NCBI GenBank assembly: GCA_045124465.1
Contig: JBGVLV010000019.1
Coordinates: 1,054 to 65,053, forward strand
Origin: Candidatus Scatosoma sp.
GTDB lineage: Bacteria > Bacillota > Clostridia > Christensenellales > Borkfalkiaceae
Length of the DNA stretch: 64,000 nucleotides
Reading direction: 5' to 3'
Shown here: positions 1 to 64,000 of the stretch, piece by piece
How positions within the stretch are numbered: position 1 is the first letter of the stretch
Layout of the letters: each line of letters opens with the position of its first letter
Made by a program: the position numbers and the translations under genes
The notes under the pieces: generated by a model
The model's input: the letters and a program-made list of their open reading frames with translations, nothing else
What the model was told of the DNA's origin: nothing
Databases searched by the model: none

Positions 1-738
1 GCAGATGGGCTGATATTTTTCCTTACACGAGGCGTTGAGCGACACGTTCACGAGGTCGATCTTGCCTTTGAGGTCGGGAACGATGTCCCGTTTATTGATG
101 AGGTTGCCCTGACCGTTGGTGTTCAAGCGGGTGGAAAGTCCTTTGCTGTGGAAATAATCGCAAAGCTCGGTCATTTCCGCCACGCGGTAGGTCGGTTCGC
201 CGAAACCGCAGAACACCGCCTCTTTGAATTTGGAAAGATCCCCAAACCCTTTCACCGCCGCAATGACTTTATCGGCGGTCGGTTCGCCGTGACGGAGCCA
301 CAGATAGTTGCCGTAGTAGCTCGTCCGCTCGTTCCGAACGCAGAAATCGCAACCGTTGGAGCATTTGTTGGTGAGATTGATATACAAATTGCCGTCGAGA
401 ACGTACGCATACGTATCCTTGCGGCCGTCGTCGGGTTGCTTGGCGACGTTGCGGTTTTGGTTCTGTTTCTGGGGCTTATTCGGTTTGTTCGGTCTGCCCT
501 GTTGCTTGGGTTGGTTCTGCTGGTTTTGCTGACGGTTTTTATCCTGCGCGCCTTGAACGTTTTGACCGCTTTGATTGTTTTGAACGTTTTGGTTGTTTTG
601 CGGGTTTTGTCCGTTGTTGCCGTTGCCGTTCTTTTTCTTTTTACGGCGACGGCGGCCGCCGCCCTGACCGCCCTGACCCTGTGCGGGTTGGGGGTTTTGC
701 GCGTTGGTTTGGGGATCGAAATTTTTCGTTTCTTCCAT
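1..738 (-). CDS. TatD-associated radical SAM protein, C-terminally truncated by the window edge, with a Q/N/G-rich N-terminal extension
   Basis: Absent from the ORF track because it has no stop inside the window. The reverse-strand ATG is at 736-738, with SD AAGGA 4 nt upstream and an 18-nt gap after the tatD stop. Hand translation begins MEETKNFDPQTNAQNPQPAQGQGGQGG..RRRRKKKK..NGNGNNGQNPQNNQN. It continues to YAYVLDGNLYINLTNKCSNGCDFCVRN (the CX3CX2C radical-SAM motif) and AVFCGFGEPT. The frame stays open to position 1. Confidence 0.75.
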   Translation of the reverse strand, partial: MEETKNFDPQTNAQNPQPAQGQGGQGGGRRRRKKKKNGNGNNGQNPQNNQNVQNNQSGQNVQGAQDKNRQQNQQNQPKQQGRPNKPNKPQKQNQNRNVAKQPDDGRKDTYAYVLDGNLYINLTNKCSNGCDFCVRNERTSYYGNYLWLRHGEPTADKVIAAVKGFGDLSKFKEAVFCGFGEPTYRVAEMTELCDYFHSKGLSTRLNTNGQGNLINKRDIVPDLKGKIDLVNVSLNASCKEKYQPIC

Positions 739-756
739 AGTCCTTATTCCTGTTGT

Positions 757-1542
757 TTATTTGAGTTTGAAAAACAGCCGTTTCGCGTTTTCGAGTACCT
801 GCTCTTGCAACGCTTTTTCGTCCGTTTCTTTCAGCTCGGCTATCCTCGCCGCGACGAAGGTCACGTTCTTGGGTTCGTTGGGGAAGGTGCCGCGATAGGG
901 CGCGGGCGTGAGGTACGGGCAGTCCGTTTCCGTAAGAATACGGGTAGCAGGTATGCGTTGAACGCTATCCACGACCTTTTTGGCGTTCTTGAACGTAGAC
1001 GTGCCGCCGAAAGAGAAGTACAGTCCGAGCGCGGCGAAACGTTCCGCCATTTCGGGGGAGTACGAATAGCAATGCATCAGCGCGCTACGGCGCAAAAGGG
1101 GTTTGTTTTGTTCGAGGATCTCGAGCGTTTCCTGCGCCGCGTCGCGGCTATGGAGAACGACGGGAAGTCCTTTTTCGTCCGCCAAAGCGAGCTGTTTTAC
1201 AAAGAGTTCGCGTTGAAATTCTTTGGGCGGGTTATCGTCGAAATGATAGTCAAGACCGATCTCGCCGACGGCGACGCATTTTTTATGGTCGCAAAGCCGC
1301 GCGATCTCGTCGAGGTCGCCTTCGCGGTATTTTTTCAGTTCGCTCGGATGAAAGCCCGCGCAGAAATACACGAAGTCGAACGCGTCGGACAATTCCGCCG
1401 CTCGGCGGGAGGAGTCGAGGTCGAACCCCGAACATATAATACGTTCCACGCCCGCGGCTTTTGCGCGACGGACGGTTTCTTCCACGCCGCCCACGGCGGC
1501 GTATTCGCCGCCCGTCAAATGACAATGCACGTCGATATACAT
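757..1542 (-). CDS. tatD: TatD family metal-dependent hydrolase (DNase)
   Basis: 261-aa ORF. The N-terminus MYIDVHCHL carries the HxH metal site and the protein has TIM-barrel TatD-like features throughout. The metG-tatD gene order matches Bacillus metS-yabD. Confidence 0.9.
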   Translation of the reverse strand: MYIDVHCHLTGGEYAAVGGVEETVRRAKAAGVERIICSGFDLDSSRRAAELSDAFDFVYFCAGFHPSELKKYREGDLDEIARLCDHKKCVAVGEIGLDYHFDDNPPKEFQRELFVKQLALADEKGLPVVLHSRDAAQETLEILEQNKPLLRRSALMHCYSYSPEMAERFAALGLYFSFGGTSTFKNAKKVVDSVQRIPATRILTETDCPYLTPAPYRGTFPNEPKNVTFVAARIAELKETDEKALQEQVLENAKRLFFKLK

Positions 1543-1582
1543 AATCTTTCTCGTTTTTTATTTGTTGTTTTGGGGTTGCTTG

Positions 1583-1730
1583 TCTGGGGGCTAAAAGCGC
1601 AACTACGTTGCGGGTACGCCTTACGGCGTGGGCGCAACCTGCGGTTGCTTTACTGGGGGCTTATTCGTGGGCGCTGCCCACACCTGCCAGGGGCTTTGCC
1701 CCTGTACCCCACGAGGAACTAAGTTCCTCG
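1583..1730 (-). other. Array of six consecutive short GC-rich hairpins in the metG-tatD intergenic region (unclassified structured element)
   Basis: The hairpins are at 1598-1612 (CGCAAC-tac-GTTGCG), 1616-1629 (ACGCC-ttac-GGCGT) and 1634-1648 (GCAACC-tgc-GGTTGC). The others are at 1667-1681 (GTGGGC-gct-GCCCAC), 1688-1704 (CAGGGGC-ttt-GCCCCTG) and 1712-1730 (CGAGGAAC-taa-GTTCCTCG). The words CTGGGGGCT (1585, 1653) and CGTGGGCGC (1627, 1666) each occur twice. Confidence 0.5.
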
Positions 1731-1759
1731 ACCTCTCACCTCACAAGCTCCTCGGTTTC

Positions 1760-3712
1760 TCAGCCGAGTTGTGTGCCGCTTTTTACGTCTTTATCGGGGG
1801 TCACTAATGCGAGCGTGCCGTCCGAGTCTTCCGCAGCAAGGATCATTCCTTCCGACAGGATTCCGCAGACTTTTCTCGGTGCGAGGTTGGTCACGAATAC
1901 CACTTTCTTGCCGATCAGGTCTTCGGGCGCGTAGTGCTTGGCGATACCCGATACGACGGAACGTACTTCGTCGCCGAATTTGACCGTTTCGTGTAATAAC
2001 TTCGAGGATTTGGGTACGCGCTCGCAAGCCACGATCTCGCCGACGCGGAGCTGGACTTTCTCGAACTCCTCGAACGTTATCTCCGCTTTGCTCGACTTCT
2101 CCTCCGCTTGCACGGGCGCGCTCGCCGCCGCGATCTGCGCCGCGCGGATCTTTTCGATCTCCGGTTCCAACGCTTTAAAGTCCACTCTCGCGAACAGGGG
2201 GGGTACGGCGTTGACCGTTACCGTTTCCCTCAGCCCGAATTTCGCGCAGTCCTCCAACGTTCTCGTCTCGCCGCCGAACGCCGCGAGCATTTTCTCCGAC
2301 GTTTCGGGCATAAAGCTGTCGAGCAGCGACGCGCAGATCTGAATGACCTCCGCGAGGTTATACAACACGTCGTTGAGCCGAGCTTTCTTGCTCTCGTCCT
2401 TGGCAAGCGCCCAAGGCATCGTTTCGTCGATATATTTGTTCGCGCGGCGGAGAAGTGTAAATATCTCCGAGATCGCGTCCGCGATACGGAGTTCCTCCGC
2501 TTTCGCGATCACTTTCCCGACCGTAGCCGCCGCCGTGGCTTTGAACTCCGCGTCGGGGTCTTGCTCGTTTGCGGGCAGAGATTTCTCCACCGTGCCGCCG
2601 AAATATTTCCCGATCATCGCCACCGTACGGCTGACGAGGTTTCCAAGCACGTTCGCAAGATCGGTGTTGAACCGTTCCGCGACCAGTTCCCACGTGATCT
2701 GACCGTCGTTGTCGAACGGCATTTCGTGGAGCACGAAATACCGCACCGCGTCCACGCCGAACAACCGCGCAAGGTCGTCCGCATAGATCACGTTGCCTTT
2801 GGATTTGCTCATCTTGCCGTCGCCCTGCAAAAGCCAGGGATGACCGAATACCTGCTTGGGCAAAGGTTCGCCGAGCGCCATCAAGAATATGGGCCAGTAA
2901 ATGGTATGGAAACGCAGAATGTCCTTGCCGATAAGGTGCAGATCGGCGGGCCAGTACTTTTTATAGTTCTCGCCGTGCGCGCCGTCCGCGTCGTAGCCAA
3001 GACCCGTGATATAGTTCGCGAGCGCGTCCATCCATACGTACACTACGTGCCGATCGTCGAAAGACACGGGTACGCCCCATTTAAAGGTCGTACGGGACAC
3101 GCAAAGGTCCTGCAAACCTTTCAAAAGGAAGTTGTTCATCATCTCGTTCTTACGGGAAACGGGCTGAATGAACTCGGGGTGGGTATTGATATGTTCGATG
3201 AGCCTATCCGCGTATTTGCCCATCTTGAAGAAATACGCCTCCTCTTTCGCGGGCTTGACCTCTCTGCCGCAGTCGGGGCATTTCCCGTCCACGAGCTGGC
3301 TCTCCGTCCAGAACGATTCGCAGGGCGTACAGTACATACCCTCGTAGTACCCTTTATAAATATCCCCTTGGTCGTAGAATTTTTTGAATATTTTCGCGAC
3401 CTGTTTTTCGTGGTCCTTATCCGTCGTGCGGATAAACCTATCGTAGGAAGTACCCATCAGATCCCAGATATTTTTTATCTCGCCCGCGATCTTATCCACG
3501 TACGCTTGCGGCGTTATGCCCGCCGCCGCCGCTTTTTCCTCTATTTTCTGACCGTGTTCGTCCGTTCCCGTCTGGAAAAACACGTCGTAGCCCTGCTTGC
3601 GCTTGAACCGCGCGATCGCGTCCGCAAGCACCGCCTCGTACGTGTTTCCGATATGCGGCTTGCCCGAGGTGTAGGCTATCGCCGTCGTAATGTAGTAAGG
3701 TTTTTTCGCCAT
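1760..3712 (-). CDS. metG: Methionine--tRNA ligase with C-terminal tRNA-binding domain
   Basis: 650-aa ORF. It has the class I HIGH-type motif KPHIGNTYEA and the KMSKS motif (GKMSKSKGN). The C-terminal roughly 100 aa resemble an EMAP/Trbp111-like domain. Confidence 0.95.
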   Translation of the reverse strand: MAKKPYYITTAIAYTSGKPHIGNTYEAVLADAIARFKRKQGYDVFFQTGTDEHGQKIEEKAAAAGITPQAYVDKIAGEIKNIWDLMGTSYDRFIRTTDKDHEKQVAKIFKKFYDQGDIYKGYYEGMYCTPCESFWTESQLVDGKCPDCGREVKPAKEEAYFFKMGKYADRLIEHINTHPEFIQPVSRKNEMMNNFLLKGLQDLCVSRTTFKWGVPVSFDDRHVVYVWMDALANYITGLGYDADGAHGENYKKYWPADLHLIGKDILRFHTIYWPIFLMALGEPLPKQVFGHPWLLQGDGKMSKSKGNVIYADDLARLFGVDAVRYFVLHEMPFDNDGQITWELVAERFNTDLANVLGNLVSRTVAMIGKYFGGTVEKSLPANEQDPDAEFKATAAATVGKVIAKAEELRIADAISEIFTLLRRANKYIDETMPWALAKDESKKARLNDVLYNLAEVIQICASLLDSFMPETSEKMLAAFGGETRTLEDCAKFGLRETVTVNAVPPLFARVDFKALEPEIEKIRAAQIAAASAPVQAEEKSSKAEITFEEFEKVQLRVGEIVACERVPKSSKLLHETVKFGDEVRSVVSGIAKHYAPEDLIGKKVVFVTNLAPRKVCGILSEGMILAAEDSDGTLALVTPDKDVKSGTQLG

Positions 3713-3744
3713 AACAAAAGCTCCTTCTTGTTCTGATCTTCCTT

Positions 3745-3773
3745 ATTATACATCATTTGAACGAAAAAGTAAA
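3745..3773 (-). promoter_or_regulatory. Candidate sigma-A promoter of metG
   Basis: On the reverse strand: TTTACT (3773-3768), a 17-nt spacer, then TATAAT (3750-3745), about 30 nt upstream of the metG ATG. The leader is too short to hold a T-box. Confidence 0.4.
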
Positions 3774-3851
3774 ACAAAATCACCGTCTTTGCGCCCTTTC
3801 AAACAACTTTCTGCCGTCATTTCCGCGCCGTTTCCCGCATACAATAGTTCT

Positions 3852-4469
3852 ATGAACACACTTTTCGCGCTTATCTTTATCCTCGCCGATATCATTCTGC
3901 TATTCCTCTCGCCCGAGAACTTCCTCTCCACCCTCCTCGACGGCGCGTCCAAGAGCGCCACTTTGTGCCTTTCCCTGCTTTCGACCTACTCCGTATGGCT
4001 GGGGCTTATGAAGGTCTGGGAGGCGAGCGGGGTCACCCGCGGCGTGTCGCGTATGGTCAAACCCGTCGCCAAAAAACTTTTCAAAACGGACGACGAGGAG
4101 GCGCTCGACGCGGTGTGTATGAACCTCTCCGTCAACCTGCTCGGCATTTCGGGCGCGGCGACCCCGTACGGGATCCGCGCGGCGCAGCTCCTCGACAAGA
4201 CGGAAGAGGCGGAGTATTCTTCGAGTATGCTTTTCGTGCTCAACGCCACCTCCATTCAGCTCATTCCCACCTCCATCATCGGCATACGCGTCGCCTTAAA
4301 CAGCGCCGCGCCGACGGATATTATTCTTCCCACCCTCATCACGACGGTGTTCTCCACTCTGCTCGGAGTGGTCCTGACCCGACTTTTGATCCCGCCCAAA
4401 GCCGCAAAGCGCAAAAAGCGCGCCCACGCGGGCGTGAAGATACTCAAAACGAAGGGGGCAGGTATTTGA
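3852..4469 (+). CDS. spmA: Spore maturation protein A (nucleoside-recognition-domain membrane protein)
   Basis: The track ORF 3789..4469 begins at a TTG. I moved the start to the ATG at 3852 (MNTLFALIFILADI...), which matches the usual SpmA N-terminus. The protein is polytopic and hydrophobic, and its stop overlaps the spmB start (TGATG). Confidence 0.8.
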   Translation: MNTLFALIFILADIILLFLSPENFLSTLLDGASKSATLCLSLLSTYSVWLGLMKVWEASGVTRGVSRMVKPVAKKLFKTDDEEALDAVCMNLSVNLLGISGAATPYGIRAAQLLDKTEEAEYSSSMLFVLNATSIQLIPTSIIGIRVALNSAAPTDIILPTLITTVFSTLLGVVLTRLLIPPKAAKRKKRAHAGVKILKTKGAGI

Positions 4470-4984
4470 TGACGTACGCCCTCGCTTTGATCGTACCCCT
4501 GTTGTTCCTGCTCTCGTTCGTATTCGCGCTCTTTAAAAAAGTCAAGCTGTTCGACTGCTTTACGGAGGGCGTGAAAGGCGCGATCCCGCTCATCGTTTCC
4601 ATCTTCCCCTATATCGCGACGGTGACGATGCTTTCCAAGCTTTTCGAGGTGAGCGGACTGGAAAGCAAGCTTACGGACCTGCTCGCGCCCGTGTTCTCTT
4701 TTACGGGCATACCCGACGAGATCGCCCCGCTCCTGCTCGTCAAGCCCCTTTCGGGCAGCGGCGCGATCGCCGTGCTTTCGGAGATACTCGCCCGTTACGG
4801 CGTGGACAGCTATGCCGCGCGGTGCGCGTGCGTGGCGTACGGGTCGTCGGAAACCATTTTCTATATCGGCGCGGTGTATTTCGCGGGTCTGAAACGAAAA
4901 AAACTCACGCTCGCCTTGCTCATCGCCGTGTTTTCCTATCTCGTTTCCGTCGCGTTATGCTGTCTGCTCTGTCGGATTATGTAG
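4469..4984 (+). CDS. spmB: Spore maturation protein B
   Basis: The in-frame ATG at 4469 (MTYALALIVPLLFLL...) lies inside track ORF 3965..4984 and gives a 171-aa hydrophobic protein. It is translationally coupled to spmA. Confidence 0.8.
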   Translation: MTYALALIVPLLFLLSFVFALFKKVKLFDCFTEGVKGAIPLIVSIFPYIATVTMLSKLFEVSGLESKLTDLLAPVFSFTGIPDEIAPLLLVKPLSGSGAIAVLSEILARYGVDSYAARCACVAYGSSETIFYIGAVYFAGLKRKKLTLALLIAVFSYLVSVALCCLLCRIM

Positions 4985-5125
4985 CTTTTGGAAGTTTTTC
5001 TATATCCGAACCCGCAAAAATGTGAGAACGGAACATTTTTTGCGACGTAGATATACTTTTTAACTTTTTTTAAAATTTTCGAAATTTTTCTTTACTTTTT
5101 TCTCCAAACATGATAAAATATATTC

Positions 5126-5241
5126 GTAAATCGGTTGAGGAAACCGAGATACGCAAAACAGCTCATCATTTTCCCCCTTATCATATAGGTAACCGCCTCG
5201 AAGTCGCGAGATTTCGGGGCGGTTATCGTTTACCGTTTTTT
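5126..5241 (+). ncRNA. Candidate small RNA in the AT-rich spmB/glmM convergent spacer
   Basis: A near-consensus promoter lies upstream: TTTACT (5091-5096), a 17-nt spacer, then TGaTAAAAT (-10 at 5114-5119). It is followed by a small hairpin CGGTT-gagga-AACCG and an unpaired C-rich stretch UUUUCCCCCUUAU. A 12-bp hairpin follows (5191-5202 pairing with 5213-5224), then a T-run at 5235-5241. No family is recognised. Confidence 0.2.
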
Positions 5242-5253
5242 CCTCATATTTGA

Positions 5254-5283
5254 AAAGCCTTTCCCGTTCAAGGGAAAGGCTTT
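5254..5283. terminator. Hairpin terminator between convergent spmB and glmM
   Basis: AAAGCCTTTCCC-gttcaa-GGGAAAGGCTTT forms a 12-bp stem, 26 nt beyond the glmM stop. Confidence 0.6.
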
Positions 5284-5309
5284 CGAATTTTAAGTTATCG
5301 AACTTTAAA

Positions 5310-6692
5310 TTATAAGCAATGCCCGTTTTTCTCGATGACGCGCACGACTTCGTCCACGCACGCGGCGCACGTTTCCTTGCTCTCCGCCTCGACCATTACG
5401 CGCACGAGCGGTTCCGTTCCCGATTCGCGGACCAGGATCCTGCCCGTATCGCCCAAGCGTTTCTCCACTTCCTTGACCGCCGCAAGCACTTCGCCGTCCG
5501 ACATCGCCGCCTTTTTGTCCTTGACGCGCATGTTTTTGAGGACTTGCGGGTATACCGTCATCTGTCCCGCGAGCGCGGAAAGGGTCGTCTTTTTGTCGAT
5601 CATCGCCTGCATGATTTTCAGGCTCGTCAAAAGCCCGTCGCCCGTGCACGCGTATTTGGAGAAAATGATATGCCCCGACTGTTCGCCGCCGAGAATATAC
5701 CCCTTTTCCGACATACGCTCGTATACGTATTTGTCCCCGACCGCCGTCTTTTCGTAGTTTATCCCCAGTTCGTCCAGTCCTTTGTACAGACCGAAGTTGG
5801 ACATTATCGTCGTAACGACGGTGTTCCCGATGAGTTTGCCGCGCTCTTTCATATACCGCGCGTAGATATAGATGATCTGATCGCCGTCCACGAGGTTGCC
5901 TTTCTCGTCCACGCAAAGACAACGGTCCGCGTCGCCGTCGAAGGCGAATCCGACGTCCAGACCCTTTTCCACGACGAATTTTTGCAACGCCTCGATATGC
6001 GTCGAGCCTACGCCGTCGTTGATGTTCGTGCCGTCCGGCTCGTTCCCCATTACGAACGTGGTCGCGCCGAGCGCGTCGAACACGCTTTTCGCGATGTTCC
6101 AGCTGCTGCCGTTGGCGCAGTCCAGACCCACTTTCACGCCCTTAAAGCTGTAAATGCCGAGCGAGATCAGATACCCGATATAGCGGTTTCTGCCCGCCAC
6201 GTAGTCCACCGTTCTGCCGATACCGCTCTTTTTCGCGTACGGAACTTCGGTAAGCTCCTGCCCGAACGCGCAGACCTTGCCGTCGAGGTACGCCTCGACG
6301 AGCGCGATCACCTCTTCGTCCATCTTCTCGCCCGCGCCGTTGAACAGCTTGATACCGTTGTCGTAATACGGGTTATGGCTCGCGGAGATCATAATACCGC
6401 AATCGAACCCGTCCGAACGCACCACGTACGCGACCGACGGGGTCGTGGTCACGTGCAAAAGGTAAGCGTCCGCGCCCGAGGATACGATACCGCCCGAAAG
6501 TGCGTATTCGAACATATACCCCGATCTTCTGGTGTCTTTACCGATGACGATACGCGCGCGTTCGCCGCCCTCGCGTTTGACTTTCTCGTTAAAGTACCAG
6601 CCCAAAAACCGACCTACTTTGAACGCGTGTTCCGCCGTTAAGTTCTCGTTCGCCTCGCCGCGAAAACCGTCCGTTCCGAAATATTTTCCCAT
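5310..6692 (-). CDS. glmM: Phosphoglucosamine mutase
   Basis: 460-aa ORF with N-terminal GTDGFRG and the phosphoserine loop SASHNP. Confidence 0.95.
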   Translation of the reverse strand: MGKYFGTDGFRGEANENLTAEHAFKVGRFLGWYFNEKVKREGGERARIVIGKDTRRSGYMFEYALSGGIVSSGADAYLLHVTTTPSVAYVVRSDGFDCGIMISASHNPYYDNGIKLFNGAGEKMDEEVIALVEAYLDGKVCAFGQELTEVPYAKKSGIGRTVDYVAGRNRYIGYLISLGIYSFKGVKVGLDCANGSSWNIAKSVFDALGATTFVMGNEPDGTNINDGVGSTHIEALQKFVVEKGLDVGFAFDGDADRCLCVDEKGNLVDGDQIIYIYARYMKERGKLIGNTVVTTIMSNFGLYKGLDELGINYEKTAVGDKYVYERMSEKGYILGGEQSGHIIFSKYACTGDGLLTSLKIMQAMIDKKTTLSALAGQMTVYPQVLKNMRVKDKKAAMSDGEVLAAVKEVEKRLGDTGRILVRESGTEPLVRVMVEAESKETCAACVDEVVRVIEKNGHCL

Positions 6693-6714
6693 TCTGCTTA
6701 TTTCCTCTTTATTT

Positions 6715-7374
6715 TTATTTTTTAGAAACTATCTCGTTTTTGTTTTTATAAATAGAATTCTCTTTCACCACGCCGCGCACGCACGACAGGGGGTATACGT
6801 TCGTCCGCCGACCGATCACCGTACCGGGGTTAAGCACGCTGTTACAGCCCACTTCCACGAAATCGCCGAGCATCGCGCCCATCTTTTTCAAACCCGTTTC
6901 TATGCGTTCTTCGCCGTCCTTGACGACGATCGGCGTTTTGTCCGACTTTACGTTGGACGTGATCGAACCCGCGCCCATGTGCGATTTGTAGCCGAGTATG
7001 GAATCGCCCACGTAGTTATAATGCGGGGTCTGTACGTTGTCGAACAGAATAACGTTTTTGAGTTCGACGGAGTTGCCGACCACGCAATTTTGCCCGACGA
7101 GCGCGCTGCCGCGCACGAACGCGCAATGCCGAACTTCCGTTCCCGCCCCGACGATACAAGGTGCGCCCAAAAACGCGGTCGGCGCGACTTTCGCCGTTTT
7201 ATGCACCCAGACCTTGGGCGATATTTCTTCGTATTCGTTCTTATCCAGCGTTTCGCCGAGTTCCTCGATGAACGCTTTCAAGCCCGCAAGCGCCTCCCAG
7301 GGGTACTTGAACCGTAAGAGATAGGGTTTTGCCTGCGTATGATCGAGATCGTAAAGATCGTTTATTTCGTACAT
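6715..7374 (-). CDS. Stand-alone left-handed beta-helix (hexapeptide-repeat) acetyltransferase resembling the GlmU C-terminal domain
   Basis: 219-aa ORF with SD AGGAG, ending 22 nt upstream of glmM. Hexapeptide repeats are visible (GAPCIVGAGTEVRHCAFVRGSALVGQNCVVGNSVELKNVILFDN ... GDFVEVGCNSVLNPGTVIG). It has no nucleotidyltransferase domain. Confidence 0.75.
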   Translation of the reverse strand: MYEINDLYDLDHTQAKPYLLRFKYPWEALAGLKAFIEELGETLDKNEYEEISPKVWVHKTAKVAPTAFLGAPCIVGAGTEVRHCAFVRGSALVGQNCVVGNSVELKNVILFDNVQTPHYNYVGDSILGYKSHMGAGSITSNVKSDKTPIVVKDGEERIETGLKKMGAMLGDFVEVGCNSVLNPGTVIGRRTNVYPLSCVRGVVKENSIYKNKNEIVSKK

Positions 7375-7511
7375 TTTCTTCTCCTGTTTTTCATTGACTT
7401 CCCGCCGTTTTGCGGGGTATGTATTCCGAGCGTTGAAAAAACGCCCCCTATTACAGTATATTTCCCGCGAACGGGATACGCGACTTCTTTCGACAAATAT
7501 ATGTTTTTATC

Positions 7512-7540
7512 ATTATAACACACCCGTCCCCGCTTGTCAA
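7512..7540 (-). promoter_or_regulatory. Candidate sigma-A promoter of the acetyltransferase-glmM operon
   Basis: Read on the twin copy at 61155-61183: TTGACA, a 17-nt spacer, then TGtTATAAT (consensus -35, extended -10). A leader of about 135 nt with several hairpins follows. Confidence 0.55.
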
Positions 7541-7631
7541 GAACAGGGCAAACATTTTTTCCGTTTCCGTACGTAGTTTCCGCGCCCCGCACGATTTTTA
7601 TGCCCGCCGCGCAAGGACATAAACTTATAAT

Positions 7632-7662
7632 CCGCCGCCCGTCCGTTTCGGACGGGCGGCGG
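7632..7662 (-). terminator. Terminator hairpin downstream of the flavoprotein gene
   Basis: CCGCCGCCCGTCCG-ttt-CGGACGGGCGGCGG forms a 14-bp GC stem, 16 nt after the stop at 7679. Confidence 0.65.
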
Positions 7663-7678
7663 GAGTTTTTCCGACCGT

Positions 7679-8218
7679 TTATACGTTCTTACCCATTTCG
7701 TAGGCTTGTTTCAAAAGCGCGGGCTTGCCTAAAATCTCGCCCCGCTCCGAAACGCCGTTTCCGAGTATCACGCCTTTCTCCACGCTACCCTCTACACATT
7801 CGGCAAAACCGCGGAAACACGCCAACGTGCCGTCCATCACCGTTTCGCTGTCCTCCGCCGCGGTCGCGATATAATACATATCTTTCCCGACGATCTCCGT
7901 CCACCGCGCCACCGTTCTGTCGATGACCGCTTTGAGCTGGGCGCATATCGAATAGAAATACACGGGGCTTGCCAAAACGATCGCGTCGGCGGCGATCATC
8001 TTTTCCAAGATCTCGCGCATATCGTCGTTGAACGCACACCTGCCCCCGTGGTCGCTGCAAAAATAACAACCCGAACACGGCGCGATCTTCTTTTCCGAAA
8101 CGCGTATTTTCTCCGCGGCGTTACCCGCGTCGAGCGCGCCTTTCATAAACTCGTCGCAAAGAATATCCGAGTTCCCGCCCTTTCTCGGGCTACCCGACAA
8201 AATCAGTACTTTTTTCAT
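7679..8218 (-). CDS. Flavodoxin-like fold NAD(P)H-dependent FMN reductase / iron-sulfur flavoprotein family protein
   Basis: 179-aa ORF with the N-terminus MKKVLILSGSPRKGGNS, the cysteine cluster CSGCYFC, and ASPVYF. Confidence 0.8.
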   Translation of the reverse strand: MKKVLILSGSPRKGGNSDILCDEFMKGALDAGNAAEKIRVSEKKIAPCSGCYFCSDHGGRCAFNDDMREILEKMIAADAIVLASPVYFYSICAQLKAVIDRTVARWTEIVGKDMYYIATAAEDSETVMDGTLACFRGFAECVEGSVEKGVILGNGVSERGEILGKPALLKQAYEMGKNV

Positions 8219-8283
8219 TTCCGTTCTCCTCTCGTTTCCTTTGTAAAATCAAAGCGGGTCAAGCCCGACTTTTCTTTTTCTTC

Positions 8284-8313
8284 ATTATATCACACCACGA
8301 AAACCGAAGTCAA
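8284..8313 (-). promoter_or_regulatory. Candidate sigma-A promoter of the flavoprotein gene
   Basis: Read on the twin at 60382-60411: TTGACT, an 18-nt spacer, then TGaTATAAT. Confidence 0.45.
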
Positions 8314-8366
8314 CTTTTCGCGAACACTTTTCTTGCCCAACCGCATTTTCCGTTTTTGCATAAAAA

Positions 8367-8398
8367 ATATCTTGCCACCACACGGGTAGACAAGATAT
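8367..8398 (-). terminator. Rho-independent terminator of the zinc-ribbon gene
   Basis: Read on the twin at 60297-60328: ATATCTTG...CAAGATAT stem followed by TTTTTT. Confidence 0.6.
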
Positions 8399-8415
8399 TT
8401 TTTCATTTTTTCCGT

Positions 8416-8751
8416 TTAACATAACGCCATAGCCAAGGGGACTTCCGCCACAAGCGACGCCATTAAACTTCCCAAGAAAATCGCAAAAATGAGATAACAC
8501 GCCACGCTGACGATAACGCCGATCAACGCGCCCTTTCCCGCCGACTTCGCTTTTAAAGGCGTTTCGTTCTTCCAGCACAAGTACAAGATCAGTCCGATCA
8601 ACGGGAAGAAAAAGCCCAACACCGCAAAACCCATATTCGGCGCGTCCGGCTTTTGCACCTCGGCTCTCGCTCCCTCCACCTGTCGCCCGCAATACACGCA
8701 AACCACCGCATCGTCGTTGATTTCTTTTCCGCATTTGCTACAATACTTCAT
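8416..8751 (-). CDS. Zinc-ribbon domain membrane protein
   Basis: I moved the start to the ATG at 8751 (GGAGG 6 nt upstream); the track start is 10 codons further up. The protein has a CSKCG...CVYCG zinc ribbon followed by two hydrophobic helices. Confidence 0.75.
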   Translation of the reverse strand: MKYCSKCGKEINDDAVVCVYCGRQVEGARAEVQKPDAPNMGFAVLGFFFPLIGLILYLCWKNETPLKAKSAGKGALIGVIVSVACYLIFAIFLGSLMASLVAEVPLAMALC

Positions 8752-8782
8752 TTGTAGACCTCCAAATTTATTTTGTAACATA

Positions 8783-8811
8783 ATTATATCCTACATTTTG
8801 TAGGAAGTCAA
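8783..8811 (-). promoter_or_regulatory. Candidate sigma-A promoter of the zinc-ribbon gene, with an operator inside the spacer
   Basis: Read on the twin at 59884-59912: TTGACT, a 17-nt spacer, then TATAAT. The spacer is essentially the palindrome CCTACAaaaTGTAGG. Confidence 0.55.
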
Positions 8812-8833
8812 GTGTTTTCCTACATTTTGTAGT
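8790..8833. promoter_or_regulatory. Two copies of a 15-bp palindromic operator-like site (CCTACA-N3-TGTAGG)
   Basis: The site at 8790-8804 (CCTACATTTTGTAGG) is perfect. The site at 8819-8833 (CCTACATTTTGTAGT) has one mismatch. Their centres are 29 bp apart, in the divergent XRE / zinc-ribbon intergenic region. Confidence 0.55.
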
Positions 8834-8844
8834 AAGATAACTTT

Positions 8845-9063
8845 ATGAAAAACAATTATTTTGGCAAAACGTTAAAAGAATTGCGGCTTGAAAAAGGATT
8901 ATCTCAACAGAAATTAGGAGAAATTTTTCACGTTTGCAATCAGACGGTGAGTTTTTGGGAGCTTGGCAGTCGCGAACCCGATTTGGACACGTTGCTCCTT
9001 ATCGCACGGTTTTTCGACGTGACGACGGACTACCTTCTAAACGGCGATACGCTTTCTCTTTAA
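8845..9063 (+). CDS. XRE (Cro/C1-type) helix-turn-helix transcriptional regulator
   Basis: 72-aa ORF with the HTH segment LSQQKLGEIFHVCNQTVSFWELG. No SD is visible upstream of the ATG. Confidence 0.85.
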   Translation: MKNNYFGKTLKELRLEKGLSQQKLGEIFHVCNQTVSFWELGSREPDLDTLLLIARFFDVTTDYLLNGDTLSL

Positions 9064-9106
9064 AAACGCGCCGAGAAAACTTGCCTTCGATACGAAAGAC
9101 AAAAAA

Positions 9107-9137
9107 ATATCCCGTCGGGAAAATCCCGACGGGATAT
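9107..9137. terminator. Bidirectional terminator between convergent XRE and PEPCK genes
   Basis: ATATCCCGTCGGG-aaaat-CCCGACGGGATAT, flanked by an A7 run and a T-rich run. Confidence 0.7.
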
Positions 9138-9151
9138 TTGTTCACGAAATA

Positions 9152-10942
9152 TTATTTCGCGCAGTTCTTTTTGAGGATTTCGAGATTTTCCATGATCTCT
9201 TTCGGCATCTTGTCGCCGAAGTTTTCCGCATAGTACTTCTCGATCTCTTCCGCCTCTGCCGCCCAGCGCGCTTTGTCTACGACAAGGAGCTTGTCGAGCG
9301 TAGCCGCGTCGATATCGCAGTTCTCGATGTTGATGTCTTTCGCATAGGGAAGATAACCGATCGCCGTTTCCTGCGCGTCTACCTTATCTTCGCAACGATC
9401 CAAGATCCAGTCGAGCACGCGCATATTGTCGCCGAATCCGGGCCACATAAAGTTCCCGTTCTCGTCCTGACGGAACCAGTTTACGTTGAAGATCTTGGGC
9501 TGTTTGCTCTTCTCGACCTTCGCGCCCATATCGATCCAGTGCTGGAAGTACTGATCTACCGAGTAGCCCATGAAAGGTTTCATAGCCATCGGATCGTGAC
9601 GGAGCACGCCGACCGCACCGGTAGCCGCCGCCGTCGTTTCGGACGACATGATCGTTCCGACGAACGTACCGTGGTTCCAGTCTCTCGACTGATATACGAG
9701 CGGGGTGGTCGTCGCGCGACGTCCGCCGAAGATGATCGCGGAAAGAGGTACGCCCGCTTTGGAGTTGAACTCGGGCGAGATGCAAGGGCAGTTCTCCGCG
9801 GGAGCGGTGAAACGGGAGTTGGGATGCGCCGCGGGGTGCTTGCCGTCCGCGTTCATATCGGGCGTCCATTCGTTACCCTTCCAGTCGATGAGGTGCTTAG
9901 GCGCCTCTTTCGTAAGTTTTTCCCACCAAACGGTGCCGTCCTCGGGGTTGTAAGCCACGTTCGTGAAGATCGTGCCTTTCTTCGTGGACGCCAAAGCGTT
10001 GGGGTTGGATTTTTCGTTCGTACCGGGCGCAACGCCGAAGAAACCGTTTTCGGGGTTCGCAGCCCAAAGTCTGCCGTCCTCGCCTACGCGGATCCAAGCG
10101 ATGTCGTCGCCGACGCATTGTACTTTATAGCCCGCGTCGAGGTACTGCTTGGGAGGAATGAGCATTGCAAGGTTGGTCTTACCGCAAGCGGAAGGGAACG
10201 CAGCCGCAACGTATTTCATTTCCTTGTCCTGAGGGCGCTTTACGCCGAGAATGAGCATATGCTCCGCCATCCAGCCCTCTTTTCTGCCGAGGTTGGTCGC
10301 GATACGGAGCGCGAAACACTTCTTGCCGAGGAGCACGTTACCGCCGTAAGCGGAGTTCACGGAAATGATCGTGTTGTCTTCGGGGAAGTGCATGATATAT
10401 CTCTTTTCGGGGTCTACGTTACATTTCGCGTGGAAACCCTTGACGAAATCGCCGTCAACGCCGAGCTGGTCGAGGCACATTTTGCCTACTCTCGTCATGA
10501 TCATCATGTTGAGAACGACGTAGATGGAATCGGTGATCTCGATACCGATCTTGGAGAAAGGCGAACCGACAACGCCCATCGAATAAGGGATAACGTACAT
10601 CGTTCTGCCCTTGTAAGCGCCTTTCGCGATCTCGTTGACCATCGCGTACGCGTCCTTGGGGGCTTTCCACTTAACGATGGAATGAGGGAGCGCGTCCTCT
10701 TCGTTCTCGCAGCAGATGAACGTTCTGTCCTCTACGCGCGCAACGTCGTTTTCCGCGGTACGGTGATAGTAGCAGTCGGGAAGAAGTTCCTGATTGAGCT
10801 TAATGATCTCGCCCGTAGCGCAAGCCTCTTCGCGGAGCTGATCTCTCTGCGCGTCGCTGCCGTCGATCCAAACGACTTTGTCGGGCTGTGCAAACGCCTG
10901 ACAGTCCGCTACGAATTGAAGAACTTTCTTGTTGTTAGTCAT
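9152..10942 (-). CDS. pck: Phosphoenolpyruvate carboxykinase (GTP)
   Basis: 596-aa ORF with the GTP-PEPCK P-loop FPSACGKTN. Its length and overall pattern are typical of the GTP-dependent family. Confidence 0.95.
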   Translation of the reverse strand: MTNNKKVLQFVADCQAFAQPDKVVWIDGSDAQRDQLREEACATGEIIKLNQELLPDCYYHRTAENDVARVEDRTFICCENEEDALPHSIVKWKAPKDAYAMVNEIAKGAYKGRTMYVIPYSMGVVGSPFSKIGIEITDSIYVVLNMMIMTRVGKMCLDQLGVDGDFVKGFHAKCNVDPEKRYIMHFPEDNTIISVNSAYGGNVLLGKKCFALRIATNLGRKEGWMAEHMLILGVKRPQDKEMKYVAAAFPSACGKTNLAMLIPPKQYLDAGYKVQCVGDDIAWIRVGEDGRLWAANPENGFFGVAPGTNEKSNPNALASTKKGTIFTNVAYNPEDGTVWWEKLTKEAPKHLIDWKGNEWTPDMNADGKHPAAHPNSRFTAPAENCPCISPEFNSKAGVPLSAIIFGGRRATTTPLVYQSRDWNHGTFVGTIMSSETTAAATGAVGVLRHDPMAMKPFMGYSVDQYFQHWIDMGAKVEKSKQPKIFNVNWFRQDENGNFMWPGFGDNMRVLDWILDRCEDKVDAQETAIGYLPYAKDINIENCDIDAATLDKLLVVDKARWAAEAEEIEKYYAENFGDKMPKEIMENLEILKKNCAK

Positions 10943-11034
10943 AGTTTATCTCCTTAAAATGTTATTATTTTTTCTCTTGAATTTGCTTTGGCGAAATTTG
11001 GAAAATCTGAAAATCCCCTATTTCCACCAAATAC

Positions 11035-11063
11035 ATTATACCATAAAAAAAATCGATTGTAAA
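11035..11063 (-). promoter_or_regulatory. Candidate sigma-A promoter of pck
   Basis: Read on the twin at 57632-57660: TTTACA, a 17-nt spacer, then TGgTATAAT. Confidence 0.5.
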
Positions 11064-11093
11064 CAGTTTTTTGAAAAATTTTTCGAATAATTC

Positions 11094-11143
11094 AAAAAAA
11101 GGTGGCAGTCCCCTCTTGTAATTTTCCGAAAGCGTGATAAACT
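11094..11143 (+). promoter_or_regulatory. Candidate promoter of the 97-aa gene, preceded by an A-tract plus GTGGCAGT element
   Basis: The order is A7 (11094-11100), GTGGCAGT (11102-11109), 6 nt, TTGTAA (11116-11121), a 16-nt spacer, then TGaTAAACT (-10 at 11138-11143). The leuA promoter has the same A-tract/GTGGCAGT/6 nt/TTG architecture. Confidence 0.4.
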
Positions 11144-11179
11144 ATTTGCGCTACTTACCCAAAAACAGGAGGAACTTCT

Positions 11180-11473
11180 ATGAAAAACAAATACACCGAC
11201 AACCGTCTTGCGGAGGAATTCGATCTCATCGTCCTCACCAACGACGCCCACCTTTCCAAAGGTCTGCCCACGGGTAGCTTGGGAACGCTCACCTATTCGT
11301 ATACGGGTCTGGGCAGACCGATGTACGGCGAGTTCGAGCTTGCGGACGGCGAACGCGTGGAAGAACCGCTGAAATTCCGCGACTTCCGCGTACTCGACGA
11401 GAAGAACGAACGCGACCTTTCCCTTATTATGACCTATCTTTTGTCCCGTCAACCGCTCAAAAGGAAAGCTTAA
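11180..11473 (+). CDS. Hypothetical small protein (97 aa)
   Basis: SD AGGAGG lies 6 nt upstream of the ATG and the gene is monocistronic between pck and proB. No family is recognised. Confidence 0.6.
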   Translation: MKNKYTDNRLAEEFDLIVLTNDAHLSKGLPTGSLGTLTYSYTGLGRPMYGEFELADGERVEEPLKFRDFRVLDEKNERDLSLIMTYLLSRQPLKRKA

Positions 11474-11507
11474 CGCGATTTTCCCGCGTTTTCGTGCCCG
11501 TCCGCGC

Positions 11508-11536
11508 TTGACAAACCCGACTTTATACGTTATACT
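11508..11536 (+). promoter_or_regulatory. Candidate sigma-A promoter of proBAC
   Basis: TTGACA (11508-11513), a 17-nt spacer, then TATACT (11531-11536). Confidence 0.5.
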
Positions 11537-11595
11537 ATATAATAAATAACCATCGAGAAAATCTTTTATTCCGCGGTCTTGTATCGGGAAAAGGA

Positions 11596-12375
11596 ATGGA
11601 AACGAATATGAGATTAGTCATAAAAGTGGGCACTTCCACGTTGGCGCACGCGACGGGGCGCTTGAATATCCGGCTTACGGGCGAGCTGTGCCGCGTGATA
11701 AGCGATCTGAAAAACGCGGGCAACGAGGTCGTACTCGTATCCTCGGGCGCGATCGGCATGGGCGTGGGCAAACTCGCGCTCAAAGAACGGCCCGCCGATA
11801 TTCCCACCAAACAGGCGGCGGCGGCGGTCGGTCAATGCGAACTGATGTACACGTACGATCGGTTGTTCGCCGAATACGGTCACACCGTCGCGCAAATCCT
11901 GCTCACGGGTTCGGATTTCACGGCGGACGACAGGCACGAGAATTTCAACAACACCATCAAACGGCTCTTGGAGCTGGGCGCATTGCCCGTCGTCAACGAG
12001 AACGACACCATCGCGACGGAAGAGATCAAGGTCGGCGACAACGACACCCTCTCCGCTTTGGTGGCGGTGAGCGTGAAAGCGGATCTTCTCGTCATCTTGT
12101 CGGACGTGGACGGTCTGTATTCCGCCGACCCGCATAAAGACGGGAACGCGAAACTCATCGAGGAAGTGCGCGGAGTATCGGAAGAAACGCTCGCGCTCGC
12201 GGGCGGCGCGGGTTCGGCACTCGGCACGGGCGGTATGAAAACCAAGCTCAAAGCGGCGCAATTATGCGGTGCGGCGGGTTGCGACATGGTCATCGCGAAC
12301 GGCGAAGACCCCGAACTTTTATACGACATCGTAACAGGCAAGAAAGGCGGCTACACGCGGTTTTTCGCAAAATGA
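11596..12375 (+). CDS. proB: Glutamate 5-kinase (short form, no PUA domain)
   Basis: 259-aa ORF with VIKVGTSTL, VSSGAIGMG and NENDT motifs. The start could instead be the ATG at 11608. Confidence 0.9.
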   Translation: METNMRLVIKVGTSTLAHATGRLNIRLTGELCRVISDLKNAGNEVVLVSSGAIGMGVGKLALKERPADIPTKQAAAAVGQCELMYTYDRLFAEYGHTVAQILLTGSDFTADDRHENFNNTIKRLLELGALPVVNENDTIATEEIKVGDNDTLSALVAVSVKADLLVILSDVDGLYSADPHKDGNAKLIEEVRGVSEETLALAGGAGSALGTGGMKTKLKAAQLCGAAGCDMVIANGEDPELLYDIVTGKKGGYTRFFAK

Positions 12376-12394
12376 TCCCGACGGGAGGTAAGAT

Positions 12395-13660
12395 ATGATC
12401 CGAACGACGCAAGAAATTTTAACGGCGGCGAAAGCGGCGTCGCGGGAGGCGGCTCTGCTCACCGAAAGCCGAAAGAACGAGGCTCTGCTCCTGATGGCGG
12501 ACGCGCTCGAACGGGGTGCGGCGGAGATCTTGCAGGCAAACCTCGCCGATCTCGAAAACGCCAAAGGCGTTCTGCCCGAAGTAATGCTCGATCGGCTCCG
12601 TCTGGACGAGAACCGTATTTCGGCTATGGCGAAAGGGATCCGCGAGGTCGCGGCTCTGCCCGATCCCGTCGGGGCCGTACTCGAACGGAACGCGCTCAAA
12701 AACGGGCTGTCCGTTTCCAAAATACGCGTGCCGCTCGGCGTGATCGGTATCATTTACGAGAGCCGACCCAACGTCACCTCGGACGCGGCGGCGCTCTGTT
12801 TCAAGAGCGGGAACGTATGTATCCTGCGCGGCGGCAAGGACGCTTACCACTCCTCCGCGGCGATCGTGCGGCTGCTCCGCGGCGCGCTCAAAGCGGCGGG
12901 CGTGAACGAAAATTTCGTCAACCTGCCCGACGATACTTCCCGACGGAGCGCGAACGAGCTGATGGCCGCGGTCGGGTACGTGGACGCGCTCATTCCCCGC
13001 GGCGGCGCGGGGCTTATCCGCTCGTGCGTGGAGAACGCGAAAGTTCCCTGTATACAAACGGGAACGGGCATCTGCCACGTATACGTGGATAAGGACGCGG
13101 ACTTTTCCAAGGCGCTCGACATCATCGACAACGCCAAGACCTCCCGCCCTTCCGTGTGCAACGCCGAAGAGGTCTGTCTTGTACACGAGGCGGTCGCGGA
13201 AAAATTCCTGCCCCTGTTGAAAGCGCGGCTCGTGGACAGCCGTATCGCGGCGGGGCTTGTTCCCGTGGAACTTCGGACGGACGGGAATGCGTACGCGCTC
13301 ATCGGCGGTACGAAAGCGGGCGAAAACGATTTCGACACCGAGTTCCTCGACTATATCCTCGCCGTCAAGGTCGTATCGGACGCGGACGAGGCGATCGCGC
13401 ATATCGCGCGGCACTCGACGGGGCATAGCGACTGTATCGTGACGAGGAATACGGAAACGGCGGACAAATTCGCGCTCGCGGTGGACAGCGCGGCGGTCTA
13501 TATCAACGCCTCCACCCGTTTCACCGACGGCGGCGAGTTCGGCAAGGGTTGCGAGATCGGTATTTCCACCCAAAAACTCCACGCGCGCGGACCGATGGGC
13601 TTGGAGGAACTTACTTCCTACAAATACGTGATCCGCGGTAACGGACAGATACGAAAATAA
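12395..13660 (+). CDS. proA: Glutamate-5-semialdehyde dehydrogenase
   Basis: 421-aa ORF with aldehyde dehydrogenase-like features and the catalytic Cys context SVCNAEE. Confidence 0.95.
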
Positions 13661-13672
13661 GGAGAAAACACT

Positions 13673-14467
13673 ATGAACTACATACTCGGTTTTATCGGTT
13701 GCGGCAATATGGGCGGCGCGCTCGCCCGCGCGGCGGCGAAAGCGGTCGGCGGCGAGAATATCGCGGTCAACGACTATTGCGAAGAAAAGGCGCAAACGCT
13801 CGCGAGCGAAACGGGCGCTGCCGTTCTCCCCTCTGCGGAGCTTGTCAAAGCCTGTAAATTCGTCGTTCTCGGCGTGAAACCGCAGACGATGGAACAGACC
13901 CTCGCCCCCCTTTCGGACGTGCTGAAAGCGCAAAAGAACGTCGTTGTCACGATGGCGGCGGGCGTTTCGATCGCGGCGATACGCCGTTTTATCGGCGCGG
14001 AACTGCCCGTGATCCGCATTATGCCCAACACCGCCGCGCTCGTGGGAGAAGGTATGATCTTATACGACTGCGCGGACGTTTCCGACTCCGACGAGAAAGC
14101 CTTCCTCGACTGTTTTTCAAAGGCGGGCGCGCTCGATAAACTGCCAGAGGACAAGATCGACGCGGCAAGCGCGTTGTCCGGTTGCGGACCGGCGTTCGTC
14201 TACGCGTTCGCGGAGGCGCTCGCGGACGGCGCGGTGGAATGCGGCGTACCCCGCGACAAGGCGGCGAAATACGCCGCCCAGACCTTGCTCGGCTCGGCGA
14301 AAATGTTGCTCGAATACGGACACCCGAGCGATCTCAAAGACGCGGTATGCTCCCCCGGCGGCACGACCATCGCGGGTATGCACGCGCTCGAAAAGGCGGG
14401 ATTCCGTTCGGCGGCGATGGACGCGGTGACGGCGGCGTACAAACGCACGCTCGAACTCAAAAAATAA
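13673..14467 (+). CDS. proC: Pyrroline-5-carboxylate reductase
   Basis: 264-aa ORF with the Rossmann motif FIGCGNMGGAL and the C-terminal SPGGTT motif. Confidence 0.95.
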   Translation: MNYILGFIGCGNMGGALARAAAKAVGGENIAVNDYCEEKAQTLASETGAAVLPSAELVKACKFVVLGVKPQTMEQTLAPLSDVLKAQKNVVVTMAAGVSIAAIRRFIGAELPVIRIMPNTAALVGEGMILYDCADVSDSDEKAFLDCFSKAGALDKLPEDKIDAASALSGCGPAFVYAFAEALADGAVECGVPRDKAAKYAAQTLLGSAKMLLEYGHPSDLKDAVCSPGGTTIAGMHALEKAGFRSAAMDAVTAAYKRTLELKK

Positions 14468-14487
14468 AAACGTACGGAAAACGAAAG

Positions 14488-14522
14488 GGGCAGGTATGCG
14501 TTCATTCAACGCATACCTGCCC
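14488..14522. terminator. Bidirectional terminator between convergent proC and ridA
   Basis: GGGCAGGTATGCGTT-cattc-AACGCATACCTGCCC forms a 15-bp perfect stem. Confidence 0.75.
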
Positions 14523-14541
14523 TTCTTGTATTCTTTTTATC

Positions 14542-14919
14542 TCAAAGCGCGGCGACGACTTCCACTTCCACTTTTACGCCCTTGGGAAGGTCTTTCACCG
14601 CAACGCAGCTGCGCGCGGGTTTGGTCGTGAAATACTTCGCGTATACTTCGTTGAACGCCGCGAAATCGCCGATGTCGGCGAGGAAACAGGTGGTCTTGAC
14701 CGCCTTTTCGAACGAACTGCCCGCCGCGCTCAAAACTTCGCCGAGGTTTTTCATCACCTGTTCGGTCTGTTCCGCGATCGTCGCCGTTTCCACGTTGCCC
14801 GTCGCGGGGTTAATGGGGATCTGCCCCGAAGTGAACACCAGTTCCCCGCACACGATCGCCTGCGAATACGGACCGATCGCCGCGGGAGCTTTTTCCGTCG
14901 ATACTTTTTTCAGTTGCAT
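14542..14919 (-). CDS. ridA: RidA (YjgF/TdcF) family reactive enamine/imine deaminase
   Basis: 125-aa ORF with APAAIGPYSQA and a C-terminal PKGVKVEVE segment. It starts 13 nt downstream of ilvA. Confidence 0.9.
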   Translation of the reverse strand: MQLKKVSTEKAPAAIGPYSQAIVCGELVFTSGQIPINPATGNVETATIAEQTEQVMKNLGEVLSAAGSSFEKAVKTTCFLADIGDFAAFNEVYAKYFTTKPARSCVAVKDLPKGVKVEVEVVAAL

Positions 14920-14932
14920 ACGATAATTCTCC

Positions 14933-16126
14933 TTATAACAATTTAAAACCGAAATCGGTCAACGCTTTCTTGATCTGCGCGATATGCTCGAAGTTACGCG
15001 TTTCGAGAATGATACGCAAATAACAGCCGTTGACGTCCGACCCCTCGTTCGCGCGCTCGTGGTGTACGGAAGTGACGTTGCCGCCGAGGTCGGCGATGAT
15101 ACGGGACACGTTTTTGAGCTGACCGGGTTTGTCCATAAGCTCGATCATAAGCTGGCAATTTCTGCCCGACATCAGAAGTCCGCGCTTGATGACGCGGGAA
15201 AGAATGGTCACGTCGATATTGCCGCCCGAAAGCACGCACACCGCTTTCTTGCCTTTGAGATCGACCTTGCTGAACATCGCCGCCGCCACGGACACCGCGC
15301 CCGCGCCTTCGGTGACGAGTTTATGCTGTTCCATAAGCGCGAGGATCGCCGCCGAGATCTCGTCGTCGGACACCGTAACGATCTCGTCCACGTACTTTTG
15401 ACAAAGTTCGTACGTGTTCTCGCCCGGCTTTTTCACCGCGATACCGTCCGCGATCGTGGATACGGAAGGCAGTTCCTCTATCTTCCCGTCCGCGACCGAA
15501 TTCTTCATCGACGGCGCGCCCGCCGCCTGTACGCCGTAAACCTTGATCTTCGGGTTTATGGTCTTGATCGTGTACGCGATCCCCGAGATCAGTCCGCCGC
15601 CGCCGATGGGTACGAGCACCGCGTCCAGATCGGAGATCTGCTCGACGAGTTCGAGCGCGATCGTGCCTTGACCCGCGATGACGTCCTCGTCGTCGAAGGG
15701 GTGGATAAAGGTGTACCCTTTCTCGTCGCGGAGCTGTAACGCGCGGTTATACGCGTCGTCGTAAACGCCCTCGACCAGACACACTTCCGCGCCGTAGCTC
15801 TTGGTCGCCTCGACCTTGGAGATGGGCGCGCCGTCGGGCAGACAGATGACGGCTTTTATGCCGTTCTTTTTTGCCGCCAGCGCAACGCCCTGCGCGTGGT
15901 TGCCCGCCGAACAGGCGATGACGCCGCGCGCCTTTTCCTCGTCGGAAAGGCGGGTCATCTTATAGTACGCGCCGCGTACCTTGAACGAACCCGTGACTTG
16001 CAGGTTCTCCGTTTTCAAATACAGATCCGCGCCCGGACAAAGCTTGGGCGCATAGATCACGTCCGTTTTCCGTATCACGCCTTTGAGCGCGTTGCTCGCT
16101 CTGTAAACGTTGTCGATCGTCAACAT
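14933..16126 (-). CDS. ilvA: Threonine ammonia-lyase (threonine dehydratase) with one C-terminal regulatory ACT-like domain
   Basis: 397-aa ORF with the PLP-lysine motif SFKVRGA and a GGGGL loop. Confidence 0.93.
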   Translation of the reverse strand: MLTIDNVYRASNALKGVIRKTDVIYAPKLCPGADLYLKTENLQVTGSFKVRGAYYKMTRLSDEEKARGVIACSAGNHAQGVALAAKKNGIKAVICLPDGAPISKVEATKSYGAEVCLVEGVYDDAYNRALQLRDEKGYTFIHPFDDEDVIAGQGTIALELVEQISDLDAVLVPIGGGGLISGIAYTIKTINPKIKVYGVQAAGAPSMKNSVADGKIEELPSVSTIADGIAVKKPGENTYELCQKYVDEIVTVSDDEISAAILALMEQHKLVTEGAGAVSVAAAMFSKVDLKGKKAVCVLSGGNIDVTILSRVIKRGLLMSGRNCQLMIELMDKPGQLKNVSRIIADLGGNVTSVHHERANEGSDVNGCYLRIILETRNFEHIAQIKKALTDFGFKLL

Positions 16127-16173
16127 ATTTTTTTACCTCTTTATTACATTCGTCGCATACTTGGTATGCCCGT

Positions 16174-17355
16174 TTACAACAAACTGTCGATGAACTGTTC
16201 CGCGCACCGCGCCGAACGGTTGCCCTTTCTCAAAGCGAACGCCTCCGCCTTGACTTCGAGTTCCTTTCCGTCCGTCTGCAAGCCGTGCTTTTTGGCAAGC
16301 TCGCGCACGATCTCCAAATACAGATCTTTATTCGGCTTGGAGAACAGTACGACCAGCCCGAACCGTTCGGAAAGGGAGAGCGTTTCTTGCAGGGAGTCGT
16401 TTCTGTGTACGTCGTCGCCGTCGCGGTCGGAAAAGCTTTCCTTGATGATGTGCCGACGGTTGCTCGTCGCGTAGATGACCGCGTTCGCCGCTTTCGCGCT
16501 CGCCGAGCCTTCCAGCGCGGCTTTGAGCATACTGAAATTATCGTCGCTCTTATTGAACGCGAGATCGTCTATAAAGATGATGAATTTGAGCGGATTGCCG
16601 CTGATCTTGCCCATGACGTACGGCAGATAGCGGAGCTGGTCTTTCCGAAGTTCGATCAGCCGCACGCCCTCGTCGAAAAAGGCGTTCGCGACCGCTTTCA
16701 CCGTCGAGGACTTGCCCGTACCCGCGTCCCCGCAAAGCAGGACGTTCGCGGCGGGTCTGCCCTCCACGAACGCGCGCGTGTTCGCCACGACCTGACCGCG
16801 TTCTTCCTCGTAGCCGATGAAATCGTCCATACCGATCTTGTCGGCGCTGACGATGGGTTCTATCTCTTTCTCGTCGGAGAGTCGGAACATACCCCGCGAA
16901 GAGAAGATCCCGTAGCCGTATTTTTCTATCCCGCGCAAACGTTTCCGATACGCCGCGCCCATATCGAGAACTTGCGAATCGAACGCGGGCAGTTCGCTTT
17001 CCGCCGCGCCCATATCCGCCGCGAAATCGGCGCAGGTGAGCGCCGCGAACGCGGAGAAGTTATCGAGTTCCCGTTTCGCCGAACGTTCGATACACGCGGG
17101 CAGTTTCTCCCCGCGCGCCGCGCTCTTTACGTATACGTTCTCGTCCTCGGAGAGCAAACGCAGCACGAGCTTGGTCAGCGAGCCGCCGCCCTCGTAAACG
17201 TTCGCGACGAACGCCGCGTACGCGCCGCGCTTGTCCGTTTCTTCCGCCTTGCAATAGGCGACGAACGCGGAAAACAACGGTTTTTCCATCACGCCGAAAA
17301 AGACGCTCGTCAGTTCCAGCGCGTCGTAAATTTTCCGCAACTTGCTTTCGTTCAT
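16174..17355 (-). CDS. DUF815-type AAA ATPase of unknown function
   Basis: 393-aa ORF with Walker A (GDAGTGKSS) and Walker B (FIIFIDDL). The N-terminal 190 aa or so have no recognisable motif. It is embedded between leuB (19-nt gap) and ilvA (47-nt gap). Confidence 0.75.
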   Translation of the reverse strand: MNESKLRKIYDALELTSVFFGVMEKPLFSAFVAYCKAEETDKRGAYAAFVANVYEGGGSLTKLVLRLLSEDENVYVKSAARGEKLPACIERSAKRELDNFSAFAALTCADFAADMGAAESELPAFDSQVLDMGAAYRKRLRGIEKYGYGIFSSRGMFRLSDEKEIEPIVSADKIGMDDFIGYEEERGQVVANTRAFVEGRPAANVLLCGDAGTGKSSTVKAVANAFFDEGVRLIELRKDQLRYLPYVMGKISGNPLKFIIFIDDLAFNKSDDNFSMLKAALEGSASAKAANAVIYATSNRRHIIKESFSDRDGDDVHRNDSLQETLSLSERFGLVVLFSKPNKDLYLEIVRELAKKHGLQTDGKELEVKAEAFALRKGNRSARCAEQFIDSLL

Positions 17356-17374
17356 ACCGCTCGCCTCGTCACCT

Positions 17375-18445
17375 TCAAAGATTTTCCACGATCTTGTCCG
17401 TCATTTCCGCCGTGGACAGCGCCGCGCCGCCGCGCGACAAGTCCGCCGTACGGTAACCCGCGTTCAGAACTTTGTCCACCGCCGAAACGATCGCCTCCGA
17501 CGCCTCGACCTCGTCGAACGCGTACAAGAGCATCATCGCCGCCGAAAGCACGGTCGCGATCGGGTTCGCCTTGTTCTGTCCCGCAATATCGGGCGCGGAG
17601 CCGTGGATAGGCTCGTACAAACCGCGGGTATTGTCCGACAGCGACGCCGACGGCAGCATACCGATCGAACCCGTGATCTGCGACGCCTCGTCGGAGAGAA
17701 TATCGCCGAACATATTGCTCGTCACGATCACGTCGAATTGCGAGGGGTTCCGCACGAGCTGCATCGCCGCGTTATCCACGAGCATATCGCTCACTTCCAC
17801 GTCGGGATATTCCGCCGCGATCTCGTGTACGACCTTTCTCCAAAGACGGGAGGTTTCGAGCACGTTCGCCTTGTCGATACTCGTGAGCTTTTTACGGCGT
17901 TTTCTCGCCGTTTCGAACGCCACGCGCGCGATACGTTCTATCTCCATACGGCTATACGCCTCCGTATCGTACGCCTCTTCGCCGTACTTGCCCTCGCGAT
18001 ACCCCCGCTCGCCGAAATAGATACCGCCCGTCAGTTCGCGGACGATCATAATATCGAACCCGTTTTCGACGATATCCGCGCGGAGCGGACATTCGCCTTT
18101 GAGCGCGGGATAAAGTTTCGCGGGACGGAGGTTGGTGAACAGCCCCATCGCCGCGCGAATACCCAAGAGCGCCTTTTCGGGGCGCAACTCGCCGGGCAGC
18201 GTATCCCATTTCGGACCGCCCACCGCGCCGAGCAGAACGCTGTCGCTCGCAAGACAGCCCCGCACCGTTTCTTCGGGCAGGGGTTTGCCGCAAGCGTCTA
18301 TTGCCGCGCCGCCGATCAGATAGGGCGTAAACGTAAACCCTATCCCGTATTTTTCTCCGACCGCTTTCAGTACGCGCACCGCGCTGTCCACGATCTCGGG
18401 GCCGATACCGTCCCCGCGTAATAATCCGATTTTATAATTTTTCAT
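17375..18445 (-). CDS. leuB: 3-isopropylmalate dehydrogenase
   Basis: 356-aa ORF with the signature [12 protein letters not shown]. Confidence 0.95.
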
Positions 18446-18450
18446 AGCTT

Positions 18451-18945
18451 TTATTTTATGTTTCCATTCTGGATAGACTGCACCAGCCCCCCGTTCTCGA
18501 TGATCTTCTGAATAAACGCGGGGAAGGGCTGGGTCTTGAACGTTTTGCCCGTGGTCTTGTTGACGATCACGCCTTCGTCCAAATTCGCCTCGACGATATC
18601 CCCGTCCGAGATACCGTCCACCGCCTCGTCACATTCGACGATGGCAAGACCGATATTGATAGAGTTCCGATAGAAGATACGCGCGAAACTTCTCGCGATG
18701 ACGACGGAGATCCCGCTTTCCTTGATCGCGATGGGCGCGTGTTCGCGCGACGAGCCGCAACCGAAGTTGTTCCCCGCGACCATAATATCCCCGCTCTGCA
18801 CCTTGTTTTTGAACTCCTTGTCGATATCCTCCATACAATGGGAGGCAAGCTCCTTTTTGTCGATGGTGTTGAGATACCGCGCGGGAATGATGACGTCCGT
18901 GTCTACGTTGTCGCCGTATTTGATGGCTTTTCCGTTAAAAATCAT
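18451..18945 (-). CDS. leuD: 3-isopropylmalate dehydratase small subunit
   Basis: 164-aa ORF with [13 protein letters not shown]. Confidence 0.93.
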
Positions 18946-18960
18946 ACCTTTGTTCCTTTT

Positions 18961-20220
18961 TTAAAGTTTGTTCGGGTCGGCGATCTTTCCCGCGACCGCG
19001 CTCGCCGCCGCTACCGCAGGCGACGAAAGATACACTTCCGATTTCACGTCGCCCATGCGCCCGACGAAGTTGCGGTTCGTCGTCGCGACCGCGCGTTCAC
19101 CCGCCGCGAGGATACCCATGTACCCGCCGAGACAAGGTCCGCAAGTGGGCGTGGAAACGACGCAGCCCGCCTCGATGAATATCTTCAAAAGCCCGTTTTC
19201 CATCGCTTTGAGATAAATATCCTGCGTAGCGGGAATGACGATCGCGCGCACGCGTTTCGCCACCTTTCTGCCCTTCAAGATCTCCGCCGCCTCCGCGAGG
19301 TCTTTATAGTGACCGTTGGTACACGAACCGATGACGACCTGATCGATCGCAATATCGCCGATCTCGTCGAACGTTTTCGTGTTTTCGGGCAGGTGCGGGA
19401 ACGCGACCGTCGAACGGATCGAGCCAAGGTCGATCTCGTACGTTTCGTCGTAGACCGCGTCCTCGTCCGCTTTGTAGGCGGTAAACGGACGGTCGGAGCG
19501 TTCTTTCACGTACGCCTCCGTCTGTTCGTCCACCTCGAAAATACCGTTCTTCGCGCCCGCCTCGATCGCCATATTCGAAATGGTCAGACGGTCGTATACG
19601 GTGAGCGATCGCACGCCCTCGCCGACGAATTCCATCGATTTATACAACGCGCCGTCCACACCGATCTTGCCGATGATATGCAAGATGACGTCCTTGCCCG
19701 ACACGTATTTGTTGAGTTTTCCTTTCAAGACGAATTTGATCGCGGAAGGCACTTTGAACCAAGCCTTGCCCGTCGCCATACCGCAAGCCATATCCGTCGA
19801 ACCCACGCCCGTCGAGAACGCGCCGAGCGCACCGTAGGTGCAGGTGTGCGAGTCCGCGCCGATGACGACGTCCCCGGGTACGACCAAGCCCTTTTCGGGG
19901 AGCAGAGCGTGTTCGATACCCATTCTGCCCACGTCGTAGAAGTTGGTCACTTCGTATTTGTCGCAAAAGTCGCGGCACATTTTGCATTGCACCGCCGCCT
20001 TGATGTCCTTGTTGGGCGCGAAATGGTCCATGACCATCGTCACCTTTTCTTTGTCGAAAACGTCCTTCGCGCCGATACGGTCGAACTCGCGAATGGCTAC
20101 GGGCGAAGTGATATCGTTGCCGAGTACCCGATCCACGTTCACCAAGATGAGCTGACCCGCCTCGACCTTTTCCAGTCCCGCGTGCGCCGCGAGAATTTTT
20201 TGCGTCATTGTCATTGACAT
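18961..20220 (-). CDS. leuC: 3-isopropylmalate dehydratase large subunit
   Basis: 419-aa ORF with the aconitase-family motifs GADSHT, IGSCTNG and the CGPCLG cluster ligands. Confidence 0.95.
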
Positions 20221-20238
20221 AGTTTTGCCGTTCCTTTT

Positions 20239-21897
20239 TTACTTATTGATGATCGCGCCTTTGTCCGCGGAGCTTACCTGCGCCGCGTATCTCTTCAAAT
20301 ACCCGCTCACTTCCTTGCGCTTTATGGGCATTTCTTTCTTGCGCTTTGCAAGCTCTTCGTCGGACACATGCAGGGTAATGCTGTAATTCGGTATATCGAT
20401 GGAAATAATATCTCCGTCCTTTACGTACGCGATCGCGCCGCCCGATACCGCCTCGGGGGAAACGTGACCGATCGACGCCCCGCGCGTCGCGCCCGAGAAC
20501 CGACCGTCGGTGATGAGCGCCACGTCCTTGTCAAGCCCCATACCCGCGATCGCGGAGGTCGGCGAAAGCATTTCGCGCATACCCGGTCCGCCCGAAGGTC
20601 CTTCGTAACGGATCACGACTACGTCGCCCTTGACGATCTTGCCCGCGTAGATCGCGGCGATCGCCTCTTCCTCGCTCTCGTAGACTTTGGCGGGACCTTC
20701 GTGCACTAGCATTTCCGGCGCGACCGCCGCCCGCTTGACCACGCACCCGTCGGGCGCGAGATTGCCTTTAAGCACCGCGATACCGCCCGTTTTGCCAAAC
20801 GGGTTTTCGGGCGTACGAATGACCGTTTCGTCCGTGTTCTGCGCCGCCGCGATATTCTCGCCCAACGTCTTGCCCGTGCAGGTCATCACGCCCGTATCGA
20901 GCAGACCGAGTTTGTCGAGTTCTTTCAAAACGGCGTACACGCCGCCCGCCTCGTTGAGATCTTCCATATACGTAGGACCTGCGGGCGCAAGGTGGCAAAG
21001 GTTGGGGGTCTTTTCGCTGATCCTGTTCACCTCGTCGAGATCGAAAGGCACGCCGCACTCGTTCGCGATCGCGGGCAAATGCAACATACTGTTCGTCGAA
21101 CAGCCGAGCGCCATGTCCGCGGTGACTGCGTTTCTGATCGCCGCCGCCGTCATAATATCGCGGGGACGGATATTCTTCTTGATAAGCTCCATCACCTGCA
21201 TACCCGCGTGCTTGGCAAGCTCGATACGCGCGGAATATACCGCGGGGATCGTGCCGTTGCCCTGCAAGCCCATACCGAGTACCTCGGTCAGACAGTTCAT
21301 CGAATTCGCGGTGTACATACCCGAACACGAACCGCAGGTGGGGCAGACCTTCTTTTCGAATTCGGTCAAGCCCGCCTCGTCGATCTTGCCCGCCGTGTAC
21401 GCGCCGACCGCCTCGAACATACTCGAAAGGGAACGTTTCTTGCCGCCCACTCTGCCCGCGAGCATAGGTCCGCCGCTGACGAATACGGTGGGGATATTCA
21501 GTCTTGCCGCCGCCATCAAAAGTCCGGGAACGTTCTTGTCGCAGTTGGGGATCATCACCAACCCGTCGAACCCGTGCGCCCGCACCATCGCCTCCGTGGA
21601 GTCGGCGATAAGATCGCGGGTGACGAGGGAATATTTCATACCCGTATGCCCCATGGCGATACCGTCGCAAACGGTGATCGCGGGGAACATGATGGGCGTA
21701 CCGCCCGCCATCGCCACGCCGAGTTTTACCGCTTGCGCGATCTTGTCGAGATTCATATGTCCCGGCACGATCTCGTTATACGAACAGACGACGCCGATAA
21801 GCGGGCGAGCCTGTTCCTCTTCCGTCAGTCCCAACGCGTGATAGAGCGATCTATGCGGCGCGTTCTGAAATCCGTTGACAATCGTATCTTTGATCAT
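20239..21897 (-). CDS. ilvD: Dihydroxy-acid dehydratase
   Basis: The track ORF begins at a TTG. I moved the start to the ATG at 21897 (MIKDTIVNG), which has SD AAAGGA 3-4 nt upstream. Motifs CDKNVPG and [17 protein letters not shown] are present. Confidence 0.95.
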
Positions 21898-21920
21898 AGT
21901 CCTTTCACCTTGCAAACAAA

Positions 21921-21959
21921 CGCGCGCCCTCGGCGGCGGAAAGCCCCGCCGCCGCGCGC
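21921..21959 (-). terminator. GC-rich hairpin plus T-rich tail between ilvC and ilvD (possible partial terminator or processing site inside the operon)
   Basis: Read on the twin at 46736-46774: GCGCGCGGCGGCGG-ggctttcc... pairs with CCGCCGCC(gagg)GCGCGC, followed by TTTGTTTG. Confidence 0.35.
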
Positions 21960-21977
21960 ACGAAATACCGTTTTTTC

Positions 21978-23021
<1,044 letters not shown>

Positions 23022-23028
23022 TTATTTT

Positions 23029-23529
23029 TTATTTCGAAAAGAGCGTCGTTACGCCTCTATCCAAAGCCACGATACCCGTACGGCACATTTCGAGAATACC
23101 GAACGGTTGCATAAGTTTTACGAACGCGTCGATCTTGGAGGGGTTGCCCGTCACCTCGATACACATTCCTTCGGGCGAATAATCGATGACGCTCGCGCGG
23201 AACACGTCCACCGCCGTCATAATATCGCTCCTGTTCTCCGATCTGTTCTGCACCTTGATGAGCATAAGCTCCCGCTTGATCGGTTCGTCTTCGAGTACTT
23301 CCACTTTCTTCACGACCATAAGCTTACGGAGCTGGTTGACGAGCTGTTCTTTTACGTACGCGTCGCCGCTCATACAAATGGTGATACGGGAATATTCGCT
23401 GCGCTCCGTTTCGCCCACGGTGAGCGTATCGATATTGAACCCGCGCCGCGTGAACATACCCGTCACTCTCGTCAGAACGCCCGCCTTGTTCTCTACGTAC
23501 ACGGCTATTACGAATTTTTTGTTTTCCAT
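23029..23529 (-). CDS. ilvN: Acetolactate synthase small (regulatory) subunit
   Basis: 166-aa ORF with an ACT domain (VENKAGVLTRVTGMFTRRGFNI). Confidence 0.93.
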   Translation of the reverse strand: MENKKFVIAVYVENKAGVLTRVTGMFTRRGFNIDTLTVGETERSEYSRITICMSGDAYVKEQLVNQLRKLMVVKKVEVLEDEPIKRELMLIKVQNRSENRSDIMTAVDVFRASVIDYSPEGMCIEVTGNPSKIDAFVKLMQPFGILEMCRTGIVALDRGVTTLFSK

Positions 23530-23569
23530 ATTTTTTTCTCCTTGTTTCAGATTGAATGAGATGATTTCC

Positions 23570-23826
23570 CGTCGAATTTAGATACAGTACGCCACTCGTC
23601 GAATTTAGATACAGTACGCCGCCCGTCGAACGGTTTAGATACGAGCAAGACGAGGAGAACGCGGATTTCCCGACGCGAGATTCCCGCTCACTCGTCGAAT
23701 TTAGATACAGTACGCCACTCGTCGAAGTTCGATCCAGTACGCCACTCGTCGAAGTTCGATCCAGTACGCCACTCGTCGAAAGGCTTAGATACGAGTAAGA
23801 CGAGGAGAACGCGGATTTTCCGACGG
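23570..23826. repeat. Tandem array of 27-nt units interleaved with two copies of a roughly 53-nt unit, in the 369-nt ilvB-ilvN spacer
   Basis: The 27-mers begin at 23570, 23597, 23693, 23720 and 23747 (CGTCGAATTTAGATACAGTACGCCACT and the variant CGTCGAAGTTCGATCCAGTACGCCACT). The longer units are at 23624-23676 and 23774-23826 (CGTCGAA.GG.TTAGATACGAG.AAGACGAGGAGAACGCGGATTT.CCGACG). The organisation is A A B A A' A' B'. Confidence 0.9.
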
Positions 23827-23898
23827 GAGCGTACTTGTGCGTACGTGACCGAGGGAAAACGCAAGTTCGACGAAGTATTGCGACGTATATAAAGCGTT

Positions 23899-25575
23899 CT
23901 AAACTTTTGTGATAATGTCGTCGATGGCTCCGCCGGGCGGCAACATCGGCAATACGAATTCGTCCTTGTCGATACGCGTATCGATGACCACGGGTCTGCC
24001 TGAGGTCAACGCTTTGTCGAACGCCTGCCTGAACTCTACGGGCGTTTCCGCAAGATACCCTTCCGCGCCGAACGCTTTGGCGAGCGCGACGAAATCCGTC
24101 TTTCTGTCGAGTACCGTGTTCGAATACCGTTTCCCGAAGAACAACGTCTGCCATTGTCTTACCATACCCAACACGCCGTTGTTCATCAGTACGATGACGA
24201 CGGGCAGTTTATAGGTCACGGCGGTCGCCAGCTCGTTGAGGTTCATACCGAAACTTCCGTCGCCCGTGATCAACACTACGGGATCTTTGGTCGCTACGTA
24301 CGCGCCCATCGCCGCGCCAAGCCCGAATCCCATCGTTCCCAGACCGCCGCTCGATACGAACCGACGGGGACCGTCGAAGGTCGCGTATTGCGCCGCCCAC
24401 ATTTGGTGCTGACCGACGTCGGTCGCGATGATGGTCTTTGCGGGTTTGTCGGCGTTGATGATCTCGAACACCTGTTTGGGCGTGAGCGAGGCTTTGTTCT
24501 CCGCCGCGATCTCGTCCTCGAACGCGTTCTCCTCCGCTTTGAGCTTTCGTACTTGGTCTATCCATTCGGGGTTGCTCTTGGGCGCGCACTTTTCCGCGAT
24601 ACGCTTGAACGCGTCCTCCACGTCGCCGACCAGACCGAGGTCTACGCGCACGTTCTTGTTGATCTCCGCGCAATCGGGGTCGAGTTGAACGATCTTGCTC
24701 TTTTTCGCAAACTTCGCGATATTGCCCGTCGCGCGGTCGGAGAACCGCACGCCGACGGCAAGGATAAGGTCGGATTCGTTCTGCGCCATCGAGGACGCGT
24801 AATGTCCGTGCATACCCTGCATACCGAGGAAACGTTCGCTGTCGTTCGGGATCGCCGAAAGGCCCATAAACGAACAGCCGACGACCGCGTCGATCTTATT
24901 CGCGAACTCGACGATCTCTTTGCCCATGCCGAGTCCCGCCGCGCCGCCGCCGATATAGATATACGGGCGTTTCGCGCCGTTGACGAGCGCCGCCGCCTGC
25001 TCGATGAGTTCTTCTTTCACCTTGGGCAAAGGCATTTTCTCCACGACGGGCTTTTCCTCGTATTCATAGGTCGCCTGTTGCACGTTCTTGGGAATATCGA
25101 CGAGTACGGGACCGGGTCTGCCCGACTTCGCGATGAGGAACGCCTCGCGCAAAATATCCGCAAGCTCCTCTATCTTGGTAACGAAATAGTTGTGTTTGGT
25201 GATGGGCAGGGTAACGCCCGTAATGTCGACTTCCTGGAAACTGTCCTTGCCGATGAGCGAGCAAGGCACGTTACCCGTGATCGCGACGAGGGGAATGGAG
25301 TCGAGCATAGCCGTCGCGATACCCGTGACGAGGTTGGTCGCGCCCGGACCGCTCGTGGCGATACATACGCCGACCTTGCCCGTCGCGCGGGAATATCCGT
25401 CCGCCGCGTGCGACGCGCCCTGTTCGTGCGCCGTCAATACGTGGTTTATCTTGTCTTTATATTCGTACAGCGCGTCGTAAATGTTGATGACCTGCCCTCC
25501 GGGATAGCCGAACACGTCGGTCACGCCCTGTTCGATGAGGGTCCTTATTAAGATCTGTGCGCCTGTCAATTTCAT
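23899..25575 (-). CDS. ilvB: Acetolactate synthase large (catalytic) subunit
   Basis: 558-aa ORF with a ThDP-binding motif (GDGSFGMNLNELAT...NNG) and an N-terminal GYPGG. Confidence 0.96.
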   Translation of the reverse strand: MKLTGAQILIRTLIEQGVTDVFGYPGGQVINIYDALYEYKDKINHVLTAHEQGASHAADGYSRATGKVGVCIATSGPGATNLVTGIATAMLDSIPLVAITGNVPCSLIGKDSFQEVDITGVTLPITKHNYFVTKIEELADILREAFLIAKSGRPGPVLVDIPKNVQQATYEYEEKPVVEKMPLPKVKEELIEQAAALVNGAKRPYIYIGGGAAGLGMGKEIVEFANKIDAVVGCSFMGLSAIPNDSERFLGMQGMHGHYASSMAQNESDLILAVGVRFSDRATGNIAKFAKKSKIVQLDPDCAEINKNVRVDLGLVGDVEDAFKRIAEKCAPKSNPEWIDQVRKLKAEENAFEDEIAAENKASLTPKQVFEIINADKPAKTIIATDVGQHQMWAAQYATFDGPRRFVSSGGLGTMGFGLGAAMGAYVATKDPVVLITGDGSFGMNLNELATAVTYKLPVVIVLMNNGVLGMVRQWQTLFFGKRYSNTVLDRKTDFVALAKAFGAEGYLAETPVEFRQAFDKALTSGRPVVIDTRIDKDEFVLPMLPPGGAIDDIITKV

Positions 25576-25596
25576 AGATTTCTCTCCTTTACTCTT

Positions 25597-27261
25597 TTAC
25601 TCGTTTAACATACGGTTGACTGCGGAAACGAGGGCTTTGACGGACGAAGTCATAATGTCCGTGTGGATACCCGCTCCCCAGTACGGCTTGCCGTCCGATA
25701 CGATACAAACGTACGAGGCGGCTTGGGAGGTGGAACGTTCTTCGAGCGCGTGTTCCACGTAGTTTTCAAGCACGTATTCCCTGCCCGTGACCCGCTTGAT
25801 CGCGCTGCTCACGCAGTCGAGTCTGCCGTTGCCCTCCACTTCCACCGTGGAGGCTTTGCCGTTGTACTCGATGACGACCCTGCCTTTCATCTTCTCCGCC
25901 GACAGATCGTCGTAACCCGCCTCCAAAACGTTTATCGTTTCGTGCAGGTTCACGAAATCGCGCAGGAAAATGTCGTAGACCTCTTTCGCCGCAAGCTCTC
26001 TGTGTTCGTGGTCGGAAATGCTCTTTACGTGATAGCCGAACTGTTCGCGCATCTTCGCGGGCAAAACGAGTTTGAACTGCGTTTCGAGGATATAGCCGAT
26101 CCCGCCCTTACCCGATTGCGAATTGATACGGATCACGTCCGCCTCGTACACCCTGCCCACGTCCGCGGGGTCGATGGGAAGATAGGGAACGGTCCACGTA
26201 TCCGCGTCCTTTTCCACGCGGTATTTCATACCCTTTGCGATCGCGTCCTGATGCGAACCGGAGAACGCCGCGAACACGAGCTGACCGCTGTACGGCTGGC
26301 GTTCGCCCACCTTCATTCTCGTCACCCGTTCGTATACCCGCGTGATCGAGGGAAGATCGGAAAAGTCGAGTTTGGGATCGACGCCCTGCGAGAACATATT
26401 CAGCGCAAGCGTTACGACGTCCACGTTCCCCGTGCGTTCGCCGTTGCCAAAAAGGGTCCCTTCGATACGGTCGCCGCCCGCGAGCAGACCCATTTCGCTG
26501 TCCGCCACCGCGCAGCCGCGGTCGTTATGCGGGTGCAGGGATACGATCACGTTTTCCCGTCCGCGTAAGTTCTTGCACATATACTCCACTTGGTTCGCGT
26601 ACACGTGGGGCATGGAATTTTCCACGGTCACGGGCAGGTTGATGATCGCCTTATCCTCCGCCGTCGGCTGCCAAACGTCCAAGACGGCGTTGCAGATCTC
26701 CGCCGCGAACTCGGGTTCGGTACCCGTAAAGCTTTCGGGGGAGTACTCGAACGTGATCTTGCCGTCCGCCTTTTCGCGGTATTCCTTGCAAAGTTTCGCG
26801 CCCGTCACGGCGATGTCGATAATTTCTTTTTTATCCCGTTTAAAGACCTGTTCCCGTTGCGCTTTGGACGTGGAATTATACAAATGTACGATCGCGCGTT
26901 TCGCGCCTTTGAGCGCCTCGAACGTTTTCGCGATGATATGTTCGCGGGACTGGGTGAGGACTTGTATCGTCACGTCGTCGGGGATAAGGTCGCGTTCGAT
27001 GAGCGCGCGGCAGAATTCGTATTCCGTTTCGCTCGCCGCGGGGAATCCCACTTCTATTTCCTTAAAACCGATCTTGCAGATAAGCCGGAAAAATTCGAGT
27101 TTTTCCTCCAAGCTCATGGGAATAATGAGCGCCTGATTTCCGTCGCGAAGATCGACGCTGCACCAAACGGGCGGTTTTTCGATCGCCGACTTTTTCGTCC
27201 AGTCCATCGTCACGCCCTGCGGTTCGAAATATTGTTTTATGTATTTTTGACTGTTCTTCAT
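25597..27261 (-). CDS. leuA: 2-isopropylmalate synthase (long, LeuA type 2 form)
   Basis: I moved the start to the ATG at 27261 (MKNSQKYIKQ), which has SD GAGGAG 4 nt upstream. The upstream part of track ORF 25597..27375 overlaps the T-box terminator. Motifs DLRDGNQ and HPHNDRG are present. Confidence 0.94.
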   Translation of the reverse strand: MKNSQKYIKQYFEPQGVTMDWTKKSAIEKPPVWCSVDLRDGNQALIIPMSLEEKLEFFRLICKIGFKEIEVGFPAASETEYEFCRALIERDLIPDDVTIQVLTQSREHIIAKTFEALKGAKRAIVHLYNSTSKAQREQVFKRDKKEIIDIAVTGAKLCKEYREKADGKITFEYSPESFTGTEPEFAAEICNAVLDVWQPTAEDKAIINLPVTVENSMPHVYANQVEYMCKNLRGRENVIVSLHPHNDRGCAVADSEMGLLAGGDRIEGTLFGNGERTGNVDVVTLALNMFSQGVDPKLDFSDLPSITRVYERVTRMKVGERQPYSGQLVFAAFSGSHQDAIAKGMKYRVEKDADTWTVPYLPIDPADVGRVYEADVIRINSQSGKGGIGYILETQFKLVLPAKMREQFGYHVKSISDHEHRELAAKEVYDIFLRDFVNLHETINVLEAGYDDLSAEKMKGRVVIEYNGKASTVEVEGNGRLDCVSSAIKRVTGREYVLENYVEHALEERSTSQAASYVCIVSDGKPYWGAGIHTDIMTSSVKALVSAVNRMLNE

Positions 27262-27280
27262 AAACTCCTCGCTCGCGATG

Positions 27281-27570
27281 ATAAAAATAATCTCTTTTAC
27301 GCGCTGAAAACGCATAAAAGAGACGAAGTTTTTTACTCTCCGCGGTACCACTCTGTTTGACGGTCGCCCGTCCACTCGTGTCTTTGAAAGACTTTCCCTT
27401 TAACGGAGGATCCCGTCCGAATCTACTTGGCGTTTTTTACGCGGTTCTCTCGGCGGCTCGGGGAGGAGCTATCTTCCGCCGTCCGTATTGACTCGCACCT
27501 GCCGTCAACTCTCTGAAAATCGGATCTGGAGCGGATTTCTTTCCCGTCGTTGCCTTTAAAATTTATAGTT
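27281..27570 (-). promoter_or_regulatory. T-box leader (tRNA-sensing riboswitch) of the leuA-ilv-leu operon
   Basis: Read on the twin at 41125-41414. It has an AG-bulge-like AGAGAG, and a short helix TTGAC/GTCAA capped by the distal-loop-like GGCAGGUGCGA. The T-box sequence AGAGUGGUACCGCGG is at 41341-41355. The terminator UCUCUUUUAUGC / GCGUAAAAGAGA (41372-41404) is followed by UUAUUUUUAU. I could not assign the specifier codon by hand. Confidence 0.8.
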
Positions 27571-27576
27571 GTATCT

Positions 27577-27627
27577 ATTTTATAACAATTTCCCCTTTTT
27601 GTCAAGGGAGTACTGCCACTTTTTTTT
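27577..27627 (-). promoter_or_regulatory. Candidate sigma-A promoter of the T-box/leuA operon, preceded by an A-tract plus GTGGCAGT element
   Basis: Read on the twin: A8 (41068-41075), GTGGCAGT (41076-41083), 6 nt, TTGACA (41090-41095), a 17-nt spacer, then TAAAAT (41113-41118). Confidence 0.5.
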
Positions 27628-27684
27628 GGGTTTTTCGGGAAAAATTTGTTATTTTCTCCGAAATTCCTCTCCGCTCCGCGGTTT

Positions 27685-28749
27685 TTAACCGATCTTATGG
27701 ACCCAACCGAACGTATCCTCCGCTTTGCCCCATTGAATACCCGTCAGAATATCGTAGAGTTTCTGCGTGACCTCGCCGATCTTGCCGTCGTTGATCTCGT
27801 ATTCGGCGTCTTCGTACGCAAGCTTGCCGATGGGCGACACGACCGCCGCCGTTCCGCAGCCCCAAGCCTCTTCCAGCTTGCCCGCTTTCATCGCCGCAAC
27901 AAGCTCGTCTACCGACAACAGCCGTTCGCTGACTTTATATCCCAAAGACTTCAAGACCTCGATACAGCTCTTGCGCGTGATACCGGGCAATATCGACCCC
28001 GTGAGCTTGGGCGTCACGATCTCGCCGTCGATCTTGAACATAACGTTCATCGCGCCGACCTCTTCGATATATTTGCGCTCTACGCCGTCCAGCCAAAGCA
28101 CCTGCGAATAGCCTTTCTTCGCCGCTCTTTCGCCCGCTCTCGTGCTTGCCGCGTAGTTCCCGCCGCACTTCGCGTAGCCCGTTCCGCCGCGGACCGTTCT
28201 CACGTCCTCGCTTTCGATCATGATCTTGACGGGGTTGATCCCCTCCGCGTAATAACTGCCGCTCGGCGAGGCGATGAGCATAAATCTCGCTCTGTGTACC
28301 GCGTGTACGCCCAGGCTCTCGTCGTTGCCGAACATAAACGGACGGAGATAGAGCGAAGTCCCGAACGACTTCGGCACGAACCGTTCTTCGAGTTTTACGA
28401 ACGTTTCCAAAATTTCGAGCGCGTCGCCCTCGTCCAAAAGAGGCAGACTCATACGCTCCGCGGAATTGTTCATACGTTTGATATTTTCAAGCGGTCTGAA
28501 CAGCTGTACGCCGCCGTCCTCGCGGCGGTACGCTTTCAAACCTTCGAATATTTCCGCGCCGTAATGGAGTACCGTCGAGGCGGGGTGCAGCGATATGTTC
28601 CCGAACGGAACGATCCTCGCGTCGAACCAGCCTTTCCCCTCCTCGTAGTCCATTAAAAACATATGGTCGGTGAATACTTTCCCGAACCCCAGTTTGTCTT
28701 CCGGCGGCATCTGTTTGGGAGTCGTCGTTTTCGTGATCTTGATTTCCAT
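27685..28749 (-). CDS. ilvE: Branched-chain amino-acid aminotransferase
   Basis: 354-aa ORF of the class IV aminotransferase type (FGKVFTDHMF, GGTGYAKCGGNYAAS). Confidence 0.94.
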   Translation of the reverse strand: MEIKITKTTTPKQMPPEDKLGFGKVFTDHMFLMDYEEGKGWFDARIVPFGNISLHPASTVLHYGAEIFEGLKAYRREDGGVQLFRPLENIKRMNNSAERMSLPLLDEGDALEILETFVKLEERFVPKSFGTSLYLRPFMFGNDESLGVHAVHRARFMLIASPSGSYYAEGINPVKIMIESEDVRTVRGGTGYAKCGGNYAASTRAGERAAKKGYSQVLWLDGVERKYIEEVGAMNVMFKIDGEIVTPKLTGSILPGITRKSCIEVLKSLGYKVSERLLSVDELVAAMKAGKLEEAWGCGTAAVVSPIGKLAYEDAEYEINDGKIGEVTQKLYDILTGIQWGKAEDTFGWVHKIG

Positions 28750-28811
28750 TTCAACCTCCCTGTTTCAATTCGAAAAACGAATTGATATTCTTCCTTTAAT
28801 TTATTTATACA

Positions 28812-28840
28812 ATAATAGCACACTAAACTTGCGAAGTCAA
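28812..28840 (-). promoter_or_regulatory. Candidate sigma-A promoter of ilvE
   Basis: Read on the twin at 39855-39883: TTGACT, a 17-nt spacer, then TGcTATTAT. The 5' UTR carries the palindrome CAATTCG-ttttt-CGAATTG (28766-28784). Confidence 0.45.
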
Positions 28841-28877
28841 CTATTCCGCGCGGAAATTTTCGGTTTTTTTGAAAAAA

Positions 28878-30440
28878 TTAGATATTTTCTTCGTTTCCCG
28901 CCTCGATGTCGCGGATAAATTCTTCGTTCTGCTCGGGGTACACCGAAAGCATAGGCTGTATATCCGCGCCCTTCTTGCGGTCGAAATAGTTCTTGGTGAT
29001 CTTGACGATAAGCCCGCTCATCAGCACCAGACCGATCAGGTTGGGGAGCGCCATCAGTCCGTTGAACGTATCCGAGATCGCCCAGGCAAGTTCGCCGTCG
29101 ATGACCGCCGACACGATGACGAGGAGTACGTACGCGATCTTAAAGACGGTCGTCGCGATCTTTCTGCCCTTATCGCCCGTCGGACGGAAGAGGAAATCCA
29201 CCGCCTTTTCCCCGTAGTACGACCACGCGAGCGTCGTCGTGAACGAGAACAGCGGAATGATGGTGGAATATACCACCGTTCCGAACGCCCCGAACATCTC
29301 CTCGAACGCCATCATCGACACCGTGGTGTCCACGTAGTTGCCGCCGTAAAGCACTTCGAAGTTATCCCCGAACGTTACGAGGATAACGAGCGCGGTCAGC
29401 GTGCATATAATGAAAGTATCGAAGAACACTTCGAAAATACCCCAAAGTCCCTGTTTGACGGGTTCGCGGGTCTTGGACGCGCTGTGCGCGATGACGGACG
29501 AACCGAGTCCCGCCTCGTTGGAGAACACGCCGCGGGCAAGACCTTTTTTGATGATATCCGCGAACACGAATCCCGCAAAGCCGCCGACCGCCGCCTTGAA
29601 CGAGAATATATTCGTAAAGATGAGCGCGAACGCGCCGCCGACCGCCGTAATATTCGCAAAAATGATGACGAGCGCCATCAAGATGAACAAAAGCGACATA
29701 AACGGCACGAGAATGGACGCTACGCGGCCGATGCTCTTGATCCCGCCCAAAATGATGAGCGCAAGCACGACGGCTACGACGATACCGACGACAAGACCGA
29801 TGACCGTTTTGTTCCCGTCGGAGAACACGCTTTGGAAGGTGAGCGACATTTTGTTCGTCTGCGCGCCGCTCATACCGATCGCCGCGAGGGTACAGAACAC
29901 CGCCGCCATCACGCCGAGCGTTTTGCCAAGCCCTTTCAAAAACGAGCCTTTCTTGCCTTCGACGTTCCTGCCCAAGCCCTCGGAAAGGTAGTACGCGGGT
30001 CCGCCCGAAAAGTCGCCCGTGTTCTTGTCCTTTTTACGGAAGAACATACCGAGCACGTTTTCGGCGTAGTTGGTGACCATACCGAAGAACGCGGATATCC
30101 ACATCCAGAACACCGCGCCCGGACCGCCCGTCATAATCGCGGACGAAACGCCGATGATATTCCCCGTGCCGACCGTGCCCGAAATGGCGGTGGCGAACGC
30201 CTCGAACGGGGAGATGGAATTTTCTTTGTCGTTCTTCGACCGTTTCTTGCCCATGCCTTTGACGGCGGGGACGATGGTCGAGTTCAAGGACGCGCCGAAT
30301 TTATGCACCTGCATAAACTTCGTCCGTACGGTGAGCAGTATGCCCGTGCCGAGGATCAGCACGATCATCGGCCAGCCCCAGACGATGTTGTTGAGGAAAG
30401 TGTTTACTTTCTCAACGCCCGAAAGGATAGTTTCCCACAT
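28878..30440 (-). CDS. Alanine/glycine:cation symporter (AGCS) family transporter
   Basis: 520-aa polytopic ORF with the AGCS-type motif FATAISGTVGTGNIIGV. A glycine riboswitch lies upstream. Confidence 0.92.
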   Translation of the reverse strand: MWETILSGVEKVNTFLNNIVWGWPMIVLILGTGILLTVRTKFMQVHKFGASLNSTIVPAVKGMGKKRSKNDKENSISPFEAFATAISGTVGTGNIIGVSSAIMTGGPGAVFWMWISAFFGMVTNYAENVLGMFFRKKDKNTGDFSGGPAYYLSEGLGRNVEGKKGSFLKGLGKTLGVMAAVFCTLAAIGMSGAQTNKMSLTFQSVFSDGNKTVIGLVVGIVVAVVLALIILGGIKSIGRVASILVPFMSLLFILMALVIIFANITAVGGAFALIFTNIFSFKAAVGGFAGFVFADIIKKGLARGVFSNEAGLGSSVIAHSASKTREPVKQGLWGIFEVFFDTFIICTLTALVILVTFGDNFEVLYGGNYVDTTVSMMAFEEMFGAFGTVVYSTIIPLFSFTTTLAWSYYGEKAVDFLFRPTGDKGRKIATTVFKIAYVLLVIVSAVIDGELAWAISDTFNGLMALPNLIGLVLMSGLIVKITKNYFDRKKGADIQPMLSVYPEQNEEFIRDIEAGNEENI

Positions 30441-30552
30441 TGTTTGTTTCCTCCTGCGTGGAAATAAAAAAATAAAACGAAGTAAACGCTCACGCGCGCA
30501 CTTCGCTCAAAAAACGGTATTATTCGCCCTTTTCGGTTGGAAAAAGAGAGCA

Positions 30553-30759
30553 ATACTTCGTCCTTTTGCCTGAGAGATTTACAAAACGCGGGTACGCCCG
30601 TTTTTTGCATTGCCCCTTCGGCACCCGCGGAAAACAAAAACGCGGACTTCTCCAAAGTGCTATCCGAGCGCGGTTCCCGATCTTGCGATCACCTGAGAGG
30701 TTTACTCCTTCGGTCAGACGGAAACGTCTGTCTTCCGCACCCTTCATTTAGCGTTTGCT
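30553..30759 (-). promoter_or_regulatory. Tandem glycine riboswitch leader
   Basis: Read on the twin at 37936-38142. Aptamer 2 is canonical: GGAGAAG, hairpin, GUGCCGAAGGGGCAA, hairpin, AUCUCUCAGGCAAAAGGAC. Aptamer 1 is a variant: GGAAGA, hairpin CAGACG/CGUCUG, ACCGAAGGAGUAA, CUCUCAGG, then a mini-hairpin GAUC-GCAA-GAUC. A candidate terminator (stem CGAAGU/ACUUCG plus a U-run, 38189-38232) precedes the SD. Confidence 0.8.
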
Positions 30760-30766
30760 ATATCCC

Positions 30767-30796
30767 ATCATAGCATAATTTGTCCGAACGTGTCAA
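30767..30796 (-). promoter_or_regulatory. Candidate sigma-A promoter of the glycine riboswitch-AGCS unit
   Basis: Read on the twin at 37899-37928: TTGACA, an 18-nt spacer, then TGcTATGAT. Confidence 0.5.
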
Positions 30797-30848
30797 TAAA
30801 TTTTTACACCGTTTTCACATTTTTTTGTACTTTTTCTTCTCTCAATCG

Positions 30849-30878
30849 TTGGCTTTTTTCCGCGCGGTATGTTATAAT
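30849..30878 (+). promoter_or_regulatory. Candidate sigma-A promoter of the galM-DUF1538-P-II unit
   Basis: TTGGCT (30849-30854), an 18-nt spacer containing TTTCCGCGCGGTAT, then TGtTATAAT (-10 at 30873-30878). Confidence 0.45.
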
Positions 30879-30908
30879 ACTGATAAATAAAAAATAAAGG
30901 AAACGGCT

Positions 30909-31937
30909 ATGATCAAAAAGACTTACGAATTCGAAAACAACGGCGAAACATACGCGGTGTACACCCTCTCCAACGCGAAGGGCAGCGAAATGGATATCCT
31001 GACCTACGGCGCGCGTATCACGCGCATTTCCGTACCCGACAAAAACGGCGCGTTCGGCGACGTGATCGTCGGCTACGCAAAACCCGAAGACTACTGCGGC
31101 AAGACGGCGTATTACGGCGCGACCATCGGCAGATTCGGCAACCGTATCGAAAAGGGCAGATTCACGATCGGCGGCAAGAGCTATCAGCTCGAAATCAACG
31201 ATCGGAGCAATTCCCTCCACGGCGGTACGACCGCGAATTTCGATTCGCAAAACTGGACTGCGAAGATCGAGGGCGACAAGCTCGTGACCTCGCTTATCTC
31301 CCCCGACGGCGCGGGCGGATACCCCGGTACGATGAACGTCAGCGTTACTTTCTCGCTCACCGACGAGGACGAAGTGGTGATCGAATATCTCGCGACGACG
31401 GATAAGGACACCCCCTGCAACCTCACCAACCACGCCTATTTCAACCTCGGCGGGCAGGACACGATCCTTTCGCACGAGCTTATGATCAAGGCGAGCAAAC
31501 TCACGCCCGTGGACGACGAACTTATTCCCCACGGCGAATATATGGACATCGTCGGAACGCCCTATTCGTTCGATCCCGCGAAAAAGCTGGGCGCGGATAT
31601 GTTCTCGGACGCGAAGATGATCAAGGACTGCAACGGTTACGACTTCAACTACTGTCTTGACCGCGCGGGAAAGGGTCTGGAACATTTCGCGTACGTGTAC
31701 GACGAGGAATCGGGCAGAAAGATGGACTGCTACACCACTTTGCCGGGCGTTCAGCTCTACACCGCTTGCCACATGAGTTTAAGCGGCAAAAAACAGTACG
31801 GCGACCATTGCTCGCTCTGCTTGGAAACGCAAGGTTTCCCCAACTCCCCCAACTGTCCCGAGTATCCCTCGACGGTTTTGAAAGCGGGCGAGGAATACCG
31901 CGAAACGACGGTGTATAAATTCTCCGTAGTCAAATAA
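30909..31937 (+). CDS. galM: Aldose 1-epimerase (galactose mutarotase)
   Basis: 342-aa ORF with NSLHGG and a pattern typical of the aldose-1-epimerase family. Confidence 0.9.
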   Translation: MIKKTYEFENNGETYAVYTLSNAKGSEMDILTYGARITRISVPDKNGAFGDVIVGYAKPEDYCGKTAYYGATIGRFGNRIEKGRFTIGGKSYQLEINDRSNSLHGGTTANFDSQNWTAKIEGDKLVTSLISPDGAGGYPGTMNVSVTFSLTDEDEVVIEYLATTDKDTPCNLTNHAYFNLGGQDTILSHELMIKASKLTPVDDELIPHGEYMDIVGTPYSFDPAKKLGADMFSDAKMIKDCNGYDFNYCLDRAGKGLEHFAYVYDEESGRKMDCYTTLPGVQLYTACHMSLSGKKQYGDHCSLCLETQGFPNSPNCPEYPSTVLKAGEEYRETTVYKFSVVK

Positions 31938-31946
31938 CGAAAAAAC

Positions 31947-31968
31947 TTTTTGCAAGGTTTTTGCAAGG
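31947..31968. repeat. Perfect tandem direct repeat TTTTTGCAAGG x2, immediately upstream of the DUF1538 gene
   Basis: 31947-31957 and 31958-31968 are identical. Each copy contains the self-complementary hexamer TTGCAA, so the two hexamers are 11 bp apart. Confidence 0.85.
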
Positions 31969-31975
31969 GTACGAT

Positions 31976-33499
31976 ATGCTGAAAGCGCTTTTCAAAAAAC
32001 TCAAAGAGTCGGCGATCTCAGTGTTACCGGTAACGCTCATCGTCCTGCTCCTCAACTGCACCCCGCTCGTGGACTTTTCGACGAGCGAGGTCGTCGTTTT
32101 CGTCGTCTGCGCCCTCGCGCTCATCGTCGGTATGGCGCTTTTCAACCTCGGCGCGGACATCGCCATGACCCCGATGGGCGAACAGGTCGGTTCGGGTCTG
32201 CCTAAAAAGGGTAAATTCAAAACGTTGCTCCTCATCTGTTTGGTGATGGGCATTTTCGTCACGATCGCCGAACCCGATCTTTCCGTACTTGCCTCGCAGG
32301 TGCAAGACGTCATCAACGGCACGGCGCTCACCGTCGCCATCGGCGTGGGCGTGGGCGTGTTCTTGGTGCTGTCCGTGCTCCGCGTGGTGTTCCGTCTGAA
32401 CCTTTCGCACCTGATGACCTTTTTCTATATGCTCTTATTCGCGATCGCGGCGCTCATCATCGTGCAGGGTAACGAGAGCTTTCTCGCCCTCGCGTTCGAC
32501 TCGGGCGGCGTGACGACGGGGCCTATCACCGTGCCGTTCATTATGGCGCTCGGCGTGGGCGTGGCGGCGGCGCTCGGCGACAAGCGCGACCGCGAGAGCA
32601 GTTTCGGTTTCATCGCACTCTGCTCGATCGGTCCTATCCTCGCCGTGCTTATCCTCGGTCTGACCGCGAACGGCGAAGTGGCGTATTCGTTGCCCGATTA
32701 CGCGATGCACTCGGAGATGGCGGCGATCGGAGAAACGGTCTTCGAAACGTGCAAAGAAGTGTTCGTCGCGTTGTTGCCCATCGTCGCGTTCTTCTTCCTC
32801 TTGCAATTCTTACTGCTCAAATTACCCAAAAAACGTATCGTACAGATCGTCGTGGGTATCTTCTATACCTTCTTCGGCTTGGTGATCTTCCTCACCGCCG
32901 TAGCCGTCGGGTTCATGCCCGTCGGGTATAAGATGGGCGCGCAGCTCGCCGAACACAGCCCCGTGCTCCTCGTCGCGTTCGCGTTCCTGCTCGGCGTTAC
33001 CGTCGTGCTTGCCGAACCCGCGATCCACGTCCTTAACAAACAGGTCGAATCGGTGACGGGCGGCGCGGTGAGCAAACGTTCTATGCTCATAGCCCTGTCC
33101 GCGGGCGTAGGCGCGGCGATCGCGCTGTCCGTTCTGCGGGTCATCTTCGATTTCAGCGTTTTGTATTACCTGATACCCGGTTACTTTATCGCGCTCGGAT
33201 TGTCCTTCTTCGTACCGAAGATCTACACGGCGATCGCGTTCGACTCGGGCGGCGTAGCGAGCGGACCTCTGACTTCGAGTTTCATTCTCCCCTTCGTCAT
33301 CGGTATCTGCGCCGTTTTGCAGGGCGAGAGCAAAGTTTTGGTGGACGCGTTCGGACTGGTGTCCATGGTCGCGATGACCCCGCTCATCACCATTCAGATA
33401 CTCGGTTTCAAAGCCGTCGTCACCAAGCGCGTACGCGAGAAGGTCGCGATGAAACGTATCCTCGGCGCGGACGACAAACAGATCATCAATTTTCTTTAA
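31976..33499 (+). CDS. Membrane protein made of two tandem DUF1538-like halves (putative transporter)
   Basis: The start is set to the ATG at 31976 (the track start at 31961 is a TTG). The 507-aa protein is polytopic. An internal duplication is visible: TIAEPDLSVLASQV / VLAEPAIHVLNKQV and AFDSGGVTTGPITVPF / AFDSGGVASGPLTSSF. Confidence 0.8.
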   Translation: MLKALFKKLKESAISVLPVTLIVLLLNCTPLVDFSTSEVVVFVVCALALIVGMALFNLGADIAMTPMGEQVGSGLPKKGKFKTLLLICLVMGIFVTIAEPDLSVLASQVQDVINGTALTVAIGVGVGVFLVLSVLRVVFRLNLSHLMTFFYMLLFAIAALIIVQGNESFLALAFDSGGVTTGPITVPFIMALGVGVAAALGDKRDRESSFGFIALCSIGPILAVLILGLTANGEVAYSLPDYAMHSEMAAIGETVFETCKEVFVALLPIVAFFFLLQFLLLKLPKKRIVQIVVGIFYTFFGLVIFLTAVAVGFMPVGYKMGAQLAEHSPVLLVAFAFLLGVTVVLAEPAIHVLNKQVESVTGGAVSKRSMLIALSAGVGAAIALSVLRVIFDFSVLYYLIPGYFIALGLSFFVPKIYTAIAFDSGGVASGPLTSSFILPFVIGICAVLQGESKVLVDAFGLVSMVAMTPLITIQILGFKAVVTKRVREKVAMKRILGADDKQIINFL

Positions 33500-33511
33500 G
33501 GAGGGGCAGGT

Positions 33512-33922
33512 ATGGGATTACCGAAACTTACGAGAAAAAGTAAAAAGTCGCGCTCGGCGGTAAACTCCGATTTCAAAAAGCTCAAACTGCTCGTCACCGT
33601 CGTCAATCGGAGCAAGACGGAATTCTACGCCGATCTGCTCGGCGGGTTCGAGATCAATTTCCAAACGAGCGTTTTGGGGCAAGGCACGGCGAGGTCGGAA
33701 ACGCTGCACCTGCTCGGACTGGAAGACTCGGACAAAGGGGTCATCTTCTCGATCGTACGCGAGGACCGCGCCGCGGACGCGCTCGCGGCGCTGGACGAGA
33801 AGTTCCGCACCGTAAAGAACGGCAAAGGCATCGCGTTCACCGTTCCCTTATCCAGCGTGGTCGGGGTCGCGATCTATCGGTTTTTAAGCAATAACAGAAC
33901 GCCCGTCAAGGAGGAGAAATAA
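33512..33922 (+). CDS. P-II (GlnB-like) family small protein, copy 1, with a basic N-terminal tail
   Basis: 136-aa ORF with SD AAGGAGGGG and a 12-nt gap after the DUF1538 gene. It shows a beta-alpha-beta pattern (LLVTVVNRSKTEFYADLL ... VIFSIVREDRAADALAAL ... GIAFTVPL). Confidence 0.6.
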   Translation: MGLPKLTRKSKKSRSAVNSDFKKLKLLVTVVNRSKTEFYADLLGGFEINFQTSVLGQGTARSETLHLLGLEDSDKGVIFSIVREDRAADALAALDEKFRTVKNGKGIAFTVPLSSVVGVAIYRFLSNNRTPVKEEK

Positions 33923-33924
33923 TT

Positions 33925-34308
33925 ATGGAACAGAAATTCACGCACGAGGCTATCTTCTGCATCGTCAACAGCGGTTACAGCGACACGGTCATGGACGCGG
34001 CGAAAAAGATCGGCGCGCGCGGCGGCACGGTCATCAACGCGCGCGGCACGGCGGGAAAGGAGGCGGAAACGTTCTTCGGCATTTCCGTTCAGCCCGAAAA
34101 GGAGATCGTAATGATCCTCGTACCCGCAAAGCTCAAAGACAAACTTTTGAACGCCCTGTACGAGGAGGCGGGTCTGAACTCGGCGGGTCAAGGTATCGCG
34201 TTCTCTCTGCCCGTGGACGGCGTTGTGGGTATGTCGGAATTCCCCGACAAGAAAGACCCGCAACAGATCTCCGTTTTCCACCCAAGCGAAGAACCTGCGG
34301 AAGTATAA
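33925..34308 (+). CDS. P-II (GlnB-like) family small protein, copy 2
   Basis: 127-aa ORF with SD AAGGAGGAG and a 2-nt gap after copy 1. The segments AIFCIVNSGYSDTVMDAAKKIGARGGTVINARGTAGKE ... IVMILVPAKLKDKLLNAL ... GIAFSLPV are typical of P-II-like proteins encoded next to DUF1538 genes. Confidence 0.65.
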   Translation: MEQKFTHEAIFCIVNSGYSDTVMDAAKKIGARGGTVINARGTAGKEAETFFGISVQPEKEIVMILVPAKLKDKLLNALYEEAGLNSAGQGIAFSLPVDGVVGMSEFPDKKDPQQISVFHPSEEPAEV

Positions 34309-34325
34309 TCGAAAAATAAGAAAAA

Positions 34326-34369
34326 GAAACGCCGCCCCGAACTTACGCGTAAGTTCGGGGCGGCGTTTC
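34326..34369. terminator. Terminator hairpin whose loop is the symmetry axis of the giant palindrome
   Basis: GAAACGCCGCCCCGAACTTACG|CGTAAGTTCGGGGCGGCGTTTC, flanked by AAAAA upstream and TTTTT downstream. It lies 18 nt after the stop of P-II copy 2, and the axis falls between 34347 and 34348. Confidence 0.7.
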
Positions 34370-34386
34370 TTTTTCTTATTTTTCGA

Positions 34387-34770
34387 TTATACTTCCGCAG
34401 GTTCTTCGCTTGGGTGGAAAACGGAGATCTGTTGCGGGTCTTTCTTGTCGGGGAATTCCGACATACCCACAACGCCGTCCACGGGCAGAGAGAACGCGAT
34501 ACCTTGACCCGCCGAGTTCAGACCCGCCTCCTCGTACAGGGCGTTCAAAAGTTTGTCTTTGAGCTTTGCGGGTACGAGGATCATTACGATCTCCTTTTCG
34601 GGCTGAACGGAAATGCCGAAGAACGTTTCCGCCTCCTTTCCCGCCGTGCCGCGCGCGTTGATGACCGTGCCGCCGCGCGCGCCGATCTTTTTCGCCGCGT
34701 CCATGACCGTGTCGCTGTAACCGCTGTTGACGATGCAGAAGATAGCCTCGTGCGTGAATTTCTGTTCCAT
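34387..34770 (-). CDS. P-II (GlnB-like) family small protein, copy 2 (twin)
   Basis: Exact reverse-complement twin of 33925..34308, with an identical 127-aa translation. Confidence 0.65.
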   Translation of the reverse strand: MEQKFTHEAIFCIVNSGYSDTVMDAAKKIGARGGTVINARGTAGKEAETFFGISVQPEKEIVMILVPAKLKDKLLNALYEEAGLNSAGQGIAFSLPVDGVVGMSEFPDKKDPQQISVFHPSEEPAEV

Positions 34771-34772
34771 AA

Positions 34773-35183
34773 TTATTTCTCCTCCTTGACGGGCGTTCTG
34801 TTATTGCTTAAAAACCGATAGATCGCGACCCCGACCACGCTGGATAAGGGAACGGTGAACGCGATGCCTTTGCCGTTCTTTACGGTGCGGAACTTCTCGT
34901 CCAGCGCCGCGAGCGCGTCCGCGGCGCGGTCCTCGCGTACGATCGAGAAGATGACCCCTTTGTCCGAGTCTTCCAGTCCGAGCAGGTGCAGCGTTTCCGA
35001 CCTCGCCGTGCCTTGCCCCAAAACGCTCGTTTGGAAATTGATCTCGAACCCGCCGAGCAGATCGGCGTAGAATTCCGTCTTGCTCCGATTGACGACGGTG
35101 ACGAGCAGTTTGAGCTTTTTGAAATCGGAGTTTACCGCCGAGCGCGACTTTTTACTTTTTCTCGTAAGTTTCGGTAATCCCAT
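34773..35183 (-). CDS. P-II (GlnB-like) family small protein, copy 1 (twin)
   Basis: Exact reverse-complement twin of 33512..33922, with an identical 136-aa translation. Confidence 0.6.
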   Translation of the reverse strand: MGLPKLTRKSKKSRSAVNSDFKKLKLLVTVVNRSKTEFYADLLGGFEINFQTSVLGQGTARSETLHLLGLEDSDKGVIFSIVREDRAADALAALDEKFRTVKNGKGIAFTVPLSSVVGVAIYRFLSNNRTPVKEEK

Positions 35184-35195
35184 ACCTGCCCCTCC

Positions 35196-36719
35196 TTAAA
35201 GAAAATTGATGATCTGTTTGTCGTCCGCGCCGAGGATACGTTTCATCGCGACCTTCTCGCGTACGCGCTTGGTGACGACGGCTTTGAAACCGAGTATCTG
35301 AATGGTGATGAGCGGGGTCATCGCGACCATGGACACCAGTCCGAACGCGTCCACCAAAACTTTGCTCTCGCCCTGCAAAACGGCGCAGATACCGATGACG
35401 AAGGGGAGAATGAAACTCGAAGTCAGAGGTCCGCTCGCTACGCCGCCCGAGTCGAACGCGATCGCCGTGTAGATCTTCGGTACGAAGAAGGACAATCCGA
35501 GCGCGATAAAGTAACCGGGTATCAGGTAATACAAAACGCTGAAATCGAAGATGACCCGCAGAACGGACAGCGCGATCGCCGCGCCTACGCCCGCGGACAG
35601 GGCTATGAGCATAGAACGTTTGCTCACCGCGCCGCCCGTCACCGATTCGACCTGTTTGTTAAGGACGTGGATCGCGGGTTCGGCAAGCACGACGGTAACG
35701 CCGAGCAGGAACGCGAACGCGACGAGGAGCACGGGGCTGTGTTCGGCGAGCTGCGCGCCCATCTTATACCCGACGGGCATGAACCCGACGGCTACGGCGG
35801 TGAGGAAGATCACCAAGCCGAAGAAGGTATAGAAGATACCCACGACGATCTGTACGATACGTTTTTTGGGTAATTTGAGCAGTAAGAATTGCAAGAGGAA
35901 GAAGAACGCGACGATGGGCAACAACGCGACGAACACTTCTTTGCACGTTTCGAAGACCGTTTCTCCGATCGCCGCCATCTCCGAGTGCATCGCGTAATCG
36001 GGCAACGAATACGCCACTTCGCCGTTCGCGGTCAGACCGAGGATAAGCACGGCGAGGATAGGACCGATCGAGCAGAGTGCGATGAAACCGAAACTGCTCT
36101 CGCGGTCGCGCTTGTCGCCGAGCGCCGCCGCCACGCCCACGCCGAGCGCCATAATGAACGGCACGGTGATAGGCCCCGTCGTCACGCCGCCCGAGTCGAA
36201 CGCGAGGGCGAGAAAGCTCTCGTTACCCTGCACGATGATGAGCGCCGCGATCGCGAATAAGAGCATATAGAAAAAGGTCATCAGGTGCGAAAGGTTCAGA
36301 CGGAACACCACGCGGAGCACGGACAGCACCAAGAACACGCCCACGCCCACGCCGATGGCGACGGTGAGCGCCGTGCCGTTGATGACGTCTTGCACCTGCG
36401 AGGCAAGTACGGAAAGATCGGGTTCGGCGATCGTGACGAAAATGCCCATCACCAAACAGATGAGGAGCAACGTTTTGAATTTACCCTTTTTAGGCAGACC
36501 CGAACCGACCTGTTCGCCCATCGGGGTCATGGCGATGTCCGCGCCGAGGTTGAAAAGCGCCATACCGACGATGAGCGCGAGGGCGCAGACGACGAAAACG
36601 ACGACCTCGCTCGTCGAAAAGTCCACGAGCGGGGTGCAGTTGAGGAGCAGGACGATGAGCGTTACCGGTAACACTGAGATCGCCGACTCTTTGAGTTTTT
36701 TGAAAAGCGCTTTCAGCAT
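35196..36719 (-). CDS. Duplicated-DUF1538 membrane protein (twin)
   Basis: Exact reverse-complement twin of 31976..33499. Confidence 0.8.
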   Translation of the reverse strand: MLKALFKKLKESAISVLPVTLIVLLLNCTPLVDFSTSEVVVFVVCALALIVGMALFNLGADIAMTPMGEQVGSGLPKKGKFKTLLLICLVMGIFVTIAEPDLSVLASQVQDVINGTALTVAIGVGVGVFLVLSVLRVVFRLNLSHLMTFFYMLLFAIAALIIVQGNESFLALAFDSGGVTTGPITVPFIMALGVGVAAALGDKRDRESSFGFIALCSIGPILAVLILGLTANGEVAYSLPDYAMHSEMAAIGETVFETCKEVFVALLPIVAFFFLLQFLLLKLPKKRIVQIVVGIFYTFFGLVIFLTAVAVGFMPVGYKMGAQLAEHSPVLLVAFAFLLGVTVVLAEPAIHVLNKQVESVTGGAVSKRSMLIALSAGVGAAIALSVLRVIFDFSVLYYLIPGYFIALGLSFFVPKIYTAIAFDSGGVASGPLTSSFILPFVIGICAVLQGESKVLVDAFGLVSMVAMTPLITIQILGFKAVVTKRVREKVAMKRILGADDKQIINFL

Positions 36720-36757
36720 ATCGTACCCTTGCAAAAACCTTGCAAAAAGTTTTTTCG

Positions 36758-37786
36758 TTATTTGACTACGGAGAATTTATACACCGTCGTTTCGCGGTAT
36801 TCCTCGCCCGCTTTCAAAACCGTCGAGGGATACTCGGGACAGTTGGGGGAGTTGGGGAAACCTTGCGTTTCCAAGCAGAGCGAGCAATGGTCGCCGTACT
36901 GTTTTTTGCCGCTTAAACTCATGTGGCAAGCGGTGTAGAGCTGAACGCCCGGCAAAGTGGTGTAGCAGTCCATCTTTCTGCCCGATTCCTCGTCGTACAC
37001 GTACGCGAAATGTTCCAGACCCTTTCCCGCGCGGTCAAGACAGTAGTTGAAGTCGTAACCGTTGCAGTCCTTGATCATCTTCGCGTCCGAGAACATATCC
37101 GCGCCCAGCTTTTTCGCGGGATCGAACGAATAGGGCGTTCCGACGATGTCCATATATTCGCCGTGGGGAATAAGTTCGTCGTCCACGGGCGTGAGTTTGC
37201 TCGCCTTGATCATAAGCTCGTGCGAAAGGATCGTGTCCTGCCCGCCGAGGTTGAAATAGGCGTGGTTGGTGAGGTTGCAGGGGGTGTCCTTATCCGTCGT
37301 CGCGAGATATTCGATCACCACTTCGTCCTCGTCGGTGAGCGAGAAAGTAACGCTGACGTTCATCGTACCGGGGTATCCGCCCGCGCCGTCGGGGGAGATA
37401 AGCGAGGTCACGAGCTTGTCGCCCTCGATCTTCGCAGTCCAGTTTTGCGAATCGAAATTCGCGGTCGTACCGCCGTGGAGGGAATTGCTCCGATCGTTGA
37501 TTTCGAGCTGATAGCTCTTGCCGCCGATCGTGAATCTGCCCTTTTCGATACGGTTGCCGAATCTGCCGATGGTCGCGCCGTAATACGCCGTCTTGCCGCA
37601 GTAGTCTTCGGGTTTTGCGTAGCCGACGATCACGTCGCCGAACGCGCCGTTTTTGTCGGGTACGGAAATGCGCGTGATACGCGCGCCGTAGGTCAGGATA
37701 TCCATTTCGCTGCCCTTCGCGTTGGAGAGGGTGTACACCGCGTATGTTTCGCCGTTGTTTTCGAATTCGTAAGTCTTTTTGATCAT
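36758..37786 (-). CDS. galM: Aldose 1-epimerase (twin)
   Basis: Exact reverse-complement twin of 30909..31937, with an identical translation. Confidence 0.9.
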   Translation of the reverse strand: MIKKTYEFENNGETYAVYTLSNAKGSEMDILTYGARITRISVPDKNGAFGDVIVGYAKPEDYCGKTAYYGATIGRFGNRIEKGRFTIGGKSYQLEINDRSNSLHGGTTANFDSQNWTAKIEGDKLVTSLISPDGAGGYPGTMNVSVTFSLTDEDEVVIEYLATTDKDTPCNLTNHAYFNLGGQDTILSHELMIKASKLTPVDDELIPHGEYMDIVGTPYSFDPAKKLGADMFSDAKMIKDCNGYDFNYCLDRAGKGLEHFAYVYDEESGRKMDCYTTLPGVQLYTACHMSLSGKKQYGDHCSLCLETQGFPNSPNCPEYPSTVLKAGEEYRETTVYKFSVVK

Positions 37787-37935
37787 AGCCGTTTCCTTTA
37801 TTTTTTATTTATCAGTATTATAACATACCGCGCGGAAAAAAGCCAACGATTGAGAGAAGAAAAAGTACAAAAAAATGTGAAAACGGTGTAAAAATTTATT
37901 GACACGTTCGGACAAATTATGCTATGATGGGATAT

Positions 37936-38142
37936 AGCAAACGCTAAATGAAGGGTGCGGAAGACAGACGTTTCCGTCTGACCGAAGGAGTAAACCTCTC
38001 AGGTGATCGCAAGATCGGGAACCGCGCTCGGATAGCACTTTGGAGAAGTCCGCGTTTTTGTTTTCCGCGGGTGCCGAAGGGGCAATGCAAAAAACGGGCG
38101 TACCCGCGTTTTGTAAATCTCTCAGGCAAAAGGACGAAGTAT
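37936..38142 (+). promoter_or_regulatory. Tandem glycine riboswitch leader (twin)
   Basis: Exact reverse-complement twin of 30553..30759. The motifs are listed under that feature. Confidence 0.8.
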
Positions 38143-38254
38143 TGCTCTCTTTTTCCAACCGAAAAGGGCGAATAATACCGTTTTTTGAGCGAAGTGCGCG
38201 CGTGAGCGTTTACTTCGTTTTATTTTTTTATTTCCACGCAGGAGGAAACAAACA

Positions 38255-39817
38255 ATGTGGGAAACTATCCTTTCGGGCGTTGAGAAAGTAAACACTTTCC
38301 TCAACAACATCGTCTGGGGCTGGCCGATGATCGTGCTGATCCTCGGCACGGGCATACTGCTCACCGTACGGACGAAGTTTATGCAGGTGCATAAATTCGG
38401 CGCGTCCTTGAACTCGACCATCGTCCCCGCCGTCAAAGGCATGGGCAAGAAACGGTCGAAGAACGACAAAGAAAATTCCATCTCCCCGTTCGAGGCGTTC
38501 GCCACCGCCATTTCGGGCACGGTCGGCACGGGGAATATCATCGGCGTTTCGTCCGCGATTATGACGGGCGGTCCGGGCGCGGTGTTCTGGATGTGGATAT
38601 CCGCGTTCTTCGGTATGGTCACCAACTACGCCGAAAACGTGCTCGGTATGTTCTTCCGTAAAAAGGACAAGAACACGGGCGACTTTTCGGGCGGACCCGC
38701 GTACTACCTTTCCGAGGGCTTGGGCAGGAACGTCGAAGGCAAGAAAGGCTCGTTTTTGAAAGGGCTTGGCAAAACGCTCGGCGTGATGGCGGCGGTGTTC
38801 TGTACCCTCGCGGCGATCGGTATGAGCGGCGCGCAGACGAACAAAATGTCGCTCACCTTCCAAAGCGTGTTCTCCGACGGGAACAAAACGGTCATCGGTC
38901 TTGTCGTCGGTATCGTCGTAGCCGTCGTGCTTGCGCTCATCATTTTGGGCGGGATCAAGAGCATCGGCCGCGTAGCGTCCATTCTCGTGCCGTTTATGTC
39001 GCTTTTGTTCATCTTGATGGCGCTCGTCATCATTTTTGCGAATATTACGGCGGTCGGCGGCGCGTTCGCGCTCATCTTTACGAATATATTCTCGTTCAAG
39101 GCGGCGGTCGGCGGCTTTGCGGGATTCGTGTTCGCGGATATCATCAAAAAAGGTCTTGCCCGCGGCGTGTTCTCCAACGAGGCGGGACTCGGTTCGTCCG
39201 TCATCGCGCACAGCGCGTCCAAGACCCGCGAACCCGTCAAACAGGGACTTTGGGGTATTTTCGAAGTGTTCTTCGATACTTTCATTATATGCACGCTGAC
39301 CGCGCTCGTTATCCTCGTAACGTTCGGGGATAACTTCGAAGTGCTTTACGGCGGCAACTACGTGGACACCACGGTGTCGATGATGGCGTTCGAGGAGATG
39401 TTCGGGGCGTTCGGAACGGTGGTATATTCCACCATCATTCCGCTGTTCTCGTTCACGACGACGCTCGCGTGGTCGTACTACGGGGAAAAGGCGGTGGATT
39501 TCCTCTTCCGTCCGACGGGCGATAAGGGCAGAAAGATCGCGACGACCGTCTTTAAGATCGCGTACGTACTCCTCGTCATCGTGTCGGCGGTCATCGACGG
39601 CGAACTTGCCTGGGCGATCTCGGATACGTTCAACGGACTGATGGCGCTCCCCAACCTGATCGGTCTGGTGCTGATGAGCGGGCTTATCGTCAAGATCACC
39701 AAGAACTATTTCGACCGCAAGAAGGGCGCGGATATACAGCCTATGCTTTCGGTGTACCCCGAGCAGAACGAAGAATTTATCCGCGACATCGAGGCGGGAA
39801 ACGAAGAAAATATCTAA
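38255..39817 (+). CDS. Alanine/glycine:cation symporter family transporter (twin)
   Basis: Exact reverse-complement twin of 28878..30440, with an identical translation. Confidence 0.92.
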   Translation: MWETILSGVEKVNTFLNNIVWGWPMIVLILGTGILLTVRTKFMQVHKFGASLNSTIVPAVKGMGKKRSKNDKENSISPFEAFATAISGTVGTGNIIGVSSAIMTGGPGAVFWMWISAFFGMVTNYAENVLGMFFRKKDKNTGDFSGGPAYYLSEGLGRNVEGKKGSFLKGLGKTLGVMAAVFCTLAAIGMSGAQTNKMSLTFQSVFSDGNKTVIGLVVGIVVAVVLALIILGGIKSIGRVASILVPFMSLLFILMALVIIFANITAVGGAFALIFTNIFSFKAAVGGFAGFVFADIIKKGLARGVFSNEAGLGSSVIAHSASKTREPVKQGLWGIFEVFFDTFIICTLTALVILVTFGDNFEVLYGGNYVDTTVSMMAFEEMFGAFGTVVYSTIIPLFSFTTTLAWSYYGEKAVDFLFRPTGDKGRKIATTVFKIAYVLLVIVSAVIDGELAWAISDTFNGLMALPNLIGLVLMSGLIVKITKNYFDRKKGADIQPMLSVYPEQNEEFIRDIEAGNEENI

Positions 39818-39945
39818 TTTTTTCAAAAAAACCGAAAATTTCCGCGCGGAATAGTTGACTTCGCAAGTTTAGTGTGCTATTATTGTATAAATAAATTAAA
39901 GGAAGAATATCAATTCGTTTTTCGAATTGAAACAGGGAGGTTGAA

Positions 39946-41010
39946 ATGGAAATCAAGATCACGAAAACGACGACTCCCAAACAGATGCCGCCGGAAGACA
40001 AACTGGGGTTCGGGAAAGTATTCACCGACCATATGTTTTTAATGGACTACGAGGAGGGGAAAGGCTGGTTCGACGCGAGGATCGTTCCGTTCGGGAACAT
40101 ATCGCTGCACCCCGCCTCGACGGTACTCCATTACGGCGCGGAAATATTCGAAGGTTTGAAAGCGTACCGCCGCGAGGACGGCGGCGTACAGCTGTTCAGA
40201 CCGCTTGAAAATATCAAACGTATGAACAATTCCGCGGAGCGTATGAGTCTGCCTCTTTTGGACGAGGGCGACGCGCTCGAAATTTTGGAAACGTTCGTAA
40301 AACTCGAAGAACGGTTCGTGCCGAAGTCGTTCGGGACTTCGCTCTATCTCCGTCCGTTTATGTTCGGCAACGACGAGAGCCTGGGCGTACACGCGGTACA
40401 CAGAGCGAGATTTATGCTCATCGCCTCGCCGAGCGGCAGTTATTACGCGGAGGGGATCAACCCCGTCAAGATCATGATCGAAAGCGAGGACGTGAGAACG
40501 GTCCGCGGCGGAACGGGCTACGCGAAGTGCGGCGGGAACTACGCGGCAAGCACGAGAGCGGGCGAAAGAGCGGCGAAGAAAGGCTATTCGCAGGTGCTTT
40601 GGCTGGACGGCGTAGAGCGCAAATATATCGAAGAGGTCGGCGCGATGAACGTTATGTTCAAGATCGACGGCGAGATCGTGACGCCCAAGCTCACGGGGTC
40701 GATATTGCCCGGTATCACGCGCAAGAGCTGTATCGAGGTCTTGAAGTCTTTGGGATATAAAGTCAGCGAACGGCTGTTGTCGGTAGACGAGCTTGTTGCG
40801 GCGATGAAAGCGGGCAAGCTGGAAGAGGCTTGGGGCTGCGGAACGGCGGCGGTCGTGTCGCCCATCGGCAAGCTTGCGTACGAAGACGCCGAATACGAGA
40901 TCAACGACGGCAAGATCGGCGAGGTCACGCAGAAACTCTACGATATTCTGACGGGTATTCAATGGGGCAAAGCGGAGGATACGTTCGGTTGGGTCCATAA
41001 GATCGGTTAA
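39946..41010 (+). CDS. ilvE: Branched-chain amino-acid aminotransferase (twin)
   Basis: Exact reverse-complement twin of 27685..28749. Confidence 0.94.
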   Translation: MEIKITKTTTPKQMPPEDKLGFGKVFTDHMFLMDYEEGKGWFDARIVPFGNISLHPASTVLHYGAEIFEGLKAYRREDGGVQLFRPLENIKRMNNSAERMSLPLLDEGDALEILETFVKLEERFVPKSFGTSLYLRPFMFGNDESLGVHAVHRARFMLIASPSGSYYAEGINPVKIMIESEDVRTVRGGTGYAKCGGNYAASTRAGERAAKKGYSQVLWLDGVERKYIEEVGAMNVMFKIDGEIVTPKLTGSILPGITRKSCIEVLKSLGYKVSERLLSVDELVAAMKAGKLEEAWGCGTAAVVSPIGKLAYEDAEYEINDGKIGEVTQKLYDILTGIQWGKAEDTFGWVHKIG

Positions 41011-41124
41011 AAACCGCGGAGCGGAGAGGAATTTCGGAGAAAATAACAAATTTTTCCCGAAAAACCCAAAAAAAAGTGGCAGTACTCCCTTGACAAAAAG
41101 GGGAAATTGTTATAAAATAGATAC

Positions 41125-41414
41125 AACTATAAATTTTAAAGGCAACGACGGGAAAGAAATCCGCTCCAGATCCGATTTTCAGAGAGTTGACGGCAGGTGC
41201 GAGTCAATACGGACGGCGGAAGATAGCTCCTCCCCGAGCCGCCGAGAGAACCGCGTAAAAAACGCCAAGTAGATTCGGACGGGATCCTCCGTTAAAGGGA
41301 AAGTCTTTCAAAGACACGAGTGGACGGGCGACCGTCAAACAGAGTGGTACCGCGGAGAGTAAAAAACTTCGTCTCTTTTATGCGTTTTCAGCGCGTAAAA
41401 GAGATTATTTTTAT
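41125..41414 (+). promoter_or_regulatory. T-box leader of the leuA-ilv-leu operon (twin)
   Basis: Exact reverse-complement twin of 27281..27570. The T-box sequence AGAGTGGTACCGCGG is at 41341-41355 and the terminator is at 41372-41404, followed by a T-run. Confidence 0.8.
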
Positions 41415-41433
41415 CATCGCGAGCGAGGAGTTT

Positions 41434-43098
41434 ATGAAGAACAGTCAAAAATACATAAAACAATATTTCGAACCGCAGGGCGTGACGATGGACTGGACGA
41501 AAAAGTCGGCGATCGAAAAACCGCCCGTTTGGTGCAGCGTCGATCTTCGCGACGGAAATCAGGCGCTCATTATTCCCATGAGCTTGGAGGAAAAACTCGA
41601 ATTTTTCCGGCTTATCTGCAAGATCGGTTTTAAGGAAATAGAAGTGGGATTCCCCGCGGCGAGCGAAACGGAATACGAATTCTGCCGCGCGCTCATCGAA
41701 CGCGACCTTATCCCCGACGACGTGACGATACAAGTCCTCACCCAGTCCCGCGAACATATCATCGCGAAAACGTTCGAGGCGCTCAAAGGCGCGAAACGCG
41801 CGATCGTACATTTGTATAATTCCACGTCCAAAGCGCAACGGGAACAGGTCTTTAAACGGGATAAAAAAGAAATTATCGACATCGCCGTGACGGGCGCGAA
41901 ACTTTGCAAGGAATACCGCGAAAAGGCGGACGGCAAGATCACGTTCGAGTACTCCCCCGAAAGCTTTACGGGTACCGAACCCGAGTTCGCGGCGGAGATC
42001 TGCAACGCCGTCTTGGACGTTTGGCAGCCGACGGCGGAGGATAAGGCGATCATCAACCTGCCCGTGACCGTGGAAAATTCCATGCCCCACGTGTACGCGA
42101 ACCAAGTGGAGTATATGTGCAAGAACTTACGCGGACGGGAAAACGTGATCGTATCCCTGCACCCGCATAACGACCGCGGCTGCGCGGTGGCGGACAGCGA
42201 AATGGGTCTGCTCGCGGGCGGCGACCGTATCGAAGGGACCCTTTTTGGCAACGGCGAACGCACGGGGAACGTGGACGTCGTAACGCTTGCGCTGAATATG
42301 TTCTCGCAGGGCGTCGATCCCAAACTCGACTTTTCCGATCTTCCCTCGATCACGCGGGTATACGAACGGGTGACGAGAATGAAGGTGGGCGAACGCCAGC
42401 CGTACAGCGGTCAGCTCGTGTTCGCGGCGTTCTCCGGTTCGCATCAGGACGCGATCGCAAAGGGTATGAAATACCGCGTGGAAAAGGACGCGGATACGTG
42501 GACCGTTCCCTATCTTCCCATCGACCCCGCGGACGTGGGCAGGGTGTACGAGGCGGACGTGATCCGTATCAATTCGCAATCGGGTAAGGGCGGGATCGGC
42601 TATATCCTCGAAACGCAGTTCAAACTCGTTTTGCCCGCGAAGATGCGCGAACAGTTCGGCTATCACGTAAAGAGCATTTCCGACCACGAACACAGAGAGC
42701 TTGCGGCGAAAGAGGTCTACGACATTTTCCTGCGCGATTTCGTGAACCTGCACGAAACGATAAACGTTTTGGAGGCGGGTTACGACGATCTGTCGGCGGA
42801 GAAGATGAAAGGCAGGGTCGTCATCGAGTACAACGGCAAAGCCTCCACGGTGGAAGTGGAGGGCAACGGCAGACTCGACTGCGTGAGCAGCGCGATCAAG
42901 CGGGTCACGGGCAGGGAATACGTGCTTGAAAACTACGTGGAACACGCGCTCGAAGAACGTTCCACCTCCCAAGCCGCCTCGTACGTTTGTATCGTATCGG
43001 ACGGCAAGCCGTACTGGGGAGCGGGTATCCACACGGACATTATGACTTCGTCCGTCAAAGCCCTCGTTTCCGCAGTCAACCGTATGTTAAACGAGTAA
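41434..43098 (+). CDS. leuA: 2-isopropylmalate synthase (twin)
   Basis: Exact reverse-complement twin of 25597..27261. Confidence 0.94.
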   Translation: MKNSQKYIKQYFEPQGVTMDWTKKSAIEKPPVWCSVDLRDGNQALIIPMSLEEKLEFFRLICKIGFKEIEVGFPAASETEYEFCRALIERDLIPDDVTIQVLTQSREHIIAKTFEALKGAKRAIVHLYNSTSKAQREQVFKRDKKEIIDIAVTGAKLCKEYREKADGKITFEYSPESFTGTEPEFAAEICNAVLDVWQPTAEDKAIINLPVTVENSMPHVYANQVEYMCKNLRGRENVIVSLHPHNDRGCAVADSEMGLLAGGDRIEGTLFGNGERTGNVDVVTLALNMFSQGVDPKLDFSDLPSITRVYERVTRMKVGERQPYSGQLVFAAFSGSHQDAIAKGMKYRVEKDADTWTVPYLPIDPADVGRVYEADVIRINSQSGKGGIGYILETQFKLVLPAKMREQFGYHVKSISDHEHRELAAKEVYDIFLRDFVNLHETINVLEAGYDDLSAEKMKGRVVIEYNGKASTVEVEGNGRLDCVSSAIKRVTGREYVLENYVEHALEERSTSQAASYVCIVSDGKPYWGAGIHTDIMTSSVKALVSAVNRMLNE

Positions 43099-43119
43099 AA
43101 GAGTAAAGGAGAGAAATCT

Positions 43120-44796
43120 ATGAAATTGACAGGCGCACAGATCTTAATAAGGACCCTCATCGAACAGGGCGTGACCGACGTGTTCGGCTATCCCGGAGGG
43201 CAGGTCATCAACATTTACGACGCGCTGTACGAATATAAAGACAAGATAAACCACGTATTGACGGCGCACGAACAGGGCGCGTCGCACGCGGCGGACGGAT
43301 ATTCCCGCGCGACGGGCAAGGTCGGCGTATGTATCGCCACGAGCGGTCCGGGCGCGACCAACCTCGTCACGGGTATCGCGACGGCTATGCTCGACTCCAT
43401 TCCCCTCGTCGCGATCACGGGTAACGTGCCTTGCTCGCTCATCGGCAAGGACAGTTTCCAGGAAGTCGACATTACGGGCGTTACCCTGCCCATCACCAAA
43501 CACAACTATTTCGTTACCAAGATAGAGGAGCTTGCGGATATTTTGCGCGAGGCGTTCCTCATCGCGAAGTCGGGCAGACCCGGTCCCGTACTCGTCGATA
43601 TTCCCAAGAACGTGCAACAGGCGACCTATGAATACGAGGAAAAGCCCGTCGTGGAGAAAATGCCTTTGCCCAAGGTGAAAGAAGAACTCATCGAGCAGGC
43701 GGCGGCGCTCGTCAACGGCGCGAAACGCCCGTATATCTATATCGGCGGCGGCGCGGCGGGACTCGGCATGGGCAAAGAGATCGTCGAGTTCGCGAATAAG
43801 ATCGACGCGGTCGTCGGCTGTTCGTTTATGGGCCTTTCGGCGATCCCGAACGACAGCGAACGTTTCCTCGGTATGCAGGGTATGCACGGACATTACGCGT
43901 CCTCGATGGCGCAGAACGAATCCGACCTTATCCTTGCCGTCGGCGTGCGGTTCTCCGACCGCGCGACGGGCAATATCGCGAAGTTTGCGAAAAAGAGCAA
44001 GATCGTTCAACTCGACCCCGATTGCGCGGAGATCAACAAGAACGTGCGCGTAGACCTCGGTCTGGTCGGCGACGTGGAGGACGCGTTCAAGCGTATCGCG
44101 GAAAAGTGCGCGCCCAAGAGCAACCCCGAATGGATAGACCAAGTACGAAAGCTCAAAGCGGAGGAGAACGCGTTCGAGGACGAGATCGCGGCGGAGAACA
44201 AAGCCTCGCTCACGCCCAAACAGGTGTTCGAGATCATCAACGCCGACAAACCCGCAAAGACCATCATCGCGACCGACGTCGGTCAGCACCAAATGTGGGC
44301 GGCGCAATACGCGACCTTCGACGGTCCCCGTCGGTTCGTATCGAGCGGCGGTCTGGGAACGATGGGATTCGGGCTTGGCGCGGCGATGGGCGCGTACGTA
44401 GCGACCAAAGATCCCGTAGTGTTGATCACGGGCGACGGAAGTTTCGGTATGAACCTCAACGAGCTGGCGACCGCCGTGACCTATAAACTGCCCGTCGTCA
44501 TCGTACTGATGAACAACGGCGTGTTGGGTATGGTAAGACAATGGCAGACGTTGTTCTTCGGGAAACGGTATTCGAACACGGTACTCGACAGAAAGACGGA
44601 TTTCGTCGCGCTCGCCAAAGCGTTCGGCGCGGAAGGGTATCTTGCGGAAACGCCCGTAGAGTTCAGGCAGGCGTTCGACAAAGCGTTGACCTCAGGCAGA
44701 CCCGTGGTCATCGATACGCGTATCGACAAGGACGAATTCGTATTGCCGATGTTGCCGCCCGGCGGAGCCATCGACGACATTATCACAAAAGTTTAG
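43120..44796 (+). CDS. ilvB: Acetolactate synthase large subunit (twin)
   Basis: Exact reverse-complement twin of 23899..25575. Confidence 0.96.
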   Translation: MKLTGAQILIRTLIEQGVTDVFGYPGGQVINIYDALYEYKDKINHVLTAHEQGASHAADGYSRATGKVGVCIATSGPGATNLVTGIATAMLDSIPLVAITGNVPCSLIGKDSFQEVDITGVTLPITKHNYFVTKIEELADILREAFLIAKSGRPGPVLVDIPKNVQQATYEYEEKPVVEKMPLPKVKEELIEQAAALVNGAKRPYIYIGGGAAGLGMGKEIVEFANKIDAVVGCSFMGLSAIPNDSERFLGMQGMHGHYASSMAQNESDLILAVGVRFSDRATGNIAKFAKKSKIVQLDPDCAEINKNVRVDLGLVGDVEDAFKRIAEKCAPKSNPEWIDQVRKLKAEENAFEDEIAAENKASLTPKQVFEIINADKPAKTIIATDVGQHQMWAAQYATFDGPRRFVSSGGLGTMGFGLGAAMGAYVATKDPVVLITGDGSFGMNLNELATAVTYKLPVVIVLMNNGVLGMVRQWQTLFFGKRYSNTVLDRKTDFVALAKAFGAEGYLAETPVEFRQAFDKALTSGRPVVIDTRIDKDEFVLPMLPPGGAIDDIITKV

Positions 44797-44868
44797 AACG
44801 CTTTATATACGTCGCAATACTTCGTCGAACTTGCGTTTTCCCTCGGTCACGTACGCACAAGTACGCTC

Positions 44869-45125
44869 CCGTCGGAAAATCCGCGTTCTCCTCGTCTTAC
44901 TCGTATCTAAGCCTTTCGACGAGTGGCGTACTGGATCGAACTTCGACGAGTGGCGTACTGGATCGAACTTCGACGAGTGGCGTACTGTATCTAAATTCGA
45001 CGAGTGAGCGGGAATCTCGCGTCGGGAAATCCGCGTTCTCCTCGTCTTGCTCGTATCTAAACCGTTCGACGGGCGGCGTACTGTATCTAAATTCGACGAG
45101 TGGCGTACTGTATCTAAATTCGACG
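44869..45125. repeat. 27-nt / 53-nt tandem array in the ilvB-ilvN spacer (twin)
   Basis: Exact reverse-complement twin of 23570..23826. In the mRNA sense the 27-mer reads AGTGGCGTACTGGATCGAACTTCGACG or AGTGGCGTACTGTATCTAAATTCGACG. Confidence 0.9.
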
Positions 45126-45165
45126 GGAAATCATCTCATTCAATCTGAAACAAGGAGAAAAAAAT

Positions 45166-45666
45166 ATGGAAAACAAAAAATTCGTAATAGCCGTGTACGT
45201 AGAGAACAAGGCGGGCGTTCTGACGAGAGTGACGGGTATGTTCACGCGGCGCGGGTTCAATATCGATACGCTCACCGTGGGCGAAACGGAGCGCAGCGAA
45301 TATTCCCGTATCACCATTTGTATGAGCGGCGACGCGTACGTAAAAGAACAGCTCGTCAACCAGCTCCGTAAGCTTATGGTCGTGAAGAAAGTGGAAGTAC
45401 TCGAAGACGAACCGATCAAGCGGGAGCTTATGCTCATCAAGGTGCAGAACAGATCGGAGAACAGGAGCGATATTATGACGGCGGTGGACGTGTTCCGCGC
45501 GAGCGTCATCGATTATTCGCCCGAAGGAATGTGTATCGAGGTGACGGGCAACCCCTCCAAGATCGACGCGTTCGTAAAACTTATGCAACCGTTCGGTATT
45601 CTCGAAATGTGCCGTACGGGTATCGTGGCTTTGGATAGAGGCGTAACGACGCTCTTTTCGAAATAA
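45166..45666 (+). CDS. ilvN: Acetolactate synthase small subunit (twin)
   Basis: Exact reverse-complement twin of 23029..23529. Confidence 0.93.
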   Translation: MENKKFVIAVYVENKAGVLTRVTGMFTRRGFNIDTLTVGETERSEYSRITICMSGDAYVKEQLVNQLRKLMVVKKVEVLEDEPIKRELMLIKVQNRSENRSDIMTAVDVFRASVIDYSPEGMCIEVTGNPSKIDAFVKLMQPFGILEMCRTGIVALDRGVTTLFSK

Positions 45667-45673
45667 AAAATAA

Positions 45674-46717
<1,044 letters not shown>

Positions 46718-46797
46718 GAAAAAACGGTATTTCGTGCGCGCGGCGGCGGGGCTTTCCGCCGCCGAGGGCGCGCGTTTGTTTGCAAGGTGAAAGGACT

Positions 46798-48456
46798 ATG
46801 ATCAAAGATACGATTGTCAACGGATTTCAGAACGCGCCGCATAGATCGCTCTATCACGCGTTGGGACTGACGGAAGAGGAACAGGCTCGCCCGCTTATCG
46901 GCGTCGTCTGTTCGTATAACGAGATCGTGCCGGGACATATGAATCTCGACAAGATCGCGCAAGCGGTAAAACTCGGCGTGGCGATGGCGGGCGGTACGCC
47001 CATCATGTTCCCCGCGATCACCGTTTGCGACGGTATCGCCATGGGGCATACGGGTATGAAATATTCCCTCGTCACCCGCGATCTTATCGCCGACTCCACG
47101 GAGGCGATGGTGCGGGCGCACGGGTTCGACGGGTTGGTGATGATCCCCAACTGCGACAAGAACGTTCCCGGACTTTTGATGGCGGCGGCAAGACTGAATA
47201 TCCCCACCGTATTCGTCAGCGGCGGACCTATGCTCGCGGGCAGAGTGGGCGGCAAGAAACGTTCCCTTTCGAGTATGTTCGAGGCGGTCGGCGCGTACAC
47301 GGCGGGCAAGATCGACGAGGCGGGCTTGACCGAATTCGAAAAGAAGGTCTGCCCCACCTGCGGTTCGTGTTCGGGTATGTACACCGCGAATTCGATGAAC
47401 TGTCTGACCGAGGTACTCGGTATGGGCTTGCAGGGCAACGGCACGATCCCCGCGGTATATTCCGCGCGTATCGAGCTTGCCAAGCACGCGGGTATGCAGG
47501 TGATGGAGCTTATCAAGAAGAATATCCGTCCCCGCGATATTATGACGGCGGCGGCGATCAGAAACGCAGTCACCGCGGACATGGCGCTCGGCTGTTCGAC
47601 GAACAGTATGTTGCATTTGCCCGCGATCGCGAACGAGTGCGGCGTGCCTTTCGATCTCGACGAGGTGAACAGGATCAGCGAAAAGACCCCCAACCTTTGC
47701 CACCTTGCGCCCGCAGGTCCTACGTATATGGAAGATCTCAACGAGGCGGGCGGCGTGTACGCCGTTTTGAAAGAACTCGACAAACTCGGTCTGCTCGATA
47801 CGGGCGTGATGACCTGCACGGGCAAGACGTTGGGCGAGAATATCGCGGCGGCGCAGAACACGGACGAAACGGTCATTCGTACGCCCGAAAACCCGTTTGG
47901 CAAAACGGGCGGTATCGCGGTGCTTAAAGGCAATCTCGCGCCCGACGGGTGCGTGGTCAAGCGGGCGGCGGTCGCGCCGGAAATGCTAGTGCACGAAGGT
48001 CCCGCCAAAGTCTACGAGAGCGAGGAAGAGGCGATCGCCGCGATCTACGCGGGCAAGATCGTCAAGGGCGACGTAGTCGTGATCCGTTACGAAGGACCTT
48101 CGGGCGGACCGGGTATGCGCGAAATGCTTTCGCCGACCTCCGCGATCGCGGGTATGGGGCTTGACAAGGACGTGGCGCTCATCACCGACGGTCGGTTCTC
48201 GGGCGCGACGCGCGGGGCGTCGATCGGTCACGTTTCCCCCGAGGCGGTATCGGGCGGCGCGATCGCGTACGTAAAGGACGGAGATATTATTTCCATCGAT
48301 ATACCGAATTACAGCATTACCCTGCATGTGTCCGACGAAGAGCTTGCAAAGCGCAAGAAAGAAATGCCCATAAAGCGCAAGGAAGTGAGCGGGTATTTGA
48401 AGAGATACGCGGCGCAGGTAAGCTCCGCGGACAAAGGCGCGATCATCAATAAGTAA
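46798..48456 (+). CDS. ilvD: Dihydroxy-acid dehydratase (twin)
   Basis: Exact reverse-complement twin of 20239..21897. The ATG is at 46798, after SD AAAGGA. Confidence 0.95.
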
Positions 48457-48474
48457 AAAAGGAACGGCAAAACT

Positions 48475-49734
48475 ATGTCAATGACAATGACGCAAAAAAT
48501 TCTCGCGGCGCACGCGGGACTGGAAAAGGTCGAGGCGGGTCAGCTCATCTTGGTGAACGTGGATCGGGTACTCGGCAACGATATCACTTCGCCCGTAGCC
48601 ATTCGCGAGTTCGACCGTATCGGCGCGAAGGACGTTTTCGACAAAGAAAAGGTGACGATGGTCATGGACCATTTCGCGCCCAACAAGGACATCAAGGCGG
48701 CGGTGCAATGCAAAATGTGCCGCGACTTTTGCGACAAATACGAAGTGACCAACTTCTACGACGTGGGCAGAATGGGTATCGAACACGCTCTGCTCCCCGA
48801 AAAGGGCTTGGTCGTACCCGGGGACGTCGTCATCGGCGCGGACTCGCACACCTGCACCTACGGTGCGCTCGGCGCGTTCTCGACGGGCGTGGGTTCGACG
48901 GATATGGCTTGCGGTATGGCGACGGGCAAGGCTTGGTTCAAAGTGCCTTCCGCGATCAAATTCGTCTTGAAAGGAAAACTCAACAAATACGTGTCGGGCA
49001 AGGACGTCATCTTGCATATCATCGGCAAGATCGGTGTGGACGGCGCGTTGTATAAATCGATGGAATTCGTCGGCGAGGGCGTGCGATCGCTCACCGTATA
49101 CGACCGTCTGACCATTTCGAATATGGCGATCGAGGCGGGCGCGAAGAACGGTATTTTCGAGGTGGACGAACAGACGGAGGCGTACGTGAAAGAACGCTCC
49201 GACCGTCCGTTTACCGCCTACAAAGCGGACGAGGACGCGGTCTACGACGAAACGTACGAGATCGACCTTGGCTCGATCCGTTCGACGGTCGCGTTCCCGC
49301 ACCTGCCCGAAAACACGAAAACGTTCGACGAGATCGGCGATATTGCGATCGATCAGGTCGTCATCGGTTCGTGTACCAACGGTCACTATAAAGACCTCGC
49401 GGAGGCGGCGGAGATCTTGAAGGGCAGAAAGGTGGCGAAACGCGTGCGCGCGATCGTCATTCCCGCTACGCAGGATATTTATCTCAAAGCGATGGAAAAC
49501 GGGCTTTTGAAGATATTCATCGAGGCGGGCTGCGTCGTTTCCACGCCCACTTGCGGACCTTGTCTCGGCGGGTACATGGGTATCCTCGCGGCGGGTGAAC
49601 GCGCGGTCGCGACGACGAACCGCAACTTCGTCGGGCGCATGGGCGACGTGAAATCGGAAGTGTATCTTTCGTCGCCTGCGGTAGCGGCGGCGAGCGCGGT
49701 CGCGGGAAAGATCGCCGACCCGAACAAACTTTAA
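48475..49734 (+). CDS. leuC: 3-isopropylmalate dehydratase large subunit (twin)
   Basis: Exact reverse-complement twin of 18961..20220. Confidence 0.95.
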
Positions 49735-49749
49735 AAAAGGAACAAAGGT

Positions 49750-50244
49750 ATGATTTTTAACGGAAAAGCCATCAAATACGGCGACAACGTAGACACGGAC
49801 GTCATCATTCCCGCGCGGTATCTCAACACCATCGACAAAAAGGAGCTTGCCTCCCATTGTATGGAGGATATCGACAAGGAGTTCAAAAACAAGGTGCAGA
49901 GCGGGGATATTATGGTCGCGGGGAACAACTTCGGTTGCGGCTCGTCGCGCGAACACGCGCCCATCGCGATCAAGGAAAGCGGGATCTCCGTCGTCATCGC
50001 GAGAAGTTTCGCGCGTATCTTCTATCGGAACTCTATCAATATCGGTCTTGCCATCGTCGAATGTGACGAGGCGGTGGACGGTATCTCGGACGGGGATATC
50101 GTCGAGGCGAATTTGGACGAAGGCGTGATCGTCAACAAGACCACGGGCAAAACGTTCAAGACCCAGCCCTTCCCCGCGTTTATTCAGAAGATCATCGAGA
50201 ACGGGGGGCTGGTGCAGTCTATCCAGAATGGAAACATAAAATAA
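49750..50244 (+). CDS. leuD: 3-isopropylmalate dehydratase small subunit (twin)
   Basis: Exact reverse-complement twin of 18451..18945. Confidence 0.93.
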
Positions 50245-50249
50245 AAGCT

Positions 50250-51320
50250 ATGAAAAATTATAAAATCGGATTATTACGCGGGGACGGTATCGGCCCCGAG
50301 ATCGTGGACAGCGCGGTGCGCGTACTGAAAGCGGTCGGAGAAAAATACGGGATAGGGTTTACGTTTACGCCCTATCTGATCGGCGGCGCGGCAATAGACG
50401 CTTGCGGCAAACCCCTGCCCGAAGAAACGGTGCGGGGCTGTCTTGCGAGCGACAGCGTTCTGCTCGGCGCGGTGGGCGGTCCGAAATGGGATACGCTGCC
50501 CGGCGAGTTGCGCCCCGAAAAGGCGCTCTTGGGTATTCGCGCGGCGATGGGGCTGTTCACCAACCTCCGTCCCGCGAAACTTTATCCCGCGCTCAAAGGC
50601 GAATGTCCGCTCCGCGCGGATATCGTCGAAAACGGGTTCGATATTATGATCGTCCGCGAACTGACGGGCGGTATCTATTTCGGCGAGCGGGGGTATCGCG
50701 AGGGCAAGTACGGCGAAGAGGCGTACGATACGGAGGCGTATAGCCGTATGGAGATAGAACGTATCGCGCGCGTGGCGTTCGAAACGGCGAGAAAACGCCG
50801 TAAAAAGCTCACGAGTATCGACAAGGCGAACGTGCTCGAAACCTCCCGTCTTTGGAGAAAGGTCGTACACGAGATCGCGGCGGAATATCCCGACGTGGAA
50901 GTGAGCGATATGCTCGTGGATAACGCGGCGATGCAGCTCGTGCGGAACCCCTCGCAATTCGACGTGATCGTGACGAGCAATATGTTCGGCGATATTCTCT
51001 CCGACGAGGCGTCGCAGATCACGGGTTCGATCGGTATGCTGCCGTCGGCGTCGCTGTCGGACAATACCCGCGGTTTGTACGAGCCTATCCACGGCTCCGC
51101 GCCCGATATTGCGGGACAGAACAAGGCGAACCCGATCGCGACCGTGCTTTCGGCGGCGATGATGCTCTTGTACGCGTTCGACGAGGTCGAGGCGTCGGAG
51201 GCGATCGTTTCGGCGGTGGACAAAGTTCTGAACGCGGGTTACCGTACGGCGGACTTGTCGCGCGGCGGCGCGGCGCTGTCCACGGCGGAAATGACGGACA
51301 AGATCGTGGAAAATCTTTGA
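50250..51320 (+). CDS. leuB: 3-isopropylmalate dehydrogenase (twin)
   Basis: Exact reverse-complement twin of 17375..18445. Confidence 0.95.
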
Positions 51321-51339
51321 AGGTGACGAGGCGAGCGGT

Positions 51340-52521
51340 ATGAACGAAAGCAAGTTGCGGAAAATTTACGACGCGCTGGAACTGACGAGCGTCTTTTTCG
51401 GCGTGATGGAAAAACCGTTGTTTTCCGCGTTCGTCGCCTATTGCAAGGCGGAAGAAACGGACAAGCGCGGCGCGTACGCGGCGTTCGTCGCGAACGTTTA
51501 CGAGGGCGGCGGCTCGCTGACCAAGCTCGTGCTGCGTTTGCTCTCCGAGGACGAGAACGTATACGTAAAGAGCGCGGCGCGCGGGGAGAAACTGCCCGCG
51601 TGTATCGAACGTTCGGCGAAACGGGAACTCGATAACTTCTCCGCGTTCGCGGCGCTCACCTGCGCCGATTTCGCGGCGGATATGGGCGCGGCGGAAAGCG
51701 AACTGCCCGCGTTCGATTCGCAAGTTCTCGATATGGGCGCGGCGTATCGGAAACGTTTGCGCGGGATAGAAAAATACGGCTACGGGATCTTCTCTTCGCG
51801 GGGTATGTTCCGACTCTCCGACGAGAAAGAGATAGAACCCATCGTCAGCGCCGACAAGATCGGTATGGACGATTTCATCGGCTACGAGGAAGAACGCGGT
51901 CAGGTCGTGGCGAACACGCGCGCGTTCGTGGAGGGCAGACCCGCCGCGAACGTCCTGCTTTGCGGGGACGCGGGTACGGGCAAGTCCTCGACGGTGAAAG
52001 CGGTCGCGAACGCCTTTTTCGACGAGGGCGTGCGGCTGATCGAACTTCGGAAAGACCAGCTCCGCTATCTGCCGTACGTCATGGGCAAGATCAGCGGCAA
52101 TCCGCTCAAATTCATCATCTTTATAGACGATCTCGCGTTCAATAAGAGCGACGATAATTTCAGTATGCTCAAAGCCGCGCTGGAAGGCTCGGCGAGCGCG
52201 AAAGCGGCGAACGCGGTCATCTACGCGACGAGCAACCGTCGGCACATCATCAAGGAAAGCTTTTCCGACCGCGACGGCGACGACGTACACAGAAACGACT
52301 CCCTGCAAGAAACGCTCTCCCTTTCCGAACGGTTCGGGCTGGTCGTACTGTTCTCCAAGCCGAATAAAGATCTGTATTTGGAGATCGTGCGCGAGCTTGC
52401 CAAAAAGCACGGCTTGCAGACGGACGGAAAGGAACTCGAAGTCAAGGCGGAGGCGTTCGCTTTGAGAAAGGGCAACCGTTCGGCGCGGTGCGCGGAACAG
52501 TTCATCGACAGTTTGTTGTAA
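51340..52521 (+). CDS. DUF815-type AAA ATPase (twin)
   Basis: Exact reverse-complement twin of 16174..17355. Confidence 0.75.
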   Translation: MNESKLRKIYDALELTSVFFGVMEKPLFSAFVAYCKAEETDKRGAYAAFVANVYEGGGSLTKLVLRLLSEDENVYVKSAARGEKLPACIERSAKRELDNFSAFAALTCADFAADMGAAESELPAFDSQVLDMGAAYRKRLRGIEKYGYGIFSSRGMFRLSDEKEIEPIVSADKIGMDDFIGYEEERGQVVANTRAFVEGRPAANVLLCGDAGTGKSSTVKAVANAFFDEGVRLIELRKDQLRYLPYVMGKISGNPLKFIIFIDDLAFNKSDDNFSMLKAALEGSASAKAANAVIYATSNRRHIIKESFSDRDGDDVHRNDSLQETLSLSERFGLVVLFSKPNKDLYLEIVRELAKKHGLQTDGKELEVKAEAFALRKGNRSARCAEQFIDSLL

Positions 52522-52568
52522 ACGGGCATACCAAGTATGCGACGAATGTAATAAAGAGGTAAAAAAAT

Positions 52569-53762
52569 ATGTTGACGATCGACAACGTTTACAGAGCGAG
52601 CAACGCGCTCAAAGGCGTGATACGGAAAACGGACGTGATCTATGCGCCCAAGCTTTGTCCGGGCGCGGATCTGTATTTGAAAACGGAGAACCTGCAAGTC
52701 ACGGGTTCGTTCAAGGTACGCGGCGCGTACTATAAGATGACCCGCCTTTCCGACGAGGAAAAGGCGCGCGGCGTCATCGCCTGTTCGGCGGGCAACCACG
52801 CGCAGGGCGTTGCGCTGGCGGCAAAAAAGAACGGCATAAAAGCCGTCATCTGTCTGCCCGACGGCGCGCCCATCTCCAAGGTCGAGGCGACCAAGAGCTA
52901 CGGCGCGGAAGTGTGTCTGGTCGAGGGCGTTTACGACGACGCGTATAACCGCGCGTTACAGCTCCGCGACGAGAAAGGGTACACCTTTATCCACCCCTTC
53001 GACGACGAGGACGTCATCGCGGGTCAAGGCACGATCGCGCTCGAACTCGTCGAGCAGATCTCCGATCTGGACGCGGTGCTCGTACCCATCGGCGGCGGCG
53101 GACTGATCTCGGGGATCGCGTACACGATCAAGACCATAAACCCGAAGATCAAGGTTTACGGCGTACAGGCGGCGGGCGCGCCGTCGATGAAGAATTCGGT
53201 CGCGGACGGGAAGATAGAGGAACTGCCTTCCGTATCCACGATCGCGGACGGTATCGCGGTGAAAAAGCCGGGCGAGAACACGTACGAACTTTGTCAAAAG
53301 TACGTGGACGAGATCGTTACGGTGTCCGACGACGAGATCTCGGCGGCGATCCTCGCGCTTATGGAACAGCATAAACTCGTCACCGAAGGCGCGGGCGCGG
53401 TGTCCGTGGCGGCGGCGATGTTCAGCAAGGTCGATCTCAAAGGCAAGAAAGCGGTGTGCGTGCTTTCGGGCGGCAATATCGACGTGACCATTCTTTCCCG
53501 CGTCATCAAGCGCGGACTTCTGATGTCGGGCAGAAATTGCCAGCTTATGATCGAGCTTATGGACAAACCCGGTCAGCTCAAAAACGTGTCCCGTATCATC
53601 GCCGACCTCGGCGGCAACGTCACTTCCGTACACCACGAGCGCGCGAACGAGGGGTCGGACGTCAACGGCTGTTATTTGCGTATCATTCTCGAAACGCGTA
53701 ACTTCGAGCATATCGCGCAGATCAAGAAAGCGTTGACCGATTTCGGTTTTAAATTGTTATAA
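52569..53762 (+). CDS. ilvA: Threonine ammonia-lyase (twin)
   Basis: Exact reverse-complement twin of 14933..16126. Confidence 0.93.
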   Translation: MLTIDNVYRASNALKGVIRKTDVIYAPKLCPGADLYLKTENLQVTGSFKVRGAYYKMTRLSDEEKARGVIACSAGNHAQGVALAAKKNGIKAVICLPDGAPISKVEATKSYGAEVCLVEGVYDDAYNRALQLRDEKGYTFIHPFDDEDVIAGQGTIALELVEQISDLDAVLVPIGGGGLISGIAYTIKTINPKIKVYGVQAAGAPSMKNSVADGKIEELPSVSTIADGIAVKKPGENTYELCQKYVDEIVTVSDDEISAAILALMEQHKLVTEGAGAVSVAAAMFSKVDLKGKKAVCVLSGGNIDVTILSRVIKRGLLMSGRNCQLMIELMDKPGQLKNVSRIIADLGGNVTSVHHERANEGSDVNGCYLRIILETRNFEHIAQIKKALTDFGFKLL

Positions 53763-53775
53763 GGAGAATTATCGT

Positions 53776-54153
53776 ATGCAACTGAAAAAAGTATCGACGG
53801 AAAAAGCTCCCGCGGCGATCGGTCCGTATTCGCAGGCGATCGTGTGCGGGGAACTGGTGTTCACTTCGGGGCAGATCCCCATTAACCCCGCGACGGGCAA
53901 CGTGGAAACGGCGACGATCGCGGAACAGACCGAACAGGTGATGAAAAACCTCGGCGAAGTTTTGAGCGCGGCGGGCAGTTCGTTCGAAAAGGCGGTCAAG
54001 ACCACCTGTTTCCTCGCCGACATCGGCGATTTCGCGGCGTTCAACGAAGTATACGCGAAGTATTTCACGACCAAACCCGCGCGCAGCTGCGTTGCGGTGA
54101 AAGACCTTCCCAAGGGCGTAAAAGTGGAAGTGGAAGTCGTCGCCGCGCTTTGA
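53776..54153 (+). CDS. ridA: RidA family deaminase (twin)
   Basis: Exact reverse-complement twin of 14542..14919. Confidence 0.9.
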   Translation: MQLKKVSTEKAPAAIGPYSQAIVCGELVFTSGQIPINPATGNVETATIAEQTEQVMKNLGEVLSAAGSSFEKAVKTTCFLADIGDFAAFNEVYAKYFTTKPARSCVAVKDLPKGVKVEVEVVAAL

Positions 54154-54227
54154 GATAAAAAGAATACAAGAAGGGCAGGTATGCGTTGAATGAACGCATA
54201 CCTGCCCCTTTCGTTTTCCGTACGTTT

Positions 54228-55022
54228 TTATTTTTTGAGTTCGAGCGTGCGTTTGTACGCCGCCGTCACCGCGTCCATCGCCGCCGAACGGAATCCCGCC
54301 TTTTCGAGCGCGTGCATACCCGCGATGGTCGTGCCGCCGGGGGAGCATACCGCGTCTTTGAGATCGCTCGGGTGTCCGTATTCGAGCAACATTTTCGCCG
54401 AGCCGAGCAAGGTCTGGGCGGCGTATTTCGCCGCCTTGTCGCGGGGTACGCCGCATTCCACCGCGCCGTCCGCGAGCGCCTCCGCGAACGCGTAGACGAA
54501 CGCCGGTCCGCAACCGGACAACGCGCTTGCCGCGTCGATCTTGTCCTCTGGCAGTTTATCGAGCGCGCCCGCCTTTGAAAAACAGTCGAGGAAGGCTTTC
54601 TCGTCGGAGTCGGAAACGTCCGCGCAGTCGTATAAGATCATACCTTCTCCCACGAGCGCGGCGGTGTTGGGCATAATGCGGATCACGGGCAGTTCCGCGC
54701 CGATAAAACGGCGTATCGCCGCGATCGAAACGCCCGCCGCCATCGTGACAACGACGTTCTTTTGCGCTTTCAGCACGTCCGAAAGGGGGGCGAGGGTCTG
54801 TTCCATCGTCTGCGGTTTCACGCCGAGAACGACGAATTTACAGGCTTTGACAAGCTCCGCAGAGGGGAGAACGGCAGCGCCCGTTTCGCTCGCGAGCGTT
54901 TGCGCCTTTTCTTCGCAATAGTCGTTGACCGCGATATTCTCGCCGCCGACCGCTTTCGCCGCCGCGCGGGCGAGCGCGCCGCCCATATTGCCGCAACCGA
55001 TAAAACCGAGTATGTAGTTCAT
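54228..55022 (-). CDS. proC: Pyrroline-5-carboxylate reductase (twin)
   Basis: Exact reverse-complement twin of 13673..14467. Confidence 0.95.
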   Translation of the reverse strand: MNYILGFIGCGNMGGALARAAAKAVGGENIAVNDYCEEKAQTLASETGAAVLPSAELVKACKFVVLGVKPQTMEQTLAPLSDVLKAQKNVVVTMAAGVSIAAIRRFIGAELPVIRIMPNTAALVGEGMILYDCADVSDSDEKAFLDCFSKAGALDKLPEDKIDAASALSGCGPAFVYAFAEALADGAVECGVPRDKAAKYAAQTLLGSAKMLLEYGHPSDLKDAVCSPGGTTIAGMHALEKAGFRSAAMDAVTAAYKRTLELKK

Positions 55023-55034
55023 AGTGTTTTCTCC

Positions 55035-56300
55035 TTATTTTCGTATCTGTCCGTTACCGCGGATCACGTATTTGTAGGAAGTAAGTTCCTCCAAGCCCAT
55101 CGGTCCGCGCGCGTGGAGTTTTTGGGTGGAAATACCGATCTCGCAACCCTTGCCGAACTCGCCGCCGTCGGTGAAACGGGTGGAGGCGTTGATATAGACC
55201 GCCGCGCTGTCCACCGCGAGCGCGAATTTGTCCGCCGTTTCCGTATTCCTCGTCACGATACAGTCGCTATGCCCCGTCGAGTGCCGCGCGATATGCGCGA
55301 TCGCCTCGTCCGCGTCCGATACGACCTTGACGGCGAGGATATAGTCGAGGAACTCGGTGTCGAAATCGTTTTCGCCCGCTTTCGTACCGCCGATGAGCGC
55401 GTACGCATTCCCGTCCGTCCGAAGTTCCACGGGAACAAGCCCCGCCGCGATACGGCTGTCCACGAGCCGCGCTTTCAACAGGGGCAGGAATTTTTCCGCG
55501 ACCGCCTCGTGTACAAGACAGACCTCTTCGGCGTTGCACACGGAAGGGCGGGAGGTCTTGGCGTTGTCGATGATGTCGAGCGCCTTGGAAAAGTCCGCGT
55601 CCTTATCCACGTATACGTGGCAGATGCCCGTTCCCGTTTGTATACAGGGAACTTTCGCGTTCTCCACGCACGAGCGGATAAGCCCCGCGCCGCCGCGGGG
55701 AATGAGCGCGTCCACGTACCCGACCGCGGCCATCAGCTCGTTCGCGCTCCGTCGGGAAGTATCGTCGGGCAGGTTGACGAAATTTTCGTTCACGCCCGCC
55801 GCTTTGAGCGCGCCGCGGAGCAGCCGCACGATCGCCGCGGAGGAGTGGTAAGCGTCCTTGCCGCCGCGCAGGATACATACGTTCCCGCTCTTGAAACAGA
55901 GCGCCGCCGCGTCCGAGGTGACGTTGGGTCGGCTCTCGTAAATGATACCGATCACGCCGAGCGGCACGCGTATTTTGGAAACGGACAGCCCGTTTTTGAG
56001 CGCGTTCCGTTCGAGTACGGCCCCGACGGGATCGGGCAGAGCCGCGACCTCGCGGATCCCTTTCGCCATAGCCGAAATACGGTTCTCGTCCAGACGGAGC
56101 CGATCGAGCATTACTTCGGGCAGAACGCCTTTGGCGTTTTCGAGATCGGCGAGGTTTGCCTGCAAGATCTCCGCCGCACCCCGTTCGAGCGCGTCCGCCA
56201 TCAGGAGCAGAGCCTCGTTCTTTCGGCTTTCGGTGAGCAGAGCCGCCTCCCGCGACGCCGCTTTCGCCGCCGTTAAAATTTCTTGCGTCGTTCGGATCAT
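55035..56300 (-). CDS. proA: Glutamate-5-semialdehyde dehydrogenase (twin)
   Basis: Exact reverse-complement twin of 12395..13660. Confidence 0.95.
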
Positions 56301-56319
56301 ATCTTACCTCCCGTCGGGA

Positions 56320-57099
56320 TCATTTTGCGAAAAACCGCGTGTAGCCGCCTTTCTTGCCTGTTACGATGTCGTATAAAAGTTCGGGGTCTTCGCCGTTCGC
56401 GATGACCATGTCGCAACCCGCCGCACCGCATAATTGCGCCGCTTTGAGCTTGGTTTTCATACCGCCCGTGCCGAGTGCCGAACCCGCGCCGCCCGCGAGC
56501 GCGAGCGTTTCTTCCGATACTCCGCGCACTTCCTCGATGAGTTTCGCGTTCCCGTCTTTATGCGGGTCGGCGGAATACAGACCGTCCACGTCCGACAAGA
56601 TGACGAGAAGATCCGCTTTCACGCTCACCGCCACCAAAGCGGAGAGGGTGTCGTTGTCGCCGACCTTGATCTCTTCCGTCGCGATGGTGTCGTTCTCGTT
56701 GACGACGGGCAATGCGCCCAGCTCCAAGAGCCGTTTGATGGTGTTGTTGAAATTCTCGTGCCTGTCGTCCGCCGTGAAATCCGAACCCGTGAGCAGGATT
56801 TGCGCGACGGTGTGACCGTATTCGGCGAACAACCGATCGTACGTGTACATCAGTTCGCATTGACCGACCGCCGCCGCCGCCTGTTTGGTGGGAATATCGG
56901 CGGGCCGTTCTTTGAGCGCGAGTTTGCCCACGCCCATGCCGATCGCGCCCGAGGATACGAGTACGACCTCGTTGCCCGCGTTTTTCAGATCGCTTATCAC
57001 GCGGCACAGCTCGCCCGTAAGCCGGATATTCAAGCGCCCCGTCGCGTGCGCCAACGTGGAAGTGCCCACTTTTATGACTAATCTCATATTCGTTTCCAT
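56320..57099 (-). CDS. proB: Glutamate 5-kinase (twin)
   Basis: Exact reverse-complement twin of 11596..12375. Confidence 0.9.
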   Translation of the reverse strand: METNMRLVIKVGTSTLAHATGRLNIRLTGELCRVISDLKNAGNEVVLVSSGAIGMGVGKLALKERPADIPTKQAAAAVGQCELMYTYDRLFAEYGHTVAQILLTGSDFTADDRHENFNNTIKRLLELGALPVVNENDTIATEEIKVGDNDTLSALVAVSVKADLLVILSDVDGLYSADPHKDGNAKLIEEVRGVSEETLALAGGAGSALGTGGMKTKLKAAQLCGAAGCDMVIANGEDPELLYDIVTGKKGGYTRFFAK

Positions 57100-57221
57100 T
57101 CCTTTTCCCGATACAAGACCGCGGAATAAAAGATTTTCTCGATGGTTATTTATTATATAGTATAACGTATAAAGTCGGGTTTGTCAAGCGCGGACGGGCA
57201 CGAAAACGCGGGAAAATCGCG

Positions 57222-57515
57222 TTAAGCTTTCCTTTTGAGCGGTTGACGGGACAAAAGATAGGTCATAATAAGGGAAAGGTCGCGTTCGTTCTTCTCGTCG
57301 AGTACGCGGAAGTCGCGGAATTTCAGCGGTTCTTCCACGCGTTCGCCGTCCGCAAGCTCGAACTCGCCGTACATCGGTCTGCCCAGACCCGTATACGAAT
57401 AGGTGAGCGTTCCCAAGCTACCCGTGGGCAGACCTTTGGAAAGGTGGGCGTCGTTGGTGAGGACGATGAGATCGAATTCCTCCGCAAGACGGTTGTCGGT
57501 GTATTTGTTTTTCAT
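57222..57515 (-). CDS. Hypothetical small protein, 97 aa (twin)
   Basis: Exact reverse-complement twin of 11180..11473. Confidence 0.6.
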   Translation of the reverse strand: MKNKYTDNRLAEEFDLIVLTNDAHLSKGLPTGSLGTLTYSYTGLGRPMYGEFELADGERVEEPLKFRDFRVLDEKNERDLSLIMTYLLSRQPLKRKA

Positions 57516-57752
57516 AGAAGTTCCTCCTGTTTTTGGGTAAGTAGCGCAAATAGTTTATCACGCTTTCGGAAAATTACAAGAGGGGACTGCCACCTTTTTT
57601 TGAATTATTCGAAAAATTTTTCAAAAAACTGTTTACAATCGATTTTTTTTATGGTATAATGTATTTGGTGGAAATAGGGGATTTTCAGATTTTCCAAATT
57701 TCGCCAAAGCAAATTCAAGAGAAAAAATAATAACATTTTAAGGAGATAAACT

Positions 57753-59543
57753 ATGACTAACAACAAGAAAGTTCTTCAATTCGTAGCGGACTGTCAGGCG
57801 TTTGCACAGCCCGACAAAGTCGTTTGGATCGACGGCAGCGACGCGCAGAGAGATCAGCTCCGCGAAGAGGCTTGCGCTACGGGCGAGATCATTAAGCTCA
57901 ATCAGGAACTTCTTCCCGACTGCTACTATCACCGTACCGCGGAAAACGACGTTGCGCGCGTAGAGGACAGAACGTTCATCTGCTGCGAGAACGAAGAGGA
58001 CGCGCTCCCTCATTCCATCGTTAAGTGGAAAGCCCCCAAGGACGCGTACGCGATGGTCAACGAGATCGCGAAAGGCGCTTACAAGGGCAGAACGATGTAC
58101 GTTATCCCTTATTCGATGGGCGTTGTCGGTTCGCCTTTCTCCAAGATCGGTATCGAGATCACCGATTCCATCTACGTCGTTCTCAACATGATGATCATGA
58201 CGAGAGTAGGCAAAATGTGCCTCGACCAGCTCGGCGTTGACGGCGATTTCGTCAAGGGTTTCCACGCGAAATGTAACGTAGACCCCGAAAAGAGATATAT
58301 CATGCACTTCCCCGAAGACAACACGATCATTTCCGTGAACTCCGCTTACGGCGGTAACGTGCTCCTCGGCAAGAAGTGTTTCGCGCTCCGTATCGCGACC
58401 AACCTCGGCAGAAAAGAGGGCTGGATGGCGGAGCATATGCTCATTCTCGGCGTAAAGCGCCCTCAGGACAAGGAAATGAAATACGTTGCGGCTGCGTTCC
58501 CTTCCGCTTGCGGTAAGACCAACCTTGCAATGCTCATTCCTCCCAAGCAGTACCTCGACGCGGGCTATAAAGTACAATGCGTCGGCGACGACATCGCTTG
58601 GATCCGCGTAGGCGAGGACGGCAGACTTTGGGCTGCGAACCCCGAAAACGGTTTCTTCGGCGTTGCGCCCGGTACGAACGAAAAATCCAACCCCAACGCT
58701 TTGGCGTCCACGAAGAAAGGCACGATCTTCACGAACGTGGCTTACAACCCCGAGGACGGCACCGTTTGGTGGGAAAAACTTACGAAAGAGGCGCCTAAGC
58801 ACCTCATCGACTGGAAGGGTAACGAATGGACGCCCGATATGAACGCGGACGGCAAGCACCCCGCGGCGCATCCCAACTCCCGTTTCACCGCTCCCGCGGA
58901 GAACTGCCCTTGCATCTCGCCCGAGTTCAACTCCAAAGCGGGCGTACCTCTTTCCGCGATCATCTTCGGCGGACGTCGCGCGACGACCACCCCGCTCGTA
59001 TATCAGTCGAGAGACTGGAACCACGGTACGTTCGTCGGAACGATCATGTCGTCCGAAACGACGGCGGCGGCTACCGGTGCGGTCGGCGTGCTCCGTCACG
59101 ATCCGATGGCTATGAAACCTTTCATGGGCTACTCGGTAGATCAGTACTTCCAGCACTGGATCGATATGGGCGCGAAGGTCGAGAAGAGCAAACAGCCCAA
59201 GATCTTCAACGTAAACTGGTTCCGTCAGGACGAGAACGGGAACTTTATGTGGCCCGGATTCGGCGACAATATGCGCGTGCTCGACTGGATCTTGGATCGT
59301 TGCGAAGATAAGGTAGACGCGCAGGAAACGGCGATCGGTTATCTTCCCTATGCGAAAGACATCAACATCGAGAACTGCGATATCGACGCGGCTACGCTCG
59401 ACAAGCTCCTTGTCGTAGACAAAGCGCGCTGGGCGGCAGAGGCGGAAGAGATCGAGAAGTACTATGCGGAAAACTTCGGCGACAAGATGCCGAAAGAGAT
59501 CATGGAAAATCTCGAAATCCTCAAAAAGAACTGCGCGAAATAA
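57753..59543 (+). CDS. pck: Phosphoenolpyruvate carboxykinase (GTP) (twin)
   Basis: Exact reverse-complement twin of 9152..10942. Confidence 0.95.
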   Translation: MTNNKKVLQFVADCQAFAQPDKVVWIDGSDAQRDQLREEACATGEIIKLNQELLPDCYYHRTAENDVARVEDRTFICCENEEDALPHSIVKWKAPKDAYAMVNEIAKGAYKGRTMYVIPYSMGVVGSPFSKIGIEITDSIYVVLNMMIMTRVGKMCLDQLGVDGDFVKGFHAKCNVDPEKRYIMHFPEDNTIISVNSAYGGNVLLGKKCFALRIATNLGRKEGWMAEHMLILGVKRPQDKEMKYVAAAFPSACGKTNLAMLIPPKQYLDAGYKVQCVGDDIAWIRVGEDGRLWAANPENGFFGVAPGTNEKSNPNALASTKKGTIFTNVAYNPEDGTVWWEKLTKEAPKHLIDWKGNEWTPDMNADGKHPAAHPNSRFTAPAENCPCISPEFNSKAGVPLSAIIFGGRRATTTPLVYQSRDWNHGTFVGTIMSSETTAAATGAVGVLRHDPMAMKPFMGYSVDQYFQHWIDMGAKVEKSKQPKIFNVNWFRQDENGNFMWPGFGDNMRVLDWILDRCEDKVDAQETAIGYLPYAKDINIENCDIDAATLDKLLVVDKARWAAEAEEIEKYYAENFGDKMPKEIMENLEILKKNCAK

Positions 59544-59631
59544 TATTTCGTGAACAAATATCCCGTCGGGATTTTCCCGACGGGATATTTTTTTGTCTTT
59601 CGTATCGAAGGCAAGTTTTCTCGGCGCGTTT

Positions 59632-59850
59632 TTAAAGAGAAAGCGTATCGCCGTTTAGAAGGTAGTCCGTCGTCACGTCGAAAAACCGTGCGATAAGGAG
59701 CAACGTGTCCAAATCGGGTTCGCGACTGCCAAGCTCCCAAAAACTCACCGTCTGATTGCAAACGTGAAAAATTTCTCCTAATTTCTGTTGAGATAATCCT
59801 TTTTCAAGCCGCAATTCTTTTAACGTTTTGCCAAAATAATTGTTTTTCAT
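59632..59850 (-). CDS. XRE family HTH regulator (twin)
   Basis: Exact reverse-complement twin of 8845..9063. Confidence 0.85.
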   Translation of the reverse strand: MKNNYFGKTLKELRLEKGLSQQKLGEIFHVCNQTVSFWELGSREPDLDTLLLIARFFDVTTDYLLNGDTLSL

Positions 59851-59861
59851 AAAGTTATCTT

Positions 59862-59905
59862 ACTACAAAATGTAGGAAAACACTTGACTTCCTACAAAAT
59901 GTAGG
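59862..59905. promoter_or_regulatory. Two CCTACA-N3-TGTAGG operator-like palindromes (twin)
   Basis: Exact reverse-complement twin of 8790..8833. The site at 59891-59905 fills the spacer of the promoter TTGACT (59884)...TATAAT (59907). Confidence 0.55.
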
Positions 59906-59943
59906 ATATAATTATGTTACAAAATAAATTTGGAGGTCTACAA

Positions 59944-60279
59944 ATGAAGTATTGTAGCAAATGCGGAAAAGAAATCAACGACGATGCGGTGGTTTGCGTG
60001 TATTGCGGGCGACAGGTGGAGGGAGCGAGAGCCGAGGTGCAAAAGCCGGACGCGCCGAATATGGGTTTTGCGGTGTTGGGCTTTTTCTTCCCGTTGATCG
60101 GACTGATCTTGTACTTGTGCTGGAAGAACGAAACGCCTTTAAAAGCGAAGTCGGCGGGAAAGGGCGCGTTGATCGGCGTTATCGTCAGCGTGGCGTGTTA
60201 TCTCATTTTTGCGATTTTCTTGGGAAGTTTAATGGCGTCGCTTGTGGCGGAAGTCCCCTTGGCTATGGCGTTATGTTAA
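59944..60279 (+). CDS. Zinc-ribbon domain membrane protein (twin)
   Basis: Exact reverse-complement twin of 8416..8751. Confidence 0.75.
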   Translation: MKYCSKCGKEINDDAVVCVYCGRQVEGARAEVQKPDAPNMGFAVLGFFFPLIGLILYLCWKNETPLKAKSAGKGALIGVIVSVACYLIFAIFLGSLMASLVAEVPLAMALC

Positions 60280-60476
60280 ACGGAAAAAATGAAAAAATAT
60301 CTTGTCTACCCGTGTGGTGGCAAGATATTTTTTATGCAAAAACGGAAAATGCGGTTGGGCAAGAAAAGTGTTCGCGAAAAGTTGACTTCGGTTTTCGTGG
60401 TGTGATATAATGAAGAAAAAGAAAAGTCGGGCTTGACCCGCTTTGATTTTACAAAGGAAACGAGAGGAGAACGGAA

Positions 60477-61016
60477 ATGAAAAAAGTACTGATTTTGTCG
60501 GGTAGCCCGAGAAAGGGCGGGAACTCGGATATTCTTTGCGACGAGTTTATGAAAGGCGCGCTCGACGCGGGTAACGCCGCGGAGAAAATACGCGTTTCGG
60601 AAAAGAAGATCGCGCCGTGTTCGGGTTGTTATTTTTGCAGCGACCACGGGGGCAGGTGTGCGTTCAACGACGATATGCGCGAGATCTTGGAAAAGATGAT
60701 CGCCGCCGACGCGATCGTTTTGGCAAGCCCCGTGTATTTCTATTCGATATGCGCCCAGCTCAAAGCGGTCATCGACAGAACGGTGGCGCGGTGGACGGAG
60801 ATCGTCGGGAAAGATATGTATTATATCGCGACCGCGGCGGAGGACAGCGAAACGGTGATGGACGGCACGTTGGCGTGTTTCCGCGGTTTTGCCGAATGTG
60901 TAGAGGGTAGCGTGGAGAAAGGCGTGATACTCGGAAACGGCGTTTCGGAGCGGGGCGAGATTTTAGGCAAGCCCGCGCTTTTGAAACAAGCCTACGAAAT
61001 GGGTAAGAACGTATAA
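60477..61016 (+). CDS. Flavodoxin-like NAD(P)H-dependent FMN reductase family protein (twin)
   Basis: Exact reverse-complement twin of 7679..8218. Confidence 0.8.
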   Translation: MKKVLILSGSPRKGGNSDILCDEFMKGALDAGNAAEKIRVSEKKIAPCSGCYFCSDHGGRCAFNDDMREILEKMIAADAIVLASPVYFYSICAQLKAVIDRTVARWTEIVGKDMYYIATAAEDSETVMDGTLACFRGFAECVEGSVEKGVILGNGVSERGEILGKPALLKQAYEMGKNV

Positions 61017-61320
61017 ACGGTCGGAAAAACTCCCGCCGCCCGTCCGAAACGGACGGGCGGCGGATTATAAGTTTATGTCCTTGCGCGGCGGGCATAAAAA
61101 TCGTGCGGGGCGCGGAAACTACGTACGGAAACGGAAAAAATGTTTGCCCTGTTCTTGACAAGCGGGGACGGGTGTGTTATAATGATAAAAACATATATTT
61201 GTCGAAAGAAGTCGCGTATCCCGTTCGCGGGAAATATACTGTAATAGGGGGCGTTTTTTCAACGCTCGGAATACATACCCCGCAAAACGGCGGGAAGTCA
61301 ATGAAAAACAGGAGAAGAAA

Positions 61321-61980
61321 ATGTACGAAATAAACGATCTTTACGATCTCGATCATACGCAGGCAAAACCCTATCTCTTACGGTTCAAGTACCCCTGGGA
61401 GGCGCTTGCGGGCTTGAAAGCGTTCATCGAGGAACTCGGCGAAACGCTGGATAAGAACGAATACGAAGAAATATCGCCCAAGGTCTGGGTGCATAAAACG
61501 GCGAAAGTCGCGCCGACCGCGTTTTTGGGCGCACCTTGTATCGTCGGGGCGGGAACGGAAGTTCGGCATTGCGCGTTCGTGCGCGGCAGCGCGCTCGTCG
61601 GGCAAAATTGCGTGGTCGGCAACTCCGTCGAACTCAAAAACGTTATTCTGTTCGACAACGTACAGACCCCGCATTATAACTACGTGGGCGATTCCATACT
61701 CGGCTACAAATCGCACATGGGCGCGGGTTCGATCACGTCCAACGTAAAGTCGGACAAAACGCCGATCGTCGTCAAGGACGGCGAAGAACGCATAGAAACG
61801 GGTTTGAAAAAGATGGGCGCGATGCTCGGCGATTTCGTGGAAGTGGGCTGTAACAGCGTGCTTAACCCCGGTACGGTGATCGGTCGGCGGACGAACGTAT
61901 ACCCCCTGTCGTGCGTGCGCGGCGTGGTGAAAGAGAATTCTATTTATAAAAACAAAAACGAGATAGTTTCTAAAAAATAA
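61321..61980 (+). CDS. GlmU-C-terminal-like hexapeptide-repeat acetyltransferase (twin)
   Basis: Exact reverse-complement twin of 6715..7374. Confidence 0.75.
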   Translation: MYEINDLYDLDHTQAKPYLLRFKYPWEALAGLKAFIEELGETLDKNEYEEISPKVWVHKTAKVAPTAFLGAPCIVGAGTEVRHCAFVRGSALVGQNCVVGNSVELKNVILFDNVQTPHYNYVGDSILGYKSHMGAGSITSNVKSDKTPIVVKDGEERIETGLKKMGAMLGDFVEVGCNSVLNPGTVIGRRTNVYPLSCVRGVVKENSIYKNKNEIVSKK

Positions 61981-62002
61981 AAATAAAGAGGAAATAAGCA
62001 GA

Positions 62003-63385
62003 ATGGGAAAATATTTCGGAACGGACGGTTTTCGCGGCGAGGCGAACGAGAACTTAACGGCGGAACACGCGTTCAAAGTAGGTCGGTTTTTGGGCTGGTA
62101 CTTTAACGAGAAAGTCAAACGCGAGGGCGGCGAACGCGCGCGTATCGTCATCGGTAAAGACACCAGAAGATCGGGGTATATGTTCGAATACGCACTTTCG
62201 GGCGGTATCGTATCCTCGGGCGCGGACGCTTACCTTTTGCACGTGACCACGACCCCGTCGGTCGCGTACGTGGTGCGTTCGGACGGGTTCGATTGCGGTA
62301 TTATGATCTCCGCGAGCCATAACCCGTATTACGACAACGGTATCAAGCTGTTCAACGGCGCGGGCGAGAAGATGGACGAAGAGGTGATCGCGCTCGTCGA
62401 GGCGTACCTCGACGGCAAGGTCTGCGCGTTCGGGCAGGAGCTTACCGAAGTTCCGTACGCGAAAAAGAGCGGTATCGGCAGAACGGTGGACTACGTGGCG
62501 GGCAGAAACCGCTATATCGGGTATCTGATCTCGCTCGGCATTTACAGCTTTAAGGGCGTGAAAGTGGGTCTGGACTGCGCCAACGGCAGCAGCTGGAACA
62601 TCGCGAAAAGCGTGTTCGACGCGCTCGGCGCGACCACGTTCGTAATGGGGAACGAGCCGGACGGCACGAACATCAACGACGGCGTAGGCTCGACGCATAT
62701 CGAGGCGTTGCAAAAATTCGTCGTGGAAAAGGGTCTGGACGTCGGATTCGCCTTCGACGGCGACGCGGACCGTTGTCTTTGCGTGGACGAGAAAGGCAAC
62801 CTCGTGGACGGCGATCAGATCATCTATATCTACGCGCGGTATATGAAAGAGCGCGGCAAACTCATCGGGAACACCGTCGTTACGACGATAATGTCCAACT
62901 TCGGTCTGTACAAAGGACTGGACGAACTGGGGATAAACTACGAAAAGACGGCGGTCGGGGACAAATACGTATACGAGCGTATGTCGGAAAAGGGGTATAT
63001 TCTCGGCGGCGAACAGTCGGGGCATATCATTTTCTCCAAATACGCGTGCACGGGCGACGGGCTTTTGACGAGCCTGAAAATCATGCAGGCGATGATCGAC
63101 AAAAAGACGACCCTTTCCGCGCTCGCGGGACAGATGACGGTATACCCGCAAGTCCTCAAAAACATGCGCGTCAAGGACAAAAAGGCGGCGATGTCGGACG
63201 GCGAAGTGCTTGCGGCGGTCAAGGAAGTGGAGAAACGCTTGGGCGATACGGGCAGGATCCTGGTCCGCGAATCGGGAACGGAACCGCTCGTGCGCGTAAT
63301 GGTCGAGGCGGAGAGCAAGGAAACGTGCGCCGCGTGCGTGGACGAAGTCGTGCGCGTCATCGAGAAAAACGGGCATTGCTTATAA
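62003..63385 (+). CDS. glmM: Phosphoglucosamine mutase (twin)
   Basis: Exact reverse-complement twin of 5310..6692. Confidence 0.95.
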   Translation: MGKYFGTDGFRGEANENLTAEHAFKVGRFLGWYFNEKVKREGGERARIVIGKDTRRSGYMFEYALSGGIVSSGADAYLLHVTTTPSVAYVVRSDGFDCGIMISASHNPYYDNGIKLFNGAGEKMDEEVIALVEAYLDGKVCAFGQELTEVPYAKKSGIGRTVDYVAGRNRYIGYLISLGIYSFKGVKVGLDCANGSSWNIAKSVFDALGATTFVMGNEPDGTNINDGVGSTHIEALQKFVVEKGLDVGFAFDGDADRCLCVDEKGNLVDGDQIIYIYARYMKERGKLIGNTVVTTIMSNFGLYKGLDELGINYEKTAVGDKYVYERMSEKGYILGGEQSGHIIFSKYACTGDGLLTSLKIMQAMIDKKTTLSALAGQMTVYPQVLKNMRVKDKKAAMSDGEVLAAVKEVEKRLGDTGRILVRESGTEPLVRVMVEAESKETCAACVDEVVRVIEKNGHCL

Positions 63386-63453
63386 TTTAAAGTTCGATAA
63401 CTTAAAATTCGAAAGCCTTTCCCTTGAACGGGAAAGGCTTTTCAAATATGAGG

Positions 63454-63569
63454 AAAAAACGGTAAACGATAACCGCCCCGAAATCTCGCGACTTCGAGGC
63501 GGTTACCTATATGATAAGGGGGAAAATGATGAGCTGTTTTGCGTATCTCGGTTTCCTCAACCGATTTAC
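63454..63569 (-). ncRNA. Candidate small RNA (twin)
   Basis: Exact reverse-complement twin of 5126..5241. Confidence 0.2.
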
Positions 63570-63710
63570 GAATATATTTTATCATGTTTGGAGAAAAAAG
63601 TAAAGAAAAATTTCGAAAATTTTAAAAAAAGTTAAAAAGTATATCTACGTCGCAAAAAATGTTCCGTTCTCACATTTTTGCGGGTTCGGATATAGAAAAA
63701 CTTCCAAAAG

Positions 63711-64000
63711 CTACATAATCCGACAGAGCAGACAGCATAACGCGACGGAAACGAGATAGGAAAACACGGCGATGAGCAAGGCGAGCGTGAGTTTTTTTCG
63801 TTTCAGACCCGCGAAATACACCGCGCCGATATAGAAAATGGTTTCCGACGACCCGTACGCCACGCACGCGCACCGCGCGGCATAGCTGTCCACGCCGTAA
63901 CGGGCGAGTATCTCCGAAAGCACGGCGATCGCGCCGCTGCCCGAAAGGGGCTTGACGAGCAGGAGCGGGGCGATCTCGTCGGGTATGCCCGTAAAAGAGA
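63711..64000 (-). CDS. spmB: Spore maturation protein B, N-terminally truncated by the window edge (twin)
   Basis: Reverse-complement twin of 4695..4984. The C-terminal sequence ...AVLSEILARYGVDSYAARCACVAYGSSETIFYIGAVYFAGLKRKK...CRIM is identical. Confidence 0.8.
   Translation of the reverse strand, partial: SFTGIPDEIAPLLLVKPLSGSGAIAVLSEILARYGVDSYAARCACVAYGSSETIFYIGAVYFAGLKRKKLTLALLIAVFSYLVSVALCCLLCRIM

Follow-up and report, generated by a model that had tools for sequence, protein, structure and literature searches.

A 2 x 29.65 kb palindromic contig that turns back at a native terminator-like hairpin, most probably a technical artifact

Whole-contig palindromes are known from earlier short-read assembly work. 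From M. bovis assemblies, 81 palindromic SPAdes contigs were removed and judged to be assembly errors (PMC9455707), and palindromic contigs in single-cell genome assemblies were likewise judged to be artifacts (bioRxiv 10.1101/2023.06.06.543983). The 64,000-nucleotide stretch of a Candidatus Scatosoma contig analyzed here (the window) resembles the palindromic short-read contigs of both studies in its identical DNA, its head-to-head duplication of genes, and its inflated gene counts. On the evidence below, we put the probability that its palindrome is a technical artifact of one kind or another, made either by a turn-back in the assembly graph or by a fold-back in vitro, at about 0.9.

An exact palindrome centered on a native hairpin

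A perfect, spacer-less palindrome of 2 x 29.65 kb had been claimed for the window in a first-pass annotation, together with a proposal to align the arms in full. In that alignment, positions 4695-34347 and 34348-64000 were exact reverse complements, base x pairing with the complement of base 68695-x, with 0 mismatches and 0 indels in 29,653 positions, and the claim is thereby borne out. The axis falls between 34347 and 34348 (...GAACTTACG / CGTAAGTTC..., the slash marking the axis), and the 116-nt segment over it was predicted to fold into a single unbroken hairpin (-99.2 kcal/mol, z = -22). The symmetry of the arms cannot be explained by chance. The pairs of open reading frames quoted as twins on opposite strands agree with the coordinate sum of 68695, and the exact complementarity reported from hand checks of noncoding DNA also stood, although two of the partner coordinates were off by one, harmlessly (the correct partners are 5041-5100 with 63595-63654 and 23756-23815 with 44880-44939). 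The count of 27 complete genes plus part of spmB was about right, the native contigs having 26 called genes, to which one strain-specific 149-aa open reading frame and the partial spmB are added. The right arm is truncated by the window edge; the mirror of 1-4694 would be expected at 64001-68694, beyond the window end.

A perfect palindrome of 32 bp that is native to the genome, CCGCCCCGAACTTACG / CGTAAGTTCGGGGCGG (34332-34363), has its center at the axis; it lies 3' of the last P-II-like gene and between convergent genes. The palindrome has a G+C-rich stem of 14 bp and a loop of 4 nt, and both a consensus scan and folding (-33.5 kcal/mol) marked the hairpin as terminator-like. No longer perfect palindrome occurs in 44.9 kb of native DNA, and the runner-up has 16 bp. 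The same 44.9 kb contain four other hairpins of similar strength (stems of 12-15 bp), none of which is the axis; as their loops are non-palindromic, no graph self-loop would be possible there. Among the native contigs, the palindrome is perfect except in two from one sample (L003 and L026), which carry a substitution in the loop. In contig L038, foreign DNA is inserted within the hairpin, and an Rfam scan of this insert returned no match.

The native status of these central 32 bp had been overlooked in the first-pass annotation. Because they are palindromic in the native genome as well, non-native sequence begins only at 34364, and the window can be divided as in Table 1.

Table 1. Features of the window and their positions
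Feature	Position	Strand	Content or basis
Native-orientation arm without a mirror in the window	1..4694	+	tatD (-), metG (-), spmA, start of spmB; Pfam
Left arm, ordinary chromosomal DNA in native gene order	4695..34347	+	Collinear with the rebuilt native contig ERZ27303357:k141_537032, 99.5-99.6% identity
Left-arm genes, first set			glmM, hexapeptide transferase, FMN reductase, PEPCK, proBAC, ridA, ilvA-like, DUF815 AAA protein
Left-arm genes, second set			leuBDC, ilvD, ilvC, ilvN, ilvB, leuA, ilvE
Left-arm genes, third set			Na/Ala symporter, aldose epimerase, DUF1538 transporter, two small P-II-like proteins
Gene for 127-aa P-II-like protein, last native gene before the axis	33925..34308	+	Weak PF00543 match; mirror at 34387-34770 (-)
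Sole non-native junction	34331..34364	.	34-mer, G + palindrome + C (native: G + palindrome + T); k-mer comparison
Native 32-bp perfect palindrome CCGCCCCGAACTTACGCGTAAGTTCGGGGCGG	34332..34363	.	Terminator-like hairpin; axis of the large palindrome at its center
Mirror copy, non-native part of the right arm	34364..64000	-	Reverse complement of 4695-34331

The part of the window without an internal mirror is collinear with native contigs at ~99.6% identity, and native contigs (118 and 218 kb long) extend further to the left. A protein identical to the 127-aa P-II-like product occurs in 83 indexed blocks of the public collection. A 3-kb Logan contig from SRR25030065, found via GlmM, is 100% identical to window positions 5187-8227, and this run is the candidate for the source reads; a search with the window's MetG returned no record.

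Native continuation of the locus and k-mer content of the window

The hairpin is read through by 20 independent contigs of the same species (identity over the shared arm, 99.1-99.8%), none of them mirrored (0/20). All 20 read-through loci continue as TTTATTCGGA... into a gene for a 155-aa protein, and most of the contigs then carry queH, feoAB, a queuosine-synthesis gene, and ruvBAC. The window, collinear with the native contig up to that point, departs from native sequence at the first base past the hairpin, where its mirror copy occupies the native place of the 155-aa gene, queH, feoAB, and ruvBAC. The only matches of the right arm are to the native left flank, on its minus strand, and every native alignment ends at 34363. 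What natively follows the P-II genes, which the first-pass annotation had proposed to settle by comparison with related genomes, is thus a set of unrelated chromosomal genes in all 20 cases. The same annotation had read the palindrome as an artifact, and this reading is supported by the 20 non-mirrored read-through contigs and by the position of the turn-back point at the end of the native 32-bp palindrome.

The read-through contigs also bear on a biological alternative, namely, that the axis is a hairpin telomere, or the replicated head-to-head intermediate, of a linear replicon of the N15 or Borrelia type. Telomere-resolvase substrates are perfect palindromes, and their replicated junctions are head-to-head; however, the native molecules do not terminate at this palindrome, since the 20 contigs run on into chromosomal housekeeping genes, and the gene content is that of core metabolism (ilv, leu, pro, glmM, metG). 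Further, no telomere resolvase family appeared among the precomputed, non-exhaustive Pfam matches for the called genes on either side (~35 kb on the left, 10 kb on the right). The reading of the site as a hairpin telomere or its replicated intermediate is contradicted by the native contigs that cross it and was rejected as scarcely conceivable. Of the two real structures that the first-pass annotation had entertained, this one therefore falls, and a palindromic amplification survives solely as a low-probability possibility, which is taken up below.

The k-mer content of the window is compatible with an origin in an assembly graph. No k-mer of the window is missing from the single-copy native genome at k = 21, 29, 31, 32, or 33, and above that the number missing is k-33. 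At k = 34, the single novel k-mer in the whole window is the mirror-junction 34-mer GCCGCCCCGAACTTACGCGTAAGTTCGGGGCGGC, for which the native counterpart is GCCGCCCCGAACTTACGCGTAAGTTCGGGGCGGT. Since no k-mer is novel for k ≤ 33, a legal walk through a de Bruijn graph suffices to produce the window, and chimeric DNA is unnecessary.

Several other assemblies are interrupted at the same hairpin. Three independent Logan contigs (L040, L044, and L045) stop at base 30 of the 32 bases of the palindrome. We take the Logan assembly to have been made with k = 31; at that k, according to our own analysis, the node formed by palindrome bases 1 to 31 has two predecessors, G + bases 1 to 30 and A + bases 1 to 30, which places a graph branch at the Logan break. 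Two further contigs break at or near the hairpin, one from a MAG (L042) 9 bp past it and one from MEGAHIT (L039) at the hairpin itself.

A strain-variable integration site lies 855 bp beyond the P-II stop codon, on the right; as a cause of a graph break, it is suggestive only.

Searches for the exact mirror junction, TAAGTTCGGGGCGGCGTTTCTTTTTC, gave 0 matches in genome_contigs, metagenome_contigs, and viral_contigs. The native junction likewise gave 0 matches in genome_contigs, as did the bare 32-bp palindrome in metagenome_contigs, so that the species is absent from, or masked in, these collections, and the negative search for the mirror junction carries little weight.

Origin of the mirrored arm

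Nowhere else than at the hairpin end would a structure of this kind be expected, either from a de Bruijn graph with k ≤ 33 or from a snap-back polymerase reaction. We lean, at slightly better than even odds, toward the first, a turn-back in the assembly graph nucleated by the natural 32-bp palindromic terminator. At k ≤ 33, both halves of a perfect palindrome correspond to the same de Bruijn nodes, read in opposite directions, so that a path coming into the hairpin from the left flank X can exit either to Y, the true right flank, or back along rc(X), the reverse complement of X. The assembler would have walked X -> hairpin -> rc(X), outputting the same nodes twice, and arms made in this way would be base-identical, spacer-less, and tens of kilobases long. 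If so, we infer that k ≤ 33 figured in the source assembly, at least at one stage, and that the junction is carried by no real molecule.

A graph turn-back is consistent with the exactness of the arms, the position of the axis on a native palindrome, the differing native continuation, and the breaks of other graph assemblies at the predicted node (again taking k = 31 for Logan). Against it, most current assemblers end at k ≥ 55, where at least 22 junction k-mers need another source, which could be either low-k contigs carried over or real chimeric reads. MEGAHIT (k119/k141) and SPAdes-style assemblies of the same species mostly crossed the hairpin correctly, and the mirror junction was found in no other public contig searched, so that the artifact was not seen a second time.

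The need for junction k-mers is where an origin in vitro gains ground, as a fold-back would supply the novel junction k-mers required at k ≥ 34. We regard it as possible, short of probable, that a single strand with the terminator hairpin at its end folded onto itself and was extended and that the resulting real chimeric molecules were then assembled. Candidate steps are phi29 multiple-displacement amplification (MDA), end repair or fill-in during library preparation, and long-read library preparation. A 3' end formed by the second arm of the hairpin would prime itself on the 14-bp G+C-rich stem, and this predicts the observed junction with neither deletion nor spacer. Precedents are known: MDA chimeras are mostly inverted and are primed at complementarity of 2-21 nt (PMC1855051), chimeric reads arise at inverted repeats and palindromes during library preparation (PMC10908179), ONT and PacBio reads contain fold-back artifacts (PMC12870357), and MDA-based single-cell genomes yield palindromic contigs (bioRxiv 10.1101/2023.06.06.543983). 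However, about five similarly strong hairpins in the region could have snapped back, and the axis is on the sole perfect even palindrome among them, a property that only the graph route requires. MDA inverted chimeras usually have an intervening deletion (PMC1855051), and the window has none; as direct snap-back leaves no deletion, this difference is not decisive against an in vitro origin. Noisy long reads, for their part, would seldom give identical arms across 29.65 kb. A missed long-read adapter was considered separately and rejected, as adapter sequence would then remain at the axis, and the axis would fall on a random fragment end rather than on the center of the one native 32-bp palindrome.

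An error after assembly, or a deliberate construction, by scaffolding, by a circularization script, or by the joining of a contig to its own reverse complement, would also give perfect symmetry, and the source record was found in none of the collections searched; we nevertheless consider such an origin highly improbable. The join of an arbitrary contig end would hit the center of the sole 32-bp native palindrome about once in 45,000. Such a join becomes plausible only for a contig that had already stopped within the hairpin, like those of Logan, and even then an exact 32-bp palindrome at the axis would need an overlap.

The palindromic amplification mentioned above would be a real inverted duplication in vivo: a double-strand break on the right-hand side of the terminator would have been resected, the hairpin would have capped the end, and replication of this capped end would have given a giant palindrome. 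E. coli lacking SbcCD and RecA takes the same route at a 246-bp interrupted palindrome (PMC3315005); the observed junction geometry, centered on a pre-existing palindrome, is exactly what the hairpin-cap pathway predicts, and the strain-variable integration site 855 bp to the right could cause breaks. Nevertheless, this origin is very unlikely. Every other same-species contig that crosses the hairpin has the native arrangement, and the E. coli events were rare rearrangements in a double mutant at a palindrome about 8 times longer (PMC3315005); the window itself contains neither sbcCD nor recA. Bacterial hairpin nucleases target long perfect palindromes (PMC4245961). The product would be an unresolvable mirror-dimer replicon, with queH, feoAB, and ruvBAC separated or lost; no second junction is present within the 29.65 kb; and a rare subpopulation would not give the consensus contig. 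A slightly slimmer chance attaches to the stronger version, in which the real palindrome, made by a break beside the P-II operon terminator, a 32-bp hairpin cap, and a mirror duplication of at least 59 kb, was abundant enough in the sampled population to be assembled. If true, a pathway known so far from E. coli sbcCD recA mutants alone would have its first natural example, in an uncultured anaerobe.

Implications and comparison with described systems

The palindrome is almost certainly not a real feature, and the duplication of genes in the record should be disregarded. Some 27 genes, including glmM, the pro, ilv, and leu pathways, and the P-II pair, are most likely not duplicated, and the true neighbors of the P-II operon, which in most relatives are the 155-aa open reading frame, queH, feoAB, the queuosine-synthesis gene, and ruvBAC, are missing from the record. 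Estimates of copy number, completeness, contamination, synteny, and pangenome counts taken from it would be wrong. The analysis also suggests a simple test for artifacts of this type, which asks whether there is a native perfect palindrome at the axis and whether the mirrored part adds any k-mer without a match in the single-copy genome. Natural palindromic terminators of ~30 bp are foreseeable trouble spots for assembly: at the hairpin of the window, three assemblies (presumably with k = 31) break at the same base, two more are interrupted there or a little beyond, and a single record folds back on itself.

Among the physical structures to which the window can be compared, the replicated hairpin-telomere junctions of N15, PY54, and Borrelia share its perfect, spacer-less, head-to-head palindrome; unlike in those systems, the native molecules continue past the site, and the palindrome resembles an ordinary intrinsic terminator. 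The duplication that Darmon et al. (2010, PMC3315005) described in an sbcCD recA double mutant of E. coli is, like the one in the window, a large inverted duplication centered on a pre-existing palindrome, but it was proven physically and arose, rarely, at an engineered 246-bp interrupted palindrome, whereas that in the window is centered on a 32-bp natural terminator, and all other assemblies of the species that cross this site are native. The inverted chimeras of MDA (Lasken and Stockwell 2007, PMC1855051) and the chimeras of library preparation (PMC10908179, PMC12870357) have in common with a snap-back at the window axis a 3' end that primes on short complementarity, and natural inverted repeats and palindromes are hot spots for them, as at this axis; MDA chimeras typically show a deletion and complementarity of 2-21 nt, whereas the window has a 14-bp stem and no deletion. 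Compared with the palindromic contigs of the two studies cited at the outset (PMC9455707; bioRxiv 10.1101/2023.06.06.543983), for which the content of the axis was unreported, the axis is here a native 32-bp terminator, and the condition k ≤ 33 is demonstrated.

Mirror symmetry and native gene order

When each base x (x = 4695 to 34347) was checked against its counterpart at 68695-x, not one mismatch occurred over 29,653 positions, which bears out the perfect, spacer-less palindrome reported by the first-pass annotation, with its axis between 34347 and 34348. The ORF pairs and the constant coordinate sum listed there also held, while two of the hand-checked pairs were off by one. The base composition skews are mirror images on either side of the axis, a necessary consequence of the palindrome, and the central 116 nt folded into a single unbroken hairpin (-99.2 kcal/mol). 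The mirror of 1-4694 would fall past the end of the window, so the palindrome measures at least 2 x 29.65 kb.

Many public metagenome contigs encode a protein identical to the 127-aa P-II-like one adjoining the axis (33925-34308), and look-ups with four more window proteins brought the total to 45 loci from MEGAHIT, SPAdes-style, and Logan assemblies and one NCBI MAG assembly. Loci overlapping the arm were 99.1-99.8% identical to the window and were therefore assigned to the same species. A native (nonmirrored) reference, 44.9 kb of ERZ27303357:k141_537032, was pieced together from three loci that overlap. It aligns collinearly with window 1-34363 (99.5-99.6% identity) apart from the three exceptions given in the table, and window base 34363 is the end point of all native alignments. 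Beyond the P-II gene, most contigs that extend that far continue into a convergent 155-aa ORF, queH, a 262-aa ORF, feoB/feoA, an iron-dependent repressor gene, a queuosine-synthesis gene (PF02547), and ruvB-ruvA-ruvC, and a few strains carry inserted elements past the 155-aa ORF. No part of this right flank was found in the window when it was aligned to the native contig. Judging from this comparison with related genomes, which had been proposed earlier, what truly lies beyond the axis is the 155-aa ORF and, in most related assemblies, queH, feoAB, and ruvBAC after it. Whatever the record implies about gene duplication, synteny, or copy number from 34364 onward should be disregarded.

The 32-bp hairpin at the axis

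At the junction, the native sequence reads ...AAGAAACG CCGCCCCGAACTTACGCGTAAGTTCGGGGCGG TTTATTCGGATCG..., whereas the window reads ...AAGAAACG CCGCCCCGAACTTACGCGTAAGTTCGGGGCGG CGTTTCTT.... It follows that the central 32 bp (34332-34363), a perfect palindrome, is palindromic in the native genome as well; its center is the axis of the large palindrome, and the first non-native base is 34364. The continuation is TTTATTCGGA in 20/20 native loci crossing the site and likewise in further read-through contigs of the species (L036, L037, L041, and L043; L042 over 9 bases). With a stem of 14 bp and a loop of 4 nt, the hairpin lies between convergent genes and fits a terminator-like consensus; the 86-nt native stretch folds at -33.5 kcal/mol. 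No perfect palindrome in the 44.9-kb reference is longer (the runner-up has 16 bp), and a random axis would fall on the hairpin's center with a chance of about 1 in 45,000. Therefore, whatever produced the large palindrome, it was nucleated by this hairpin.

In one sample (L038, positions 10543-10869; ERZ27303373:k141_160206), foreign A+T-rich DNA is joined within the left half of the terminator palindrome (...CCGCCCCGAACTT|TGAAGTGAACCC...). An Rfam scan of this DNA gave no match; either insertion of a mobile element into the hairpin or a further misjoin at this spot may explain it.

Other features of the arm

Features of the left arm and exceptions to collinearity with the native reference
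Feature	Position (strand)	Mirror copy	Details
T-box leader (Rfam RF00230)	27316-27559 (-)	41136-41379 (+)	94.5 bits (gathering score 93, just exceeded); upstream of 2-isopropylmalate synthase gene (25597-27315/27375, -), head of leuA-ilvB cluster
Glycine riboswitch aptamer (RF00504)	30548-30665 (-)		52.3 bits; upstream of Na+/alanine symporter family gene (28878-30440, -)
Two 27-bp tandem arrays	23568-23630, 23689-23780		2.3 and 3.4 copies; ilvB-ilvN intergenic
Exception: 863-bp strain-specific insertion	8238-9100		not in native contigs compared; 149-aa ORF at 8285-8734 (-)
Exception: 157-bp segment absent from window	18446/18451		leuD-leuB intergenic in ERZ27303357:k141_537032; genes only 5 bp apart in window's strain
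Exception: 27-bp tandem array	near 23,700		copy number varies
DUF815/AAA ATPase gene (393 aa)	16174-17355 (-)		between ilvA-like gene and leuB, within branched-chain amino-acid cluster
Genes for 507-aa DUF1538 membrane protein, then 136-aa and 127-aa proteins	31976-34308 (+)		looks like an operon

The ilvB-ilvN arrays vary in copy number and sequence among strains, and native-contig alignments break there; the ATPase gene keeps its position in native contigs. The ORF within the 863-bp insertion had no Pfam or NCBIfam match. The only exact-strain match is to a Logan contig of SRR25030065 (3,041 bp), which covers window 5187-8227 at 100% identity and ends just short of this insertion; the insertion may thus be a repeated or mobile segment.

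The DUF1538 protein looks like a UmpA-UmpB fusion (both are Na,Li,K/H+ antiporter subunits), though its scores fall far below curated cut-offs; the 136-aa protein matches no family, and the 127-aa protein has a weak P-II/PG0541 transporter-associated match. Together they may form a transporter with P-II-like regulators. Beyond them, from 855 bp right of the P-II stop codon, a strain-variable integration site lies between the 155-aa ORF and queH (L008/L032/L037, L009), with a large serine recombinase (Resolvase/Recombinase/Zn_ribbon_recom/DUF4368) in one strain and DUF3990 and HTH genes in another.

Origin of the palindrome

We counted, on both strands, the window k-mers absent from a hypothetical single-copy genome consisting of window 1-34363 plus a native right flank. 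There were 0 at k = 21, 29, 31, 32, and 33, 1 at k = 34 (position 34331), and k-33 at larger k. Hence the de Bruijn graph of an ordinary genome allows all 64 kb of the window as a legal walk as long as k <= 33: the path would run from the left flank through the hairpin into the reverse complement of the same left flank, and the arms, being one flank walked twice, would be identical by construction. We therefore favor an assembly-graph turn-back at the natural palindromic terminator, with a probability of roughly 0.55.

That the hairpin causes trouble for assemblers is shown by contigs of the species that break at or near it. Three independent Logan contigs (SRR35015316, SRR22560191, and SRR27361824) all end at palindrome position 30/32. 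In a graph of k = 31, which we take to be the Logan value, node pal[1..31] of the 32-bp palindrome (pal) would be reached in two ways, through G+pal[1..30] (left flank) or through A+pal[1..30] (reverse complement of the right flank); by our reasoning, and given that k, the stop base is exactly this branch. MAG contig L042 (GCA_045119435.1) ends 9 bp past the hairpin, and MEGAHIT contig L039 (ERZ27303180:k141_1570592) ends exactly at its start in a poly-C run, GAAACGCCCCCCCCCC, which looks like a sequencing or base-calling artifact at the G+C-rich hairpin.

At k > 33, the junction k-mers would have no native source and could be carried over when a multi-k assembler has first run at low k. The main alternative, less probable and still an artifact, is that they come from real chimeric molecules formed in vitro: a strand with the second hairpin arm at its end can snap back and be extended, giving exactly the observed junction. 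The chimeras that phi29 amplification yields are mostly inverted, with priming on 2-21 complementary nt (PMC1855051); after fragmentation with end repair, inverted repeats and palindromes give rise to chimeric reads (PMC10908179); and fold-back reads are known from both long-read platforms (PMC12870357). However, of about five hairpins of similar strength in the region, only the one at the axis is a perfect even palindrome, a property that a graph self-loop requires and a polymerase does not need, and the arms are base-perfect over 29.65 kb. For these reasons, we lean toward the graph turn-back.

A real inverted chromosome duplication is very improbable. Palindrome-centered duplications of this kind do arise in E. 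coli, but every other contig of the species passing the hairpin has the native arrangement, the nucleating palindrome is just 32 bp, no second junction occurs within 29.65 kb, and essential genes would be cut off from the arm. SbcCD processes long perfect palindromes of the E. coli chromosome as hairpins (PMC4245961). The hairpin-ended linear replicon entertained by the first-pass annotation is scarcely credible, being contradicted by the contigs reading through the site and by the lack of a telomere resolvase among the listed neighborhoods. The mirror junction had 0 matches in three collections, a result of little weight, since at least the JGI metagenome collection and the searchable genome collection do not contain the species.

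Over all routes together, a technical artifact is highly likely, and the palindrome, present and perfect in the record, is almost certainly absent from the organism; the turn-back at a native palindrome and the native sequence of the other read-through contigs support the artifact interpretation first put forward. Elsewhere, too, whole-contig palindromes were judged to be assembly errors: 81 SPAdes contigs of an M. bovis data set (PMC9455707) and contigs of single-cell genome assemblies (bioRxiv 10.1101/2023.06.06.543983).
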